Shown here: positions 1-63,204 of the stretch, one piece after another | Layout of the letters: each line of letters starts with the position of its first letter | Position numbering within the stretch: the first letter of the stretch is position 1 | Source: Thalia democratica | Lineage: Eukaryota | Length of the DNA: 63,204 nucleotides | Reading direction: 5' to 3' | Assembly: GCA_965202585.1 (NCBI GenBank) | Contig: CBDBBG010000051.1 | Location: forward strand, 62,001 to 125,204 | Translations under genes and position numbers: made by a program | The notes under the pieces: model-generated | The model's database searches: none | What the model saw: only the letters and a program-made list of their open reading frames with translations | Told to the model about the DNA's origin: nothing

Positions 1-1334
1 TTTGTAATACTAAGCTTTTACTTGTGTTGGGTATCTTGATAAAAATTTTCTTTTTATATAAATTAGTTTGTCTGTTTGTACTTAAAAGAATTTATAATTA
101 GTTGTATGGTTTGAAAGTTTCAATGAGTTTAAAGATAAATTTAAGTTAATATAAATGAAACATTTTAGACCTCACAGCTCACAAGTAGTTAATGTTCATA
201 ACTTTTCAAAAACAGACTAAGTTCTAAGACATAATTAGTCTAGCAACATAAAAAGTTTTTACAGCAGTATTATATCAGCACTTATTTAATTAAATAAACC
301 AAATAAATGAGTTATGAAAAATTTAAACCGATAATATTTGTGGCTTAAAACTGAACTTGAACAATTTCAGAAATATCTTAATATAATGATGGCACAATCA
401 TTCATGAATATTTTGATAATTGTGTCTTTATTTAGCATTCACTCACTATGAACAATGTGGCTTTTTATTTTCTACCTGCTTCAAAAAGTTGTTATATCAG
501 TGACTACAAAAACTCAGTAGTTTTGGCAAATATGGCAAAACGATTGAAACTAAATTATAACTAAAATGAGTTTGCAAAAGTAAAGTGTAATGATATTACC
601 TGATGAAAATAAAGGCTTTAAGCTAAATATAATTAATCTTATGCAAATTGTTAAGTAATAAACATGTTTAAAGAAAATAGAAAAAAAAAAATTGTAAAAT
701 TTAGAGTTGAGAACTTAGTTTATACTTTTTTATGAAGTTGTCAATGTAGTTTATATGAGCACAATGAATTACTGTAGCTTAAATATTAAACAATACGTTC
801 AACCAATTATCTTTACTGCAGTAAAAAATGTAGAAATTAAGAAAAACTTCAAAAGAACAAACTGAAATGAAAATAAAATATAAACAATTTATTTTTTACC
901 AAAAAAAAAAGTATCTAAGGTTTAACATTATGTAAAATAAAAAGTATTTAGTGATCGAAAAAGCTAAAAACCACCCTGCTGTGCTAAGATAGTGTTTCAA
1001 TTTGTAGTTTTTATGAATTTTGTAAAATCTTACATTTTAATGTGACATCACAACTAAATAGTGTTTTGCAAAATTATTTTTTTCAATGAATATTCATTTG
1101 AGAAAAGCACTTGTAGTAAAAACAGCTCTAGATGCTGTAAGTGTAAAGTAACTCTAAATCTTTTTTTTTCTTTTTTATACTGTCTATGTGAGCTACTTAA
1201 GCAAACTCTATTTGATTGTCAATATTCTTGAAGATAAAACTTGATAGTTGTGGCTCATTTTATCTTCTAAAAATCTTATGTTTGTACATTGTGTGAGTAA
1301 GTTTAAGAAAGCATTTGACCTAGTTTGGGAACCA

Positions 1335-1880
1335 ACAGTCTTGAAAGTTTATGTTGATAATCTATACTATTTCTCATGCAAATTCTTTAAAAAATGTTTT
1401 TAATTTATCTTCTAATTCATCATATAATGCATTCATTGTACTTACAGTCTTGAAAGTTTATGTTGATAAAATATACTATCTCTCATGCAAATTCTTTGAA
1501 AAAAGTCTTTATTTTATCTTCTAATTCATCATATAATGCATTCATTGTACTTACAGTCTTGAAAGTTTATGTTGATAATCTATACTATTTCTCATGCAAA
1601 TTCATTGAAAAAGTCTTTATTTTATCTTCTTATTCATCATATAATGCATTCATTGTACTTACAGTCTTGAAAGTTTATGTTGATAACATATACTATCTCT
1701 CATGCAAATTCTTTGAAAAAAGTCTTTATTTTATCTTTTAATTCATCATATAATGCATTCATTGTACTTACAGTCTTGAAAGTTTATGTTGATAATATAT
1801 ACTATTTCTCATGCAAATTCTTTGAAAAAATTCTTTATTTTATCTTTTAATTCATCATATAATGCACTCATTATACTTAC
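1335..1880. repeat. Minisatellite, about 5 x 109 bp
   Basis: ACAGTCTTGAAAGTTTATGTTGATAA recurs at 1335, 1444, 1553, 1661 and 1770 (periods 109/109/108/109). Confidence 0.95.
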
Positions 1881-4110
1881 ATGATGCTATAAAAAAATCA
1901 TCAAGAGGCTTTAAAAACTTGCATCTCAGTCTTTGAAATCTTTAAAACATCATTGTAAAGTGAACTGAGTAGAAAAAATTTAAAAGAATTCTTTTGAAAA
2001 TCTTTTGAACTTCTGTAAAATTTTAAAACTTCTAGGTTGTTTCAAATCCTTTGTCTTTATAAGTTGTAACTGTAGCTTTCTCCTCCATGTTGGGTTTAGG
2101 CAATGGATCACACTTTTTTGGATTCTGATTGAAGATTAGTACCTACTACAGCAGCTGTTGAGGTTAGTTTGTTTAATAGTTAATCAGGTTGTTTTAATTT
2201 GTGCAAAACTTAGTATTTTTTGCTAGGGTTACCAGTCAGACTATTGAATATCAAAGTTAAGGATTTTTGGATATTATAATAAAACTTGATATTTTGTCTC
2301 AACTTTTTACTTATTAATATTTGAGTCCTTTTGTTACTATTAAGTTTTTGGAGTGCTCATCCTTGAATAACATAAAGCTTTAGATGTTAATTAAGTTTTG
2401 CACAAATTCAGACTAGCACTTTTATTAACAGAATGGTAATCTTGGTTTGTACCATTAACGTATATTTGTCTTGTTGGGCTTCATTCTCCTAAGATTACTT
2501 GGCTACCTCAATAAAAAGCTTAAAGAAGACTCAAAAATAAATAAAATCATTAAAAAGTAGCAACATTTGTGTTAAAATTTATGAGCTTGTATAAAGAAGT
2601 GTTGTATTCATGAATGAAGCTCAAAGAGACAGTAAGCTAAATGTAGAAGTTTATTTACAACATAAAATTCAAGTTAATTAATTTTGATTGTATTAATGTA
2701 GTTTATATATTCATAGATTAATGATTTGTAAAAAGAAGTACTTCTTAAATTGTGCATAAAAGATAAGTAGCAAGAGTAATTATAAAACAAAGTGTTATTA
2801 GTTTCATAGATTGTTTTTTTTACAAAAGAAAACAGTTAAACCATATCAGGATTAGGTTTGCTAGTAAACAAAATGTTCCAAAATTGTAAGTTTACATTCA
2901 TATATTTACAAAGCAGTTCACAGCAAGCAAAATTTAAAAGTTGTTAGTGCATATGTGTATTGGGTTTATTCTTACCTTTGTTTAATTTTTTTATTCTTCT
3001 ATCACTAACTTCTTTCTCTTCTTTTATCTATCAATAATTTCTTTTGTTCATATGTTTGCACTAATAAGCTTTTGACAACAACTTGCTGTACTGTTTTTTA
3101 TGTATATGACAAATTTAAAGACTAAATTTTGGGAATACTATAAATATTAGTTTAATAGAGCCATGAAGATTTTAAGTGATGTTAAATGCAGAGTATTTAA
3201 GATGCAAGTATTTGACAAAATTTAAAATGAACTACATGCTACCAAACATATGTTATTGACACAAAGTAGTATGGTTTAACTGTTTTAGTTTGTGACAATG
3301 TATAAAAAAGATAAATTGAAATCAGAAAATGTCTTTATTTTATATGCACAATTTAAGAAACAGACAATAAGTTGTTTTAATTCAATTGTTAGTACACTAA
3401 GCATTCAAAGTTTAAGTCTATTATTAAATATATGAAGTAAATTAAAGACTACCAGTTAGTAAATAGTAATGGTAGTAAAAGTGCATGAGAAACCTTTGTA
3501 GTTAATAGATTGGTAGATAGTTACTTAACAATTAGCCCAACGTAACTGTCATGGAAAACTTTAGCTTATGTAAGTTACATGTAAAATGATATCCTGTAGT
3601 AGGAACAGTACAAAACTGAAGTTAAACAAAAAAAACAAACAATTTTTTACATTATGTTCTTTGACAAAAACATATTTGTTACTGAAATCTAAATAAATTC
3701 AACCTGTTTAGTTGAATCTTAAGTGTTTATTTATTTTTGAATAACTAAAGTTTTATACTGTTTTGAATAGATTATAAAAGTAAATCAATTTACGTAAGCA
3801 AGTTAACTGACTATTGTTTGAATATAAATAGAGTACAGTTCAATCATATAAATAGATTTGTGTATGTACACATTTAAAAAATCTGTAGTTTCATATTAAT
3901 CTTTCTTTTTTTATTTGCTTTATTTTCTGTCATTGAAAAGCACACCTATCTATGAGATTGATGAACTGTTTTCTATGTACATGTAAAACATTAGGTAATT
4001 AACTAGGATAATGTAATATCTTAAACTATATTCATTTAATTTAGGCTGTACTAAACCATAACTAAAGAATGCAATTATAACTAAGTCAATACATCTATAA
4101 GGTTTATTCT

Positions 4111-4356
4111 AAGAAGTACGCACCCGCATTAAGTACGCACTAAATTTTTTTATTTCACATTCCCTGTTACAAGTAAAGGTTATTTTTAAGAAGTACGCAT
4201 CCACGTAAGGTACGCACTAAATTTTTAAGCCCCCACACCCATATTTTCAAAAATGGGGAATCCCCCAAACCGAAAACATAGTGAGATTTATTGATGGAGA
4301 TTATTTAAATTTATTTTTTAAGGCATTTCGCCGGCTCCGCCGGCGAAAAATTTTTC
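4111..4356. mobile_element. Probable DNA-transposon end fragment (also 31953-32198 and 59795-60040)
   Basis: GC-richer island with a duplicated AAGAAGTACGCA...GTACGCACTAAATTTTT motif (4111, 4188) and the palindrome TTCGCCGGCTCCGCCGGCGAA. No matching second terminus was found. Confidence 0.4.
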
Positions 4357-4627
4357 ACATTTTTCCTTTTCCCTTTTTCTCCACGGCCTTACTTCTTGAA
4401 GGCCACCTTTTTCTGTCAAATGGACCGTGAGTAGCGTAACTGTCAAACAAATATGTGTTGTATTTGTACGGTCTTTATCTGTTATCTTTTACTAACCTTG
4501 AGCTTATATGATCTAATTTATCAATGTATAACCATTAAAGGCCTGACGGTAATATCGGTTGATAGTTTATTAATTATTGACTGAGTGGTTTTGTATTGGT
4601 GAGTTTGAAAAGTAAGTTTTAGGTAGC

Positions 4628-4732
4628 GGACAAGAATTAAAAAAAAACAAAGGGCTACGGCCGGTCGATGACACGGTGCTTCGCACCTGTCATCTCTCCG
4701 GCCTGCCCTTAGTTTTTTTTTAATTCTTGTCC
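4628..4732. repeat. 105-bp fold-back inverted repeat
   Basis: 21-bp perfect outer stem GGACAAGAATT-A9-C / G-T9-AATTCTTGTCC, then stems AAGGGC/GCCCTT, GGCCGG/CCGGCC, GATGACA/TGTCATC and GGTGC/GCACC around a TTC loop. Confidence 0.92.
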
Positions 4733-4735
4733 TTT

Positions 4736-7700
4736 AGGCCCGGTTACTCTGCTGGTCGGCACCCCTTTTAGTTATGACTTGGATGTACGAGTAAGTGTGC
4801 TAGTACTTCTAAGTCATAACTAAACTTAGTTTTCACTTAAAGTTAAGTTATAACAGACTAATTTCAGTAAATATTTACGCCTTAATTTGTATAAATAATT
4901 TTTAAAATTACACACTAACAAAATACTGTTTTTGTACAACATACTATTTTCACTCTATCGTTGTATGAAAGATAACAAATAAAGCCTTCTACAAATTACT
5001 CATAGGCGTAAGTAGATTACTTACTGAGTTTTAAGCGTTGTCAGTCTAAAAAGTGATGGGGCAAAATATGCTATTATTATTAGTTAATGTAATACATTGA
5101 GTTCTTAACAGTACAAATCATATACTTTTGTAAGTAATGTTGGCAATATAGTGTGTATGTCACTTATATAGAAACTAAACAAAAGTTTTCAATTTACATA
5201 AGTAAATACTTACGTCTTAATTTGTATAAATAATCTTTAAACTTATACACTAACAAAATACTGTTTTTGTCCACAATTTTTCAAGTAATTTTGTGTTTTT
5301 TATTTTTGTGTATCACAATTATTACGTCATAACCAGTTAGTCTCATACTGTATAGACTTAATAATCTTTACTAACACTACAGTTGTGTATTTGATTATAG
5401 TTTATTTAGTTGTGTTTTAAAATGCTCTAAACTTTCAAGTTAGCAAGAGCAACTTATTTATTTTATAAATACAGACATTAATAAGATTAGTTATATACAA
5501 ATAATAAGTATTGGATAAGGTGTATCTTAATTAAACTAATACATGTAAGTCTTAAAGTTTTATTGCTACGTAAAGGTTAAATCAAAATTACAATCAACTC
5601 TTAATACTTAATCAGTAAGTATCATCTTGTTAACTATAAATTTAAAACATTAAACTGTTTCTTTCAAGTAGTAATTGCAATTCAAATAAACATTTCGGTT
5701 AACCTTGTTGATGTTTTCAAATAAAGAAGACATTTCGTCTATGTAAAATAAAAGGTAAATTTTTTCTCTCAACTGTAGAAATACCTCGGCTTCTGCCTCA
5801 CATTCTTATTATTATACTTCTTTTTTAATATACTAGTTTTAATACAGGTCAACTTTATTCTTGTCATCAAAAATGTACTTCTAACTAAACAATGTCAAGT
5901 TCTTTGGGAATTTTATTGTATTTAAAATCTACCTTATAAATCCTGTATAACTAATTTTATATTTATCTCCACAATAAGAACAGTTAACTAACTTCTTCTG
6001 CTATGTTTTTATCGCCGATCTTTTCTCAACATTTTTGAAATTTCTTATTTCTTTTATGACCAATATAAAGTTCAATACAATTAGGTAACTGTTCTTTAGT
6101 TCTGATTTTTTAATTTCTGCAATATCCTTGTTGAAATAAATGACTTAATCAATAAGTTATTTAGCATAATATAATAGTTTTATATCAGTACTATTTTATT
6201 AAACTTTGGTAGTTTTTTAATTTACCTATTAGTTTTATTATTAGTGAATTAGTATTTTAACTTTTAGTATAAACTCTTGATATTAATTAATTTTTCGTAA
6301 ATTCTCGGTTGAATTAATCATTTTATCATCTTGTTGAGATACTATTTTATTTTTAGTTTATTTCCTTACTGTTTCTAAGCTTGTAGGATTAGTTCTTAAA
6401 CATTTTGGTTTGTTTAATTATATTGAAGTTGCTGCAATTATATTGAAGTTAAAGCAATTTATTTCGGGGTTTTCCAAACCAATTTCTAAATTTTACCCTT
6501 GGCACGACTTAAAAAAATAAACTCCCTTTACTGTTGAATTACCCATTTACGTTTTCAATTTCTCACTGTTTTTTGCCCCCTATAAAGGGCGATATTGTCC
6601 GCTTAAGAAAAACTCTGATCTAAACAACTTCCATTCCGTTTTCTATTACTAGCTTTTCCAACGATTGGGGTTTCAGTTTAACGTCATTAAAGTAACTGTA
6701 ATTTTAATTTTTTATCTGCTACTAAAAATCCAAAAGCAATTAAATGCACTAATTTGATATTTTATTCTTTTGTAATAATGTTTTAGTCACCAATAATGAT
6801 TTAAGCGCTTAAAATAGGTCCTAAAAAAGGATGAAGAGTTATTTACGCCACGCCAACTCACTTCTACTACTTTGATCTGTTTTGCTATTGTTCTTTAAGC
6901 CCCGTCACTCTGTTTGTTGGCACCCTATGACTTGGATGTACGAGTGAATGTGCTCGTACTTCTTAGCGCAACTAAACTTGATTTTAACAGGGCTGCCACT
7001 TTACCTGGAAAAACCTGGAGTTTGACAATTTAGGCAAAAACCACTTAAAATAGTATGGAATTTCTAATGGTTTATATGTGTTTAGTAGTAAAATTTTGAT
7101 TTTACTCAAAACATCTATCATATAAATAGAAAAGTTTTTTCATAATAAAACTTTTTATTTGTTAAAAAACATACTTAAAGTAGCTTTACAGTATCTTTTT
7201 AATATTTCTATACTACTTAACACAGTTTCTTACCTTAAACTTAACTTTAAACTAAAAATAGACCCAAAAATGTGTATTTTTAAAATCCTGAAAGAAATTC
7301 GAAAAACTTTTTAAAAACGAGTGGCGACCCTGTTTTGATACTAATATTTAAATCATTGAGTATAACAGACTAATTTCACACCACGTTGTATTTATTGATG
7401 ACAGATAAAGCTTGTACATGTTACTCATGAGCGTAAGTAGATTACTTACTTAATTTTAAGCGTCGTTTGTCTTTAAAAAAAGTGTTTGGGCAAAAAATGC
7501 TATAATTGTTAGTTAATGTAATACATTGCATTCTAAAAAGTACAAATCATATACTTTTGTAAGTAGTATCTTTGCAATATTGTGTGTAGGATATTTATGT
7601 CACTTAGATGGAAACAAAGCTAAATTTTTCCATGTACATTTCCCGTTTACATAAGTTAATGTTTACGTCTTAATTTGTGGAAATAAATTTTGGCCATCTT

Positions 7701-8070
7701 TAAAAATTAGACACTAACGAAGTACAGTTTTTGTCCACAATTTTTCATGTATTTTATTATTTTTATTTATTTATAATCGTTACGTCATAACCCGGTAGTC
7801 TTATACAGTTTAAACTTGGTAATTTTTACTAACACTATATTTGTATATGTAATATGCATATTATGTTAATAATTAATACAGACACTAACTTATTTAGTAA
7901 ATTAATTAAACTAGCTCTTAATACTTAATCATTAATTAACATCTTGTTGCGCTGGTTTATATGACTATTTCTAGTTTTATGTCACAAACAATATATGTTA
8001 ATATCTATAAACTTAAAAGATTAAACTGTCTTTTCAAGTAATAATTACAGTTCAAATATACATCCCACTT
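4736..8070. repeat. Diverged direct repeat pair (about 4736-5690 and 6898-8070; also 32578-35912 in copy 2)
   Basis: Shared blocks in the same order: ATGACTTGGATGTACGAGT (4774/6927), TATAACAGACTAATTTCA (4849/7361), GCGTAAGTAGATTACTTACT (5007/7431), AGTACAAATCATATACTTTTGTAAGTA (5111/7539). Confidence 0.88.
6988..7332. mobile_element. Non-autonomous hAT-type MITE (345 bp)
   Basis: TIRs CAGGGCTGCCACT / AGTGGCGACCCTG (reverse complement CAGGGTCGCCACT). It is absent from the homologous site near 4840 in the first repeat copy. No clean 8-bp TSD. Confidence 0.75.
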
Positions 8071-11000
8071 AGAGGCTTTATGAGTTATTGTTTAATGTTA
8101 TTATTCAGCTGTAGTATATGTTGTGCCATTTAAGTTTTTGGTCTACAAGGTTGTGTATATCATACATTATTTTTGCTAATGTCTTATCTAATCACAAACT
8201 TGCTGTTAAGTCACTTTAAAAGAATTGAATCTTCTTAGTTTGTATGTTTGAAAGAGCATCAATTTAATATAAATAACTCGGCCGTAACACTGTTCTGTTC
8301 ATATTTAAAATAACAAAAGAATTTTACCTATTATATAGTTAATTCCAATTATTAATAAATATTTTACCTTATGTCTCAAACAATAAACGGTTTTTAAAAA
8401 ATAAAATCGATATGTATGACCTTATTTTACACTAATATAATGACTCTAAACCAAATACTTATAAAACTATGCCAATTAAGTAACCATTTCAATTTCGAGG
8501 TCGTATTTTATTTTAATTGTTTAGTTGTTTATAGTGCCATTTAGTTTTATAAGATTGTATAAATAATGATCTTATTTTCTGTCAATTAGTTTGAAAATTT
8601 CCTTAGTTTTACATGTTTTAAAGCTCGTTTACTTGGTTTTAACTTTTCTGAATCTATATTTTTTTACTGTACTTTTTTTGAAATTTATATATAAAGAAAG
8701 GTTAAAAAACTGTGATGGGGATTTATGTAGCCTTATATTCTTTAGTTTTAAATCATTTACGGGTCAATCTAAGTCTTACCAACAAAAAACGAATCATGTT
8801 TTAGTTAATGTTTCATTAGTTATTACTGTAGAATTACTTGAAAGTTTGTTTAAAAAAAATTGGTTTTTCATGAGTTTGTTCTAAAGTTTGTTTATAAGTC
8901 TAATTCGTTATTATATTCTAAGTTTATTTTTTTCTTGATTTAATTCTACTTCGATAAATTTTGGTTTAAAAGTGAGTTTTATAGTATAAAGTGTGTTTTA
9001 CTCATGGTTTAGCTATATTTTTAGTTAACACTTCATTGTTTTGTTGGTGTTTCTGTACAATAACTTTACAACTTAAATACCATGGTTTATTTGAAAACTT
9101 TTCCACGGGTTCTCTTTAGTTAATAATATTTGTAAATAGTTTTAGTTCTTTTAGATGCAAGTAATTAAGCATTTTCTCTTAAGCGCAAATAATTTTCAAT
9201 CAAGTTCAAATTTCTCATGATAAACGTCTTAGTTTGTCCACATAAAACTGTATGCATTTAAAAAGTAACGAAATATCTTTTTTTATCCATTTAGTTTAGG
9301 TGTTTTAGTTGAAATTCATTTAGTCTTATTACACACTATTATAACGTCATCATATAGTCTTATTAAGTATGTTATTTTTCTCTAAATTTTAATAACATAT
9401 GCTTTAAAGTGTCAAGATGTATTAATGAAGAGCTTCTTTTAATGTTTTATCATTCACGTTCTAGTTTTTTCTTAGTTATTGTTATTCGTTTGTTAATTAT
9501 TACACTTGTTTTTGTTTATTATTAATGATCTGTAGATGATCTACTTGGTTGGTTTGATTTTGGATGCAATTAAACGTTAGTATAGTAGAAATCTACGCAT
9601 GTGTTTATACTTAATTTAAGTGAAGCAGTTGTTTACGGATTTGATACTGTTTTCCTTTAATTTCACTTCATAACTACAAATAATCCTGCTTTGTACTACC
9701 TTATCTACTTAGACTATTTACTCTACATCTAATTTTACTAAAAAAGTCTGTTTATTACCAATATAAAATTCAATTGAATTCCTAAATCTAGTTTTTAAAT
9801 GTCTGCATCATACTTGTTTAAACGAATTGCTTACCTTACAAAGTATTAACTAAAGATTTTAGTTTTAAATGAACCAACTTTTACTAAGCATTCAGCGTTC
9901 AATTGACAATGGTATTATGGCAACTCTAGTTCGTAAATTTGCCCTACTTTTGTCAATATTTACGTTATTCAATCATTTCAATTTGAATAAATATTTTTTT
10001 AGCATAGAGCTTTGAGTTAAGATTCATGTCTTATTCGTAATTAAATATACTTATTCTCAACAAGACTAAAATTAGATTTAATTTCGTATTTTTAGTTGGT
10101 ATAAAACTGTTTTGTTCGTATTACTGTGATGTTAACTAAAATTTTCTTTAACTATGGTTTCTCTTTAATCAATCTAATACAGACATATATATTTTTTGTA
10201 CTATTCTCCTATTATTTTCAGAACGTACTGATTTTTAAATTAAAGTTTGCTCTTAGTATTTTATCATTAACTGTCATCTTGTCGCGCTGGTTTATATGAC
10301 TATTTCCAGATTTATTCTTAAACAACATTTAAGTTAAACTCACAGATAATAATTACAGCTCGAATATACTTCCTATTTAAAAGCTTTGTGATTTTTTAGT
10401 CTTAGTTTCACGTCCTGTAAAATGTATTAAGTCTTCTACCGCCAAACATTATATGTGTCTCTAAATTTGAAAATTTAACGATAGCCAACTTAACTTATGT
10501 CTTTATTATAATCAAGGCCAGTTCAGAAACCGTTTTAATTTTGGGGTCTAGTTTAGTTGTTGTTTACAGTAATTTTGATAATTCCATATAGAGCCAAGTT
10601 TTTTTTTGTATTTCATACACAATGGTCTTGTCTAAGTTGTATTTTTGGAAAATAAATACTACTAAATTTCTAAAAATAAGTACTACATTTTGAGTCTTAT
10701 GAAATCTAAACTGTTTGGTTTAACAATGCCTCAATATTTTATGCATGTTTCAATAACTAAAACAGTTAACTAAATGTTATGTTTTATTGCCCATCTTTTT
10801 TTAACGATTCTGACTATTCATACTTCTTCTGTTTATCACCAATATAAAACCAAATGGAATTAGGCAAATGTTTCTTATTTCTCGTTTTAAAGTCTGCAAG
10901 TTTTCCAAATGTAACTACTTCGTTGTAGCACTCAATGTAAACAATGTAGTTTCTTCTAATTTTATAGGGACGTTTACCATTGGATAAGTATTGACTTAAA

Positions 11001-12920
11001 GTTAAACAAAACTCAGAATTAGTTCAAAAGTGAGTTTTACTAATGATTTATTTTTTCCCTCTCAAAAAAATTAGATAAAATTTTAGTCAATATTTCATTG
11101 ATGTTACTGTAGAGTTTTTTAGAAGTTTTTTTTGATGTTTGTACAGGTTCTTAAATGAATTTTCTAATGTTTATTTGTAAGTCTAATTTGTTATTATACT
11201 TTAAATTTATTATTTCTTAATTTGATACTCCTTTGATAAATTTTGGTTGAAAAAAGGTTCCTGGATTGAAGTGTATGTTTTACTCATGATTTATTTTACC
11301 TTAACAAGACTAAAGTCAAATCCAGCTTTATATTTCTAGTTAACACTTGATTGTTTTGTTGCAGTAAAATTATTTAAAAGTTTATTTAAAAACAAATCTA
11401 CGGGTTCTCTTCAGTTAATGATGTTTGTGTATAATCCTAGTTTGTTGTTACATTGTATTTTTTTGTCAAGTAATTTAGTACTACTTCTAGCCCAAGGTTA
11501 ATTATATATATTTATATTTAAGGTGTATTTTGTATTTTTTGAAAATCTTATAGGGTCGTTAAAGGTAGAATAAATATTGATTTATAAATAAAAAAACTCT
11601 AGATTAACTAAAATACATGTTTCACTCTTAACGACATTAAATTGTATCAAACTTCGTATGTTTAGATAGCTTATGACTGTCAAATTATTTGAAATTTTGT
11701 TCAACCTGAAGTAATAGCGTTATTGTTAATTCAGCCCAAAGCTAATTATATATTGAACATAATTTTATTTTTTTTAACAGACAGGTTTAAACTAAAAGTA
11801 AAACTTAATGTTTTATAGTATATATCCTTGGTGTTGTACTATGAATGATGCAGTTTTATAGTAGACAACCTTGGTATTATTCTATAAGTAACACAACAGT
11901 TTTGCGTTGTAGTTTAGTTTATTAGTATCTATCTAGTATTGTAATTTAATTATTTTATGGTATTTACTGCTAAGTCTCATAAATAGCAAACAAAGTTTTA
12001 GTTAAGTATTTAGTTATACTTTAGATGTTTGTTTATAAAAGTCAGTAAAAAGTTGTTCATGTCACTTTTTATTTTAATTTCAATTAGATAAACAGTTAAT
12101 ACTACGTATTTTTATAACGTAAATTTCATAAGCAACCACATGGATTAATTTCACAATAAAAGCAATGTTTTAACGATTCAACAGTTTTAAATAAATATTG
12201 TATTTAAATTTGTTAAAATTAATTTGTAATCGATTTTAGATATTATATTTTAGTAGCAAATGATAAGACAAGAGTGACTAACTAAAACAATAGCTATTTC
12301 AATTACATTATGTTACAGTTCGTCTATTTATAAAAGTTTACACCAATAAGTCTTGTTTTCACGTAGACTAAAATTTAATTATATCACTATTTTAGTTTAA
12401 TTACAATAAAATTTTAACAACTTATAATACTTGTTAAAATTTAAACTAGCCTTAGCTCTATGTTACCAATCTAAGAAATTGACAATATAGACTACATTAG
12501 TAATGTTTAAGTAAGTAGTGAGAGTTAATTTATTTTCATTTTCTATATTTATACTTATTTTTGGTTTAAAGCTTTTCTTTGGTCTTAAAACAAACATCAT
12601 ATTATACTGTTAGTAAATTATTAAACTTTCCATTTTATTAGTTATTTTATTGTAATATTTTTTTACCCAAATACTTTTAGATCTTCTTAATCGTTGAAAT
12701 GACGTAACAATCAAATTATCTGATTTTAATTTTATTTATTCACTTCTTTTACTAAAGCACTATATTTTTTTTTCTTATAAACTGTTTAAATTTTATCTTT
12801 TTATTAAATCAATTTTTTTAGTTATACATGACAATCAAAACCTTGTAAAAAACTGATTAATAATAATTTTAATAATAGTAATATATCTACTTAACGTTTT
12901 TTAAAGTTCAGACTTATAAC

Positions 12921-13800
12921 TTACTAGTTAATAATGAATTTATAACTAAATGAATAAATATTGTCTTGAAGTAACATCGTTTAAGTTCAACATCGTTTAA
13001 TAAGTTAACTGTCTTTGAAAGGTATAATAGCCTCAAAGTTCGTAAAAGTTGTATTTATATACTACTTTTTTATTCATCTATGGTACTGTGCTTATTCCAA
13101 AAAAAAAATCTTACTAGCTATTAATGAATTTATAACTAAATGAATAAATATTGTCTTGAAGTAACATTTAATAAGTTAATTGTCTTTGAAAAGTATAAAA
13201 AGCCTCAAAGTTCGTAAAAGTTGTATTTATATACTACTTTTTTATTCATCTATGGTACTGTGCTTATTCCAAAAAAAAATCTTACTAGTTATTAATGAAC
13301 TTATAACTTAATGAATAAATATTGTCTTGAAGTAACATTTAATAAGTTAATTGTCTTTGAAAGGTATAAAAAGCCTCAAAGTTCGTAAAAGTTGTATTTA
13401 TATACTACTTTTTTATTCATCTATGGTACTGTGCTTATTCCAAAAAAAAATCTTACTAGTTATTAATGAACTTATAACTTAATGAATAAATATTGTCTTG
13501 AAGTAACATTTAATAATTTAATTGTCTTTGAAAGGTATAAAAAGCCTCAAAGTTCGAAAAAGTTGTATTTATATATTTACTACTTTTTTATTCATCCATG
13601 GTACTGTGCTTATTCCACAAAAATAATCTTACTAGTTATTAATGAACTTATAACTTAATGAACATTTATTGTCTTGAAGTAACATCGTTTAACAAGTTAA
13701 CTGTCTTTAAAAGGTATAAAAAGCATCAAAGTTTCTTTAATGTTGTATTTTTATAATACTTTTATAATCATCCATGGTAATGTGATTATTCTAATAAAGT
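12921..13800. repeat. Minisatellite, about 5 x 171 bp
   Basis: TTACTAG...AATGAATAAATATTGTCTTGAAGTAACAT starts at 12921, 13111, 13282, 13453 and 13629 (periods 190/171/171/176). Confidence 0.93.
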
Positions 13801-15417
13801 ATTTTCGGTCTTATTGATAACTTTTTATTTTAGGCATAAGCGCTACAAATATTTATATACAATTTAATAATATAATAAACTAAGTAAGTTATATGCACTT
13901 TAATTATCATGAAAAAATAAATAAAAGTGATGCCCAAGAAGATGATAAAAGAGAACCTCTATACTTTAACCATGTAAAAACAGAGATGCTTTGTATTTTT
14001 GAATACATACATAAGATTGAGCCTATTAATGTGCTGAATTTTATTTTAACAGTAGTTTACAATCACAAAAAAAATCAATTGTATTTTTTGTAATGTTCTA
14101 TTTGTCACTTTATAGTACTGATGGTACTTATTAAAAAAAATTAAGTATTTAAAAGTAATACATTTAATGAAAATAAAAACAGTTTACCTTGAACAAGAAA
14201 TATATAATTTTTTTATAATATTTTTAAACGTTCTTCAGTGTAATCACTTTAAAATGTTTGAAAGAAACCACAGCTTTATACAGTAAAATATTATACTTTT
14301 GTTTTTAGTAGTTTTGAGATAAGTACACTTTATTATAAAGTATTTTGTTATAAAACAATGTTTCATTCTACCAGAGATCCTCAGTTTTATATTTTTAAAC
14401 GATGCTTTTTTTCAAGTGTGTATTGGTTTTAAGAACAACTTATAAACACTTAAATCTAAGAAAAAAAAAACTAAGTTAAAAACTTTTGATATGTACTGGC
14501 GTTTACATAAATAAATTTTTTGATTTGGTAACATCTAAAAATATATGTTTATTTTTGCTTTGTACAATGTCAAACTGTTTCGAGTAAAGGTTGACAATAT
14601 AAAATATTAATACCAATAACAGCTTGTTCAAACATATGGTTTTCTACGATTATTTATGTTAGCATTTTAATGGTTTGTTTTTAGCTAAGAATCTACACTT
14701 AAAATAATAAAGTAAGCGACACTTTATTTATCGAAATCATAGTCACCAAATGATAACATATTTTGTTTTTTTTGGTTAAAACTACAAAACTGTAACCAAA
14801 AAGTTAATTCAAGTCTTAGTGATCCTGAAAGTTATATTAATTTTCACTTGTTCCATTAAGTCAGTTTTAATTAAAAGTTTATAGGTCAGCGTAAACAGCA
14901 TGTGCTTAACAGTTATGCAATCGATAAATACTTTTCTATTAAATGGGTAATTCTATACAACTTTGCGTTGAGAGTTCAACCAAGATTCTTTTATCAATGT
15001 GATCGGCTCGCAAAAGACTTTTCTGATGAATCTAACACAAACCTAATCGAATAGTTAAACTTCAAGTTAAACGAATTATGAAACACAATCAAGCATCACA
15101 AAATATACTAGAAATTTAAATTAAATTACAAGGGAGATTCATTCAAATTCTATTAAGCACATTTTTTTGATAAAAATACATACATTACAGTATTTAAAAC
15201 GGAACATTGCTTATAATTGTTAAGCTTATAACAATGTTGGCTCAGTAAGAATTTATTATAAAATATCAGCTTTTTTCTTTTAAATGTATTGATAAACTCT
15301 AAGTAATAGATCTAACTTAGTTGCTCTAATTTGATGTTTGTCTTTTACAATGTGTTTCTATTTTGCTTTTACAAATAAAAAGACATACAACAAAAACTAG
15401 TTTTAAAACATTATGTT

Positions 15418-15960
15418 TGACTTTTTTTTTAAAGTTAAAAGCGACTGTCGTTATTAATCATTAAATTTAGCTTTAGTTTAAGTAGTAATTAACATCAACT
15501 TGATCAAAAGTTTTCTTAATAATTTTAAAATTCAGCTTAATGATTTTTTTAGTTTTTGTTTTAAAACGTGAGTGAAAACTAATTATTTTTATTTTCTACG
15601 TGACATTATTTTCTTATGTCTTTATAAAGTACTAGTCTTTAGCTAGACAGTTTTTTTATAAGCATAAAAAGAAGTTTCAAAACAAAAATTCATAAAAAAG
15701 TAGTTTTGTTTGACCTTTTTAGCTTTCTAACGTAGGTTAAAAGCGTCTATTGTTATCAAATCTTTCAAAAAAGTCATGATCTAGGAAGTAATTAACATCA
15801 ACTTAATTAAATATTTTTAAAACAATTTGTTCTGTTTATTAGTTCTAAAGCTTTAAAAATAATTTTTAAACGTGAAGAAACATTAATTGATTTAATTGTC
15901 TACGTGATTTTATTATGCCGTGTTTTTAAAAAATCATACTCTCATATAGATTGTTTTTGT
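15418..15960. repeat. Diverged tandem duplication of about 293 bp (also 43260-43802)
   Basis: GTTAAAAGCG, AGTAATTAACATCAACTT, AAACGTGA and CTACGTGA recur in the same order with a period near 290-310 bp. Confidence 0.7.
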
Positions 15961-16134
15961 TTATACGTACTTTTGTATGTGTTGTAAAAATAAAATATAT
16001 TTTTGAAAACAAACAATTAGTATCCTACTTCTAAAAAAATCGTTCTATCTATAGAATATAAATTTTAAAATTAATTTAAAGACAATTATTGTTAGAAGAG
16101 TAGAAGAAGGATAAAAAATTCAGGAAGTAAACTA

Positions 16135-16618
16135 ATCATTATAAATATAAAGTTTAATTGAGACCTCAATTTAAACGAATCATGAGATGCTTTATAATCA
16201 AGTATCACAAAATATACTTAAAATTTAATATAAATTACAAACGCGATTATTTAAAATTGTATTAAGCATATTTTTTTGATAAAATGATACTAATCATTAT
16301 ATATATAAAGTTTAATTTAGACCTCAAGTTAAACGAACTCTGAGAAGCTCAATAATCAAACATCACAAAACATATTATAAATTTAAATTACAAACGAGAT
16401 TCATTAAAAATGCATTAGGCTTTTTTTTTGATAAAAATAAACCAATCAATATGAATATAAAGTTTAATTTAGACCTCAAGTTAAACGAATTATGAGATGC
16501 TCCATAATCAAGTACACAAAATATACTTCAGACTTAAATTAAGTTACAAACGAGATTTATTAAAACTGCATTAAGCATATTTTTTGATAAAATAATACTA
16601 ATCATTATAAATATAAAG
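16135..16618. repeat. Minisatellite, 3 x about 155 bp, with a solo copy at 15055-15180 (also 43977-44460)
   Basis: TATAAAGTTTAATT(T/G)AGACCTCAA(G/T)TTAAACGAA at 16146, 16304 and 16456. The related AAGTTAAACGAATTATGA...ATTAAGCACATTTTTTTGATAAAA lies at 15064-15175. Confidence 0.88.
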
Positions 16619-17579
16619 ATTTACGTTCTACTCTAGTTTGGCAAGATAATTTAAACTTGAAAAGTGCTTTATCACCCATTCAAGTTTATTAAAAATATTA
16701 AAAAATATAAAAAATTTGTAATTTTTTTTTATTTCTAGACACAATTTTATTTCTAATTAATGTATAGTTTTATTTTGATAGACTTGTTCAACGAAACTAA
16801 TTAACAATTACAAAAACAAATACATTGTACATTGTCGTTTTATTTGATGTAAGCATTCAAAATAGTTATTGGTACATGATACTATCTTGGTTAGGTGTGA
16901 TATAATTAACAAGTTTTATAAAAGAGCTATTAAAAGCAATTAAACACGTAAATTAAGAAAATAAAACTGTACGCGTAAGATTTCATATTGATTAATGAAA
17001 CAAAAGACACTCAAGTTTACCATCAAAAGGTCGAGTTTCGAACGAAAACTTTGTTCGGTCTTATTCAAAACTATTTTTATTTTCTCACAAAGAAACCATT
17101 TATAACATTTTGTTTAAATTTTTGCAATCTATTTTTTAATGAAGTTCAAGAGAAAACTTCTAAATATGACCAAACACAAACCTTCATACGTTGGTTGTTG
17201 AGTTCCTGAAGGAAATGAGCGCTGTGTTGCGAGTTAGAACACTGTCATCAAATTTTATATAAGCGCAATTAAATGTAAACACCCATAAGAATTTTTAGTA
17301 TGTAAATTTCATTAAATGAAAACATTAAATAACTTACAAAATGTATATATAATTTGACAAAAGTATTGTTAAAGCTTTATCTTATATTAAATAATTCTAC
17401 AAGATTGTGAAACATCATTAGTTTTATACCAAAACATAATTTTAATAAAATTAACTTAGCCTTAAGACTTCACAGTTGTATGGTAAATAGATTTTTTATC
17501 AAAATAATTCATTATGGTATTGTTGCGTCATATTTCGCTAGTCAGAATTATACTCCTGAGGAATGCAGCTTAAACGTGT

Positions 17580-17653
17580 GGCCGGTTAGCTCAGTTGGTT
17601 AGAGCGTCGTGCTAATAACGCGAATGTCGCGGGTTCGATCCCCGTACTGGCCA
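17580..17653 (+). tRNA. tRNA-Ile (anticodon AAT)
   Basis: Full cloverleaf: acceptor GGCCGGT/ACTGGCC+A, anticodon arm TCGTG-CTAATAA-CGCGA, B box GGTTCGATCCC, T7 terminator at 17656-17662. Confidence 0.96.
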
Positions 17654-17655
17654 CA

Positions 17656-17662
17656 TTTTTTT
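17656..17662 (+). terminator. Pol III oligo-T terminator of tRNA-Ile, overlapping tRNA-Asp nt 1-2 (also 45498-45504)
   Basis: Run of seven T starting 3 nt after the Ile discriminator base. Confidence 0.75.
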
Positions 17663-17732
17663 CTCGTTAGTATAGTGGTGAGTACTCCCGCCTGTCACGC
17701 GGGCGACCGGGGTTCGATTCCCCGACGGGAAG
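17661..17732 (+). tRNA. tRNA-Asp (anticodon GTC), variant
   Basis: Acceptor TTCTCGT/ACGGGAA+G, anticodon arm CCCGC-CTGTCAC-GCGGG, T arm CGGGG-TTCGATT-CCCCG. Confidence 0.93.
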
Positions 17733-17913
17733 ATTTCTGCATACTTAGTTTGTTAGAACCGGCATTTTTATCCATTTAGTATTTAATAGTAACAATTATA
17801 ATATCATAAAGTCTATCAAATATTTTTTTTAATTTATCTAATAGTTTTCTAACAAGTGTTATAAGAAAGAACATTTTTAAGTATATAAAGTAATTAATGA
17901 GTTATTTGAATAA

Positions 17914-17987
17914 GTCTTCGTGGCGCAATCGGTTAGCGCGTTCGACTGTTAATCGAAAGGTTGGTGGTTCGAGCCCACACGAGGACG
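17914..17987 (+). tRNA. tRNA-Asn (anticodon GTT), with a G49:A65 T-stem mismatch
   Basis: Acceptor GTCTTCG/CGAGGAC+G, anticodon arm TTCGA-CTGTTAA-TCGAA, T arm GGTGG-TTCGAGC-CCACA, T4 at 17991-17994. Confidence 0.92.
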
Positions 17988-18241
17988 TACTTTTATTTGT
18001 TAGATATTGAAAAATGTGCAAAATTTTTACACCGAGCGTGTTTTCTCGCTTTCACACTTTTACAATAGCTTTAAGTTATTTTAAACGTCCGATTCTTTAC
18101 ATTGAGATTCTGTCTTTTTATTTATACATAAGTATTTATTATCTTTTTTGTTTTTCAAAAAGTTCGTTTTAAGTTACTAGTTAACCTTCAATACAAACTC
18201 ATTAATAAGTAACTAACATCAAAGCGGATATACAAAAATAG

Positions 18242-18956
18242 TAGAGTGGCAAAAAATCCTGGAATTTTGTAGAAAAATTGCAAAAATCCTTAAATTTTTT
18301 TAATTATAGTTTTTTAACAACTTTGATAAAATAAAAAATTAAAATTGTATCTTTCTTAGACTTAAAAAAAAGTACAGAAGTTATAATTAGTAATCGATAT
18401 ATTATTAGTTAAAATATCATTTTAGTTAAAGAAACTACTTAACTACTTGCATTTTCATTGCTCTGAATGTCAAGTCAGTCAATAAGAGCCTATTTCTGAC
18501 TGGTCTAACTGAATACAATTTAGATTAAGAGAAAATTAAGAGCAAGAGCAAAATAAGAGCAGAGCCAAATAAAAATGTCTGATGTAATGTTTTATGCCCA
18601 ATGTTACTTATATTAAATGTTGCAAATTTTGACATACAAGTTTGCCACGGATCGAGCTGAAAAATCTTTTTTTGACTTTTCTAAATCAAACTCTTAATAA
18701 AAACCTATTAAAAAATACGTAACTAAAGACTTGAAAGTTTAGCTTGTTTCAAAAACTCAATTAGACCCTAAAAAATGATAAATTGCAAAAGCAAATTATT
18801 TTAGAAAATAATATTATCAAAATGCAGTTTTAAGTATCGATAAACTTTTTTTTTAAGAGCATGTTGACATAAATTTCCTAAAATTTTTCAAAAATCCCTA
18901 TATTTTTCTGACTTTTGTAATTTTTACTTGTTTTTCCTGGCTTTGTGGCAACCCTG
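18242..18956. mobile_element. Degenerate hAT-type MITE (also 46084-46798)
   Basis: Right TIR GTGGCAACCCTG (18945-18956). The left end is a weak match, TAGAGTGGCAAAAAATCCTGGAA, resembling the start of the 6988 element. Confidence 0.45.
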
Positions 18957-19123
18957 AACATATTATTTAATTAAAAAGGTTGATACAAAAAATTAAACAG
19001 TAATAAATTTAAAATAAAAACAAATAAAATCTAGATTGTATGGCTATTTATGATATATATCAACATAAAGGCTTTTGAACAATCACATGAGAAGAACTTT
19101 GAAAAAGTTGATTAAAATTACTA

Positions 19124-19991
19124 CAGGGCTCGTGCGCGAAATTTTTTTCATTTAGCCTGACTGAGACCAATTTAGCCTGACATTTTCTCAAAGTAAGGAA
19201 AATTCCCTTTAGATGTTATTTTAGGTATTAGGGGGTCTTGATTAGTAATATTGTAGTCTCTGATTTCAACCAGCTTTATCTCAAAAATATTTAGAGCTTT
19301 AAAAATATGCAAAAAACAACACATAGCTTAGTTACAACTCAATAAAATAAGGCTAAATTGTGAAAAAGGTGATTGATCCCCCCTATGCCCAAAACGTAAC
19401 AAACTCAGTGATAAGTTTTAAAATAAGTGTTATTACAAACTATTACTAGTGTAACAATTTAATATATATTACTTAACACAGTTGTTCAATTTAATTAAGC
19501 ACTAAGTAAAAATATTATAACCAGCAGATTTATAATAAACGACGTGCATTGTGGTGTTTTATTAAAATTTAAAATGAAACGCTTACAAGAGTATTAAAAA
19601 TCAAACAAAAAGCTAAGTTGTTGAACTAAACTGTAATGTTTAAACTGTATTTTTTTATGAGTTTTCACAGTTATGACGTATATAATCTACTCAAAAAAAA
19701 TAATGAAGATTCTTAAAAACTATTTAGAGATTCAAAAACAAGTTTTAAGCATTTATTTTTACAGATACTGACTGATTTTGATTTTAATAGCTAAACCATT
19801 TTTTAGAAATAAGTTAACTTCTCAATTCGATCTTAAAAAGATTTCTCAACTTTTTTTAATCAAAAATTTTCAAGCATTTGAATTGAAAAAAAATAAAAAT
19901 TCTCAAATCTTTAAATAAAAAAACTGATTTAGCCTGACGTTTTTCAAAAAAACTGATTTAGCCTGACTTAGCCTGACGCGCACGAACCCTG
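19124..19991. mobile_element. Non-autonomous hAT-type MITE (868 bp)
   Basis: 15-bp TIRs CAGGGCTCGTGCGCG / CGCGCACGAACCCTG (14 of 15 match). Five subterminal TTAGCCTGAC motifs. No TSD. Confidence 0.85.
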
Positions 19992-20776
19992 TTTTTGGTT
20001 AAACTTTAGAATCCGAATCTAGTCCCAGTTATCTACAAAACTAACAGAAAAGATCATAATTTTTTTAGTAGACAAAAGTCTTTACTTTGAAACTATAAAT
20101 TAAACAAAAAAAAACAGCCTATAAAAAAACCAATTATCATTAATAAATGTATAGCATGATATACTTTTTTGAATAGAAATAAATTTTAAATGACAGAAAA
20201 ACATTTACAAGTATAGTTACAAATAAGATAAAATTAACAATAAGTTCACATTGTTGTAAAAGTTACAAAAACAGCTAGTCAGAAAAAATTTAATGACAAA
20301 TCCAAACATTATTTTTCAATTTGCTTTTATTAAATGATTATTCTCTGACGGAATTAATAAAAACATGTTGAATGATTAATTCATTTTAATTTTTAATTGT
20401 TCTTTTTATGACATAACGATATTTTCTTTTGCTTTATCTGCACTTTTTTCAATTTTTACCAATCAGTTTTGTTCTTACTGTTTTAATTTTTGTATATTAT
20501 CTTTAACGTTGAATAATAAGGTTAGGTTTCTAGTCAGCGGGCAGCCTATTGTGTAACTTTTAACATAATGGTTATATTGGACATAAAATTTTGCAAGCCG
20601 CTTTATTTATGTTATTGTATGCTAACATGTAGTTTTTTGTTTAGCACTAAATCACAAAAATTTAACCATGGAATTATTACTACAGTTTGTTAGCAATTTC
20701 ATTTTTACCAGCTTGTAGAAACTTATTTAATACTTTATCGACTTATTTTCTTAGTAAAAACTTTAATAATCAAAAA

Positions 20777-21569
20777 TAGTGGCCGACCGGATCTCACTCT
20801 AAGGCTGTATGTTATCCACTTCTACTCTATGAAAAATGATTGAACTAAAAATCAGAAGTTGTCGGTCTAATTACCTTTAATCGTTAACTGTAACGTAACT
20901 AAACGTAAGAAACACTGAAATTAAATCTAAAAGGTAAGCTCTGAATCAAAATAATCTTTACAAAACATTAAAACTAATTTTGTTAAAATACACGTAATAG
21001 GTAAAATTTTTGATATAAACATATTGAATATTTATATGCATCTTGCTTCTGATATTTTTAAAAAAAAGTATTCTATATTTTCATGATAACTATAACATAG
21101 TTTAATTTAATAATTTTATGATAACTAAGATTTAGTTAATTCGAATTGTTTTTCTAAACCAGATTTTTCCAAACTTTATTTTTCAAAACGACTTCTTTAA
21201 ATAAATTCACTAAGCTATGGTCCCCTCTACTAAGATTTCTCAAAAAACTACCATTAAAAAACGGCTAAGACCTTTTTTTTTGCTCTTTATCATCAAATCC
21301 GGGATACCTAGTGTAATTAAAAACAACGTGCTTGAAAAAAAAGTCTTACCTAAGGTAGTTTTGAAACTTTCAGTATACATTCTGGAATTAATGACAAAGA
21401 GCAAAATAAGAAAAAATAAAAATATTTTAAAAGTATTTTAGACTTACACTATATATATCAAAAAAAAATTTTGAAAATTAAACTAGGCATAAAATAAAAA
21501 AAAAATCACAAATTTCATTATATCTGAAAATCTTAATTTCAAATAAAACCCGGATCCGGCAGAATACTA
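20777..21569. mobile_element. Possible old MITE (also 48619-49411)
   Basis: Imperfect inverted termini TAGTGGCCGACCGGAT and ATCCGGCAGAATACTA (11 of 16 match). Confidence 0.3.
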
Positions 21570-23106
21570 ATTTTATGGATTCAGTAGATAATTTACAAAC
21601 AATTTTTGTAATCAAATAATTTATTCAAAACTACTGACTTTAGAATATATTATCAAAATAAAAACTATTTAAATTAGCTTAAAAAAGTAAATAAATATTT
21701 TGTTTAAATGATAAATTTTATTTAAACAAACTCATAATAACACATTAGCATTTATTTATCGTTAAGTATGTTATCAAAAAACTATCCAAAATATTGCGAA
21801 TAAATTTATGATTAGTAATAAAAGTAACTGAAGCTTCTAATACAAGCATGAAATACTTTGCAAAAACTTATATTACAATAGCAGAACTTTATAAAAACAT
21901 CAGTTACTACACATAGTATGCTATAAAACTTTTTTAATATTTAACACATTAGAAATTTGATTTGAAAAACTTAAATTCAATCCAAGAATTGAATATCTTT
22001 TAGAAGATACTTGAAAAATTTAAGTTATAAGTTTATTCATTGTATATTCCAAAAACACTTATTCTGGTATTTAGAAAACATTTAAATCGAAAAAAGGTTA
22101 AACTAAAAGCTGTTGTTGTAGTGCAATTTTACAAAGTTTAAATATTTTAACTCAATAATGAAATAAAAAAGGTTACATCATATTAAAGTAGAAACATTGA
22201 AATACGAAAATTAAACAAAAGTTTTTAAACTTAATTTAATAACAGTTTTCTAAATAAACTGCATGATAAATTATGAACTCTCTAACTATAAAACTTCAGA
22301 AAATTATCATACCTTGAAACAATAAGTACCTAAACTCTCCAATAAAAGGTTGACACGACTTGAAGAAAAACAAGTTACCATTGTTTTAGAGAAGTTAGTA
22401 AAAATACTGCTAATTAACCTTGAGTACCTAAAAATATCATTAAGATAATAAAGCTACTTAATATTTGAAAGGCAAAGATGCTTATTAAGAAACAAAACAT
22501 TTCTAAAACATAAAAACAAGACTTATTTTAAAGGTCAAGAAACATTTTAAGCAAATTAAACTTAGTTTTTTTTTGTTAATTAAAACAAGCCTGAATTTTT
22601 TATTTACTCAGAAAAGTTATGTGTGGCAACCATGCTACGAGTTCTAAACGAATTTAAATAGATGATTAATTTTTATTTAATTGAAATTGAATAACTGTTG
22701 TGTCATAAATTTGGAACCAGTAGAAAACTTATGTACTCAATAGAGCTTTGTATATCACTCAAAATTATAGAAAGACGGTGCAAAAAAAGTTCTCTTAGTT
22801 TTTAATATTAACTTAAGTTTAAAACTTGGAAAAATGTCATGATCAAAAAAATTATCACTTACTTCAACATGTATAAAAATATTTCTGTCAAGCTTGTTTT
22901 CAGATAAAATACTTACAAAATTTCTTCTATTAGCAAAAAAGCTTAAATTTTTTCTGAGAAATATACTATCATACTTGCAAAGCATTTTTTGTTTTAAACT
23001 TCTCAATCAATACGCAGGTAAAACATTAATTAAAACATACTGAATAAAATAGTAATATGATCGTGCTAAAATGCTTGCGTTCAACATTACAACAAATCAA
23101 ACATTT

Positions 23107-23678
23107 TCACGATTTAAACAAGCAGCTGAACAGTTTGGGCACCAGAACGGGCATCAACCCGGCAACCACAGCCACGATCATGTTCTTGTGCTCCCACAAA
23201 AACCCCCTGTTGCGAGAACGCCACTTTTCATGCACTTCCGCCATCCGCTCGCGACTCCTCCTGCTGATGTTCAGGCACGGCTCCACCTCCTCCAAACCGC
23301 ACTCTCCGAGCAGGGAAATCCCCGACAGCCCCATGTAGCTGTGGAGGGGGTCGGCGTGGACCTGCGGCCACTTGCCCATCCCCCCGGTCAGCGGGTCCTG
23401 GGTGGAGAGGACAAAGTGGACGGCTTCTTCCTTGGACACCGCGTCGAGGTGGCCGACAATCTTCAGGGTGGATCCGATCCAGAAGGTGTAGCAGGTGTCG
23501 TCGTCCTTGTGCGGTCGGCCGTGGAACCCGCACCGCTGCCGCCACAGCAGCCAGTTGGTCAGCTTGTCCATCTTGCTTCCGCCCAGCACCTCGTCCAGCT
23601 TGCCCATCATCTTCAGCGAAGCCACCGCGCAGAACGTCGACCCGCCGTGGCTCTCGTTGCATCGTCCCTGGCCGAAAC
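23107..23678 (-). CDS. PGGT1B: GGTase-I beta, coding exon 3 (copy 1); spliced CDS 1128 nt, 375 aa
   Basis: Acceptor ACGACAG|GT joins in frame to give GFGQG..ESHGGSTFC...HGRPHKDDDTCYTFW (Zn ligands D, C)...GGMGKW...DPLHSY (Zn ligand H)...LNIS. TGA stop at 23109-23107. Confidence 0.95.
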
Positions 23679-23887
23679 CTGTCGTTTGAAAGTTGATGGG
23701 TTTTTCACATCTCGCTTGGTTTTAATACTTTTTCAAAGGTTGTATAGTTAACATGGTATGAGAAAACGCTAGTGATTTTAAATAAAACAGCTGAAAGAAT
23801 TTTTGAAGATTAAAATATATTTTCAAATTTTTATTGTTACATTATTATACGTTTTACTTTGTTCATATGTTATTCTACAACACTAAC

Positions 23888-24084
23888 CTCCGTCGTAGGA
23901 GAAACTGCTCGCGATGAACTCACACGCTTTTGTGACGTCGACGCACGAGAAGTCGTTGAGTATGGTGCACACGCACATGGCGCAGTACATGAACCTCATG
24001 TCCCTCTCGCCATTTTCCACGCACATCTCCTTGAAACCACCGTCTTCCAGCTGGAGGGCTCTGATGCCTTCCAAGCAGCCTTTT
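23888..24084 (-). CDS. PGGT1B: GGTase-I beta, coding exon 2 (copy 1)
   Basis: Acceptor CAACAG|A joins in frame to give RKGCLEGIRALQLEDGGF...DMRFMYCAMCVC...SYDG. Donor G|GTTAGT (phase 1). Confidence 0.95.
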
Positions 24085-25777
24085 CTGTTGATGAGTCAGT
24101 TGCTTGTTGCGTTAAGAAAAGAAATTGCTGTTTAGCACGTTTTGGTTTATTTTTTCTCAAAATAAGCGCTTGTGTTTATGTCAGTTTTGTTATACTTTCA
24201 TTGCCTTGTATAAACACCACTATTGGTATCTTAAAAGTGCATACATCCATGTAGTTTATATTATTGAAGTTTGTGATTTAGTTAAAATTTAAGTGAAAAT
24301 TAAAATGAGTCAATAGATAGAGATCTTTTTAAATATACACTTTATTGCCAATGATGTCATTAAAACAGAGAAATTCAAGTCTTGATGCTAACAAGTTTTA
24401 CATCAGTGACTTTATACTTAAAGTAAAATACATTATTGACACTTAAAAAAAATACTGAGAAAGTCATGTAACTTGTTATAAATTATAAAAAGTTACTCAG
24501 TATAGTACACATTATTACACTCTTAGTTTTTTAATCAACACAACTTCTGAAGTAGTAAAACTTACTTAAGAAACTTTTTAACAGAAGTATCTAATACAGT
24601 TAAAACAAAACTTTTTATACTTAATATACGTATAACTAATATATTAACATTGAATTACTAGTCTACATTAACGCTAACAAGTAATAGAAACAGAATCAAA
24701 ACATGAAAACATTACTTTGCTGAAAAGAAAACTGCTGACTATCTTTGAATCAGTTTTGCTAAAAATAAAGAATGCTAGTATATGACAAAGGTAGCTAAAG
24801 GCTTTATGTTAAAGTTTATCTTAATATAAATTAATATATAATGATATCAAAGATTAAATATACACCATAGCTTTACTGAGTGGAAACTTTATTTTTAATT
24901 TATTATATTTATTATAAACGAACATGTTCTATATCCTGTATATGATTATTGACTGTTAGAAAATAACACTGAAATAACTTTGAAAAATTAAAACAAATTA
25001 GTATGATTTAATTAATAGCTATAAAAGTTGACTTTTAGTACAGGCATCTTACATTTTTTTTAAACATGAATTTGCAATGTCTATAACTGAAAATCTGTTT
25101 ATAAAGCTATAAAAATTCAATGTTATATAAAAATTATAATGTTATTGTAGTAGTTTAATTAAAATAAATTAAACAAATGTTTGATTGCTTATTATGTAAC
25201 CTTTGAAAAAAAGTTTTAAATATATTTTCATAATCTTTTTTTGATTGAAAACTTTTGAAGTTTTATGTTTATTAAGCAAAATGTTATGAACACAAACAAA
25301 TTTTAAATCTAATTTAAACCTACTTTATAAATCACTGTAAAAATATTTTTAAATGCAGAAACTAGCGCATGTAGCAAAAAAAAAATAAATTGGTGATAAT
25401 TTTAGTTCAAGAATTTTTCTTTTTAACTTGAAGAATTTTTTGATCAACTCTGAGAGTGTTTGATAATTTAAATTTTAAATAACATTTAAAATGATAACAA
25501 ACCTTTTTTTAAATCAAAGTCTATCGCTGTTAGACTAAAAGTTTTCTCAAAAATAGTTAATAAGCTAGTATAAAATTTAAAAAATTTTAAAGATGCAAAA
25601 CTTTACTAAATTTGTCTCCATAATATTTATCAAATTTATAAGAAAAGGTAATCAGACATTGTCAAACACAACTAATCAACTCTTATCAAATTATATAAAA
25701 AAAAAACAGTTCAATTAATCAACTAAACAAATCTTATAGTACTTAAGATTTAGAAAGGACAAAAAAAAAGTACAAAC

Positions 25778-26136
25778 CTGTCAACTCTTGACAAGTCATC
25801 CCCCAATATCAGCAATATCGACAGGGCGCAGTAAGTCATGGCAACGTGGGACGTGTTGTTTCCATTATCACACGCCCCATTAGAATCCCCTCCCATGAAA
25901 CCGCACCTGTGCAAGTTGTCCCCGCTCTCATTGGATACTATCTGCAGCGAGTATATCCAATCGACAAGCTCTTCCTGATCTTTCAACACGTGGAGGGAAT
26001 CCAACACGTCCAATGCCGACACGCAGAAGAAAATGATGGTGAGGCGTTGCGAGTCGAGCACACACATCTGGCTGGGCAGGGTGTTGAGGACCCGCGTGAA
26101 GTACTTGACGTGCTTCTCCTTGTAGAAATCACTCAT
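25778..26136 (-). CDS. PGGT1B: Geranylgeranyltransferase type I subunit beta, coding exon 1 (copy 1)
   Basis: MSDFYKEKHVKYF...RLTIIFFCVSALDVLDSL...WIYSLQ...RCGF...HVAMTYCALSILLILGDDLSRVD aligns with recalled PGGT1B. Donor AG|GTTTGT (phase 2) at 25778/25777. Confidence 0.95.
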
Positions 26137-26185
26137 GTGTTCGTTTTAATTTAAATTTTGCAATAATCTGTATGCAAAAGGTAGA
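26137..26185 (-). promoter_or_regulatory. Splice acceptor 31 nt upstream of the PGGT1B ATG, implying an upstream 5'-UTR exon (also 53979-54027)
   Basis: Minus strand CTACTTCTACCTTTTGCATACAG|ATTATTGC...AACACATG: a pyrimidine tract plus CAG with the AG at 26169-26168. Confidence 0.65.
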
Positions 26186-27064
26186 AGTAGAATTTGATAT
26201 AAGATTTTTTAAAGAGAATATTATACTTAGTAAAAGTAGAAAAAAATCCCATGACCTCAAAATTTACTACTTAACCTATCAAACTAAAGAATACAATGCT
26301 TTATCATTTTTTGTTAACTTTTAACATTTTCTTTTTAGTAAACTGATTAGTCTATATTTGCAACATGGATATTTTGTTTAGAAGATAAGACTTAACATAA
26401 TTGTTCTCAGTAAAACCTGGGTAAAAATAAAAAGCAGATGTATGTAAGTGAACTACTATATCTATTTCCAAGTATAAGTATATTTTTCATTTTTAGAAAA
26501 AAAAAACTATTTTGTTGAGATATGAAGTAAAATTATTTGAAATATCTTCATCAGTCAACTTACTAAGTGAAAATAACAATGGTATATGTTCAAGTACAAG
26601 TATATATAAATTGTGGAAAGCCTCAAGCTATCACTTGTATAACTTTATTATGTTGTTAACTATTTGACTTTTGAGGGTATCACTTTGCTAAAAATTAAAT
26701 GTTGAGGAAAATGTGCAGGTTTAATACTATAATGTAAAAGTCTTAAAAATGTTGTACACAAACTTTGAAACAAGAGTCTGGGTTAGTTTAGTTGATTCAC
26801 CTAGCCAAAAAAAAATTGTTATGATCAAAAGTGGTAACACTTTTTTAAGTAAACACTTTTCAAAAAAATAGAAATAACTGTATGATGTGTAATTGTCTGA
26901 AACTGCTTGCAATATTTGCTTGTAAAAAGAGCTGTTAATTACAACTTCATAGTTGAAATATTTTTGGTTTTAATACAGATAAAGCATAAGTTAAAAACAA
27001 AAAATACATTGTGTAAGATGAATAGAATTTACTAATTTATAATACAATAGATTAAGTTAAAAAA

Positions 27065-27548
27065 ATTCAGGACCAAGTAAAATAAATGACCCAAACTTTT
27101 GACAAGTTAAAAAATGACCTCGAAAGTGTCATTAAGTAAAAATAATGATCCCAGATATATTTTTACAACAAAAATTAACTATTTTCAATTAATTTTCACT
27201 TTGGTCACTTTTGCAACAATAAAAATTTTGCAGGAATAAAAATAAAAACTTATCAAAAAATACCAACCAAGGATGAGGGTTAAGGGTAACAGTAATAATA
27301 AAAAAATATCGACCAAAAGTAAGGGGTAACAATGATAGTTAAAAAATAGTGATATTAAATATGTATACACTTATAATATAAATAATAATTTTTAATTACT
27401 GACCAAGTGTAAGGGTTATGGGTAACAATGATAATTAAAGAATTAAGTAAAAATAATGAACCCAAAAATTGAACAAGTAAATAATATGTCCCTAGAAAAA
27501 TTTGGATTGAGTAAAAATAATGACCCAAAAGTCATTTATTTTACTTGA
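27065..27548. repeat. Cluster of short AGTAAAA(A)TAATGA(C/T)CC repeats ending in a hairpin; probable TE remnant (also 54907-55390)
   Basis: About five copies of the motif plus AAGGG(G/TT)TAACAATGATA variants. Near-perfect inverted pair AGTAAAAATAATGAC...GTCATTTATTTTACT at about 27509-27545. Confidence 0.6.
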
Positions 27549-27646
27549 TTTCAAAAACAAAAACAATAGTAAAATCCAACAGACAGATATTTCAACTTGT
27601 TGTATGGACATGTGATAAAATAAAATAAATTTAAAAGATCACTTAC

Positions 27647-27824
27647 AAACTTTCTTGTATGAACTTGAGTCCCTCACTCCTATACCTCAACTCAGTTTCA
27701 GAAGGAATTCCATCTTCAAAACTAGATGTTTTCTTCAGACCAGCCTTCTCCTAATACCAAATAGGCTTGCTCAGTTTATAGAAGGTTTTTTGGTGATGAC
27801 ATTAAGTTGGTTTTAATATATTTT
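27647..27824 (-). pseudogene. CCNK: Cyclin K-like N-terminal exon, disabled (copy 1)
   Basis: Translation KPIWY*EKAGLKKTSSFEDGIPSETELRYRSEGLKFIQE against recalled cyclin K [39 protein letters not shown]. In-frame TAG at 27753-27751 and a +1 A after the ATG at 27802. Flanked by TTCTAACAG| and |GTAAGT. Confidence 0.82.
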
Positions 27825-29176
27825 CTGTTAGAAGTTTAATAATTTGTAATACTAAGCTTTTACTTGTGTTGGGTATCTTGATAAAAATTTTCTTTTTATA
27901 TAAATTAGTTTGTCTGTTTGTACTTAAAAGAATTTATAATTAGTTGTATGGTTTGAAAGTTTCAATGAGTTTAAAGATAAATTTAAGTTAATATAAATGA
28001 AACATTTTAGACCTCACAGCTCACAAGTAGTTAATGTTCATAACTTTTCAAAAACAGACTAAGTTCTAAGACATAATTAGTCTAGCAACATAAAAAGTTT
28101 TTACAGCAGTATTATATCAGCACTTATTTAATTAAATAAACCAAATAAATGAGTTATGAAAAATTTAAACCGATAATATTTGTGGCTTAAAACTGAACTT
28201 GAACAATTTCAGAAATATCTTAATATAATGATGGCACAATCATTCATGAATATTTTGATAATTGTGTCTTTATTTAGCATTCACTCACTATGAACAATGT
28301 GGCTTTTTATTTTCTACCTGCTTCAAAAAGTTGTTATATCAGTGACTACAAAAACTCAGTAGTTTTGGCAAATATGGCAAAACGATTGAAACTAAATTAT
28401 AACTAAAATGAGTTTGCAAAAGTAAAGTGTAATGATATTACCTGATGAAAATAAAGGCTTTAAGCTAAATATAATTAATCTTATGCAAATTGTTAAGTAA
28501 TAAACATGTTTAAAGAAAATAGAAAAAAAAAAATTGTAAAATTTAGAGTTGAGAACTTAGTTTATACTTTTTTATGAAGTTGTCAATGTAGTTTATATGA
28601 GCACAATGAATTACTGTAGCTTAAATATTAAACAATACGTTCAACCAATTATCTTTACTGCAGTAAAAAATGTAGAAATTAAGAAAAACTTCAAAAGAAC
28701 AAACTGAAATGAAAATAAAATATAAACAATTTATTTTTTACCAAAAAAAAAAGTATCTAAGGTTTAACATTATGTAAAATAAAAAGTATTTAGTGATCGA
28801 AAAAGCTAAAAACCACCCTGCTGTGCTAAGATAGTGTTTCAATTTGTAGTTTTTATGAATTTTGTAAAATCTTACATTTTAATGTGACATCACAACTAAA
28901 TAGTGTTTTGCAAAATTATTTTTTTCAATGAATATTCATTTGAGAAAAGCACTTGTAGTAAAAACAGCTCTAGATGCTGTAAGTGTAAAGTAACTCTAAA
29001 TCTTTTTTTTTCTTTTTTATACTGTCTATGTGAGCTACTTAAGCAAACTCTATTTGATTGTCAATATTCTTGAAGATAAAACTTGATAGTTGTGGCTCAT
29101 TTTATCTTCTAAAAATCTTATGTTTGTACATTGTGTGAGTAAGTTTAAGAAAGCATTTGACCTAGTTTGGGAACCA

Positions 29177-29722
29177 ACAGTCTTGAAAGTTTATGTTGAT
29201 AATCTATACTATTTCTCATGCAAATTCTTTAAAAAATGTTTTTAATTTATCTTCTAATTCATCATATAATGCATTCATTGTACTTACAGTCTTGAAAGTT
29301 TATGTTGATAAAATATACTATCTCTCATGCAAATTCTTTGAAAAAAGTCTTTATTTTATCTTCTAATTCATCATATAATGCATTCATTGTACTTACAGTC
29401 TTGAAAGTTTATGTTGATAATCTATACTATTTCTCATGCAAATTCATTGAAAAAGTCTTTATTTTATCTTCTTATTCATCATATAATGCATTCATTGTAC
29501 TTACAGTCTTGAAAGTTTATGTTGATAACATATACTATCTCTCATGCAAATTCTTTGAAAAAAGTCTTTATTTTATCTTTTAATTCATCATATAATGCAT
29601 TCATTGTACTTACAGTCTTGAAAGTTTATGTTGATAATATATACTATTTCTCATGCAAATTCTTTGAAAAAATTCTTTATTTTATCTTTTAATTCATCAT
29701 ATAATGCACTCATTATACTTAC
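29177..29722. repeat. 109-bp minisatellite, unit copy 2
   Basis: 1335-1880 plus 27842. Confidence 0.95.
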
Positions 29723-32469
29723 ATGATGCTATAAAAAAATCATCAAGAGGCTTTAAAAACTTGCATCTCAGTCTTTGAAATCTTTAAAACATCATTGTAA
29801 AGTGAACTGAGTAGAAAAAATTTAAAAGAATTCTTTTGAAAATCTTTTGAACTTCTGTAAAATTTTAAAACTTCTAGGTTGTTTCAAATCCTTTGTCTTT
29901 ATAAGTTGTAACTGTAGCTTTCTCCTCCATGTTGGGTTTAGGCAATGGATCACACTTTTTTGGATTCTGATTGAAGATTAGTACCTACTACAGCAGCTGT
30001 TGAGGTTAGTTTGTTTAATAGTTAATCAGGTTGTTTTAATTTGTGCAAAACTTAGTATTTTTTGCTAGGGTTACCAGTCAGACTATTGAATATCAAAGTT
30101 AAGGATTTTTGGATATTATAATAAAACTTGATATTTTGTCTCAACTTTTTACTTATTAATATTTGAGTCCTTTTGTTACTATTAAGTTTTTGGAGTGCTC
30201 ATCCTTGAATAACATAAAGCTTTAGATGTTAATTAAGTTTTGCACAAATTCAGACTAGCACTTTTATTAACAGAATGGTAATCTTGGTTTGTACCATTAA
30301 CGTATATTTGTCTTGTTGGGCTTCATTCTCCTAAGATTACTTGGCTACCTCAATAAAAAGCTTAAAGAAGACTCAAAAATAAATAAAATCATTAAAAAGT
30401 AGCAACATTTGTGTTAAAATTTATGAGCTTGTATAAAGAAGTGTTGTATTCATGAATGAAGCTCAAAGAGACAGTAAGCTAAATGTAGAAGTTTATTTAC
30501 AACATAAAATTCAAGTTAATTAATTTTGATTGTATTAATGTAGTTTATATATTCATAGATTAATGATTTGTAAAAAGAAGTACTTCTTAAATTGTGCATA
30601 AAAGATAAGTAGCAAGAGTAATTATAAAACAAAGTGTTATTAGTTTCATAGATTGTTTTTTTTACAAAAGAAAACAGTTAAACCATATCAGGATTAGGTT
30701 TGCTAGTAAACAAAATGTTCCAAAATTGTAAGTTTACATTCATATATTTACAAAGCAGTTCACAGCAAGCAAAATTTAAAAGTTGTTAGTGCATATGTGT
30801 ATTGGGTTTATTCTTACCTTTGTTTAATTTTTTTATTCTTCTATCACTAACTTCTTTCTCTTCTTTTATCTATCAATAATTTCTTTTGTTCATATGTTTG
30901 CACTAATAAGCTTTTGACAACAACTTGCTGTACTGTTTTTTATGTATATGACAAATTTAAAGACTAAATTTTGGGAATACTATAAATATTAGTTTAATAG
31001 AGCCATGAAGATTTTAAGTGATGTTAAATGCAGAGTATTTAAGATGCAAGTATTTGACAAAATTTAAAATGAACTACATGCTACCAAACATATGTTATTG
31101 ACACAAAGTAGTATGGTTTAACTGTTTTAGTTTGTGACAATGTATAAAAAAGATAAATTGAAATCAGAAAATGTCTTTATTTTATATGCACAATTTAAGA
31201 AACAGACAATAAGTTGTTTTAATTCAATTGTTAGTACACTAAGCATTCAAAGTTTAAGTCTATTATTAAATATATGAAGTAAATTAAAGACTACCAGTTA
31301 GTAAATAGTAATGGTAGTAAAAGTGCATGAGAAACCTTTGTAGTTAATAGATTGGTAGATAGTTACTTAACAATTAGCCCAACGTAACTGTCATGGAAAA
31401 CTTTAGCTTATGTAAGTTACATGTAAAATGATATCCTGTAGTAGGAACAGTACAAAACTGAAGTTAAACAAAAAAAACAAACAATTTTTTACATTATGTT
31501 CTTTGACAAAAACATATTTGTTACTGAAATCTAAATAAATTCAACCTGTTTAGTTGAATCTTAAGTGTTTATTTATTTTTGAATAACTAAAGTTTTATAC
31601 TGTTTTGAATAGATTATAAAAGTAAATCAATTTACGTAAGCAAGTTAACTGACTATTGTTTGAATATAAATAGAGTACAGTTCAATCATATAAATAGATT
31701 TGTGTATGTACACATTTAAAAAATCTGTAGTTTCATATTAATCTTTCTTTTTTTATTTGCTTTATTTTCTGTCATTGAAAAGCACACCTATCTATGAGAT
31801 TGATGAACTGTTTTCTATGTACATGTAAAACATTAGGTAATTAACTAGGATAATGTAATATCTTAAACTATATTCATTTAATTTAGGCTGTACTAAACCA
31901 TAACTAAAGAATGCAATTATAACTAAGTCAATACATCTATAAGGTTTATTCTAAGAAGTACGCACCCGCATTAAGTACGCACTAAATTTTTTTATTTCAC
32001 ATTCCCTGTTACAAGTAAAGGTTATTTTTAAGAAGTACGCATCCACGTAAGGTACGCACTAAATTTTTAAGCCCCCACACCCATATTTTCAAAAATGGGG
32101 AATCCCCCAAACCGAAAACATAGTGAGATTTATTGATGGAGATTATTTAAATTTATTTTTTAAGGCATTTCGCCGGCTCCGCCGGCGAAAAATTTTTCAC
32201 ATTTTTCCTTTTCCCTTTTTCTCCACGGCCTTACTTCTTGAAGGCCACCTTTTTCTGTCAAATGGACCGTGAGTAGCGTAACTGTCAAACAAATATGTGT
32301 TGTATTTGTACGGTCTTTATCTGTTATCTTTTACTAACCTTGAGCTTATATGATCTAATTTATCAATGTATAACCATTAAAGGCCTGACGGTAATATCGG
32401 TTGATAGTTTATTAATTATTGACTGAGTGGTTTTGTATTGGTGAGTTTGAAAAGTAAGTTTTAGGTAGC

Positions 32470-32574
32470 GGACAAGAATTAAAAAAAAACAAAGGGCTAC
32501 GGCCGGTCGATGACACGGTGCTTCGCACCTGTCATCTCTCCGGCCTGCCCTTAGTTTTTTTTTAATTCTTGTCC
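32470..32574. repeat. 105-bp fold-back inverted repeat, unit copy 2
   Basis: 4628-4732 plus 27842. Confidence 0.92.
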
Positions 32575-34829
32575 TTTAGGCCCGGTTACTCTGCTGGTCG
32601 GCACCCCTTTTAGTTATGACTTGGATGTACGAGTAAGTGTGCTAGTACTTCTAAGTCATAACTAAACTTAGTTTTCACTTAAAGTTAAGTTATAACAGAC
32701 TAATTTCAGTAAATATTTACGCCTTAATTTGTATAAATAATTTTTAAAATTACACACTAACAAAATACTGTTTTTGTACAACATACTATTTTCACTCTAT
32801 CGTTGTATGAAAGATAACAAATAAAGCCTTCTACAAATTACTCATAGGCGTAAGTAGATTACTTACTGAGTTTTAAGCGTTGTCAGTCTAAAAAGTGATG
32901 GGGCAAAATATGCTATTATTATTAGTTAATGTAATACATTGAGTTCTTAACAGTACAAATCATATACTTTTGTAAGTAATGTTGGCAATATAGTGTGTAT
33001 GTCACTTATATAGAAACTAAACAAAAGTTTTCAATTTACATAAGTAAATACTTACGTCTTAATTTGTATAAATAATCTTTAAACTTATACACTAACAAAA
33101 TACTGTTTTTGTCCACAATTTTTCAAGTAATTTTGTGTTTTTTATTTTTGTGTATCACAATTATTACGTCATAACCAGTTAGTCTCATACTGTATAGACT
33201 TAATAATCTTTACTAACACTACAGTTGTGTATTTGATTATAGTTTATTTAGTTGTGTTTTAAAATGCTCTAAACTTTCAAGTTAGCAAGAGCAACTTATT
33301 TATTTTATAAATACAGACATTAATAAGATTAGTTATATACAAATAATAAGTATTGGATAAGGTGTATCTTAATTAAACTAATACATGTAAGTCTTAAAGT
33401 TTTATTGCTACGTAAAGGTTAAATCAAAATTACAATCAACTCTTAATACTTAATCAGTAAGTATCATCTTGTTAACTATAAATTTAAAACATTAAACTGT
33501 TTCTTTCAAGTAGTAATTGCAATTCAAATAAACATTTCGGTTAACCTTGTTGATGTTTTCAAATAAAGAAGACATTTCGTCTATGTAAAATAAAAGGTAA
33601 ATTTTTTCTCTCAACTGTAGAAATACCTCGGCTTCTGCCTCACATTCTTATTATTATACTTCTTTTTTAATATACTAGTTTTAATACAGGTCAACTTTAT
33701 TCTTGTCATCAAAAATGTACTTCTAACTAAACAATGTCAAGTTCTTTGGGAATTTTATTGTATTTAAAATCTACCTTATAAATCCTGTATAACTAATTTT
33801 ATATTTATCTCCACAATAAGAACAGTTAACTAACTTCTTCTGCTATGTTTTTATCGCCGATCTTTTCTCAACATTTTTGAAATTTCTTATTTCTTTTATG
33901 ACCAATATAAAGTTCAATACAATTAGGTAACTGTTCTTTAGTTCTGATTTTTTAATTTCTGCAATATCCTTGTTGAAATAAATGACTTAATCAATAAGTT
34001 ATTTAGCATAATATAATAGTTTTATATCAGTACTATTTTATTAAACTTTGGTAGTTTTTTAATTTACCTATTAGTTTTATTATTAGTGAATTAGTATTTT
34101 AACTTTTAGTATAAACTCTTGATATTAATTAATTTTTCGTAAATTCTCGGTTGAATTAATCATTTTATCATCTTGTTGAGATACTATTTTATTTTTAGTT
34201 TATTTCCTTACTGTTTCTAAGCTTGTAGGATTAGTTCTTAAACATTTTGGTTTGTTTAATTATATTGAAGTTGCTGCAATTATATTGAAGTTAAAGCAAT
34301 TTATTTCGGGGTTTTCCAAACCAATTTCTAAATTTTACCCTTGGCACGACTTAAAAAAATAAACTCCCTTTACTGTTGAATTACCCATTTACGTTTTCAA
34401 TTTCTCACTGTTTTTTGCCCCCTATAAAGGGCGATATTGTCCGCTTAAGAAAAACTCTGATCTAAACAACTTCCATTCCGTTTTCTATTACTAGCTTTTC
34501 CAACGATTGGGGTTTCAGTTTAACGTCATTAAAGTAACTGTAATTTTAATTTTTTATCTGCTACTAAAAATCCAAAAGCAATTAAATGCACTAATTTGAT
34601 ATTTTATTCTTTTGTAATAATGTTTTAGTCACCAATAATGATTTAAGCGCTTAAAATAGGTCCTAAAAAAGGATGAAGAGTTATTTACGCCACGCCAACT
34701 CACTTCTACTACTTTGATCTGTTTTGCTATTGTTCTTTAAGCCCCGTCACTCTGTTTGTTGGCACCCTATGACTTGGATGTACGAGTGAATGTGCTCGTA
34801 CTTCTTAGCGCAACTAAACTTGATTTTAA

Positions 34830-35174
34830 CAGGGCTGCCACTTTACCTGGAAAAACCTGGAGTTTGACAATTTAGGCAAAAACCACTTAAAATAGTATGG
34901 AATTTCTAATGGTTTATATGTGTTTAGTAGTAAAATTTTGATTTTACTCAAAACATCTATCATATAAATAGAAAAGTTTTTTCATAATAAAACTTTTTAT
35001 TTGTTAAAAAACATACTTAAAGTAGCTTTACAGTATCTTTTTAATATTTCTATACTACTTAACACAGTTTCTTACCTTAAACTTAACTTTAAACTAAAAA
35101 TAGACCCAAAAATGTGTATTTTTAAAATCCTGAAAGAAATTCGAAAAACTTTTTAAAAACGAGTGGCGACCCTG
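34830..35174. mobile_element. hAT-type MITE, unit copy 2
   Basis: 6988-7332 plus 27842. Confidence 0.75.
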
Positions 35175-38100
35175 TTTTGATACTAATATTTAAATCATTG
35201 AGTATAACAGACTAATTTCACACCACGTTGTATTTATTGATGACAGATAAAGCTTGTACATGTTACTCATGAGCGTAAGTAGATTACTTACTTAATTTTA
35301 AGCGTCGTTTGTCTTTAAAAAAAGTGTTTGGGCAAAAAATGCTATAATTGTTAGTTAATGTAATACATTGCATTCTAAAAAGTACAAATCATATACTTTT
35401 GTAAGTAGTATCTTTGCAATATTGTGTGTAGGATATTTATGTCACTTAGATGGAAACAAAGCTAAATTTTTCCATGTACATTTCCCGTTTACATAAGTTA
35501 ATGTTTACGTCTTAATTTGTGGAAATAAATTTTGGCCATCTTTAAAAATTAGACACTAACGAAGTACAGTTTTTGTCCACAATTTTTCATGTATTTTATT
35601 ATTTTTATTTATTTATAATCGTTACGTCATAACCCGGTAGTCTTATACAGTTTAAACTTGGTAATTTTTACTAACACTATATTTGTATATGTAATATGCA
35701 TATTATGTTAATAATTAATACAGACACTAACTTATTTAGTAAATTAATTAAACTAGCTCTTAATACTTAATCATTAATTAACATCTTGTTGCGCTGGTTT
35801 ATATGACTATTTCTAGTTTTATGTCACAAACAATATATGTTAATATCTATAAACTTAAAAGATTAAACTGTCTTTTCAAGTAATAATTACAGTTCAAATA
35901 TACATCCCACTTAGAGGCTTTATGAGTTATTGTTTAATGTTATTATTCAGCTGTAGTATATGTTGTGCCATTTAAGTTTTTGGTCTACAAGGTTGTGTAT
36001 ATCATACATTATTTTTGCTAATGTCTTATCTAATCACAAACTTGCTGTTAAGTCACTTTAAAAGAATTGAATCTTCTTAGTTTGTATGTTTGAAAGAGCA
36101 TCAATTTAATATAAATAACTCGGCCGTAACACTGTTCTGTTCATATTTAAAATAACAAAAGAATTTTACCTATTATATAGTTAATTCCAATTATTAATAA
36201 ATATTTTACCTTATGTCTCAAACAATAAACGGTTTTTAAAAAATAAAATCGATATGTATGACCTTATTTTACACTAATATAATGACTCTAAACCAAATAC
36301 TTATAAAACTATGCCAATTAAGTAACCATTTCAATTTCGAGGTCGTATTTTATTTTAATTGTTTAGTTGTTTATAGTGCCATTTAGTTTTATAAGATTGT
36401 ATAAATAATGATCTTATTTTCTGTCAATTAGTTTGAAAATTTCCTTAGTTTTACATGTTTTAAAGCTCGTTTACTTGGTTTTAACTTTTCTGAATCTATA
36501 TTTTTTTACTGTACTTTTTTTGAAATTTATATATAAAGAAAGGTTAAAAAACTGTGATGGGGATTTATGTAGCCTTATATTCTTTAGTTTTAAATCATTT
36601 ACGGGTCAATCTAAGTCTTACCAACAAAAAACGAATCATGTTTTAGTTAATGTTTCATTAGTTATTACTGTAGAATTACTTGAAAGTTTGTTTAAAAAAA
36701 ATTGGTTTTTCATGAGTTTGTTCTAAAGTTTGTTTATAAGTCTAATTCGTTATTATATTCTAAGTTTATTTTTTTCTTGATTTAATTCTACTTCGATAAA
36801 TTTTGGTTTAAAAGTGAGTTTTATAGTATAAAGTGTGTTTTACTCATGGTTTAGCTATATTTTTAGTTAACACTTCATTGTTTTGTTGGTGTTTCTGTAC
36901 AATAACTTTACAACTTAAATACCATGGTTTATTTGAAAACTTTTCCACGGGTTCTCTTTAGTTAATAATATTTGTAAATAGTTTTAGTTCTTTTAGATGC
37001 AAGTAATTAAGCATTTTCTCTTAAGCGCAAATAATTTTCAATCAAGTTCAAATTTCTCATGATAAACGTCTTAGTTTGTCCACATAAAACTGTATGCATT
37101 TAAAAAGTAACGAAATATCTTTTTTTATCCATTTAGTTTAGGTGTTTTAGTTGAAATTCATTTAGTCTTATTACACACTATTATAACGTCATCATATAGT
37201 CTTATTAAGTATGTTATTTTTCTCTAAATTTTAATAACATATGCTTTAAAGTGTCAAGATGTATTAATGAAGAGCTTCTTTTAATGTTTTATCATTCACG
37301 TTCTAGTTTTTTCTTAGTTATTGTTATTCGTTTGTTAATTATTACACTTGTTTTTGTTTATTATTAATGATCTGTAGATGATCTACTTGGTTGGTTTGAT
37401 TTTGGATGCAATTAAACGTTAGTATAGTAGAAATCTACGCATGTGTTTATACTTAATTTAAGTGAAGCAGTTGTTTACGGATTTGATACTGTTTTCCTTT
37501 AATTTCACTTCATAACTACAAATAATCCTGCTTTGTACTACCTTATCTACTTAGACTATTTACTCTACATCTAATTTTACTAAAAAAGTCTGTTTATTAC
37601 CAATATAAAATTCAATTGAATTCCTAAATCTAGTTTTTAAATGTCTGCATCATACTTGTTTAAACGAATTGCTTACCTTACAAAGTATTAACTAAAGATT
37701 TTAGTTTTAAATGAACCAACTTTTACTAAGCATTCAGCGTTCAATTGACAATGGTATTATGGCAACTCTAGTTCGTAAATTTGCCCTACTTTTGTCAATA
37801 TTTACGTTATTCAATCATTTCAATTTGAATAAATATTTTTTTAGCATAGAGCTTTGAGTTAAGATTCATGTCTTATTCGTAATTAAATATACTTATTCTC
37901 AACAAGACTAAAATTAGATTTAATTTCGTATTTTTAGTTGGTATAAAACTGTTTTGTTCGTATTACTGTGATGTTAACTAAAATTTTCTTTAACTATGGT
38001 TTCTCTTTAATCAATCTAATACAGACATATATATTTTTTGTACTATTCTCCTATTATTTTCAGAACGTACTGATTTTTAAATTAAAGTTTGCTCTTAGTA

Positions 38101-40762
38101 TTTTATCATTAACTGTCATCTTGTCGCGCTGGTTTATATGACTATTTCCAGATTTATTCTTAAACAACATTTAAGTTAAACTCACAGATAATAATTACAG
38201 CTCGAATATACTTCCTATTTAAAAGCTTTGTGATTTTTTAGTCTTAGTTTCACGTCCTGTAAAATGTATTAAGTCTTCTACCGCCAAACATTATATGTGT
38301 CTCTAAATTTGAAAATTTAACGATAGCCAACTTAACTTATGTCTTTATTATAATCAAGGCCAGTTCAGAAACCGTTTTAATTTTGGGGTCTAGTTTAGTT
38401 GTTGTTTACAGTAATTTTGATAATTCCATATAGAGCCAAGTTTTTTTTTGTATTTCATACACAATGGTCTTGTCTAAGTTGTATTTTTGGAAAATAAATA
38501 CTACTAAATTTCTAAAAATAAGTACTACATTTTGAGTCTTATGAAATCTAAACTGTTTGGTTTAACAATGCCTCAATATTTTATGCATGTTTCAATAACT
38601 AAAACAGTTAACTAAATGTTATGTTTTATTGCCCATCTTTTTTTAACGATTCTGACTATTCATACTTCTTCTGTTTATCACCAATATAAAACCAAATGGA
38701 ATTAGGCAAATGTTTCTTATTTCTCGTTTTAAAGTCTGCAAGTTTTCCAAATGTAACTACTTCGTTGTAGCACTCAATGTAAACAATGTAGTTTCTTCTA
38801 ATTTTATAGGGACGTTTACCATTGGATAAGTATTGACTTAAAGTTAAACAAAACTCAGAATTAGTTCAAAAGTGAGTTTTACTAATGATTTATTTTTTCC
38901 CTCTCAAAAAAATTAGATAAAATTTTAGTCAATATTTCATTGATGTTACTGTAGAGTTTTTTAGAAGTTTTTTTTGATGTTTGTACAGGTTCTTAAATGA
39001 ATTTTCTAATGTTTATTTGTAAGTCTAATTTGTTATTATACTTTAAATTTATTATTTCTTAATTTGATACTCCTTTGATAAATTTTGGTTGAAAAAAGGT
39101 TCCTGGATTGAAGTGTATGTTTTACTCATGATTTATTTTACCTTAACAAGACTAAAGTCAAATCCAGCTTTATATTTCTAGTTAACACTTGATTGTTTTG
39201 TTGCAGTAAAATTATTTAAAAGTTTATTTAAAAACAAATCTACGGGTTCTCTTCAGTTAATGATGTTTGTGTATAATCCTAGTTTGTTGTTACATTGTAT
39301 TTTTTTGTCAAGTAATTTAGTACTACTTCTAGCCCAAGGTTAATTATATATATTTATATTTAAGGTGTATTTTGTATTTTTTGAAAATCTTATAGGGTCG
39401 TTAAAGGTAGAATAAATATTGATTTATAAATAAAAAAACTCTAGATTAACTAAAATACATGTTTCACTCTTAACGACATTAAATTGTATCAAACTTCGTA
39501 TGTTTAGATAGCTTATGACTGTCAAATTATTTGAAATTTTGTTCAACCTGAAGTAATAGCGTTATTGTTAATTCAGCCCAAAGCTAATTATATATTGAAC
39601 ATAATTTTATTTTTTTTAACAGACAGGTTTAAACTAAAAGTAAAACTTAATGTTTTATAGTATATATCCTTGGTGTTGTACTATGAATGATGCAGTTTTA
39701 TAGTAGACAACCTTGGTATTATTCTATAAGTAACACAACAGTTTTGCGTTGTAGTTTAGTTTATTAGTATCTATCTAGTATTGTAATTTAATTATTTTAT
39801 GGTATTTACTGCTAAGTCTCATAAATAGCAAACAAAGTTTTAGTTAAGTATTTAGTTATACTTTAGATGTTTGTTTATAAAAGTCAGTAAAAAGTTGTTC
39901 ATGTCACTTTTTATTTTAATTTCAATTAGATAAACAGTTAATACTACGTATTTTTATAACGTAAATTTCATAAGCAACCACATGGATTAATTTCACAATA
40001 AAAGCAATGTTTTAACGATTCAACAGTTTTAAATAAATATTGTATTTAAATTTGTTAAAATTAATTTGTAATCGATTTTAGATATTATATTTTAGTAGCA
40101 AATGATAAGACAAGAGTGACTAACTAAAACAATAGCTATTTCAATTACATTATGTTACAGTTCGTCTATTTATAAAAGTTTACACCAATAAGTCTTGTTT
40201 TCACGTAGACTAAAATTTAATTATATCACTATTTTAGTTTAATTACAATAAAATTTTAACAACTTATAATACTTGTTAAAATTTAAACTAGCCTTAGCTC
40301 TATGTTACCAATCTAAGAAATTGACAATATAGACTACATTAGTAATGTTTAAGTAAGTAGTGAGAGTTAATTTATTTTCATTTTCTATATTTATACTTAT
40401 TTTTGGTTTAAAGCTTTTCTTTGGTCTTAAAACAAACATCATATTATACTGTTAGTAAATTATTAAACTTTCCATTTTATTAGTTATTTTATTGTAATAT
40501 TTTTTTACCCAAATACTTTTAGATCTTCTTAATCGTTGAAATGACGTAACAATCAAATTATCTGATTTTAATTTTATTTATTCACTTCTTTTACTAAAGC
40601 ACTATATTTTTTTTTCTTATAAACTGTTTAAATTTTATCTTTTTATTAAATCAATTTTTTTAGTTATACATGACAATCAAAACCTTGTAAAAAACTGATT
40701 AATAATAATTTTAATAATAGTAATATATCTACTTAACGTTTTTTAAAGTTCAGACTTATAAC

Positions 40763-41642
40763 TTACTAGTTAATAATGAATTTATAACTAAATGAATAAA
40801 TATTGTCTTGAAGTAACATCGTTTAAGTTCAACATCGTTTAATAAGTTAACTGTCTTTGAAAGGTATAATAGCCTCAAAGTTCGTAAAAGTTGTATTTAT
40901 ATACTACTTTTTTATTCATCTATGGTACTGTGCTTATTCCAAAAAAAAAATCTTACTAGCTATTAATGAATTTATAACTAAATGAATAAATATTGTCTTG
41001 AAGTAACATTTAATAAGTTAATTGTCTTTGAAAAGTATAAAAAGCCTCAAAGTTCGTAAAAGTTGTATTTATATACTACTTTTTTATTCATCTATGGTAC
41101 TGTGCTTATTCCAAAAAAAAATCTTACTAGTTATTAATGAACTTATAACTTAATGAATAAATATTGTCTTGAAGTAACATTTAATAAGTTAATTGTCTTT
41201 GAAAGGTATAAAAAGCCTCAAAGTTCGTAAAAGTTGTATTTATATACTACTTTTTTATTCATCTATGGTACTGTGCTTATTCCAAAAAAAAATCTTACTA
41301 GTTATTAATGAACTTATAACTTAATGAATAAATATTGTCTTGAAGTAACATTTAATAATTTAATTGTCTTTGAAAGGTATAAAAAGCCTCAAAGTTCGAA
41401 AAAGTTGTATTTATATATTTACTACTTTTTTATTCATCCATGGTACTGTGCTTATTCCACAAAAATAATCTTACTAGTTATTAATGAACTTATAACTTAA
41501 TGAACATTTATTGTCTTGAAGTAACATCGTTTAACAAGTTAACTGTCTTTAAAAGGTATAAAAAGCATCAAAGTTTCTTTAATGTTGTATTTTTATAATA
41601 CTTTTATAATCATCCATGGTAATGTGATTATTCTAATAAAGT
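40763..41642. repeat. 171-bp minisatellite, unit copy 2
   Basis: 12921-13800 plus 27842. Confidence 0.93.
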
Positions 41643-44600
41643 ATTTTCGGTCTTATTGATAACTTTTTATTTTAGGCATAAGCGCTACAAATATTTATAT
41701 ACAATTTAATAATATAATAAACTAAGTAAGTTATATGCACTTTAATTATCATGAAAAAATAAATAAAAGTGATGCCCAAGAAGATGATAAAAGAGAACCT
41801 CTATACTTTAACCATGTAAAAACAGAGATGCTTTGTATTTTTGAATACATACATAAGATTGAGCCTATTAATGTGCTGAATTTTATTTTAACAGTAGTTT
41901 ACAATCACAAAAAAAATCAATTGTATTTTTTGAAATGTTCTATTTGTCACTTTATAGTACTGATGGTACTTATTAAAAAAAATTAAGTATTTAAAAGTAA
42001 TACATTTAATGAAAATAAAAACAGTTTACCTTGAACAAGAAATATATAATTTTTTTATAATATTTTTAAACGTTCTTCAGTGTAATCACTTTAAAATGTT
42101 TGAAAGAAACCACAGCTTTATACAGTAAAATATTATACTTTTGTTTTTAGTAGTTTTGAGATAAGTACACTTTATTATAAAGTATTTTGTTATAAAACAA
42201 TGTTTCATTCTACCAGAGATCCTCAGTTTTATATTTTTAAACGATGCTTTTTTTCAAGTGTGTATTGGTTTTAAGAACAACTTATAAACACTTAAATCTA
42301 AGAAAAAAAAAACTAAGTTAAAAACTTTTGATATGTACTGGCGTTTACATAAATAAATTTTTTGATTTGGTAACATCTAAAAATATATGTTTATTTTTGC
42401 TTTGTACAATGTCAAACTGTTTCGAGTAAAGGTTGACAATATAAAATATTAATACCAATAACAGCTTGTTCAAACATATGGTTTTCTACGATTATTTATG
42501 TTAGCATTTTAATGGTTTGTTTTTAGCTAAGAATCTACACTTAAAATAATAAAGTAAGCGACACTTTATTTATCGAAATCATAGTCACCAAATGATAACA
42601 TATTTTGTTTTTTTTGGTTAAAACTACAAAACTGTAACCAAAAAGTTAATTCAAGTCTTAGTGATCCTGAAAGTTATATTAATTTTCACTTGTTCCATTA
42701 AGTCAGTTTTAATTAAAAGTTTATAGGTCAGCGTAAACAGCATGTGCTTAACAGTTATGCAATCGATAAATACTTTTCTATTAAATGGGTAATTCTATAC
42801 AACTTTGCGTTGAGAGTTCAACCAAGATTCTTTTATCAATGTGATCGGCTCGCAAAAGACTTTTCTGATGAATCTAACACAAACCTAATCGAATAGTTAA
42901 ACTTCAAGTTAAACGAATTATGAAACACAATCAAGCATCACAAAATATACTAGAAATTTAAATTAAATTACAAGGGAGATTCATTCAAATTCTATTAAGC
43001 ACATTTTTTTGATAAAAATACATACATTACAGTATTTAAAACGGAACATTGCTTATAATTGTTAAGCTTATAACAATGTTGGCTCAGTAAGAATTTATTA
43101 TAAAATATCAGCTTTTTTCTTTTAAATGTATTGATAAACTCTAAGTAATAGATCTAACTTAGTTGCTCTAATTTGATGTTTGTCTTTTACAATGTGTTTC
43201 TATTTTGCTTTTACAAATAAAAAGACATACAACAAAAACTAGTTTTAAAACATTATGTTTGACTTTTTTTTTAAAGTTAAAAGCGACTGTCGTTATTAAT
43301 CATTAAATTTAGCTTTAGTTTAAGTAGTAATTAACATCAACTTGATCAAAAGTTTTCTTAATAATTTTAAAATTCAGCTTAATGATTTTTTTAGTTTTTG
43401 TTTTAAAACGTGAGTGAAAACTAATTATTTTTATTTTCTACGTGACATTATTTTCTTATGTCTTTATAAAGTACTAGTCTTTAGCTAGACAGTTTTTTTA
43501 TAAGCATAAAAAGAAGTTTCAAAACAAAAATTCATAAAAAAGTAGTTTTGTTTGACCTTTTTAGCTTTCTAACGTAGGTTAAAAGCGTCTATTGTTATCA
43601 AATCTTTCAAAAAAGTCATGATCTAGGAAGTAATTAACATCAACTTAATTAAATATTTTTAAAACAATTTGTTCTGTTTATTAGTTCTAAAGCTTTAAAA
43701 ATAATTTTTAAACGTGAAGAAACATTAATTGATTTAATTGTCTACGTGATTTTATTATGCCGTGTTTTTAAAAAATCATACTCTCATATAGATTGTTTTT
43801 GTTTATACGTACTTTTGTATGTGTTGTAAAAATAAAATATATTTTTGAAAACAAACAATTAGTATCCTACTTCTAAAAAAATCGTTCTATCTATAGAATA
43901 TAAATTTTAAAATTAATTTAAAGACAATTATTGTTAGAAGAGTAGAAGAAGGATAAAAAATTCAGGAAGTAAACTAATCATTATAAATATAAAGTTTAAT
44001 TGAGACCTCAATTTAAACGAATCATGAGATGCTTTATAATCAAGTATCACAAAATATACTTAAAATTTAATATAAATTACAAACGCGATTATTTAAAATT
44101 GTATTAAGCATATTTTTTTGATAAAATGATACTAATCATTATATATATAAAGTTTAATTTAGACCTCAAGTTAAACGAACTCTGAGAAGCTCAATAATCA
44201 AACATCACAAAACATATTATAAATTTAAATTACAAACGAGATTCATTAAAAATGCATTAGGCTTTTTTTTTGATAAAAATAAACCAATCAATATGAATAT
44301 AAAGTTTAATTTAGACCTCAAGTTAAACGAATTATGAGATGCTCCATAATCAAGTACACAAAATATACTTCAGACTTAAATTAAGTTACAAACGAGATTT
44401 ATTAAAACTGCATTAAGCATATTTTTTGATAAAATAATACTAATCATTATAAATATAAAGATTTACGTTCTACTCTAGTTTGGCAAGATAATTTAAACTT
44501 GAAAAGTGCTTTATCACCCATTCAAGTTTATTAAAAATATTAAAAAATATAAAAAATTTGTAATTTTTTTTTATTTCTAGACACAATTTTATTTCTAATT

Positions 44601-45421
44601 AATGTATAGTTTTATTTTGATAGACTTGTTCAACGAAACTAATTAACAATTACAAAAACAAATACATTGTACATTGTCGTTTTATTTGATGTAAGCATTC
44701 AAAATAGTTATTGGTACATGATACTATCTTGGTTAGGTGTGATATAATTAACAAGTTTTATAAAAGAGCTATTAAAAGCAATTAAACACGTAAATTAAGA
44801 AAATAAAACTGTACGCGTAAGATTTCATATTGATTAATGAAACAAAAGACACTCAAGTTTACCATCAAAAGGTCGAGTTTCGAACGAAAACTTTGTTCGG
44901 TCTTATTCAAAACTATTTTTATTTTCTCACAAAGAAACCATTTATAACATTTTGTTTAAATTTTTGCAATCTATTTTTTAATGAAGTTCAAGAGAAAACT
45001 TCTAAATATGACCAAACACAAACCTTCATACGTTGGTTGTTGAGTTCCTGAAGGAAATGAGCGCTGTGTTGCGAGTTAGAACACTGTCATCAAATTTTAT
45101 ATAAGCGCAATTAAATGTAAACACCCATAAGAATTTTTAGTATGTAAATTTCATTAAATGAAAACATTAAATAACTTACAAAATGTATATATAATTTGAC
45201 AAAAGTATTGTTAAAGCTTTATCTTATATTAAATAATTCTACAAGATTGTGAAACATCATTAGTTTTATACCAAAACATAATTTTAATAAAATTAACTTA
45301 GCCTTAAGACTTCACAGTTGTATGGTAAATAGATTTTTTATCAAAATAATTCATTATGGTATTGTTGCGTCATATTTCGCTAGTCAGAATTATACTCCTG
45401 AGGAATGCAGCTTAAACGTGT

Positions 45422-45495
45422 GGCCGGTTAGCTCAGTTGGTTAGAGCGTCGTGCTAATAACGCGAATGTCGCGGGTTCGATCCCCGTACTGGCCA
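45422..45495 (+). tRNA. tRNA-Ile (AAT), unit copy 2
   Basis: Identical to 17580-17653. Confidence 0.96.
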
Positions 45496-45502
45496 CATTT
45501 TT

Positions 45503-45574
45503 TTCTCGTTAGTATAGTGGTGAGTACTCCCGCCTGTCACGCGGGCGACCGGGGTTCGATTCCCCGACGGGAAG
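45503..45574 (+). tRNA. tRNA-Asp (GTC), unit copy 2
   Basis: Identical to 17661-17732. Confidence 0.93.
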
Positions 45575-45755
45575 ATTTCTGCATACTTAGTTTGTTAGAA
45601 CCGGCATTTTTATCCATTTAGTATTTAATAGTAACAATTATAATATCATAAAGTCTATCAAATATTTTTTTTAATTTATCTAATAGTTTTCTAACAAGTG
45701 TTATAAGAAAGAACATTTTTAAGTATATAAAGTAATTAATGAGTTATTTGAATAA

Positions 45756-45829
45756 GTCTTCGTGGCGCAATCGGTTAGCGCGTTCGACTGTTAATCGAAA
45801 GGTTGGTGGTTCGAGCCCACACGAGGACG
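45756..45829 (+). tRNA. tRNA-Asn (GTT), unit copy 2
   Basis: Identical to 17914-17987. Confidence 0.92.
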
Positions 45830-46965
45830 TACTTTTATTTGTTAGATATTGAAAAATGTGCAAAATTTTTACACCGAGCGTGTTTTCTCGCTTTCACACT
45901 TTTACAATAGCTTTAAGTTATTTTAAACGTCCGATTCTTTACATTGAGATTCTGTCTTTTTATTTATACATAAGTATTTATTATCTTTTTTGTTTTTCAA
46001 AAAGTTCGTTTTAAGTTACTAGTTAACCTTCAATACAAACTCATTAATAAGTAACTAACATCAAAGCGGATATACAAAAATAGTAGAGTGGCAAAAAATC
46101 CTGGAATTTTGTAGAAAAATTGCAAAAATCCTTAAATTTTTTTAATTATAGTTTTTTAACAACTTTGATAAAATAAAAAATTAAAATTGTATCTTTCTTA
46201 GACTTAAAAAAAAGTACAGAAGTTATAATTAGTAATCGATATATTATTATTTAAAATATCATTTTAATTAATGAAACTACTTAATTACTTGCATTTTTGT
46301 TGCTTTGAATGTCAAGTCAGTCAATAAGAGCCTATTTCGGACTGGTCTAACTGAATACAATTTAGATTAAGAGAAAATTAAGTGCAAGAGCAAAATAAGA
46401 GAAGAGCCAAATAAAAATGTCTAATGTAATGTTTTATGCCCAATGTTACTTATATTAAATGTTGCAAATTTTGACATACAAGTTTGCCACGGATCGAGCT
46501 GAAAAATCTTTTTTTGACTTTTCTAAATCAAACTCTTAATAAAAACCTATTAAAAAATACGTAACTAAAGACTTGAAAGTTTAGCTTGTTTCAAAAACTC
46601 AATTAGACCCTAAAAAATGATAAATTGCAAAAGCAAATTATTTTAGAAAATAATATTATCAAAATGCAGTTTTAAGTATCGATAAACTTTTTTTTTAAGA
46701 GCATGTTGACATAAATTTCCTAAAATTTTTCAAAAATCCCTATATTTTTCTGACTTTTGTAATTTTTACTTGTTTTTCCTGGCTTTGTGGCAACCCTGAA
46801 CATATTATTTAATTAAAAAGGTTGATACAAAAAATTAAACAGTAATAAATTTAAAATAAAAACAAATAAAATCTAGATTGTATGGCTATTTATGATATAT
46901 ATCAACATAAAGGCTTTTGAACAATCACATGAGAAGAACTTTGAAAAAGTTGATTAAAATTACTA

Positions 46966-47833
46966 CAGGGCTCGTGCGCGAAATTTTTTTCATTTAGCCT
47001 GACTGAGACCAATTTAGCCTGACATTTTCTCAAAGTAAGGAAAATTCCCTTTAGATGTTATTTTAGGTATTAGGGGGTCTTGATTAGTAATATTGTAGTC
47101 TCTGATTTCAACCAGCTTTATCTCAAAAATATTTAGAGCTTTAAAAATATGCAAAAAACAACACATAGCTTAGTTACAACTCAATAAAATAAGGCTAAAT
47201 TGTGAAAAAGGTGATTGATCCCCCCTATGCCCAAAACGTAACAAACTCAGTGATAAGTTTTAAAATAAGTGTTATTACAAACTATTACTAGTGTAACAAT
47301 TTAATATATATTACTTAACACAGTTGTTCAATTTAATTAAGCACTAAGTAAAAATATTATAACCAGCAGATTTATAATAAACGACGTGCATTGTGGTGTT
47401 TTATTAAAATTTAAAATGAAACGCTTACAAGAGTATTAAAAATCAAACAAAAAGCTAAGTTGTTGAACTAAACTGTAATGTTTAAACTGTATTTTTTTAT
47501 GAGTTTTCACAGTTATGACGTATATAATCTACTCAAAAAAAATAATGAAGATTCTTAAAAACTATTTAGAGATTCAAAAACAAGTTTTAAGCATTTATTT
47601 TTACAGATACTGACTGATTTTGATTTTAATAGCTAAACCATTTTTTAGAAATAAGTTAACTTCTCAATTCGATCTTAAAAAGATTTCTCAACTTTTTTTA
47701 ATCAAAAATTTTCAAGCATTTGAATTGAAAAAAAATAAAAATTCTCAAATCTTTAAATAAAAAAACTGATTTAGCCTGACGTTTTTCAAAAAAACTGATT
47801 TAGCCTGACTTAGCCTGACGCGCACGAACCCTG
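46966..47833. mobile_element. hAT-type MITE (868 bp), unit copy 2
   Basis: 19124-19991 plus 27842. Confidence 0.85.
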
Positions 47834-50800
47834 TTTTTGGTTAAACTTTAGAATCCGAATCTAGTCCCAGTTATCTACAAAACTAACAGAAAAGATCATA
47901 ATTTTTTTAGTAGACAAAAGTCTTTACTTTGAAACTATAAATTAAACAAAAAAAAACAGCCTATAAAAAAACCAATTATCATTAATAAATGTATAGCATG
48001 ATATACTTTTTTGAATAGAAATAAATTTTAAATGACAGAAAAACATTTACAAGTATAGTTACAAATAAGATAAAATTAACAATAAGTTCACATTGTTGTA
48101 AAAGTTACAAAAACAGCTAGTCAGAAAAAATTTAATGACAAATCCAAACATTATTTTTCAATTTGCTTTTATTAAATGATTATTCTCTGACGGAATTAAT
48201 AAAAACATGTTGAATGATTAATTCATTTTAATTTTTAATTGTTCTTTTTATGACATAACGATATTTTCTTTTGCTTTATCTGCACTTTTTTCAATTTTTA
48301 CCAATCAGTTTTGTTCTTACTGTTTTAATTTTTGTATATTATCTTTAACGTTGAATAATAAGGTTAGGTTTCTAGTCAGCGGGCAGCCTATTGTGTAACT
48401 TTTAACATAATGGTTATATTGGACATAAAATTTTGCAAGCCGCTTTATTTATGTTATTGTATGCTAACATGTAGTTTTTTGTTTAGCACTAAATCACAAA
48501 AATTTAACCATGGAATTATTACTACAGTTTGTTAGCAATTTCATTTTTACCAGCTTGTAGAAACTTATTTAATACTTTATCGACTTATTTTCTTAGTAAA
48601 AACTTTAATAATCAAAAATAGTGGCCGACCGGATCTCACTCTAAGGCTGTATGTTATCCACTTCTACTCTATGAAAAATGATTGAACTAAAAATCAGAAG
48701 TTGTCGGTCTAATTACCTTTAATCGTTAACTGTAACGTAACTAAACGTAAGAAACACTGAAATTAAATCTAAAAGGTAAGCTCTGAATCAAAATAATCTT
48801 TACAAAACATTAAAACTAATTTTGTTAAAATACACGTAATAGGTAAAATTTTTGATATAAACATATTGAATATTTATATGCATCTTGCTTCTGATATTTT
48901 TAAAAAAAAGTATTCTATATTTTCATGATAACTATAACATAGTTTAATTTAATAATTTTATGATAACTAAGATTTAGTTAATTCGAATTGTTTTTCTAAA
49001 CCAGATTTTTCCAAACTTTATTTTTCAAAACGACTTCTTTAAATAAATTCACTAAGCTATGGTCCCCTCTACTAAGATTTCTCAAAAAACTACCATTAAA
49101 AAACGGCTAAGACCTTTTTTTTTGCTCTTTATCATCAAATCCGGGATACCTAGTGTAATTAAAAACAACGTGCTTGAAAAAAAAGTCTTACCTAAGGTAG
49201 TTTTGAAACTTTCAGTATACATTCTGGAATTAATGACAAAGAGCAAAATAAGAAAAAATAAAAATATTTTAAAAGTATTTTAGACTTACACTATATATAT
49301 CAAAAAAAAATTTTGAAAATTAAACTAGGCATAAAATAAAAAAAAAATCACAAATTTCATTATATCTGAAAATCTTAATTTCAAATAAAACCCGGATCCG
49401 GCAGAATACTAATTTTATGGATTCAGTAGATAATTTACAAACAATTTTTGTAATCAAATAATTTATTCAAAACTACTGACTTTAGAATATATTATCAAAA
49501 TAAAAACTATTTAAATTAGCTTAAAAAAGTAAATAAATATTTTGTTTAAATGATAAATTTTATTTAAACAAACTCATAATAACACATTAGCATTTATTTA
49601 TCGTTAAGTATGTTATCAAAAAACTATCCAAAATATTGCGAATAAATTTATGATTAGTAATAAAAGTAACTGAAGCTTCTAATACAAGCATGAAATACTT
49701 TGCAAAAACTTATATTACAATAGCAGAACTTTATAAAAACATCAGTTACTACACATAGTATGCTATAAAACTTTTTTAATATTTAACACATTAGAAATTT
49801 GATTTGAAAAACTTAAATTCAATCCAAGAATTGAATATCTTTTAGAAGATACTTGAAAAATTTAAGTTATAAGTTTATTCATTGTATATTCCAAAAACAC
49901 TTATTCTGGTATTTAGAAAACATTTAAATCGAAAAAAGGTTAAACTAAAAGCTGTTGTTGTAGTGCAATTTTACAAAGTTTAAATATTTTAACTCAATAA
50001 TGAAATAAAAAAGGTTACATCATATTAAAGTAGAAACATTGAAATACGAAAATTAAACAAAAGTTTTTAAACTTAATTTAATAACAGTTTTCTAAATAAA
50101 CTGCATGATAAATTATGAACTCTCTAACTATAAAACTTCAGAAAATTATCATACCTTGAAACAATAAGTACCTAAACTCTCCAATAAAAGGTTGACACGA
50201 CTTGAAGAAAAACAAGTTACCATTGTTTTAGAGAAGTTAGTAAAAATACTGCTAATTAACCTTGAGTACCTAAAAATATCATTAAGATAATAAAGCTACT
50301 TAATATTTGAAAGGCAAAGATGCTTATTAAGAAACAAAACATTTCTAAAACATAAAAACAAGACTTATTTTAAAGGTCAAGAAACATTTTAAGCAAATTA
50401 AACTTAGTTTTTTTTTGTTAATTAAAACAAGCCTGAATTTTTTATTTACTCAGAAAAGTTATGTGTGGCAACCATGCTACGAGTTCTAAACGAATTTAAA
50501 TAGATGATTAATTTTTATTTAATTGAAATTGAATAACTGTTGTGTCATAAATTTGGAACCAGTAGAAAACTTATGTACTCAATAGAGCTTTGTATATCAC
50601 TCAAAATTATAGAAAGACGGTGCAAAAAAAGTTCTCTTAGTTTTTAATATTAACTTAAGTTTAAAACTTGGAAAAATGTCATGATCAAAAAAATTATCAC
50701 TTACTTCAACATGTATAAAAATATTTCTGTCAAGCTTGTTTTCAGATAAAATACTTACAAAATTTCTTCTATTAGCAAAAAAGCTTAAATTTTTTCTGAG

Positions 50801-50948
50801 AAATATACTATCATACTTGCAAAGCATTTTTTGTTTTAAACTTCTCAATCAATACGCAGGTAAAACATTAATTAAAACATACTGAATAAAATAGTAATAT
50901 GATCGTGCTAAAATGCTTGCGTTCAACATTACAACAAATCAAACATTT

Positions 50949-51520
50949 TCACGATTTAAACAAGCAGCTGAACAGTTTGGGCACCAGAACGGGCATCAAC
51001 CCGGCAACCACAGCCACGATCATGTTCTTGTGCTCCCACAAAAACCCCCTGTTGCGAGAACGCCACTTTTCATGCACTTCCGCCATCCGCTCGCGACTCC
51101 TCCTGCTGATGTTCAGGCACGGCTCCACCTCCTCCAAACCGCACTCTCCGAGCAGGGAAATCCCCGACAGCCCCATGTAGCTGTGGAGGGGGTCGGCGTG
51201 GACCTGCGGCCACTTGCCCATCCCCCCGGTCAGCGGGTCCTGGGTGGAGAGGACAAAGTGGACGGCTTCTTCCTTGGACACCGCGTCGAGGTGGCCGACA
51301 ATCTTCAGGGTGGATCCGATCCAGAAGGTGTAGCAGGTGTCGTCGTCCTTGTGCGGTCGGCCGTGGAACCCGCACCGCTGCCGCCACAGCAGCCAGTTGG
51401 TCAGCTTGTCCATCTTGCTTCCGCCCAGCACCTCGTCCAGCTTGCCCATCATCTTCAGCGAAGCCACCGCGCAGAACGTCGACCCGCCGTGGCTCTCGTT
51501 GCATCGTCCCTGGCCGAAAC
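50949..51520 (-). CDS. PGGT1B: GGTase-I beta, coding exon 3 (copy 2)
   Basis: Same translation as copy 1, offset +27842. Confidence 0.95.
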
Positions 51521-51729
51521 CTGTCGTTTGAAAGTTGATGGGTTTTTCACATCTCGCTTGGTTTTAATACTTTTTCAAAGGTTGTATAGTTAACATGGTA
51601 TGAGAAAACGCTAGTGATTTTAAATAAAACAGCTGAAAGAATTTTTGAAGATTAAAATATATTTTCAAATTTTTATTGTTACATTATTATACGTTTTACT
51701 TTGTTCATATGTTATTCTACAACACTAAC

Positions 51730-51926
51730 CTCCGTCGTAGGAGAAACTGCTCGCGATGAACTCACACGCTTTTGTGACGTCGACGCACGAGAAGTCGTTG
51801 AGTATGGTGCACACGCACATGGCGCAGTACATGAACCTCATGTCCCTCTCGCCATTTTCCACGCACATCTCCTTGAAACCACCGTCTTCCAGCTGGAGGG
51901 CTCTGATGCCTTCCAAGCAGCCTTTT
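51730..51926 (-). CDS. PGGT1B: GGTase-I beta, coding exon 2 (copy 2)
   Basis: Same translation as copy 1, offset +27842. Confidence 0.95.
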
Positions 51927-53619
51927 CTGTTGATGAGTCAGTTGCTTGTTGCGTTAAGAAAAGAAATTGCTGTTTAGCACGTTTTGGTTTATTTTTTCTC
52001 AAAATAAGCGCTTGTGTTTATGTCAGTTTTGTTATACTTTCATTGCCTTGTATAAACACCACTATTGGTATCTTAAAAGTGCATACATCCATGTAGTTTA
52101 TATTATTGAAGTTTGTGATTTAGTTAAAATTTAAGTGAAAATTAAAATGAGTCAATAGATAGAGATCTTTTTAAATATACACTTTATTGCCAATGATGTC
52201 ATTAAAACAGAGAAATTCAAGTCTTGATGCTAACAAGTTTTACATCAGTGACTTTATACTTAAAGTAAAATACATTATTGACACTTAAAAAAAATACTGA
52301 GAAAGTCATGTAACTTGTTATAAATTATAAAAAGTTACTCAGTATAGTACACATTATTACACTCTTAGTTTTTTAATCAACACAACTTCTGAAGTAGTAA
52401 AACTTACTTAAGAAACTTTTTAACAGAAGTATCTAATACAGTTAAAACAAAACTTTTTATACTTAATATACGTATAACTAATATATTAACATTGAATTAC
52501 TAGTCTACATTAACGCTAACAAGTAATAGAAACAGAATCAAAACATGAAAACATTACTTTGCTGAAAAGAAAACTGCTGACTATCTTTGAATCAGTTTTG
52601 CTAAAAATAAAGAATGCTAGTATATGACAAAGGTAGCTAAAGGCTTTATGTTAAAGTTTATCTTAATATAAATTAATATATAATGATATCAAAGATTAAA
52701 TATACACCATAGCTTTACTGAGTGGAAACTTTATTTTTAATTTATTATATTTATTATAAACGAACATGTTCTATATCCTGTATATGATTATTGACTGTTA
52801 GAAAATAACACTGAAATAACTTTGAAAAATTAAAACAAATTAGTATGATTTAATTAATAGCTATAAAAGTTGACTTTTAGTACAGGCATCTTACATTTTT
52901 TTTAAACATGAATTTGCAATGTCTATAACTGAAAATCTGTTTATAAAGCTATAAAAATTCAATGTTATATAAAAATTATAATGTTATTGTAGTAGTTTAA
53001 TTAAAATAAATTAAACAAATGTTTGATTGCTTATTATGTAACCTTTGAAAAAAAGTTTTAAATATATTTTCATAATCTTTTTTTGATTGAAAACTTTTGA
53101 AGTTTTATGTTTATTAAGCAAAATGTTATGAACACAAACAAATTTTAAATCTAATTTAAACCTACTTTATAAATCACTGTAAAAATATTTTTAAATGCAG
53201 AAACTAGCGCATGTAGCAAAAAAAAAATAAATTGGTGATAATTTTAGTTCAAGAATTTTTCTTTTTAACTTGAAGAATTTTTTGATCAACTCTGAGAGTG
53301 TTTGATAATTTAAATTTTAAATAACATTTAAAATGATAACAAACCTTTTTTTAAATCAAAGTCTATCGCTGTTAGACTAAAAGTTTTCTCAAAAATAGTT
53401 AATAAGCTAGTATAAAATTTAAAAAATTTTAAAGATGCAAAACTTTACTAAATTTGTCTCCATAATATTTATCAAATTTATAAGAAAAGGTAATCAGACA
53501 TTGTCAAACACAACTAATCAACTCTTATCAAATTATATAAAAAAAAAACAGTTCAATTAATCAACTAAACAAATCTTATAGTACTTAAGATTTAGAAAGG
53601 ACAAAAAAAAAGTACAAAC

Positions 53620-53978
53620 CTGTCAACTCTTGACAAGTCATCCCCCAATATCAGCAATATCGACAGGGCGCAGTAAGTCATGGCAACGTGGGACGTGTTG
53701 TTTCCATTATCACACGCCCCATTAGAATCCCCTCCCATGAAACCGCACCTGTGCAAGTTGTCCCCGCTCTCATTGGATACTATCTGCAGCGAGTATATCC
53801 AATCGACAAGCTCTTCCTGATCTTTCAACACGTGGAGGGAATCCAACACGTCCAATGCCGACACGCAGAAGAAAATGATGGTGAGGCGTTGCGAGTCGAG
53901 CACACACATCTGGCTGGGCAGGGTGTTGAGGACCCGCGTGAAGTACTTGACGTGCTTCTCCTTGTAGAAATCACTCAT
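53620..53978 (-). CDS. PGGT1B: GGTase-I beta, coding exon 1 (copy 2)
   Basis: Same translation as copy 1 in the ORF track, offset +27842. Confidence 0.95.
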
Positions 53979-55488
53979 GTGTTCGTTTTAATTTAAATTT
54001 TGCAATAATCTGTATGCAAAAGGTAGAAGTAGAATTTGATATAAGATTTTTTAAAGAGAATATTATACTTAGTAAAAGTAGAAAAAAATCCCATGACCTC
54101 AAAATTTACTACTTAACCTATCAAACTAAAGAATACAATGCTTTATCATTTTTTGTTAACTTTTAACATTTTCTTTTTAGTAAACTGATTAGTCTATATT
54201 TGCAACATGGATATTTTGTTTAGAAGATAAGACTTAACATAATTGTTCTCAGTAAAACCTGGGTAAAAATAAAAAGCAGATGTATGTAAGTGAACTACTA
54301 TATCTATTTCCAAGTATAAGTATATTTTTCATTTTTAGAAAAAAAAAACTATTTTGTTGAGATATGAAGTAAAATTATTTGAAATATCTTCATCAGTCAA
54401 CTTACTAAGTGAAAATAACAATGGTATATGTTCAAGTACAAGTATATATAAATTGTGGAAAGCCTCAAGCTATCACTTGTATAACTTTATTATGTTGTTA
54501 ACTATTTGACTTTTGAGGGTATCACTTTGCTAAAAATTAAATGTTGAGGAAAATGTGCAGGTTTAATACTATAATGTAAAAGTCTTAAAAATGTTGTACA
54601 CAAACTTTGAAACAAGAGTCTGGGTTAGTTTAGTTGATTCACCTAGCCAAAAAAAAATTGTTATGATCAAAAGTGGTAACACTTTTTTAAGTAAACACTT
54701 TTCAAAAAAATAGAAATAACTGTATGATGTGTAATTGTCTGAAACTGCTTGCAATATTTGCTTGTAAAAAGAGCTGTTAATTACAACTTCATAGTTGAAA
54801 TATTTTTGGTTTTAATACAGATAAAGCATAAGTTAAAAACAAAAAATACATTGTGTAAGATGAATAGAATTTACTAATTTATAATACAATAGATTAAGTT
54901 AAAAAAATTCAGGACCAAGTAAAATAAATGACCCAAACTTTTGACAAGTTAAAAAATGACCTCGAAAGTGTCATTAAGTAAAAATAATGATCCCAGATAT
55001 ATTTTTACAACAAAAATTAACTATTTTCAATTAATTTTCACTTTGGTCACTTTTGCAACAATAAAAATTTTGCAGGAATAAAAATAAAAACTTATCAAAA
55101 AATACCAACCAAGGATGAGGGTTAAGGGTAACAGTAATAATAAAAAAATATCGACCAAAAGTAAGGGGTAACAATGATAGTTAAAAAATAGTGATATTAA
55201 ATATGTATACACTTATAATATAAATAATAATTTTTAATTACTGACCAAGTGTAAGGGTTATGGGTAACAATGATAATTAAAGAATTAAGTAAAAATAATG
55301 AACCCAAAAATTGAACAAGTAAATAATATGTCCCTAGAAAAATTTGGATTGAGTAAAAATAATGACCCAAAAGTCATTTATTTTACTTGATTTCAAAAAC
55401 AAAAACAATAGTAAAATCCAACAGACAGATATTTCAACTTGTTGTATGGACATGTGATAAAATAAAATAAATTTAAAAGATCACTTAC

Positions 55489-55666
55489 AAACTTTCTTGT
55501 ATGAACTTGAGTCCCTCACTCCTATACCTCAACTCAGTTTCAGAAGGAATTCCATCTTCAAAACTAGATGTTTTCTTCAGACCAGCCTTCTCCTAATACC
55601 AAATAGGCTTGCTCAGTTTATAGAAGGTTTTTTGGTGATGACATTAAGTTGGTTTTAATATATTTT
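55489..55666 (-). pseudogene. CCNK: Cyclin K-like N-terminal exon, disabled (copy 2)
   Basis: Same sequence and same lesions, offset +27842. Confidence 0.82.
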
Positions 55667-57018
55667 CTGTTAGAAGTTTAATAATTTGTAATACTAAGCT
55701 TTTACTTGTGTTGGGTATCTTGATAAAAATTTTCTTTTTATATAAATTAGTTTGTCTGTTTGTACTTAAAAGAATTTATAATTAGTTGTATGGTTTGAAA
55801 GTTTCAATGAGTTTAAAGATAAATTTAAGTTAATATAAATGAAACATTTTAGACCTCACAGCTCACAAGTAGTTAATGTTCATAACTTTTCAAAAACAGA
55901 CTAAGTTCTAAGACATAATTAGTCTAGCAACATAAAAAGTTTTTACAGCAGTATTATATCAGCACTTATTTAATTAAATAAACCAAATAAATGAGTTATG
56001 AAAAATTTAAACCGATAATATTTGTGGCTTAAAACTGAACTTGAACAATTTCAGAAATATCTTAATATAATGATGGCACAATCATTCATGAATATTTTGA
56101 TAATTGTGTCTTTATTTAGCATTCACTCACTATGAACAATGTGGCTTTTTATTTTCTACCTGCTTCAAAAAGTTGTTATATCAGTGACTACAAAAACTCA
56201 GTAGTTTTGGCAAATATGGCAAAACGATTGAAACTAAATTATAACTAAAATGAGTTTGCAAAAGTAAAGTGTAATGATATTACCTGATGAAAATAAAGGC
56301 TTTAAGCTAAATATAATTAATCTTATGCAAATTGTTAAGTAATAAACATGTTTAAAGAAAATAGAAAAAAAAAAATTGTAAAATTTAGAGTTGAGAACTT
56401 AGTTTATACTTTTTTATGAAGTTGTCAATGTAGTTTATATGAGCACAATGAATTACTGTAGCTTAAATATTAAACAATACGTTCAACCAATTATCTTTAC
56501 TGCAGTAAAAAATGTAGAAATTAAGAAAAACTTCAAAAGAACAAACTGAAATGAAAATAAAATATAAACAATTTATTTTTTACCAAAAAAAAAAGTATCT
56601 AAGGTTTAACATTATGTAAAATAAAAAGTATTTAGTGATCGAAAAAGCTAAAAACCACCCTGCTGTGCTAAGATAGTGTTTCAATTTGTAGTTTTTATGA
56701 ATTTTGTAAAATCTTACATTTTAATGTGACATCACAACTAAATAGTGTTTTGCAAAATTATTTTTTTCAATGAATATTCATTTGAGAAAAGCACTTGTAG
56801 TAAAAACAGCTCTAGATGCTGTAAGTGTAAAGTAACTCTAAATCTTTTTTTTTCTTTTTTATACTGTCTATGTGAGCTACTTAAGCAAACTCTATTTGAT
56901 TGTCAATATTCTTGAAGATAAAACTTGATAGTTGTGGCTCATTTTATCTTCTAAAAATCTTATGTTTGTACATTGTGTGAGTAAGTTTAAGAAAGCATTT
57001 GACCTAGTTTGGGAACCA

Positions 57019-57564
57019 ACAGTCTTGAAAGTTTATGTTGATAATCTATACTATTTCTCATGCAAATTCTTTAAAAAATGTTTTTAATTTATCTTCTAAT
57101 TCATCATATAATGCATTCATTGTACTTACAGTCTTGAAAGTTTATGTTGATAAAATATACTATCTCTCATGCAAATTCTTTGAAAAAAGTCTTTATTTTA
57201 TCTTCTAATTCATCATATAATGCATTCATTGTACTTACAGTCTTGAAAGTTTATGTTGATAATCTATACTATTTCTCATGCAAATTCATTGAAAAAGTCT
57301 TTATTTTATCTTCTTATTCATCATATAATGCATTCATTGTACTTACAGTCTTGAAAGTTTATGTTGATAACATATACTATCTCTCATGCAAATTCTTTGA
57401 AAAAAGTCTTTATTTTATCTTTTAATTCATCATATAATGCATTCATTGTACTTACAGTCTTGAAAGTTTATGTTGATAATATATACTATTTCTCATGCAA
57501 ATTCTTTGAAAAAATTCTTTATTTTATCTTTTAATTCATCATATAATGCACTCATTATACTTAC
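57019..57564. repeat. 109-bp minisatellite, unit copy 3
   Basis: 1335-1880 plus 55684. Confidence 0.95.
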
Positions 57565-60311
57565 ATGATGCTATAAAAAAATCATCAAGAGGCTTTAAAA
57601 ACTTGCATCTCAGTCTTTGAAATCTTTAAAACATCATTGTAAAGTGAACTGAGTAGAAAAAATTTAAAAGAATTCTTTTGAAAATCTTTTGAACTTCTGT
57701 AAAATTTTAAAACTTCTAGGTTGTTTCAAATCCTTTGTCTTTATAAGTTGTAACTGTAGCTTTCTCCTCCATGTTGGGTTTAGGCAATGGATCACACTTT
57801 TTTGGATTCTGATTGAAGATTAGTACCTACTACAGCAGCTGTTGAGGTTAGTTTGTTTAATAGTTAATCAGGTTGTTTTAATTTGTGCAAAACTTAGTAT
57901 TTTTTGCTAGGGTTACCAGTCAGACTATTGAATATCAAAGTTAAGGATTTTTGGATATTATAATAAAACTTGATATTTTGTCTCAACTTTTTACTTATTA
58001 ATATTTGAGTCCTTTTGTTACTATTAAGTTTTTGGAGTGCTCATCCTTGAATAACATAAAGCTTTAGATGTTAATTAAGTTTTGCACAAATTCAGACTAG
58101 CACTTTTATTAACAGAATGGTAATCTTGGTTTGTACCATTAACGTATATTTGTCTTGTTGGGCTTCATTCTCCTAAGATTACTTGGCTACCTCAATAAAA
58201 AGCTTAAAGAAGACTCAAAAATAAATAAAATCATTAAAAAGTAGCAACATTTGTGTTAAAATTTATGAGCTTGTATAAAGAAGTGTTGTATTCATGAATG
58301 AAGCTCAAAGAGACAGTAAGCTAAATGTAGAAGTTTATTTACAACATAAAATTCAAGTTAATTAATTTTGATTGTATTAATGTAGTTTATATATTCATAG
58401 ATTAATGATTTGTAAAAAGAAGTACTTCTTAAATTGTGCATAAAAGATAAGTAGCAAGAGTAATTATAAAACAAAGTGTTATTAGTTTCATAGATTGTTT
58501 TTTTTACAAAAGAAAACAGTTAAACCATATCAGGATTAGGTTTGCTAGTAAACAAAATGTTCCAAAATTGTAAGTTTACATTCATATATTTACAAAGCAG
58601 TTCACAGCAAGCAAAATTTAAAAGTTGTTAGTGCATATGTGTATTGGGTTTATTCTTACCTTTGTTTAATTTTTTTATTCTTCTATCACTAACTTCTTTC
58701 TCTTCTTTTATCTATCAATAATTTCTTTTGTTCATATGTTTGCACTAATAAGCTTTTGACAACAACTTGCTGTACTGTTTTTTATGTATATGACAAATTT
58801 AAAGACTAAATTTTGGGAATACTATAAATATTAGTTTAATAGAGCCATGAAGATTTTAAGTGATGTTAAATGCAGAGTATTTAAGATGCAAGTATTTGAC
58901 AAAATTTAAAATGAACTACATGCTACCAAACATATGTTATTGACACAAAGTAGTATGGTTTAACTGTTTTAGTTTGTGACAATGTATAAAAAAGATAAAT
59001 TGAAATCAGAAAATGTCTTTATTTTATATGCACAATTTAAGAAACAGACAATAAGTTGTTTTAATTCAATTGTTAGTACACTAAGCATTCAAAGTTTAAG
59101 TCTATTATTAAATATATGAAGTAAATTAAAGACTACCAGTTAGTAAATAGTAATGGTAGTAAAAGTGCATGAGAAACCTTTGTAGTTAATAGATTGGTAG
59201 ATAGTTACTTAACAATTAGCCCAACGTAACTGTCATGGAAAACTTTAGCTTATGTAAGTTACATGTAAAATGATATCCTGTAGTAGGAACAGTACAAAAC
59301 TGAAGTTAAACAAAAAAAACAAACAATTTTTTACATTATGTTCTTTGACAAAAACATATTTGTTACTGAAATCTAAATAAATTCAACCTGTTTAGTTGAA
59401 TCTTAAGTGTTTATTTATTTTTGAATAACTAAAGTTTTATACTGTTTTGAATAGATTATAAAAGTAAATCAATTTACGTAAGCAAGTTAACTGACTATTG
59501 TTTGAATATAAATAGAGTACAGTTCAATCATATAAATAGATTTGTGTATGTACACATTTAAAAAATCTGTAGTTTCATATTAATCTTTCTTTTTTTATTT
59601 GCTTTATTTTCTGTCATTGAAAAGCACACCTATCTATGAGATTGATGAACTGTTTTCTATGTACATGTAAAACATTAGGTAATTAACTAGGATAATGTAA
59701 TATCTTAAACTATATTCATTTAATTTAGGCTGTACTAAACCATAACTAAAGAATGCAATTATAACTAAGTCAATACATCTATAAGGTTTATTCTAAGAAG
59801 TACGCACCCGCATTAAGTACGCACTAAATTTTTTTATTTCACATTCCCTGTTACAAGTAAAGGTTATTTTTAAGAAGTACGCATCCACGTAAGGTACGCA
59901 CTAAATTTTTAAGCCCCCACACCCATATTTTCAAAAATGGGGAATCCCCCAAACCGAAAACATAGTGAGATTTATTGATGGAGATTATTTAAATTTATTT
60001 TTTAAGGCATTTCGCCGGCTCCGCCGGCGAAAAATTTTTCACATTTTTCCTTTTCCCTTTTTCTCCACGGCCTTACTTCTTGAAGGCCACCTTTTTCTGT
60101 CAAATGGACCGTGAGTAGCGTAACTGTCAAACAAATATGTGTTGTATTTGTACGGTCTTTATCTGTTATCTTTTACTAACCTTGAGCTTATATGATCTAA
60201 TTTATCAATGTATAACCATTAAAGGCCTGACGGTAATATCGGTTGATAGTTTATTAATTATTGACTGAGTGGTTTTGTATTGGTGAGTTTGAAAAGTAAG
60301 TTTTAGGTAGC

Positions 60312-60416
60312 GGACAAGAATTAAAAAAAAACAAAGGGCTACGGCCGGTCGATGACACGGTGCTTCGCACCTGTCATCTCTCCGGCCTGCCCTTAGTTTT
60401 TTTTTAATTCTTGTCC
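60312..60416. repeat. 105-bp fold-back inverted repeat, unit copy 3
   Basis: 4628-4732 plus 55684. Confidence 0.92.
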
Positions 60417-62671
60417 TTTAGGCCCGGTTACTCTGCTGGTCGGCACCCCTTTTAGTTATGACTTGGATGTACGAGTAAGTGTGCTAGTACTTCTAAGTCA
60501 TAACTAAACTTAGTTTTCACTTAAAGTTAAGTTATAACAGACTAATTTCAGTAAATATTTACGCCTTAATTTGTATAAATAATTTTTAAAATTACACACT
60601 AACAAAATACTGTTTTTGTACAACATACTATTTTCACTCTATCGTTGTATGAAAGATAACAAATAAAGCCTTCTACAAATTACTCATAGGCGTAAGTAGA
60701 TTACTTACTGAGTTTTAAGCGTTGTCAGTCTAAAAAGTGATGGGGCAAAATATGCTATTATTATTAGTTAATGTAATACATTGAGTTCTTAACAGTACAA
60801 ATCATATACTTTTGTAAGTAATGTTGGCAATATAGTGTGTATGTCACTTATATAGAAACTAAACAAAAGTTTTCAATTTACATAAGTAAATACTTACGTC
60901 TTAATTTGTATAAATAATCTTTAAACTTATACACTAACAAAATACTGTTTTTGTCCACAATTTTTCAAGTAATTTTGTGTTTTTTATTTTTGTGTATCAC
61001 AATTATTACGTCATAACCAGTTAGTCTCATACTGTATAGACTTAATAATCTTTACTAACACTACAGTTGTGTATTTGATTATAGTTTATTTAGTTGTGTT
61101 TTAAAATGCTCTAAACTTTCAAGTTAGCAAGAGCAACTTATTTATTTTATAAATACAGACATTAATAAGATTAGTTATATACAAATAATAAGTATTGGAT
61201 AAGGTGTATCTTAATTAAACTAATACATGTAAGTCTTAAAGTTTTATTGCTACGTAAAGGTTAAATCAAAATTACAATCAACTCTTAATACTTAATCAGT
61301 AAGTATCATCTTGTTAACTATAAATTTAAAACATTAAACTGTTTCTTTCAAGTAGTAATTGCAATTCAAATAAACATTTCGGTTAACCTTGTTGATGTTT
61401 TCAAATAAAGAAGACATTTCGTCTATGTAAAATAAAAGGTAAATTTTTTCTCTCAACTGTAGAAATACCTCGGCTTCTGCCTCACATTCTTATTATTATA
61501 CTTCTTTTTTAATATACTAGTTTTAATACAGGTCAACTTTATTCTTGTCATCAAAAATGTACTTCTAACTAAACAATGTCAAGTTCTTTGGGAATTTTAT
61601 TGTATTTAAAATCTACCTTATAAATCCTGTATAACTAATTTTATATTTATCTCCACAATAAGAACAGTTAACTAACTTCTTCTGCTATGTTTTTATCGCC
61701 GATCTTTTCTCAACATTTTTGAAATTTCTTATTTCTTTTATGACCAATATAAAGTTCAATACAATTAGGTAACTGTTCTTTAGTTCTGATTTTTTAATTT
61801 CTGCAATATCCTTGTTGAAATAAATGACTTAATCAATAAGTTATTTAGCATAATATAATAGTTTTATATCAGTACTATTTTATTAAACTTTGGTAGTTTT
61901 TTAATTTACCTATTAGTTTTATTATTAGTGAATTAGTATTTTAACTTTTAGTATAAACTCTTGATATTAATTAATTTTTCGTAAATTCTCGGTTGAATTA
62001 ATCATTTTATCATCTTGTTGAGATACTATTTTATTTTTAGTTTATTTCCTTACTGTTTCTAAGCTTGTAGGATTAGTTCTTAAACATTTTGGTTTGTTTA
62101 ATTATATTGAAGTTGCTGCAATTATATTGAAGTTAAAGCAATTTATTTCGGGGTTTTCCAAACCAATTTCTAAATTTTACCCTTGGCACGACTTAAAAAA
62201 ATAAACTCCCTTTACTGTTGAATTACCCATTTACGTTTTCAATTTCTCACTGTTTTTTGCCCCCTATAAAGGGCGATATTGTCCGCTTAAGAAAAACTCT
62301 GATCTAAACAACTTCCATTCCGTTTTCTATTACTAGCTTTTCCAACGATTGGGGTTTCAGTTTAACGTCATTAAAGTAACTGTAATTTTAATTTTTTATC
62401 TGCTACTAAAAATCCAAAAGCAATTAAATGCACTAATTTGATATTTTATTCTTTTGTAATAATGTTTTAGTCACCAATAATGATTTAAGCGCTTAAAATA
62501 GGTCCTAAAAAAGGATGAAGAGTTATTTACGCCACGCCAACTCACTTCTACTACTTTGATCTGTTTTGCTATTGTTCTTTAAGCCCCGTCACTCTGTTTG
62601 TTGGCACCCTATGACTTGGATGTACGAGTGAATGTGCTCGTACTTCTTAGCGCAACTAAACTTGATTTTAA

Positions 62672-63016
62672 CAGGGCTGCCACTTTACCTGGAAAAACCT
62701 GGAGTTTGACAATTTAGGCAAAAACCACTTAAAATAGTATGGAATTTCTAATGGTTTATATGTGTTTAGTAGTAAAATTTTGATTTTACTCAAAACATCT
62801 ATCATATAAATAGAAAAGTTTTTTCATAATAAAACTTTTTATTTGTTAAAAAACATACTTAAAGTAGCTTTACAGTATCTTTTTAATATTTCTATACTAC
62901 TTAACACAGTTTCTTACCTTAAACTTAACTTTAAACTAAAAATAGACCCAAAAATGTGTATTTTTAAAATCCTGAAAGAAATTCGAAAAACTTTTTAAAA
63001 ACGAGTGGCGACCCTG
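62672..63016. mobile_element. hAT-type MITE, unit copy 3
   Basis: 6988-7332 plus 55684. Confidence 0.75.
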
Positions 63017-63204
63017 TTTTGATACTAATATTTAAATCATTGAGTATAACAGACTAATTTCACACCACGTTGTATTTATTGATGACAGATAAAGCTTGTA
63101 CATGTTACTCATGAGCGTAAGTAGATTACTTACTTAATTTTAAGCGTCGTTTGTCTTTAAAAAAAGTGTTTGGGCAAAAAATGCTATAATTGTTAGTTAA
63201 TGTA

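Follow-up and report, generated by a model that had tools for sequence, protein, structure and literature searches.

The window, that is, the whole stretch of 63,204 nt that was analysed, is composed of 2.27 head-to-tail copies of a 27,842-bp unit. The unit carries a three-exon gene for the beta subunit of GGTase-I (PGGT1B), a trio of tRNA genes, interspersed repeats and a long backbone module belonging to a dispersed repeat family. The positions of these features are collected in Table 1.

Table 1. Features of the tandem array, in window coordinates unless otherwise stated.
Feature	Position	Strand	Evidence and remarks
Array unit, first copy	1..27842 (C60:62001-89842)		"B" cluster version, T at 14091
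Array unit, second copy	27843..55684		"A" cluster version
Array unit, third copy, partial	55685..63204		Contig end at unit position 7520
Backbone module, 16.9 kb	27548..44463 (unit 27548-27842 + 1-16621)		Dispersed large-unit tandem-repeat ("macrosatellite") family
Native PGGT1B/tRNA locus part of unit	17060..26523		BLAST of unit vs C6, 84-96% identity; breakpoint alignment
tRNA-Ile(AAT), tRNA-Asp(GTC), tRNA-Asn(GTT)	17580..17987; second set 45422-45829	+	ARAGORN and Rfam RF00005, 59-65 bits
Cluster of 11 substitutions, 174 bp, splitting two unit versions	18408..18581; second copy 46250-46423		Self-alignment, copy comparison
Interspersed repeat, ~880 bp	19123..19995		Dozens of copies, ~87% identity, all large scaffolds
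Very high-copy short repeat	21101..21300		Summed k-mer depth 25,000-35,000 in two organisms
PGGT1B exon 3 incl. stop codon, 572 nt	23107..23678; second copy 50949-51520	-	PF00432 positions 185-304, E 1.9e-34
PGGT1B exon 2, 197 nt	23888..24084; second copy 51730-51926	-	PF00432 positions 106-166, E 2e-17; flanks AG and GT
PGGT1B exon 1, ATG at 26136, 359 nt	25778..26136; second copy 53620-53978	-	PF00432 positions 1-101, E 1.4e-26; donor GT

The PGGT1B gene

The coding sequence of PGGT1B comprises 1128 nt (375 aa), and its frame is uninterrupted in every assembled copy of the array. A previous reading of this DNA, made from the sequence only, had reported an intact PGGT1B ORF; the gene is indeed intact and both its introns obey the GT-AG rule, but it is divided into three minus-strand exons and does not form a single ORF. 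The longest plus-strand ORF over the gene, of 226 aa at 23071-23751, was rejected as a gene, being antisense to exon 3 and having no Pfam match.

The encoded protein was identified with exon-wise queries, no spliced full-length query being used. Exon 1 matches residues 19-143 of rat GGTase-I beta (E 2.9e-30), and exon 3 matches residues 228-365 of the same protein (E 1.7e-42, vs E 1.6e-27 for RabGGT beta); the named best relatives are all GGTase-I beta. The prenyltransferase alpha-alpha toroid domain is complete across the three exons, with Pfam and PDB matches spanning rat residues 19-365, and a profile scan of the animal's own genome extends the PF00432 match of exon 3 to positions 165-304. 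Over exon 3, identity with proteins from rodents, snail and shrimp amounts to 46-50%, and D269, C271 and H321, the zinc ligands of GGTase-I beta (rat numbering), are all aligned identically to the rat protein. The exon also encodes a hydrophobic C-terminal tail, which a Tara Oceans relative shares. From a structural perspective, the product thus resembles canonical GGTase-I beta (rat/human PGGT1B, PDB 1N4P chain B) in its full toroid, its conserved zinc ligands and its best PDB match, which is GGTase-I beta and not RabGGT beta. Unlike the canonical gene, that of the array has three exons only, an added tail, a GC3 of 0.80 (amid surroundings of 26% GC) and several copies.

The gene structure is confirmed by a spliced transcript contig of 1027 nt (record 22), in which exons 1, 2 and 3 are joined at exactly the predicted junctions and with no indel. 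Its source is a different individual, and 14 of its 1027 positions disagree with the array copy (98.6% identity); the copies of the array are presumably expressed as well.

Array organisation and copy number

When the window is compared with itself at an offset of 27,842 bp, 12 mismatches and no indel are found in 35,362 bases, as the sequence-only reading had stated. One mismatch is at 14091, while the other 11 fall within a short cluster (Table 1). The window represents the final 63,204 bases (C60:62001-125204) of an unplaced contig of 125,204 bp, hereafter C60, which contains 4.50 units with a constant period of 27,842 bp and no indels throughout. C60:6317-69520 is another copy, differing from the window at 23 variant sites. 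The two versions of the 11-site cluster are arranged as A,B,B,A along C60; the SNP at 14091 is confined to one copy. The cluster probably consists of short conversion tracts: both versions show derived sub-blocks relative to the paralogues on scaffolds C5 and C6. These paralogues were considered as donors of the cluster and account for neither version. Since C60 stops within the array, at unit position 7520, the assembly lacks the right boundary.

The number of copies was approached through the k-mer depth of Logan contigs from sequencing runs including X1 (DNA from the same organism) and X3; as these are contigs rather than raw reads, depth is one k-mer average per contig. In X1, the contigs 100% identical to the unit have a depth of 394-465, vs 42-43 for those of the only other PGGT1B copy, of the diverged C6 type; likewise, the C6-type letters at 22829, 23024, 23030 and 23055 account for a depth of 42 out of about 484-514. 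Taking the C6-type contigs as the baseline, with no independent single-copy calibration, these values suggest about 10 array copies, or about five if the C6 copy is heterozygous. Moreover, merely 12 places across 6 kb vary at a share of at least 10% in X1, so that the array copies are truly near-identical. This near-identity, together with the depth, bears out the earlier proposal that a real 27.8-kb unit, with its intact GGTase-I beta gene and its three tRNA genes, was amplified very recently. In X3, from a related organism or sample, the PGGT1B locus occurs in several diverged versions with depths of 63-178, none of them fully of the array type, and copy number is unreadable there without a baseline.

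Chromosomal position and the second PGGT1B copy

The left end of C60 abuts a contig beside a 100-N gap at about 70.30 Mb of scaffold C6, adjoining the other PGGT1B copy. The first base of C60 corresponds to unit position 21546, directly after position 21545, at which C6:70299506 onward, read as its reverse complement, stops. Gap-free alignments of the joined C6/C60 sequence reach 94.3% with the unit and 96.8% with the C6 paralogue; C60:1-620 is C6-like, and the change to the array type takes place at about 620-643. Judging from this continuity, the array is joined to the chromosome on its left side, through a seam that is an exact abutment of two assembled pieces, and is to be regarded as chromosomal and not as a circle. 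As a consequence, an unplaced contig of 125 kb becomes placeable into a specific 100-N gap. Unit positions 17060..26523 are homologous to C6:70288505-70299405 and, in inverted orientation, to C6:70299506-70306815; the breakpoint alignment sets the array junction just left of about 17060.

PGGT1B is normally a single-copy housekeeping gene. In the 802-Mb assembly its sole copy outside the array (C6:70294283-70299013) belongs to the same locus and carries a +1 frameshift at C6:70294755, CCC becoming CCCC. The array therefore occupies the native locus and includes every intact copy of the gene, and the view of its gene as a paralogue of a separate canonical one had to be abandoned. Given the frameshift in the one copy outside it, the array is probably the source of the animal's functional GGTase-I beta subunit. 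The frameshift, located in a C-run, could be a consensus error, in which case an intact single copy would stand beside the array. Between the array and C6 copies the CDS divergence is 2.0% (23 differences), dS is about 0.07 and dN/dS about 0.08 (0.07-0.095), a ratio that, at the level of the coding sequence, is taken to show long purifying selection on both.

Backbone module, tRNA trio and repeats

The backbone is collinear, at 79-93% identity and as judged from search coordinates alone, with two arrays of C6, one at 66.23 Mb with a period of 32.2 kb and one at 77.34 Mb with a period of about 18.5 kb, as well as with contigs C307, C922, C1292 and C610. The three tRNA genes are intact in each unit, in agreement with the sequence-only reading. 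The trio is one dispersed element of 1.9 kb, with further occurrences on C5 and next to the array on C6, and is distinct from the repeated backbone module; the suggestion that the gene had hitch-hiked on a tRNA array is consequently not sustained.

An open-frame census of the unit gave 116 stop-to-stop frames of at least 45 aa. Ten longer frames outside PGGT1B, compared with Pfam (E up to 1), returned two sub-threshold chance matches and none that was credible, and no cyclin match was obtained from Pfam for the three frames tested within 26730-27813. The remainder of the unit, previously described as decayed coding sequence, is instead made up of the macrosatellite module and interspersed transposon-like repeats. 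An organelle or a plasmid-like circle, prompted by the 26% GC and the 27.8-kb size, was discarded: Rfam gave no rRNA, the tRNA genes are three only and of nuclear type, and the gene is a spliced nuclear one.

Origin of the array

We consider it probable that the array is a very young chromosomal tandem amplification, linked to a macrosatellite, at the native PGGT1B locus of this marine animal. An amplification of this sort is nothing out of the ordinary in this genome, where large tandem arrays abound. Starting from the observed periodicity, gene structure, depth excess, C6 seam and kinship of the backbone, the mechanism can be reconstructed as follows, with an expansion that would be neutral. 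The setting is a zone of C6, around 70.30 Mb, rich in large-unit tandem repeats, and each unit combines about 9.5 kb of native locus (the tRNA trio, transposon-like repeats and the intact PGGT1B with its upstream region) with the 16.9-kb module of the dispersed family. Unequal (non-allelic) recombination or replication slippage would first have duplicated the gene along with its macrosatellite neighbour. Unequal exchange would then have raised the copy number to roughly 5-10 and homogenised the units to near-identity, leaving the leftmost unit as an older, diverged edge copy. Most likely, PGGT1B was carried along passively by the dynamics of the array and was not itself under selection for dosage.

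A broader version of this scenario, which we regard as rather unlikely, is that the backbone family repeatedly builds new higher-order arrays (distal C6, unplaced contigs) and sweeps in neighbouring host genes. Having taken over the only intact PGGT1B, such an array would now hold an essential prenyltransferase subunit gene solely within an unstable structure of variable copy number.

Among the alternatives, a tentative place must be given to an amplification that is heterozygous and specific to this individual. The C6 copy sits on a 36-kb contig, X, lying between two 100-N gaps and inverted beside a homologue, Y. Contig X could be the single-copy allele of the other haplotype, wrongly kept in the primary scaffold, with about 10 copies on one chromosome and none on the other. 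Its position would fit this arrangement, as would the CDS divergence from the array, which resembles the 1.4% between the array copy and the transcript of another individual. Were the C6-type copy allelic and not paralogous, the array would be heterozygous and its number per haplotype would change. However, X and Y are homologous at merely 86-90% over 13.5 kb, with sharp stops at X:70277482 and Y:70318652, and the remaining 14 kb of X have no other copy in the assembly except for one transposon-like repeat, which makes X unlike a redundant haplotig.

A second alternative, which appears improbable, is a dosage amplification driven up by selection, extra PGGT1B beta subunit or extra copies of the three tRNAs being advantageous. 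The conservation of the gene in all assembled copies, the strong purifying selection, the near-identity that points to a recent expansion and the frameshift in the neighbouring single copy are all in keeping with it. On the other hand, GGTase-I is an obligate alpha/beta heterodimer, and the alpha-subunit (PPTA) matches fall at three loci, none of which is arrayed. Furthermore, two thirds of the unit are a repeat module that forms arrays elsewhere without PGGT1B, and in run X3 the locus is present in several diverged versions, none of which is fully of the array type. To our knowledge, there is no selective agent for a PGGT1B array.

The last two explanations concern the molecule itself and its assembly. 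An extrachromosomal 27.8-kb circle, or its rolling-circle concatemers, assembled as a linear tandem contig would agree with the exact repetition of the unit, the excess depth and an unplaced contig whose right end lies inside the array; it is made very improbable by the left end of C60, where a diverged edge copy runs on base for base from the chromosomal contig, and by the interleaving of two unit versions in a single contig. It is very unlikely that the assembler output a single-copy or two-haplotype region repeatedly, even if identical copies and a unit presumably longer than a typical HiFi read make copy number and order hard to assemble, since copy-specific variants are present and, within one run, k-mer depth is about 10-fold higher for array-type than for paralogous contigs, which upholds the earlier argument against a pure contig duplication.

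Comparison with known systems

A literature search found no paper on PGGT1B tandem arrays. Gene-bearing macrosatellites are known in vertebrates, like D4Z4/DUX4, RS447/USP17L and the CT47 and GAGE arrays. The present array shares with them head-to-tail units on the kb scale, each with an intact gene, a repeat family at several loci, and near-identical interior copies next to a more diverged edge copy. It departs from them in its far larger unit (27.8 kb), in having just about 5-10 copies and in its cargo, a normally single-copy housekeeping enzyme subunit and Pol III tRNA genes, located at the native locus. Enzyme genes amplified in tandem under selection include the esterases of aphids and mosquitoes, EPSPS in Kochia and AMY1, with insecticide and herbicide resistance among the causes. 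Here too an amplicon of tens of kb carries an intact enzyme gene, arose recently and consists of copies with very high identity, whereas the PGGT1B product needs an unamplified alpha partner and most of the unit is a self-arraying repeat module.

The case illustrates how a normally single-copy, essential housekeeping gene can become caught in the dynamics of large-unit tandem repeats and remain intact solely within a young array. Should copy number vary between individuals, the locus would offer a convenient natural setting in which to study how an obligate heterodimer tolerates altered dosage of one of its subunits. For annotators and assemblers, the array inflates or collapses the gene counts of PGGT1B and of three tRNA families.

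The array in contig C60

The array is a young, gene-bearing tandem amplification of macrosatellite type, a class already known, at the native locus of PGGT1B, the gene encoding the beta subunit of GGTase-I. When the window (G+C 26%) was compared with itself shifted by 27,842 bp, 12 mismatches were found in 35,362 compared bases and no indels, which bears out the head-to-tail copies, 12 substitutions and absence of net indels described in the sequence-only reading. One mismatch lies at 14091 and the other 11 fall inside 174 bp (18408-18581). The window corresponds exactly to the final 63,204 bases of the unplaced 125,204-bp contig C60 (C60:62001-125204), which holds 4.50 units in all; C60:6317-69520, a different copy of the repeat, departs from it at 23 variant sites. 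The array-type copies in C60 are identical except at the 11-site cluster, present in two versions in the order A, B, B, A, and at the SNP at 14091, confined to one copy. Each version carries derived sub-blocks relative to the paralogues on scaffold C5 and in Y, a contig of scaffold C6, and from this pattern the cluster looks like short conversion tracts from donors other than these paralogues.

Depth was taken as the k-mer mean per Logan contig. In X1, a DNA run from this organism, depths are 394-465 for contigs that match the unit at 100% identity and 43 for the diverged contig of a second PGGT1B copy, a ratio of about 10:1; the diagnostic letters of the second copy at 22829, 23024, 23030 and 23055 reach 42 of ~484-514. 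If the second copy is single and homozygous in the ordinary way, the haploid genome has about 10 array copies; if it is heterozygous, the average is about 5. Just 12 places in the 6 kb compared have a variant with a share of at least 10% in X1, so the array copies are genuinely near-identical. Repeated assembly of a single-copy region is incompatible with these depths, in line with the initial judgement that a pure contig duplication was unlikely; the array is, if anything, represented by too few copies in the assembly.

The PGGT1B gene and its product

The PGGT1B coding sequence (1128 nt, 375 amino acids) is divided among three exons, listed in the table, with GT-AG boundaries in both introns; the gene first read as an intact ORF is thus intact, but not as a single frame. 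Together, the exons span the Pfam prenyltransferase toroid domain end to end, align with residues 19-365 of rat GGTase-I beta and match GGTase-I beta (1.7e-42) far better than RabGGT beta (1.6e-27). In the alignment with the rat enzyme, all three zinc ligands, in the numbering of the literature, are retained. Among named proteins, the best matches to exon 3 are GGTase-I beta sequences from a rodent, a snail and shrimps (46-50% identity). An exon 3 with 87% identity is encoded on a 908-bp Tara Oceans contig and has the hydrophobic C-terminal tail of ~30 residues as well (23107-23220 in the window, at the C-terminal end of exon 3). Unlike the array protein, the rat enzyme lacks this tail, and its near identity in the Tara Oceans protein marks it as a conserved lineage feature rather than read-through junk. 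Small shares of the stretch are present in marine/seawater metagenomes, which, with the Tara Oceans match, marks the source as a marine and probably planktonic animal.

Transcript evidence comes from a 47-Mb transcriptome-like run of the same organism, made from a sample other than the assembled individual. A 1027-nt contig, with 14 base differences from the array copy, aligns without indels to 26032-25778, 24084-23885 and 23675-23104, its final junction having a 3-base ambiguity equivalent to the GT-AG model. This contig, although from another sample than the individual carrying the array, shows that the species transcribes and splices a gene of this three-exon structure.

The exons have a G+C content of 51-62% and a GC3 of 0.80. 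This feature is not specific to the array, since an unrelated prenyltransferase beta gene (C1:79761183-79762598) shows the same pattern, the two having GC3 values of 0.80-0.90 in surrounding DNA of ~26-35% G+C. The third such gene, at C1:68.87 Mb, has a GC3 of 0.33-0.47, and codon G+C is thus strongly gene-specific in this genome.

The second copy and the chromosomal position of the array

When the 802-Mb assembly was searched in full, both with the Pfam family and with the gene's own DNA, PGGT1B turned up only on C60 (five copies) and at C6:70294283-70299013; PF00432 matched at two further loci, both on C1, which hold different prenyltransferase beta genes. Over 4.3 kb, identity between the C6 copy and the unit is 92.5%; of the 1128 sites of its coding sequence, 23 differ from the array version, and five amino acids are changed. 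The low dN/dS (0.07-0.095, with dS ~0.07) points to purifying selection on both lineages for most of their separation. An additional C in a CCC run, either recent or a consensus error, shifts the frame of exon 3 in the C6 copy. No intact PGGT1B was found outside the array in the 802-Mb assembly, and the proposal that the array gene is a paralogue of a separate canonical PGGT1B does not hold, as the search gave just this frameshifted copy.

The C6 copy lies within X, a 36-kb contig (70263406-70299405) with a 100-N gap on each side. The contig beyond the second gap, Y (from 70299506), is an inverted homologue of the unit. Y begins at the base equivalent to unit position 21545, C60 at position 21546, and the reverse complement of Y followed by C60 aligns without gaps over the joint (96.8% to X, 94.3% to the unit). 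Hence, C60 continues Y and belongs, reversed, in the gap C6:70299406-70299505. At almost every informative site C60:1-620 carries the C6-like state, and a switch to array-type follows between 620 and 643; the first unit is therefore an older and diverged copy on the edge, such as a homogenised array should have at its border. Continuity with Y and this edge copy argue against the 27.8-kb circle that had been offered as an alternative.

X and Y are inverted homologues (90.3% over 10.1 kb, 86% over 3.4 kb and 96.8% over 1 kb). Retention of X as a haplotig is less favoured than an inverted segmental duplication, because the homology breaks off sharply at its outer end and, one transposon-like repeat aside, the remainder of X occurs nowhere else in the assembly. 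Across C6:70263406-70340000, the inverted duplication has arms of at least 15 kb, 86-97% identical, on either side of the gap into which the array fits; the frameshifted PGGT1B is on one arm, the second arm runs on into the array, and the layout resembles a palindrome with an unassembled centre.

Composition of the unit

The unit is a chimera, part host locus and part repeat module. Homology to the native locus in X and Y extends over positions ~17060-26523, a stretch that takes in a trio of tRNA genes, an 880-bp interspersed repeat and PGGT1B with ~390 bp of upstream sequence; to the left of ~17060, X and Y stay alike and the unit diverges, which places the array junction there. The other 16.9 kb (27548-27842 plus 1-16621) is collinear with further tandem arrays at 79-93% identity (see table). 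Modules of the unit recur, at 75-93% identity, in many other large-unit arrays of the genome, and these arrays appear to form one macrosatellite family concentrated on distal C6 and unplaced contigs. Related arrays at C6 66-77 Mb place the native PGGT1B locus in a macrosatellite-rich stretch.

PGGT1B exons in the window and arrays related to the unit
Feature	Location	Strand	Period
PGGT1B exon 1	26136-25778	minus	
PGGT1B exon 2	24084-23888	minus	
PGGT1B exon 3	23678-23107	minus	
Array collinear with 16.9-kb module	C6:66.23 Mb		32.2 kb (32,212 bp)
Array collinear with 16.9-kb module	C6:77.34 Mb		~18.5 kb
Arrays collinear with 16.9-kb module	Contigs C307, C922, C1292, C610		
Arrays with parts of 16.9-kb module	C559, C536, C227		28.0 kb (~28,015 bp)
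Array with parts of 16.9-kb module	C4:84.44 Mb		5.5 kb (5,522 bp)
Array sharing modules with unit	C6:77.12 Mb		22,248 bp

Origin and significance of the amplification

The gene and the adjacent repeat module may have been duplicated through unequal recombination or replication slippage, after which unequal exchange would have expanded and homogenised the array. Copy-to-copy comparison over ~97 kb gave one SNP outside the 11-site cluster, so that either the expansion is very recent or homogenisation is still going on. Selection for PGGT1B dosage is possible. However, GGTase-I is an obligate alpha/beta heterodimer and the alpha-subunit matches, at three loci, are not arrayed; PGGT1B is therefore regarded as a passenger of the array rather than as a target of selection. 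Overall, the observation made in the sequence-only reading stands, and its interpretation does so in part. A literature search on PGGT1B tandem arrays found no paper. The main use of the result lies in placing C60 and correcting gene counts; it also gives a modest clue to the way in which essential genes become caught up in array dynamics.

Other content of the unit

Each unit has three tRNA genes of nuclear type (Ile-AAT, Asp-GTC and Asn-GTT; 59-65 bits), which sit in a 1.9-kb dispersed element with intact copies also in Y and on C5. With these as the only tRNA genes and no rRNA genes found in the window, an organelle-like circle was dismissed. Ten of the longer open frames outside PGGT1B gave no credible Pfam match, leaving no evidence for the decayed genes initially suggested, and Pfam, at E up to 1, recognised no cyclin in three frames within 26730-27813. 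In two organisms, the k-mer depths of a short element at 21101-21300, probably a SINE- or MITE-like repeat, sum to 25,000-35,000; the loose ends beside it carry GGCCCCC motifs.

What the first reader, a model, noticed from the sequence alone, without database searches (positions are those of the whole stretch)
23107..23220. GGTase-I beta with a C-terminal hydrophobic tail: candidate membrane-anchored prenyltransferase
Seen: after the conserved ...LNISRRSRERMAEVHEKW the ORF continues 37 aa, RSRNRGFLWEHKN-MIVAVVAGLMPVLVPKLFSCLF-KS*. This is a basic linker, a ~22-residue apolar stretch (23181-23116) and a terminal Lys. 28 of 37 tail codons end in G/C, like the rest of the exon and unlike the AT-rich UTR, so it is not a recent stop read-through. 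Established: GGTase-I is a soluble cytosolic FNTA/PGGT1B heterodimer, and the recalled human beta subunit ends in a short hydrophilic tail. Inference: a tail anchor (moderate hydrophobicity with basic flanks suggests mitochondrial outer membrane, peroxisome or ER) tethering prenylation to a membrane. I know of no described animal example; combined with tandem amplification, this is the best candidate for a new system here.
Basis: partly seen in the sequence, partly recalled or inferred. Interest (0 to 1): 0.82.

Follow-up and report, generated by a model that had tools for sequence, protein, structure and literature searches.

The report
Tail-anchored GGTase-I beta, tunicate-wide
The gene for the beta subunit of a normally soluble lipid-attaching enzyme (geranylgeranyltransferase I) ends in a transcribed, conserved, membrane-anchor-like helix; this helix is in every tunicate version recovered and in no other animal sampled, which suggests tunicates tether the enzyme to a membrane.

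Summary
A three-exon PGGT1B gene on the minus strand encodes 375 aa. After the last core helix come 37 more residues: a basic linker, a 22-residue apolar stretch (23181-23116) and Lys-Ser.

- **Transcription:** spliced metatranscriptome contigs from close relatives carry the tail to the same stop codon and continue into the 3'UTR.
- **Selection:** the tail is under purifying selection like the core (dN/dS 0.09 vs 0.07; 0.21 vs 0.23).
- **Distribution:** the tail is not special to this genome. All 13 full-length tunicate-type GGTase-I beta sequences recovered carry a homologous block, including Clavelina, Styela, Phallusia and a Ciona-like sequence. The block lies 1-8 residues from the C-terminus behind a variable linker, with invariant Ala-x-x-x-Gly and mostly Pro-Trp-x-Tyr. 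About 190 other animal sequences have none.
- **Structure:** AlphaFold2 gives one confident helix, residues 325-372.

Best reading: a tail anchor that tethers GGTase-I to an endomembrane, most likely the ER. Membrane insertion is untested, and this lineage's segment is the least hydrophobic of the set (two Pro, one Lys). No paper describing it was found. The tail predates the 27.8-kb tandem array, so nothing ties it to the amplification. The scan noted the same tail earlier on another copy of the array (s1-287226).

The parts
25778..26136 (-). PGGT1B exon 1 (Met1 to the first two bases of codon 120)
   Evidence: ATG at 26136 and a GT donor after 25778. The splice joint 24084>25778 is present in RNA contigs. 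PF00432 matches with E 8e-26.
23888..24084 (-). PGGT1B exon 2
   Evidence: Both splice joints are seen in RNA contigs X1/X2 and in transcript contig L004. PF00432 matches with E 2e-17.
23107..23678 (-). PGGT1B exon 3: second half of the alpha-alpha barrel, the tail and the stop codon (23109-23107)
   Evidence: PF00432 matches with E 8e-46. Rat GGTase-I beta matches with E 3e-51. The exon is collinear with L004 through the stop and into the 3'UTR.
23182..23220 (-). Basic linker of the tail (residues 339-351; four basic residues plus His, one acidic)
   Evidence: Read from the sequence. In relatives the linker is 10-30 residues long with only 12% mean pairwise identity.
23116..23181 (-). Hydrophobic, tail-anchor-like segment (Met352-Phe373), holding the invariant Ala355-x-x-x-Gly359 and Pro366
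   Evidence: Kyte-Doolittle 19-residue mean 2.07, hydrophobic moment 0.2. AF2 helix 325-372 with pLDDT 81-93 over the tail. The block is 40% identical across 13 tunicate-type sequences, with Ala and Gly invariant.
23110..23115 (-). Terminal Lys-Ser (the predicted lumenal or trans-side end)
   Evidence: Read from the sequence. Relatives have 1-8 residues after the conserved block.
23002..23106 (-). 3'UTR, collinear with transcript contig L004 of a close relative
   Evidence: A single blastn block covers 23685-23002 at 91.8% identity with no splice. It is also aligned to genomic contig L001.
50949..53978 (-). Second copy of the whole gene in the next 27,842-bp repeat unit (exon 3 50949-51520, tail 50952-51062, exon 2 51730-51926, exon 1 53620-53978)
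   Evidence: tblastn gives 100% identity for all three exons. The repeat units are 99.966% identical over 35,362 bases.

Best explanation
This is the orthologue of PGGT1B, the catalytic beta subunit of CaaX geranylgeranyltransferase type I, with an intact fold and intact zinc ligands. Its C-terminus is a tail anchor made of a basic cytosolic linker, one hydrophobic helix and a very short end. I infer that the helix is inserted post-translationally into an endomembrane. The ER is the most likely target, because the charge after the helix is not conserved and the next two CaaX-processing enzymes, RCE1 and ICMT, are ER membrane proteins. The enzyme, with its FNTA partner, would then work on the cytosolic face of that membrane. 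The tail arose once, before the tunicate lineages sampled here diverged. Its invariant Ala-x-x-x-Gly and frequent Pro-Trp-x-Tyr suggest constraint beyond plain hydrophobicity, possibly helix-helix packing in the bilayer. Shown here: the tail's presence, transcription, conservation, purifying selection and helical, hydrophobic, C-terminal character. Inferred: membrane insertion, the organelle and the functional consequence.
For: Identity of the enzyme:
- PF00432 covers all three exons.
- The best solved relative is rat GGTase-I beta: E 3e-51 against 2e-29 for RabGGT beta, and Foldseek TM 0.93, rmsd 1.8 A, 48% identity.
- Asp246, Cys248 and His298 are invariant in 70 sequences. By the +23 offset they correspond to rat 269, 271 and 321.

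The tail is real:
- Contig L004 (1262 nt) encodes the spliced 375-aa protein P0221, 97% identical to the window's, with the tail and 106 nt of 3'UTR.
- L005 encodes a 77%-identical protein with the tail.
- RNA contigs X1/X2 show both splice joints and cover the end of the CDS plus 3'UTR.

Selection (tail vs core dN/dS):
- 0.088 vs 0.068 against L004.
- 0.21 vs 0.23 against L001.
- 0.38 vs 0.14 against L005.

Conservation:
- 13 of 13 full-length tunicate-type sequences carry the block, and no non-tunicate animal in the listed hits does.
- Mean pairwise identity is 0.40 in the block, 0.12 in the linker and 0.59 in the core. Ala355 and Gly359 are invariant.
- Tail-bearers form one side of a 100/100 branch even when the tree is built from the core alone.

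Tail-anchor traits:
- The hydropathy 19-mer mean is 1.7-2.3 in all 14 sequences, with moment 0.1-0.3, and the best 19-mer ends 3-12 residues from the C-terminus.
- AF2 gives one continuous helix 325-372 with pLDDT 81-93 over the tail.
- RCE1 is an ER integral membrane protease (abstract of PMC5874806).
Against: - No dedicated transmembrane predictor or experiment was available.
- The window lineage's segment has Pro362, Pro366 and Lys367.
- A position-independent sum on the Hessa biological scale (values recalled from memory) gives about +4.6 kcal/mol here, against about +1 in ascidians. That is unfavourable for translocon-type insertion.
- Trp367, conserved in 9 of 13 sequences, is Lys in this clade.
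- I could not inspect the AF2 coordinates, so I could not check directly whether the helix points away from the core.
- A hydrophobic helix with a conserved small-x-x-x-small motif could also pack against a soluble partner.
Confidence: 0.5

Rival explanations
1. The tail is a functional helix but is not membrane-integrated. It binds a protein partner (FNTA, a substrate or chaperone such as a GDI-like factor, or the enzyme's own hydrophobic exit groove as a regulatory plug), or it sits only peripherally on membranes.
For: Two prolines and an internal lysine lie in the window's 22-residue stretch, and the insertion energy estimate is positive (+4.6 here, +0.8 to +6.8 across the set). Sequence-specific conservation (invariant Ala-x-x-x-Gly, Pro-Trp-x-Tyr) goes beyond what a simple anchor needs. 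GGTase-I has large hydrophobic lipid and product grooves (established knowledge from the 1N4P-series structures).
Against: The hydrophobic moment is low (0.1-0.3), so the helix is not amphipathic. Ascidian versions have 19 uninterrupted apolar or aromatic residues with hydropathy means of 2.1-2.3. Placement 1-8 residues from the C-terminus is kept while the linker varies from 10 to 30 residues, which is typical of tail anchors. AF2 extends the last core helix straight through the tail and does not fold it back.
Confidence: 0.25
2. It is a tail anchor, but it is targeted to the mitochondrial outer membrane or to peroxisomes and not to the ER.
For: Hydrophobicity is moderate and the N-terminal flank is basic in this lineage. 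Some ascidian ends after the block carry net positive charge, for example Lys...Arg-His in Phallusia.
Against: The charge after the helix is not conserved: Styela ends with a net negative stretch, Clavelina has +1, and the window has a single Lys. No known step of the CaaX pathway takes place on those organelles (established knowledge).
Confidence: 0.17
3. The tail is a non-functional extension: a stop-codon read-through, a gene-model artefact, or a feature of dead copies in the tandem array.
For: One DNA contig of a related organism carries a 201-base deletion within exon 3.
Against: Spliced transcripts carry the tail. The stop position is the same in four diverged taxa. dN/dS is 0.09-0.38. 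GC3 is 0.76 against 24% GC in the UTR. The tail is homologous to that of ascidian orthologues.
Confidence: 0.03

Closest known systems
Mammalian GGTase-I beta (PGGT1B; rat structure 1N4P chain B)
   Same: It has the same alpha-alpha barrel fold (TM 0.93, rmsd 1.8 A, 48% identity), the same zinc-ligand positions and nearly the same core length.
   Different: The mammalian protein ends about 16 hydrophilic residues after the conserved Trp and is a soluble cytosolic enzyme (established knowledge). The window protein adds a basic linker and a 22-residue apolar helix.
Ascidian 'geranylgeranyl transferase type-1 subunit beta(-like)' database records (Clavelina lepadiformis P0231, Styela clava P0233, Phallusia mammillata P0235, Ciona-like P0232)
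   Same: They carry a homologous C-terminal block with invariant Ala-x-x-x-Gly, Pro before an aromatic or Lys position, and a short end. They fall on the same 100/100 branch.
   Different: Ascidians have longer linkers (19-28 vs 10 residues) and Gly-Leu-Gly and Pro-Trp where the window has Gly-Leu-Met and Pro-Lys. Their segments are more hydrophobic (hydropathy 1.9-2.3; rough insertion estimate about +1 to +2 vs +4.6 kcal/mol). The names shown for these records do not mention the tail.
Tail-anchored enzymes with a cytosolic catalytic domain (for example cytochrome b5, PTP1B; from general knowledge, not tested here)
   Same: The architecture matches: a soluble catalytic domain, a flexible linker, a single C-terminal hydrophobic helix, and a few residues beyond it.
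   Different: They belong to unrelated families. No prenyltransferase is among the described examples found in the library searches.
RCE1 and ICMT, the ER-membrane enzymes of CaaX processing
   Same: They act in the same pathway, and they offer a functional reason for ER tethering. RCE1 is an ER integral membrane protease (PMC5874806 abstract).
   Different: They are polytopic membrane proteins unrelated in sequence. No physical link to GGTase-I is shown here.

Membership tests
GGTase-I beta subunit (PGGT1B, CaaX prenyltransferase beta) | Prenyltransferase alpha-alpha toroid domain over the whole protein | tested here: met
   PF00432 profile positions 1-100, 106-166 and 166-304 are matched by exons 1, 2 and 3. 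The AF2 model has pLDDT 92.8.
GGTase-I beta subunit (PGGT1B, CaaX prenyltransferase beta) | Closer to GGTase-I beta than to FTase beta or RabGGTase beta | tested here: met
   phmmer against the PDB gives 3e-51 for GGTase-I, 2e-29 for RabGGT beta and 1e-6 for FTase beta. Foldseek gives 1e-30 against 2e-19 and 9e-16. Named database hits are all GGTase-I beta.
GGTase-I beta subunit (PGGT1B, CaaX prenyltransferase beta) | Zinc ligands Asp, Cys, His (rat Asp269, Cys271, His321; residue identities from established knowledge) | tested here: met
   Asp246, Cys248 and His298 are invariant in the 70-sequence alignment. The offset of +23 to rat numbering comes.
GGTase-I beta subunit (PGGT1B, CaaX prenyltransferase beta) | Heterodimer with FNTA and geranylgeranyl transfer to CaaL substrates | not testable with these tools
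   This needs biochemistry. The alpha subunit is not in the window.
Tail-anchored membrane proteins | A single hydrophobic helix close to the C-terminus with only a short stretch after it | tested here: met
   The hydropathy 19-mer mean is 2.07 and the best 19-mer ends 4 residues from the end. The figures are 1.7-2.3 and 3-12 residues in 13 relatives. AF2 models a helix to residue 372 of 375.
Tail-anchored membrane proteins | No signal peptide or other transmembrane segment | tested here: met
   The only other 19-mer above the 1.6 threshold (residues 32-52) is a core helix of the barrel that superposes on 1N4P. The N-terminus aligns with soluble orthologues from residue 1.
Tail-anchored membrane proteins | Hydrophobicity sufficient for bilayer insertion according to a dedicated predictor | tested here: inconclusive
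   No DeepTMHMM or Phobius was available. A simple Hessa-scale sum is about +4.6 kcal/mol for the window and +0.8 to +2 for ascidians (scale values recalled from memory, no position term). Eisenberg mean hydrophobicity of 0.65 is borderline for the window and 0.77-0.85 for ascidians.
Tail-anchored membrane proteins | Post-translational insertion with the catalytic domain facing the cytosol | not testable with these tools
   This needs localisation, carbonate extraction and protease-protection experiments.

The most novel reading that the evidence does not exclude
Tunicates as a whole have converted the first, classically cytosolic step of CaaX geranylgeranylation into a membrane-bound step. 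GGTase-I would be held on the ER by a tail anchor whose conserved Ala-x-x-x-Gly face packs against RCE1 and/or ICMT, forming a membrane-bound three-enzyme CaaX-processing assembly. Tail-anchor-like ends on GGTase-I beta of a euglenid, chytrids and some unplaced eukaryotic sequences would then be independent inventions of the same solution.
Probability: 0.15. Interest if true: 0.8.

Novelty: new variant of a known kind. Interest (0 to 1): 0.6.

Why it matters
CaaX prenyltransferases are described as soluble cytosolic enzymes, and only the later processing steps (RCE1, ICMT) are membrane-bound. A membrane-tethered GGTase-I conserved across a chordate subphylum would be a natural experiment. It would show where Rho/Rac/Cdc42, Rap and G-gamma proteins can be lipidated, how the shared alpha subunit is divided between FTase and GGTase-I, and whether spatial coupling of the three CaaX steps brings an advantage. 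It can be tested directly in Ciona, where tagged constructs are routinely electroporated. It would also be a clean case of a soluble enzyme gaining a tail anchor by extension of its last helix.

Tried and rejected
- **JGI metagenome scan:** a scan with the exon 3 protein found no relative.
- **Runs X7 and X8:** laying their reads added no new species. Their few contigs are identical to the window.
- **ESM Atlas:** a search with the tail alone gave only low-score hits (0.61 or less) to prenyltransferase fragments, so it gave no lead on the tail's origin.
- **Literature:** six searches (tail-anchored or transmembrane with GGTase-I, PGGT1B, tunicate, Ciona, or protein prenyltransferase) found no description of a membrane-anchored GGTase-I.
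- **rDNA-type array:** I considered this for the tandem repeat. Rfam finds only three tRNAs.
- **Read-through or artefact:** rejected on transcript, dN/dS, GC3 and homology evidence.
- **CaaX-like motif at the enzyme's own C-terminus:** the Cys sits 6 residues from the end and is Tyr in P0001, so it is not conserved.
- **Not possible with these tools:** I used P0221 (97% identical, one conservative change in the tail) for the structure and full-length searches. I could not inspect AF2 coordinates. I could not obtain a tunicate FNTB or FNTA sequence to check whether their ends also changed.

Full report
**What is in the sequence**

The minus strand between 26136 and 23107 carries a three-exon gene in very AT-rich DNA. 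Exons are 45-65% GC and the flanks 17-30%. The exons are 26136-25778, 24084-23888 and 23678-23107, and together they give a 375-aa protein with a single terminal stop. All three exon products hit Pfam PF00432 in consecutive parts of the profile.

The exon 3 product matches rat GGTase-I beta at E 3e-51. It matches RabGGTase beta at 2e-29 and FTase beta at about 1e-6.

The rat alignment ends 3 residues past the conserved Trp, and the rat protein then has only 12 more residues. The window protein has 37 residues after that Trp: a basic linker (339-351), an apolar stretch Met352-Phe373 (23181-23116) and Lys-Ser. GC3 is 0.76 in the tail and 0.80 in the core, and the 3'UTR is 24% GC.

**Is the tail transcribed and translated?**

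Two marine metatranscriptome runs hold contigs about 93-95% identical to the window. These skip exactly the two predicted introns. One contig covers the last 44 bases of the CDS and runs on into the 3'UTR.

The 90%-identity cluster of a fragment found by protein search contains P0221, a 375-aa protein encoded on a 1262-nt JGI contig, L004. L004 is collinear with the window across the 5'UTR, all three exons, the tail, the same stop and 106 nt of 3'UTR, with no introns. P0221 differs from the window protein at 11 of 375 positions, and only one of these (Ile to Val) is in the tail.

A second transcript contig, L005, encodes a 77%-identical protein that also carries the tail. A Tara Oceans genomic contig, L001 (87% identical), keeps the tail and the stop in place.

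**Selection**

Nei-Gojobori estimates against the window are as follows:

| Comparison | Core dN/dS | Tail dN/dS | Note |
|---|---|---|---|
| L004 | 0.068 | 0.088 | dS about 0.2 |
| L001 | 0.23 | 0.21 | exon 3 only |
| L005 | 0.14 | 0.38 | dS near saturation |

The tail has few sites (about 86 non-synonymous). The direction is nonetheless consistent: it evolves as coding sequence under purifying selection. At short range the constraint is as tight as on the enzyme core, and at longer range it is looser.

**The tail is shared by the tunicate-type sequences**

A full-length search with P0221 gave a group of hits covering 97-100% of the query. All other animals covered about 90%.

The high-coverage group includes Clavelina lepadiformis, Styela clava, Phallusia mammillata, a Ciona-like sequence and nine unnamed environmental or transcriptome sequences. 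Every one ends in a homologous block.

A profile search built from these 13 sequences recovered the same set at 644 bits or more. The next non-fused sequences were a Ciona savignyi fragment truncated before the tail position (565 bits) and non-tunicate animals at 545 bits or less. No tunicate-type sequence without the tail turned up.

Across the 13 sequences:

| Region | Mean pairwise identity |
|---|---|
| Core | 0.59 |
| Linker (10-30 residues long) | 0.12 |
| Conserved block | 0.40 |

- Ala355 and Gly359 are invariant.
- Val357, Leu360 and Pro366 are each present in 10 of 13.
- Trp367 and Tyr369 are each present in 9 of 13. The window's clade and its sister clade have Lys at 367.
- Only 1-8 residues follow the block.

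The tail-bearers form one side of a 100/100-supported branch. This holds with the full sequences and with the tail and linker cut off, so it does not depend on the tail itself. A single origin before these lineages diverged is the simplest reading.

The window's organism falls inside this group. Its close relatives occur in ocean plankton metagenomes. I therefore infer that it is a pelagic tunicate. This is an inference, not something shown.

**Does the tail look like a tail anchor?**

- **Hydropathy:** in all 14 sequences the best 19-residue window has a Kyte-Doolittle mean of 1.7-2.3, above the classical threshold of 1.6.
- **Amphipathicity:** the hydrophobic moment is low (0.1-0.3) and the Eisenberg mean hydrophobicity is 0.54-0.85.
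- **Position:** the best 19-mer ends 3-12 residues from the C-terminus.
- **Flank:** the N-terminal flank is basic in the window protein.
- **Model:** AlphaFold2, run on P0221 with a 70-sequence alignment, gives mean pLDDT 92.8. It models one continuous helix from residue 325, the last core helix, to residue 372, with pLDDT 81-93 over the tail.
- **Core fold:** the core superposes on rat GGTase-I beta with TM 0.93, and all 346 resolved residues of that chain are aligned.
- **Catalytic residues:** the zinc-ligand positions are invariant, so the catalytic domain looks functional.

A soluble domain, a variable linker, one C-terminal apolar helix and a very short end together make the architecture of a tail-anchored protein.

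**Caveats**

I had no dedicated transmembrane predictor and could not inspect model coordinates. The window's own segment is the weakest of the set. It has Pro362 and Pro366, Lys367 in place of Trp, and Met in place of the second Gly. A crude position-independent sum on the Hessa scale, with values recalled from memory, is about +4.6 kcal/mol here and about +1 to +2 in ascidians. Tail-anchor insertion does not use the same threshold as translocon insertion, but this keeps a non-membrane role open.

**Mechanism proposed**

My best reading is that the beta subunit is anchored by this helix in an endomembrane with the catalytic domain in the cytosol. GGTase-I would then work at the membrane surface.

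I favour the ER for two reasons. First, the charge after the helix is not conserved: it is net negative in Styela, +1 in Clavelina and a single Lys here. That argues against peroxisomal or mitochondrial signals. Second, the next enzymes of the pathway are ER membrane proteins (RCE1: PMC5874806 abstract; ICMT: general knowledge).

The invariant Ala-x-x-x-Gly suggests helix-helix packing in the bilayer. That is an inference only.

The rivals are a non-membrane protein-binding or regulatory helix, targeting to another organelle, and a non-functional extension. The last is effectively excluded.

**Relation to what is known**

The enzyme is an ordinary member of the GGTase-I beta family on every feature I could test. 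What is unusual is the appended anchor.

Six full-text searches found no paper describing a transmembrane or tail-anchored GGTase-I. The library lacks most subscription journals, so this does not prove that no such paper exists. The tail-bearing ascidian sequences are already in public databases under ordinary names.

I therefore rate it a new variant of a known kind. It is a feature of tunicates as sampled here, not of this genome alone.

**Tandem array**

The window consists of 2.27 units of a 27,842-bp direct repeat at 99.966% identity. The two gene copies encode identical proteins.

Earlier notes of this scan place further copies upstream. One of them, s1-287226, describes the same tail on a copy about 60 kb before the window.

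The tail is far older than such a near-identical array. Whether the array reflects real copy number could not be settled, because I had no single-copy baseline for read depth.

Noticed in passing
window 1-63204: The whole window is 2.27 units of a 27,842-bp tandem repeat at 99.966% identity (1-35362 equals 27843-63204). Earlier notes place more units upstream. DNA contigs of the source organism cover the gene region at a uniform word depth of about 400-465. Minor variant contigs have depth 33-70. No single-copy baseline was available.
   Followed up: partly
window 17580-17987 (and +27842): There is a cluster of three tRNA genes on the plus strand in each repeat unit: Ile(AAT), Asp(GTC) and Asn(GTT). 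Rfam scores are 59-65 bits.
   Followed up: partly
window 1335-1881, 12920-13798, 16131-16623 (and +27842): Each unit holds internal short tandem arrays. Self-matches are offset by about 109, about 180 and about 158 bases, at 82-95% identity.
   Followed up: no
window 23246-23448: One DNA contig of the closely related 'organism B' skips 201 bases inside exon 3 and has 4 other letters in their place. The net change is not a multiple of three, which suggests that some array copies in that organism are broken.
   Followed up: no
window 26137-26167: The 5' end of transcript contig L004 is collinear with the 31 bases directly upstream of the ATG. Within that short reach there is no sign of the upstream 'cyclin K leader exon' proposed in note s1-271308. 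The contig is too short to exclude it.
   Followed up: partly
window 23002-23106; L001, L004: The 3'UTR is about as conserved between the window and its relatives as the coding sequence, despite being 24% GC. L004 matches 23685-23002, which includes the 3'UTR, at about 92% in one block.
   Followed up: no
P0117, P0032/P0344, P0068, P0008, P0013/P0343 (proteins): GGTase-I beta-like proteins outside animals also end in a hydrophobic, tail-anchor-like segment. They include Ploeotia vitrea (a euglenid transcriptome), Chytriomyces species (735 aa with a long insert) and three unnamed assemblies. These may be independent gains, or gene-model artefacts.
   Followed up: partly
L006-L011 (P0227 clade): In the sister clade of the window's lineage the gene is intronless on genomic contigs. 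On transcript contig L008 it starts 19 bases after a HIT-family ORF. This operon-like compact arrangement is reminiscent of appendicularians.
   Followed up: no
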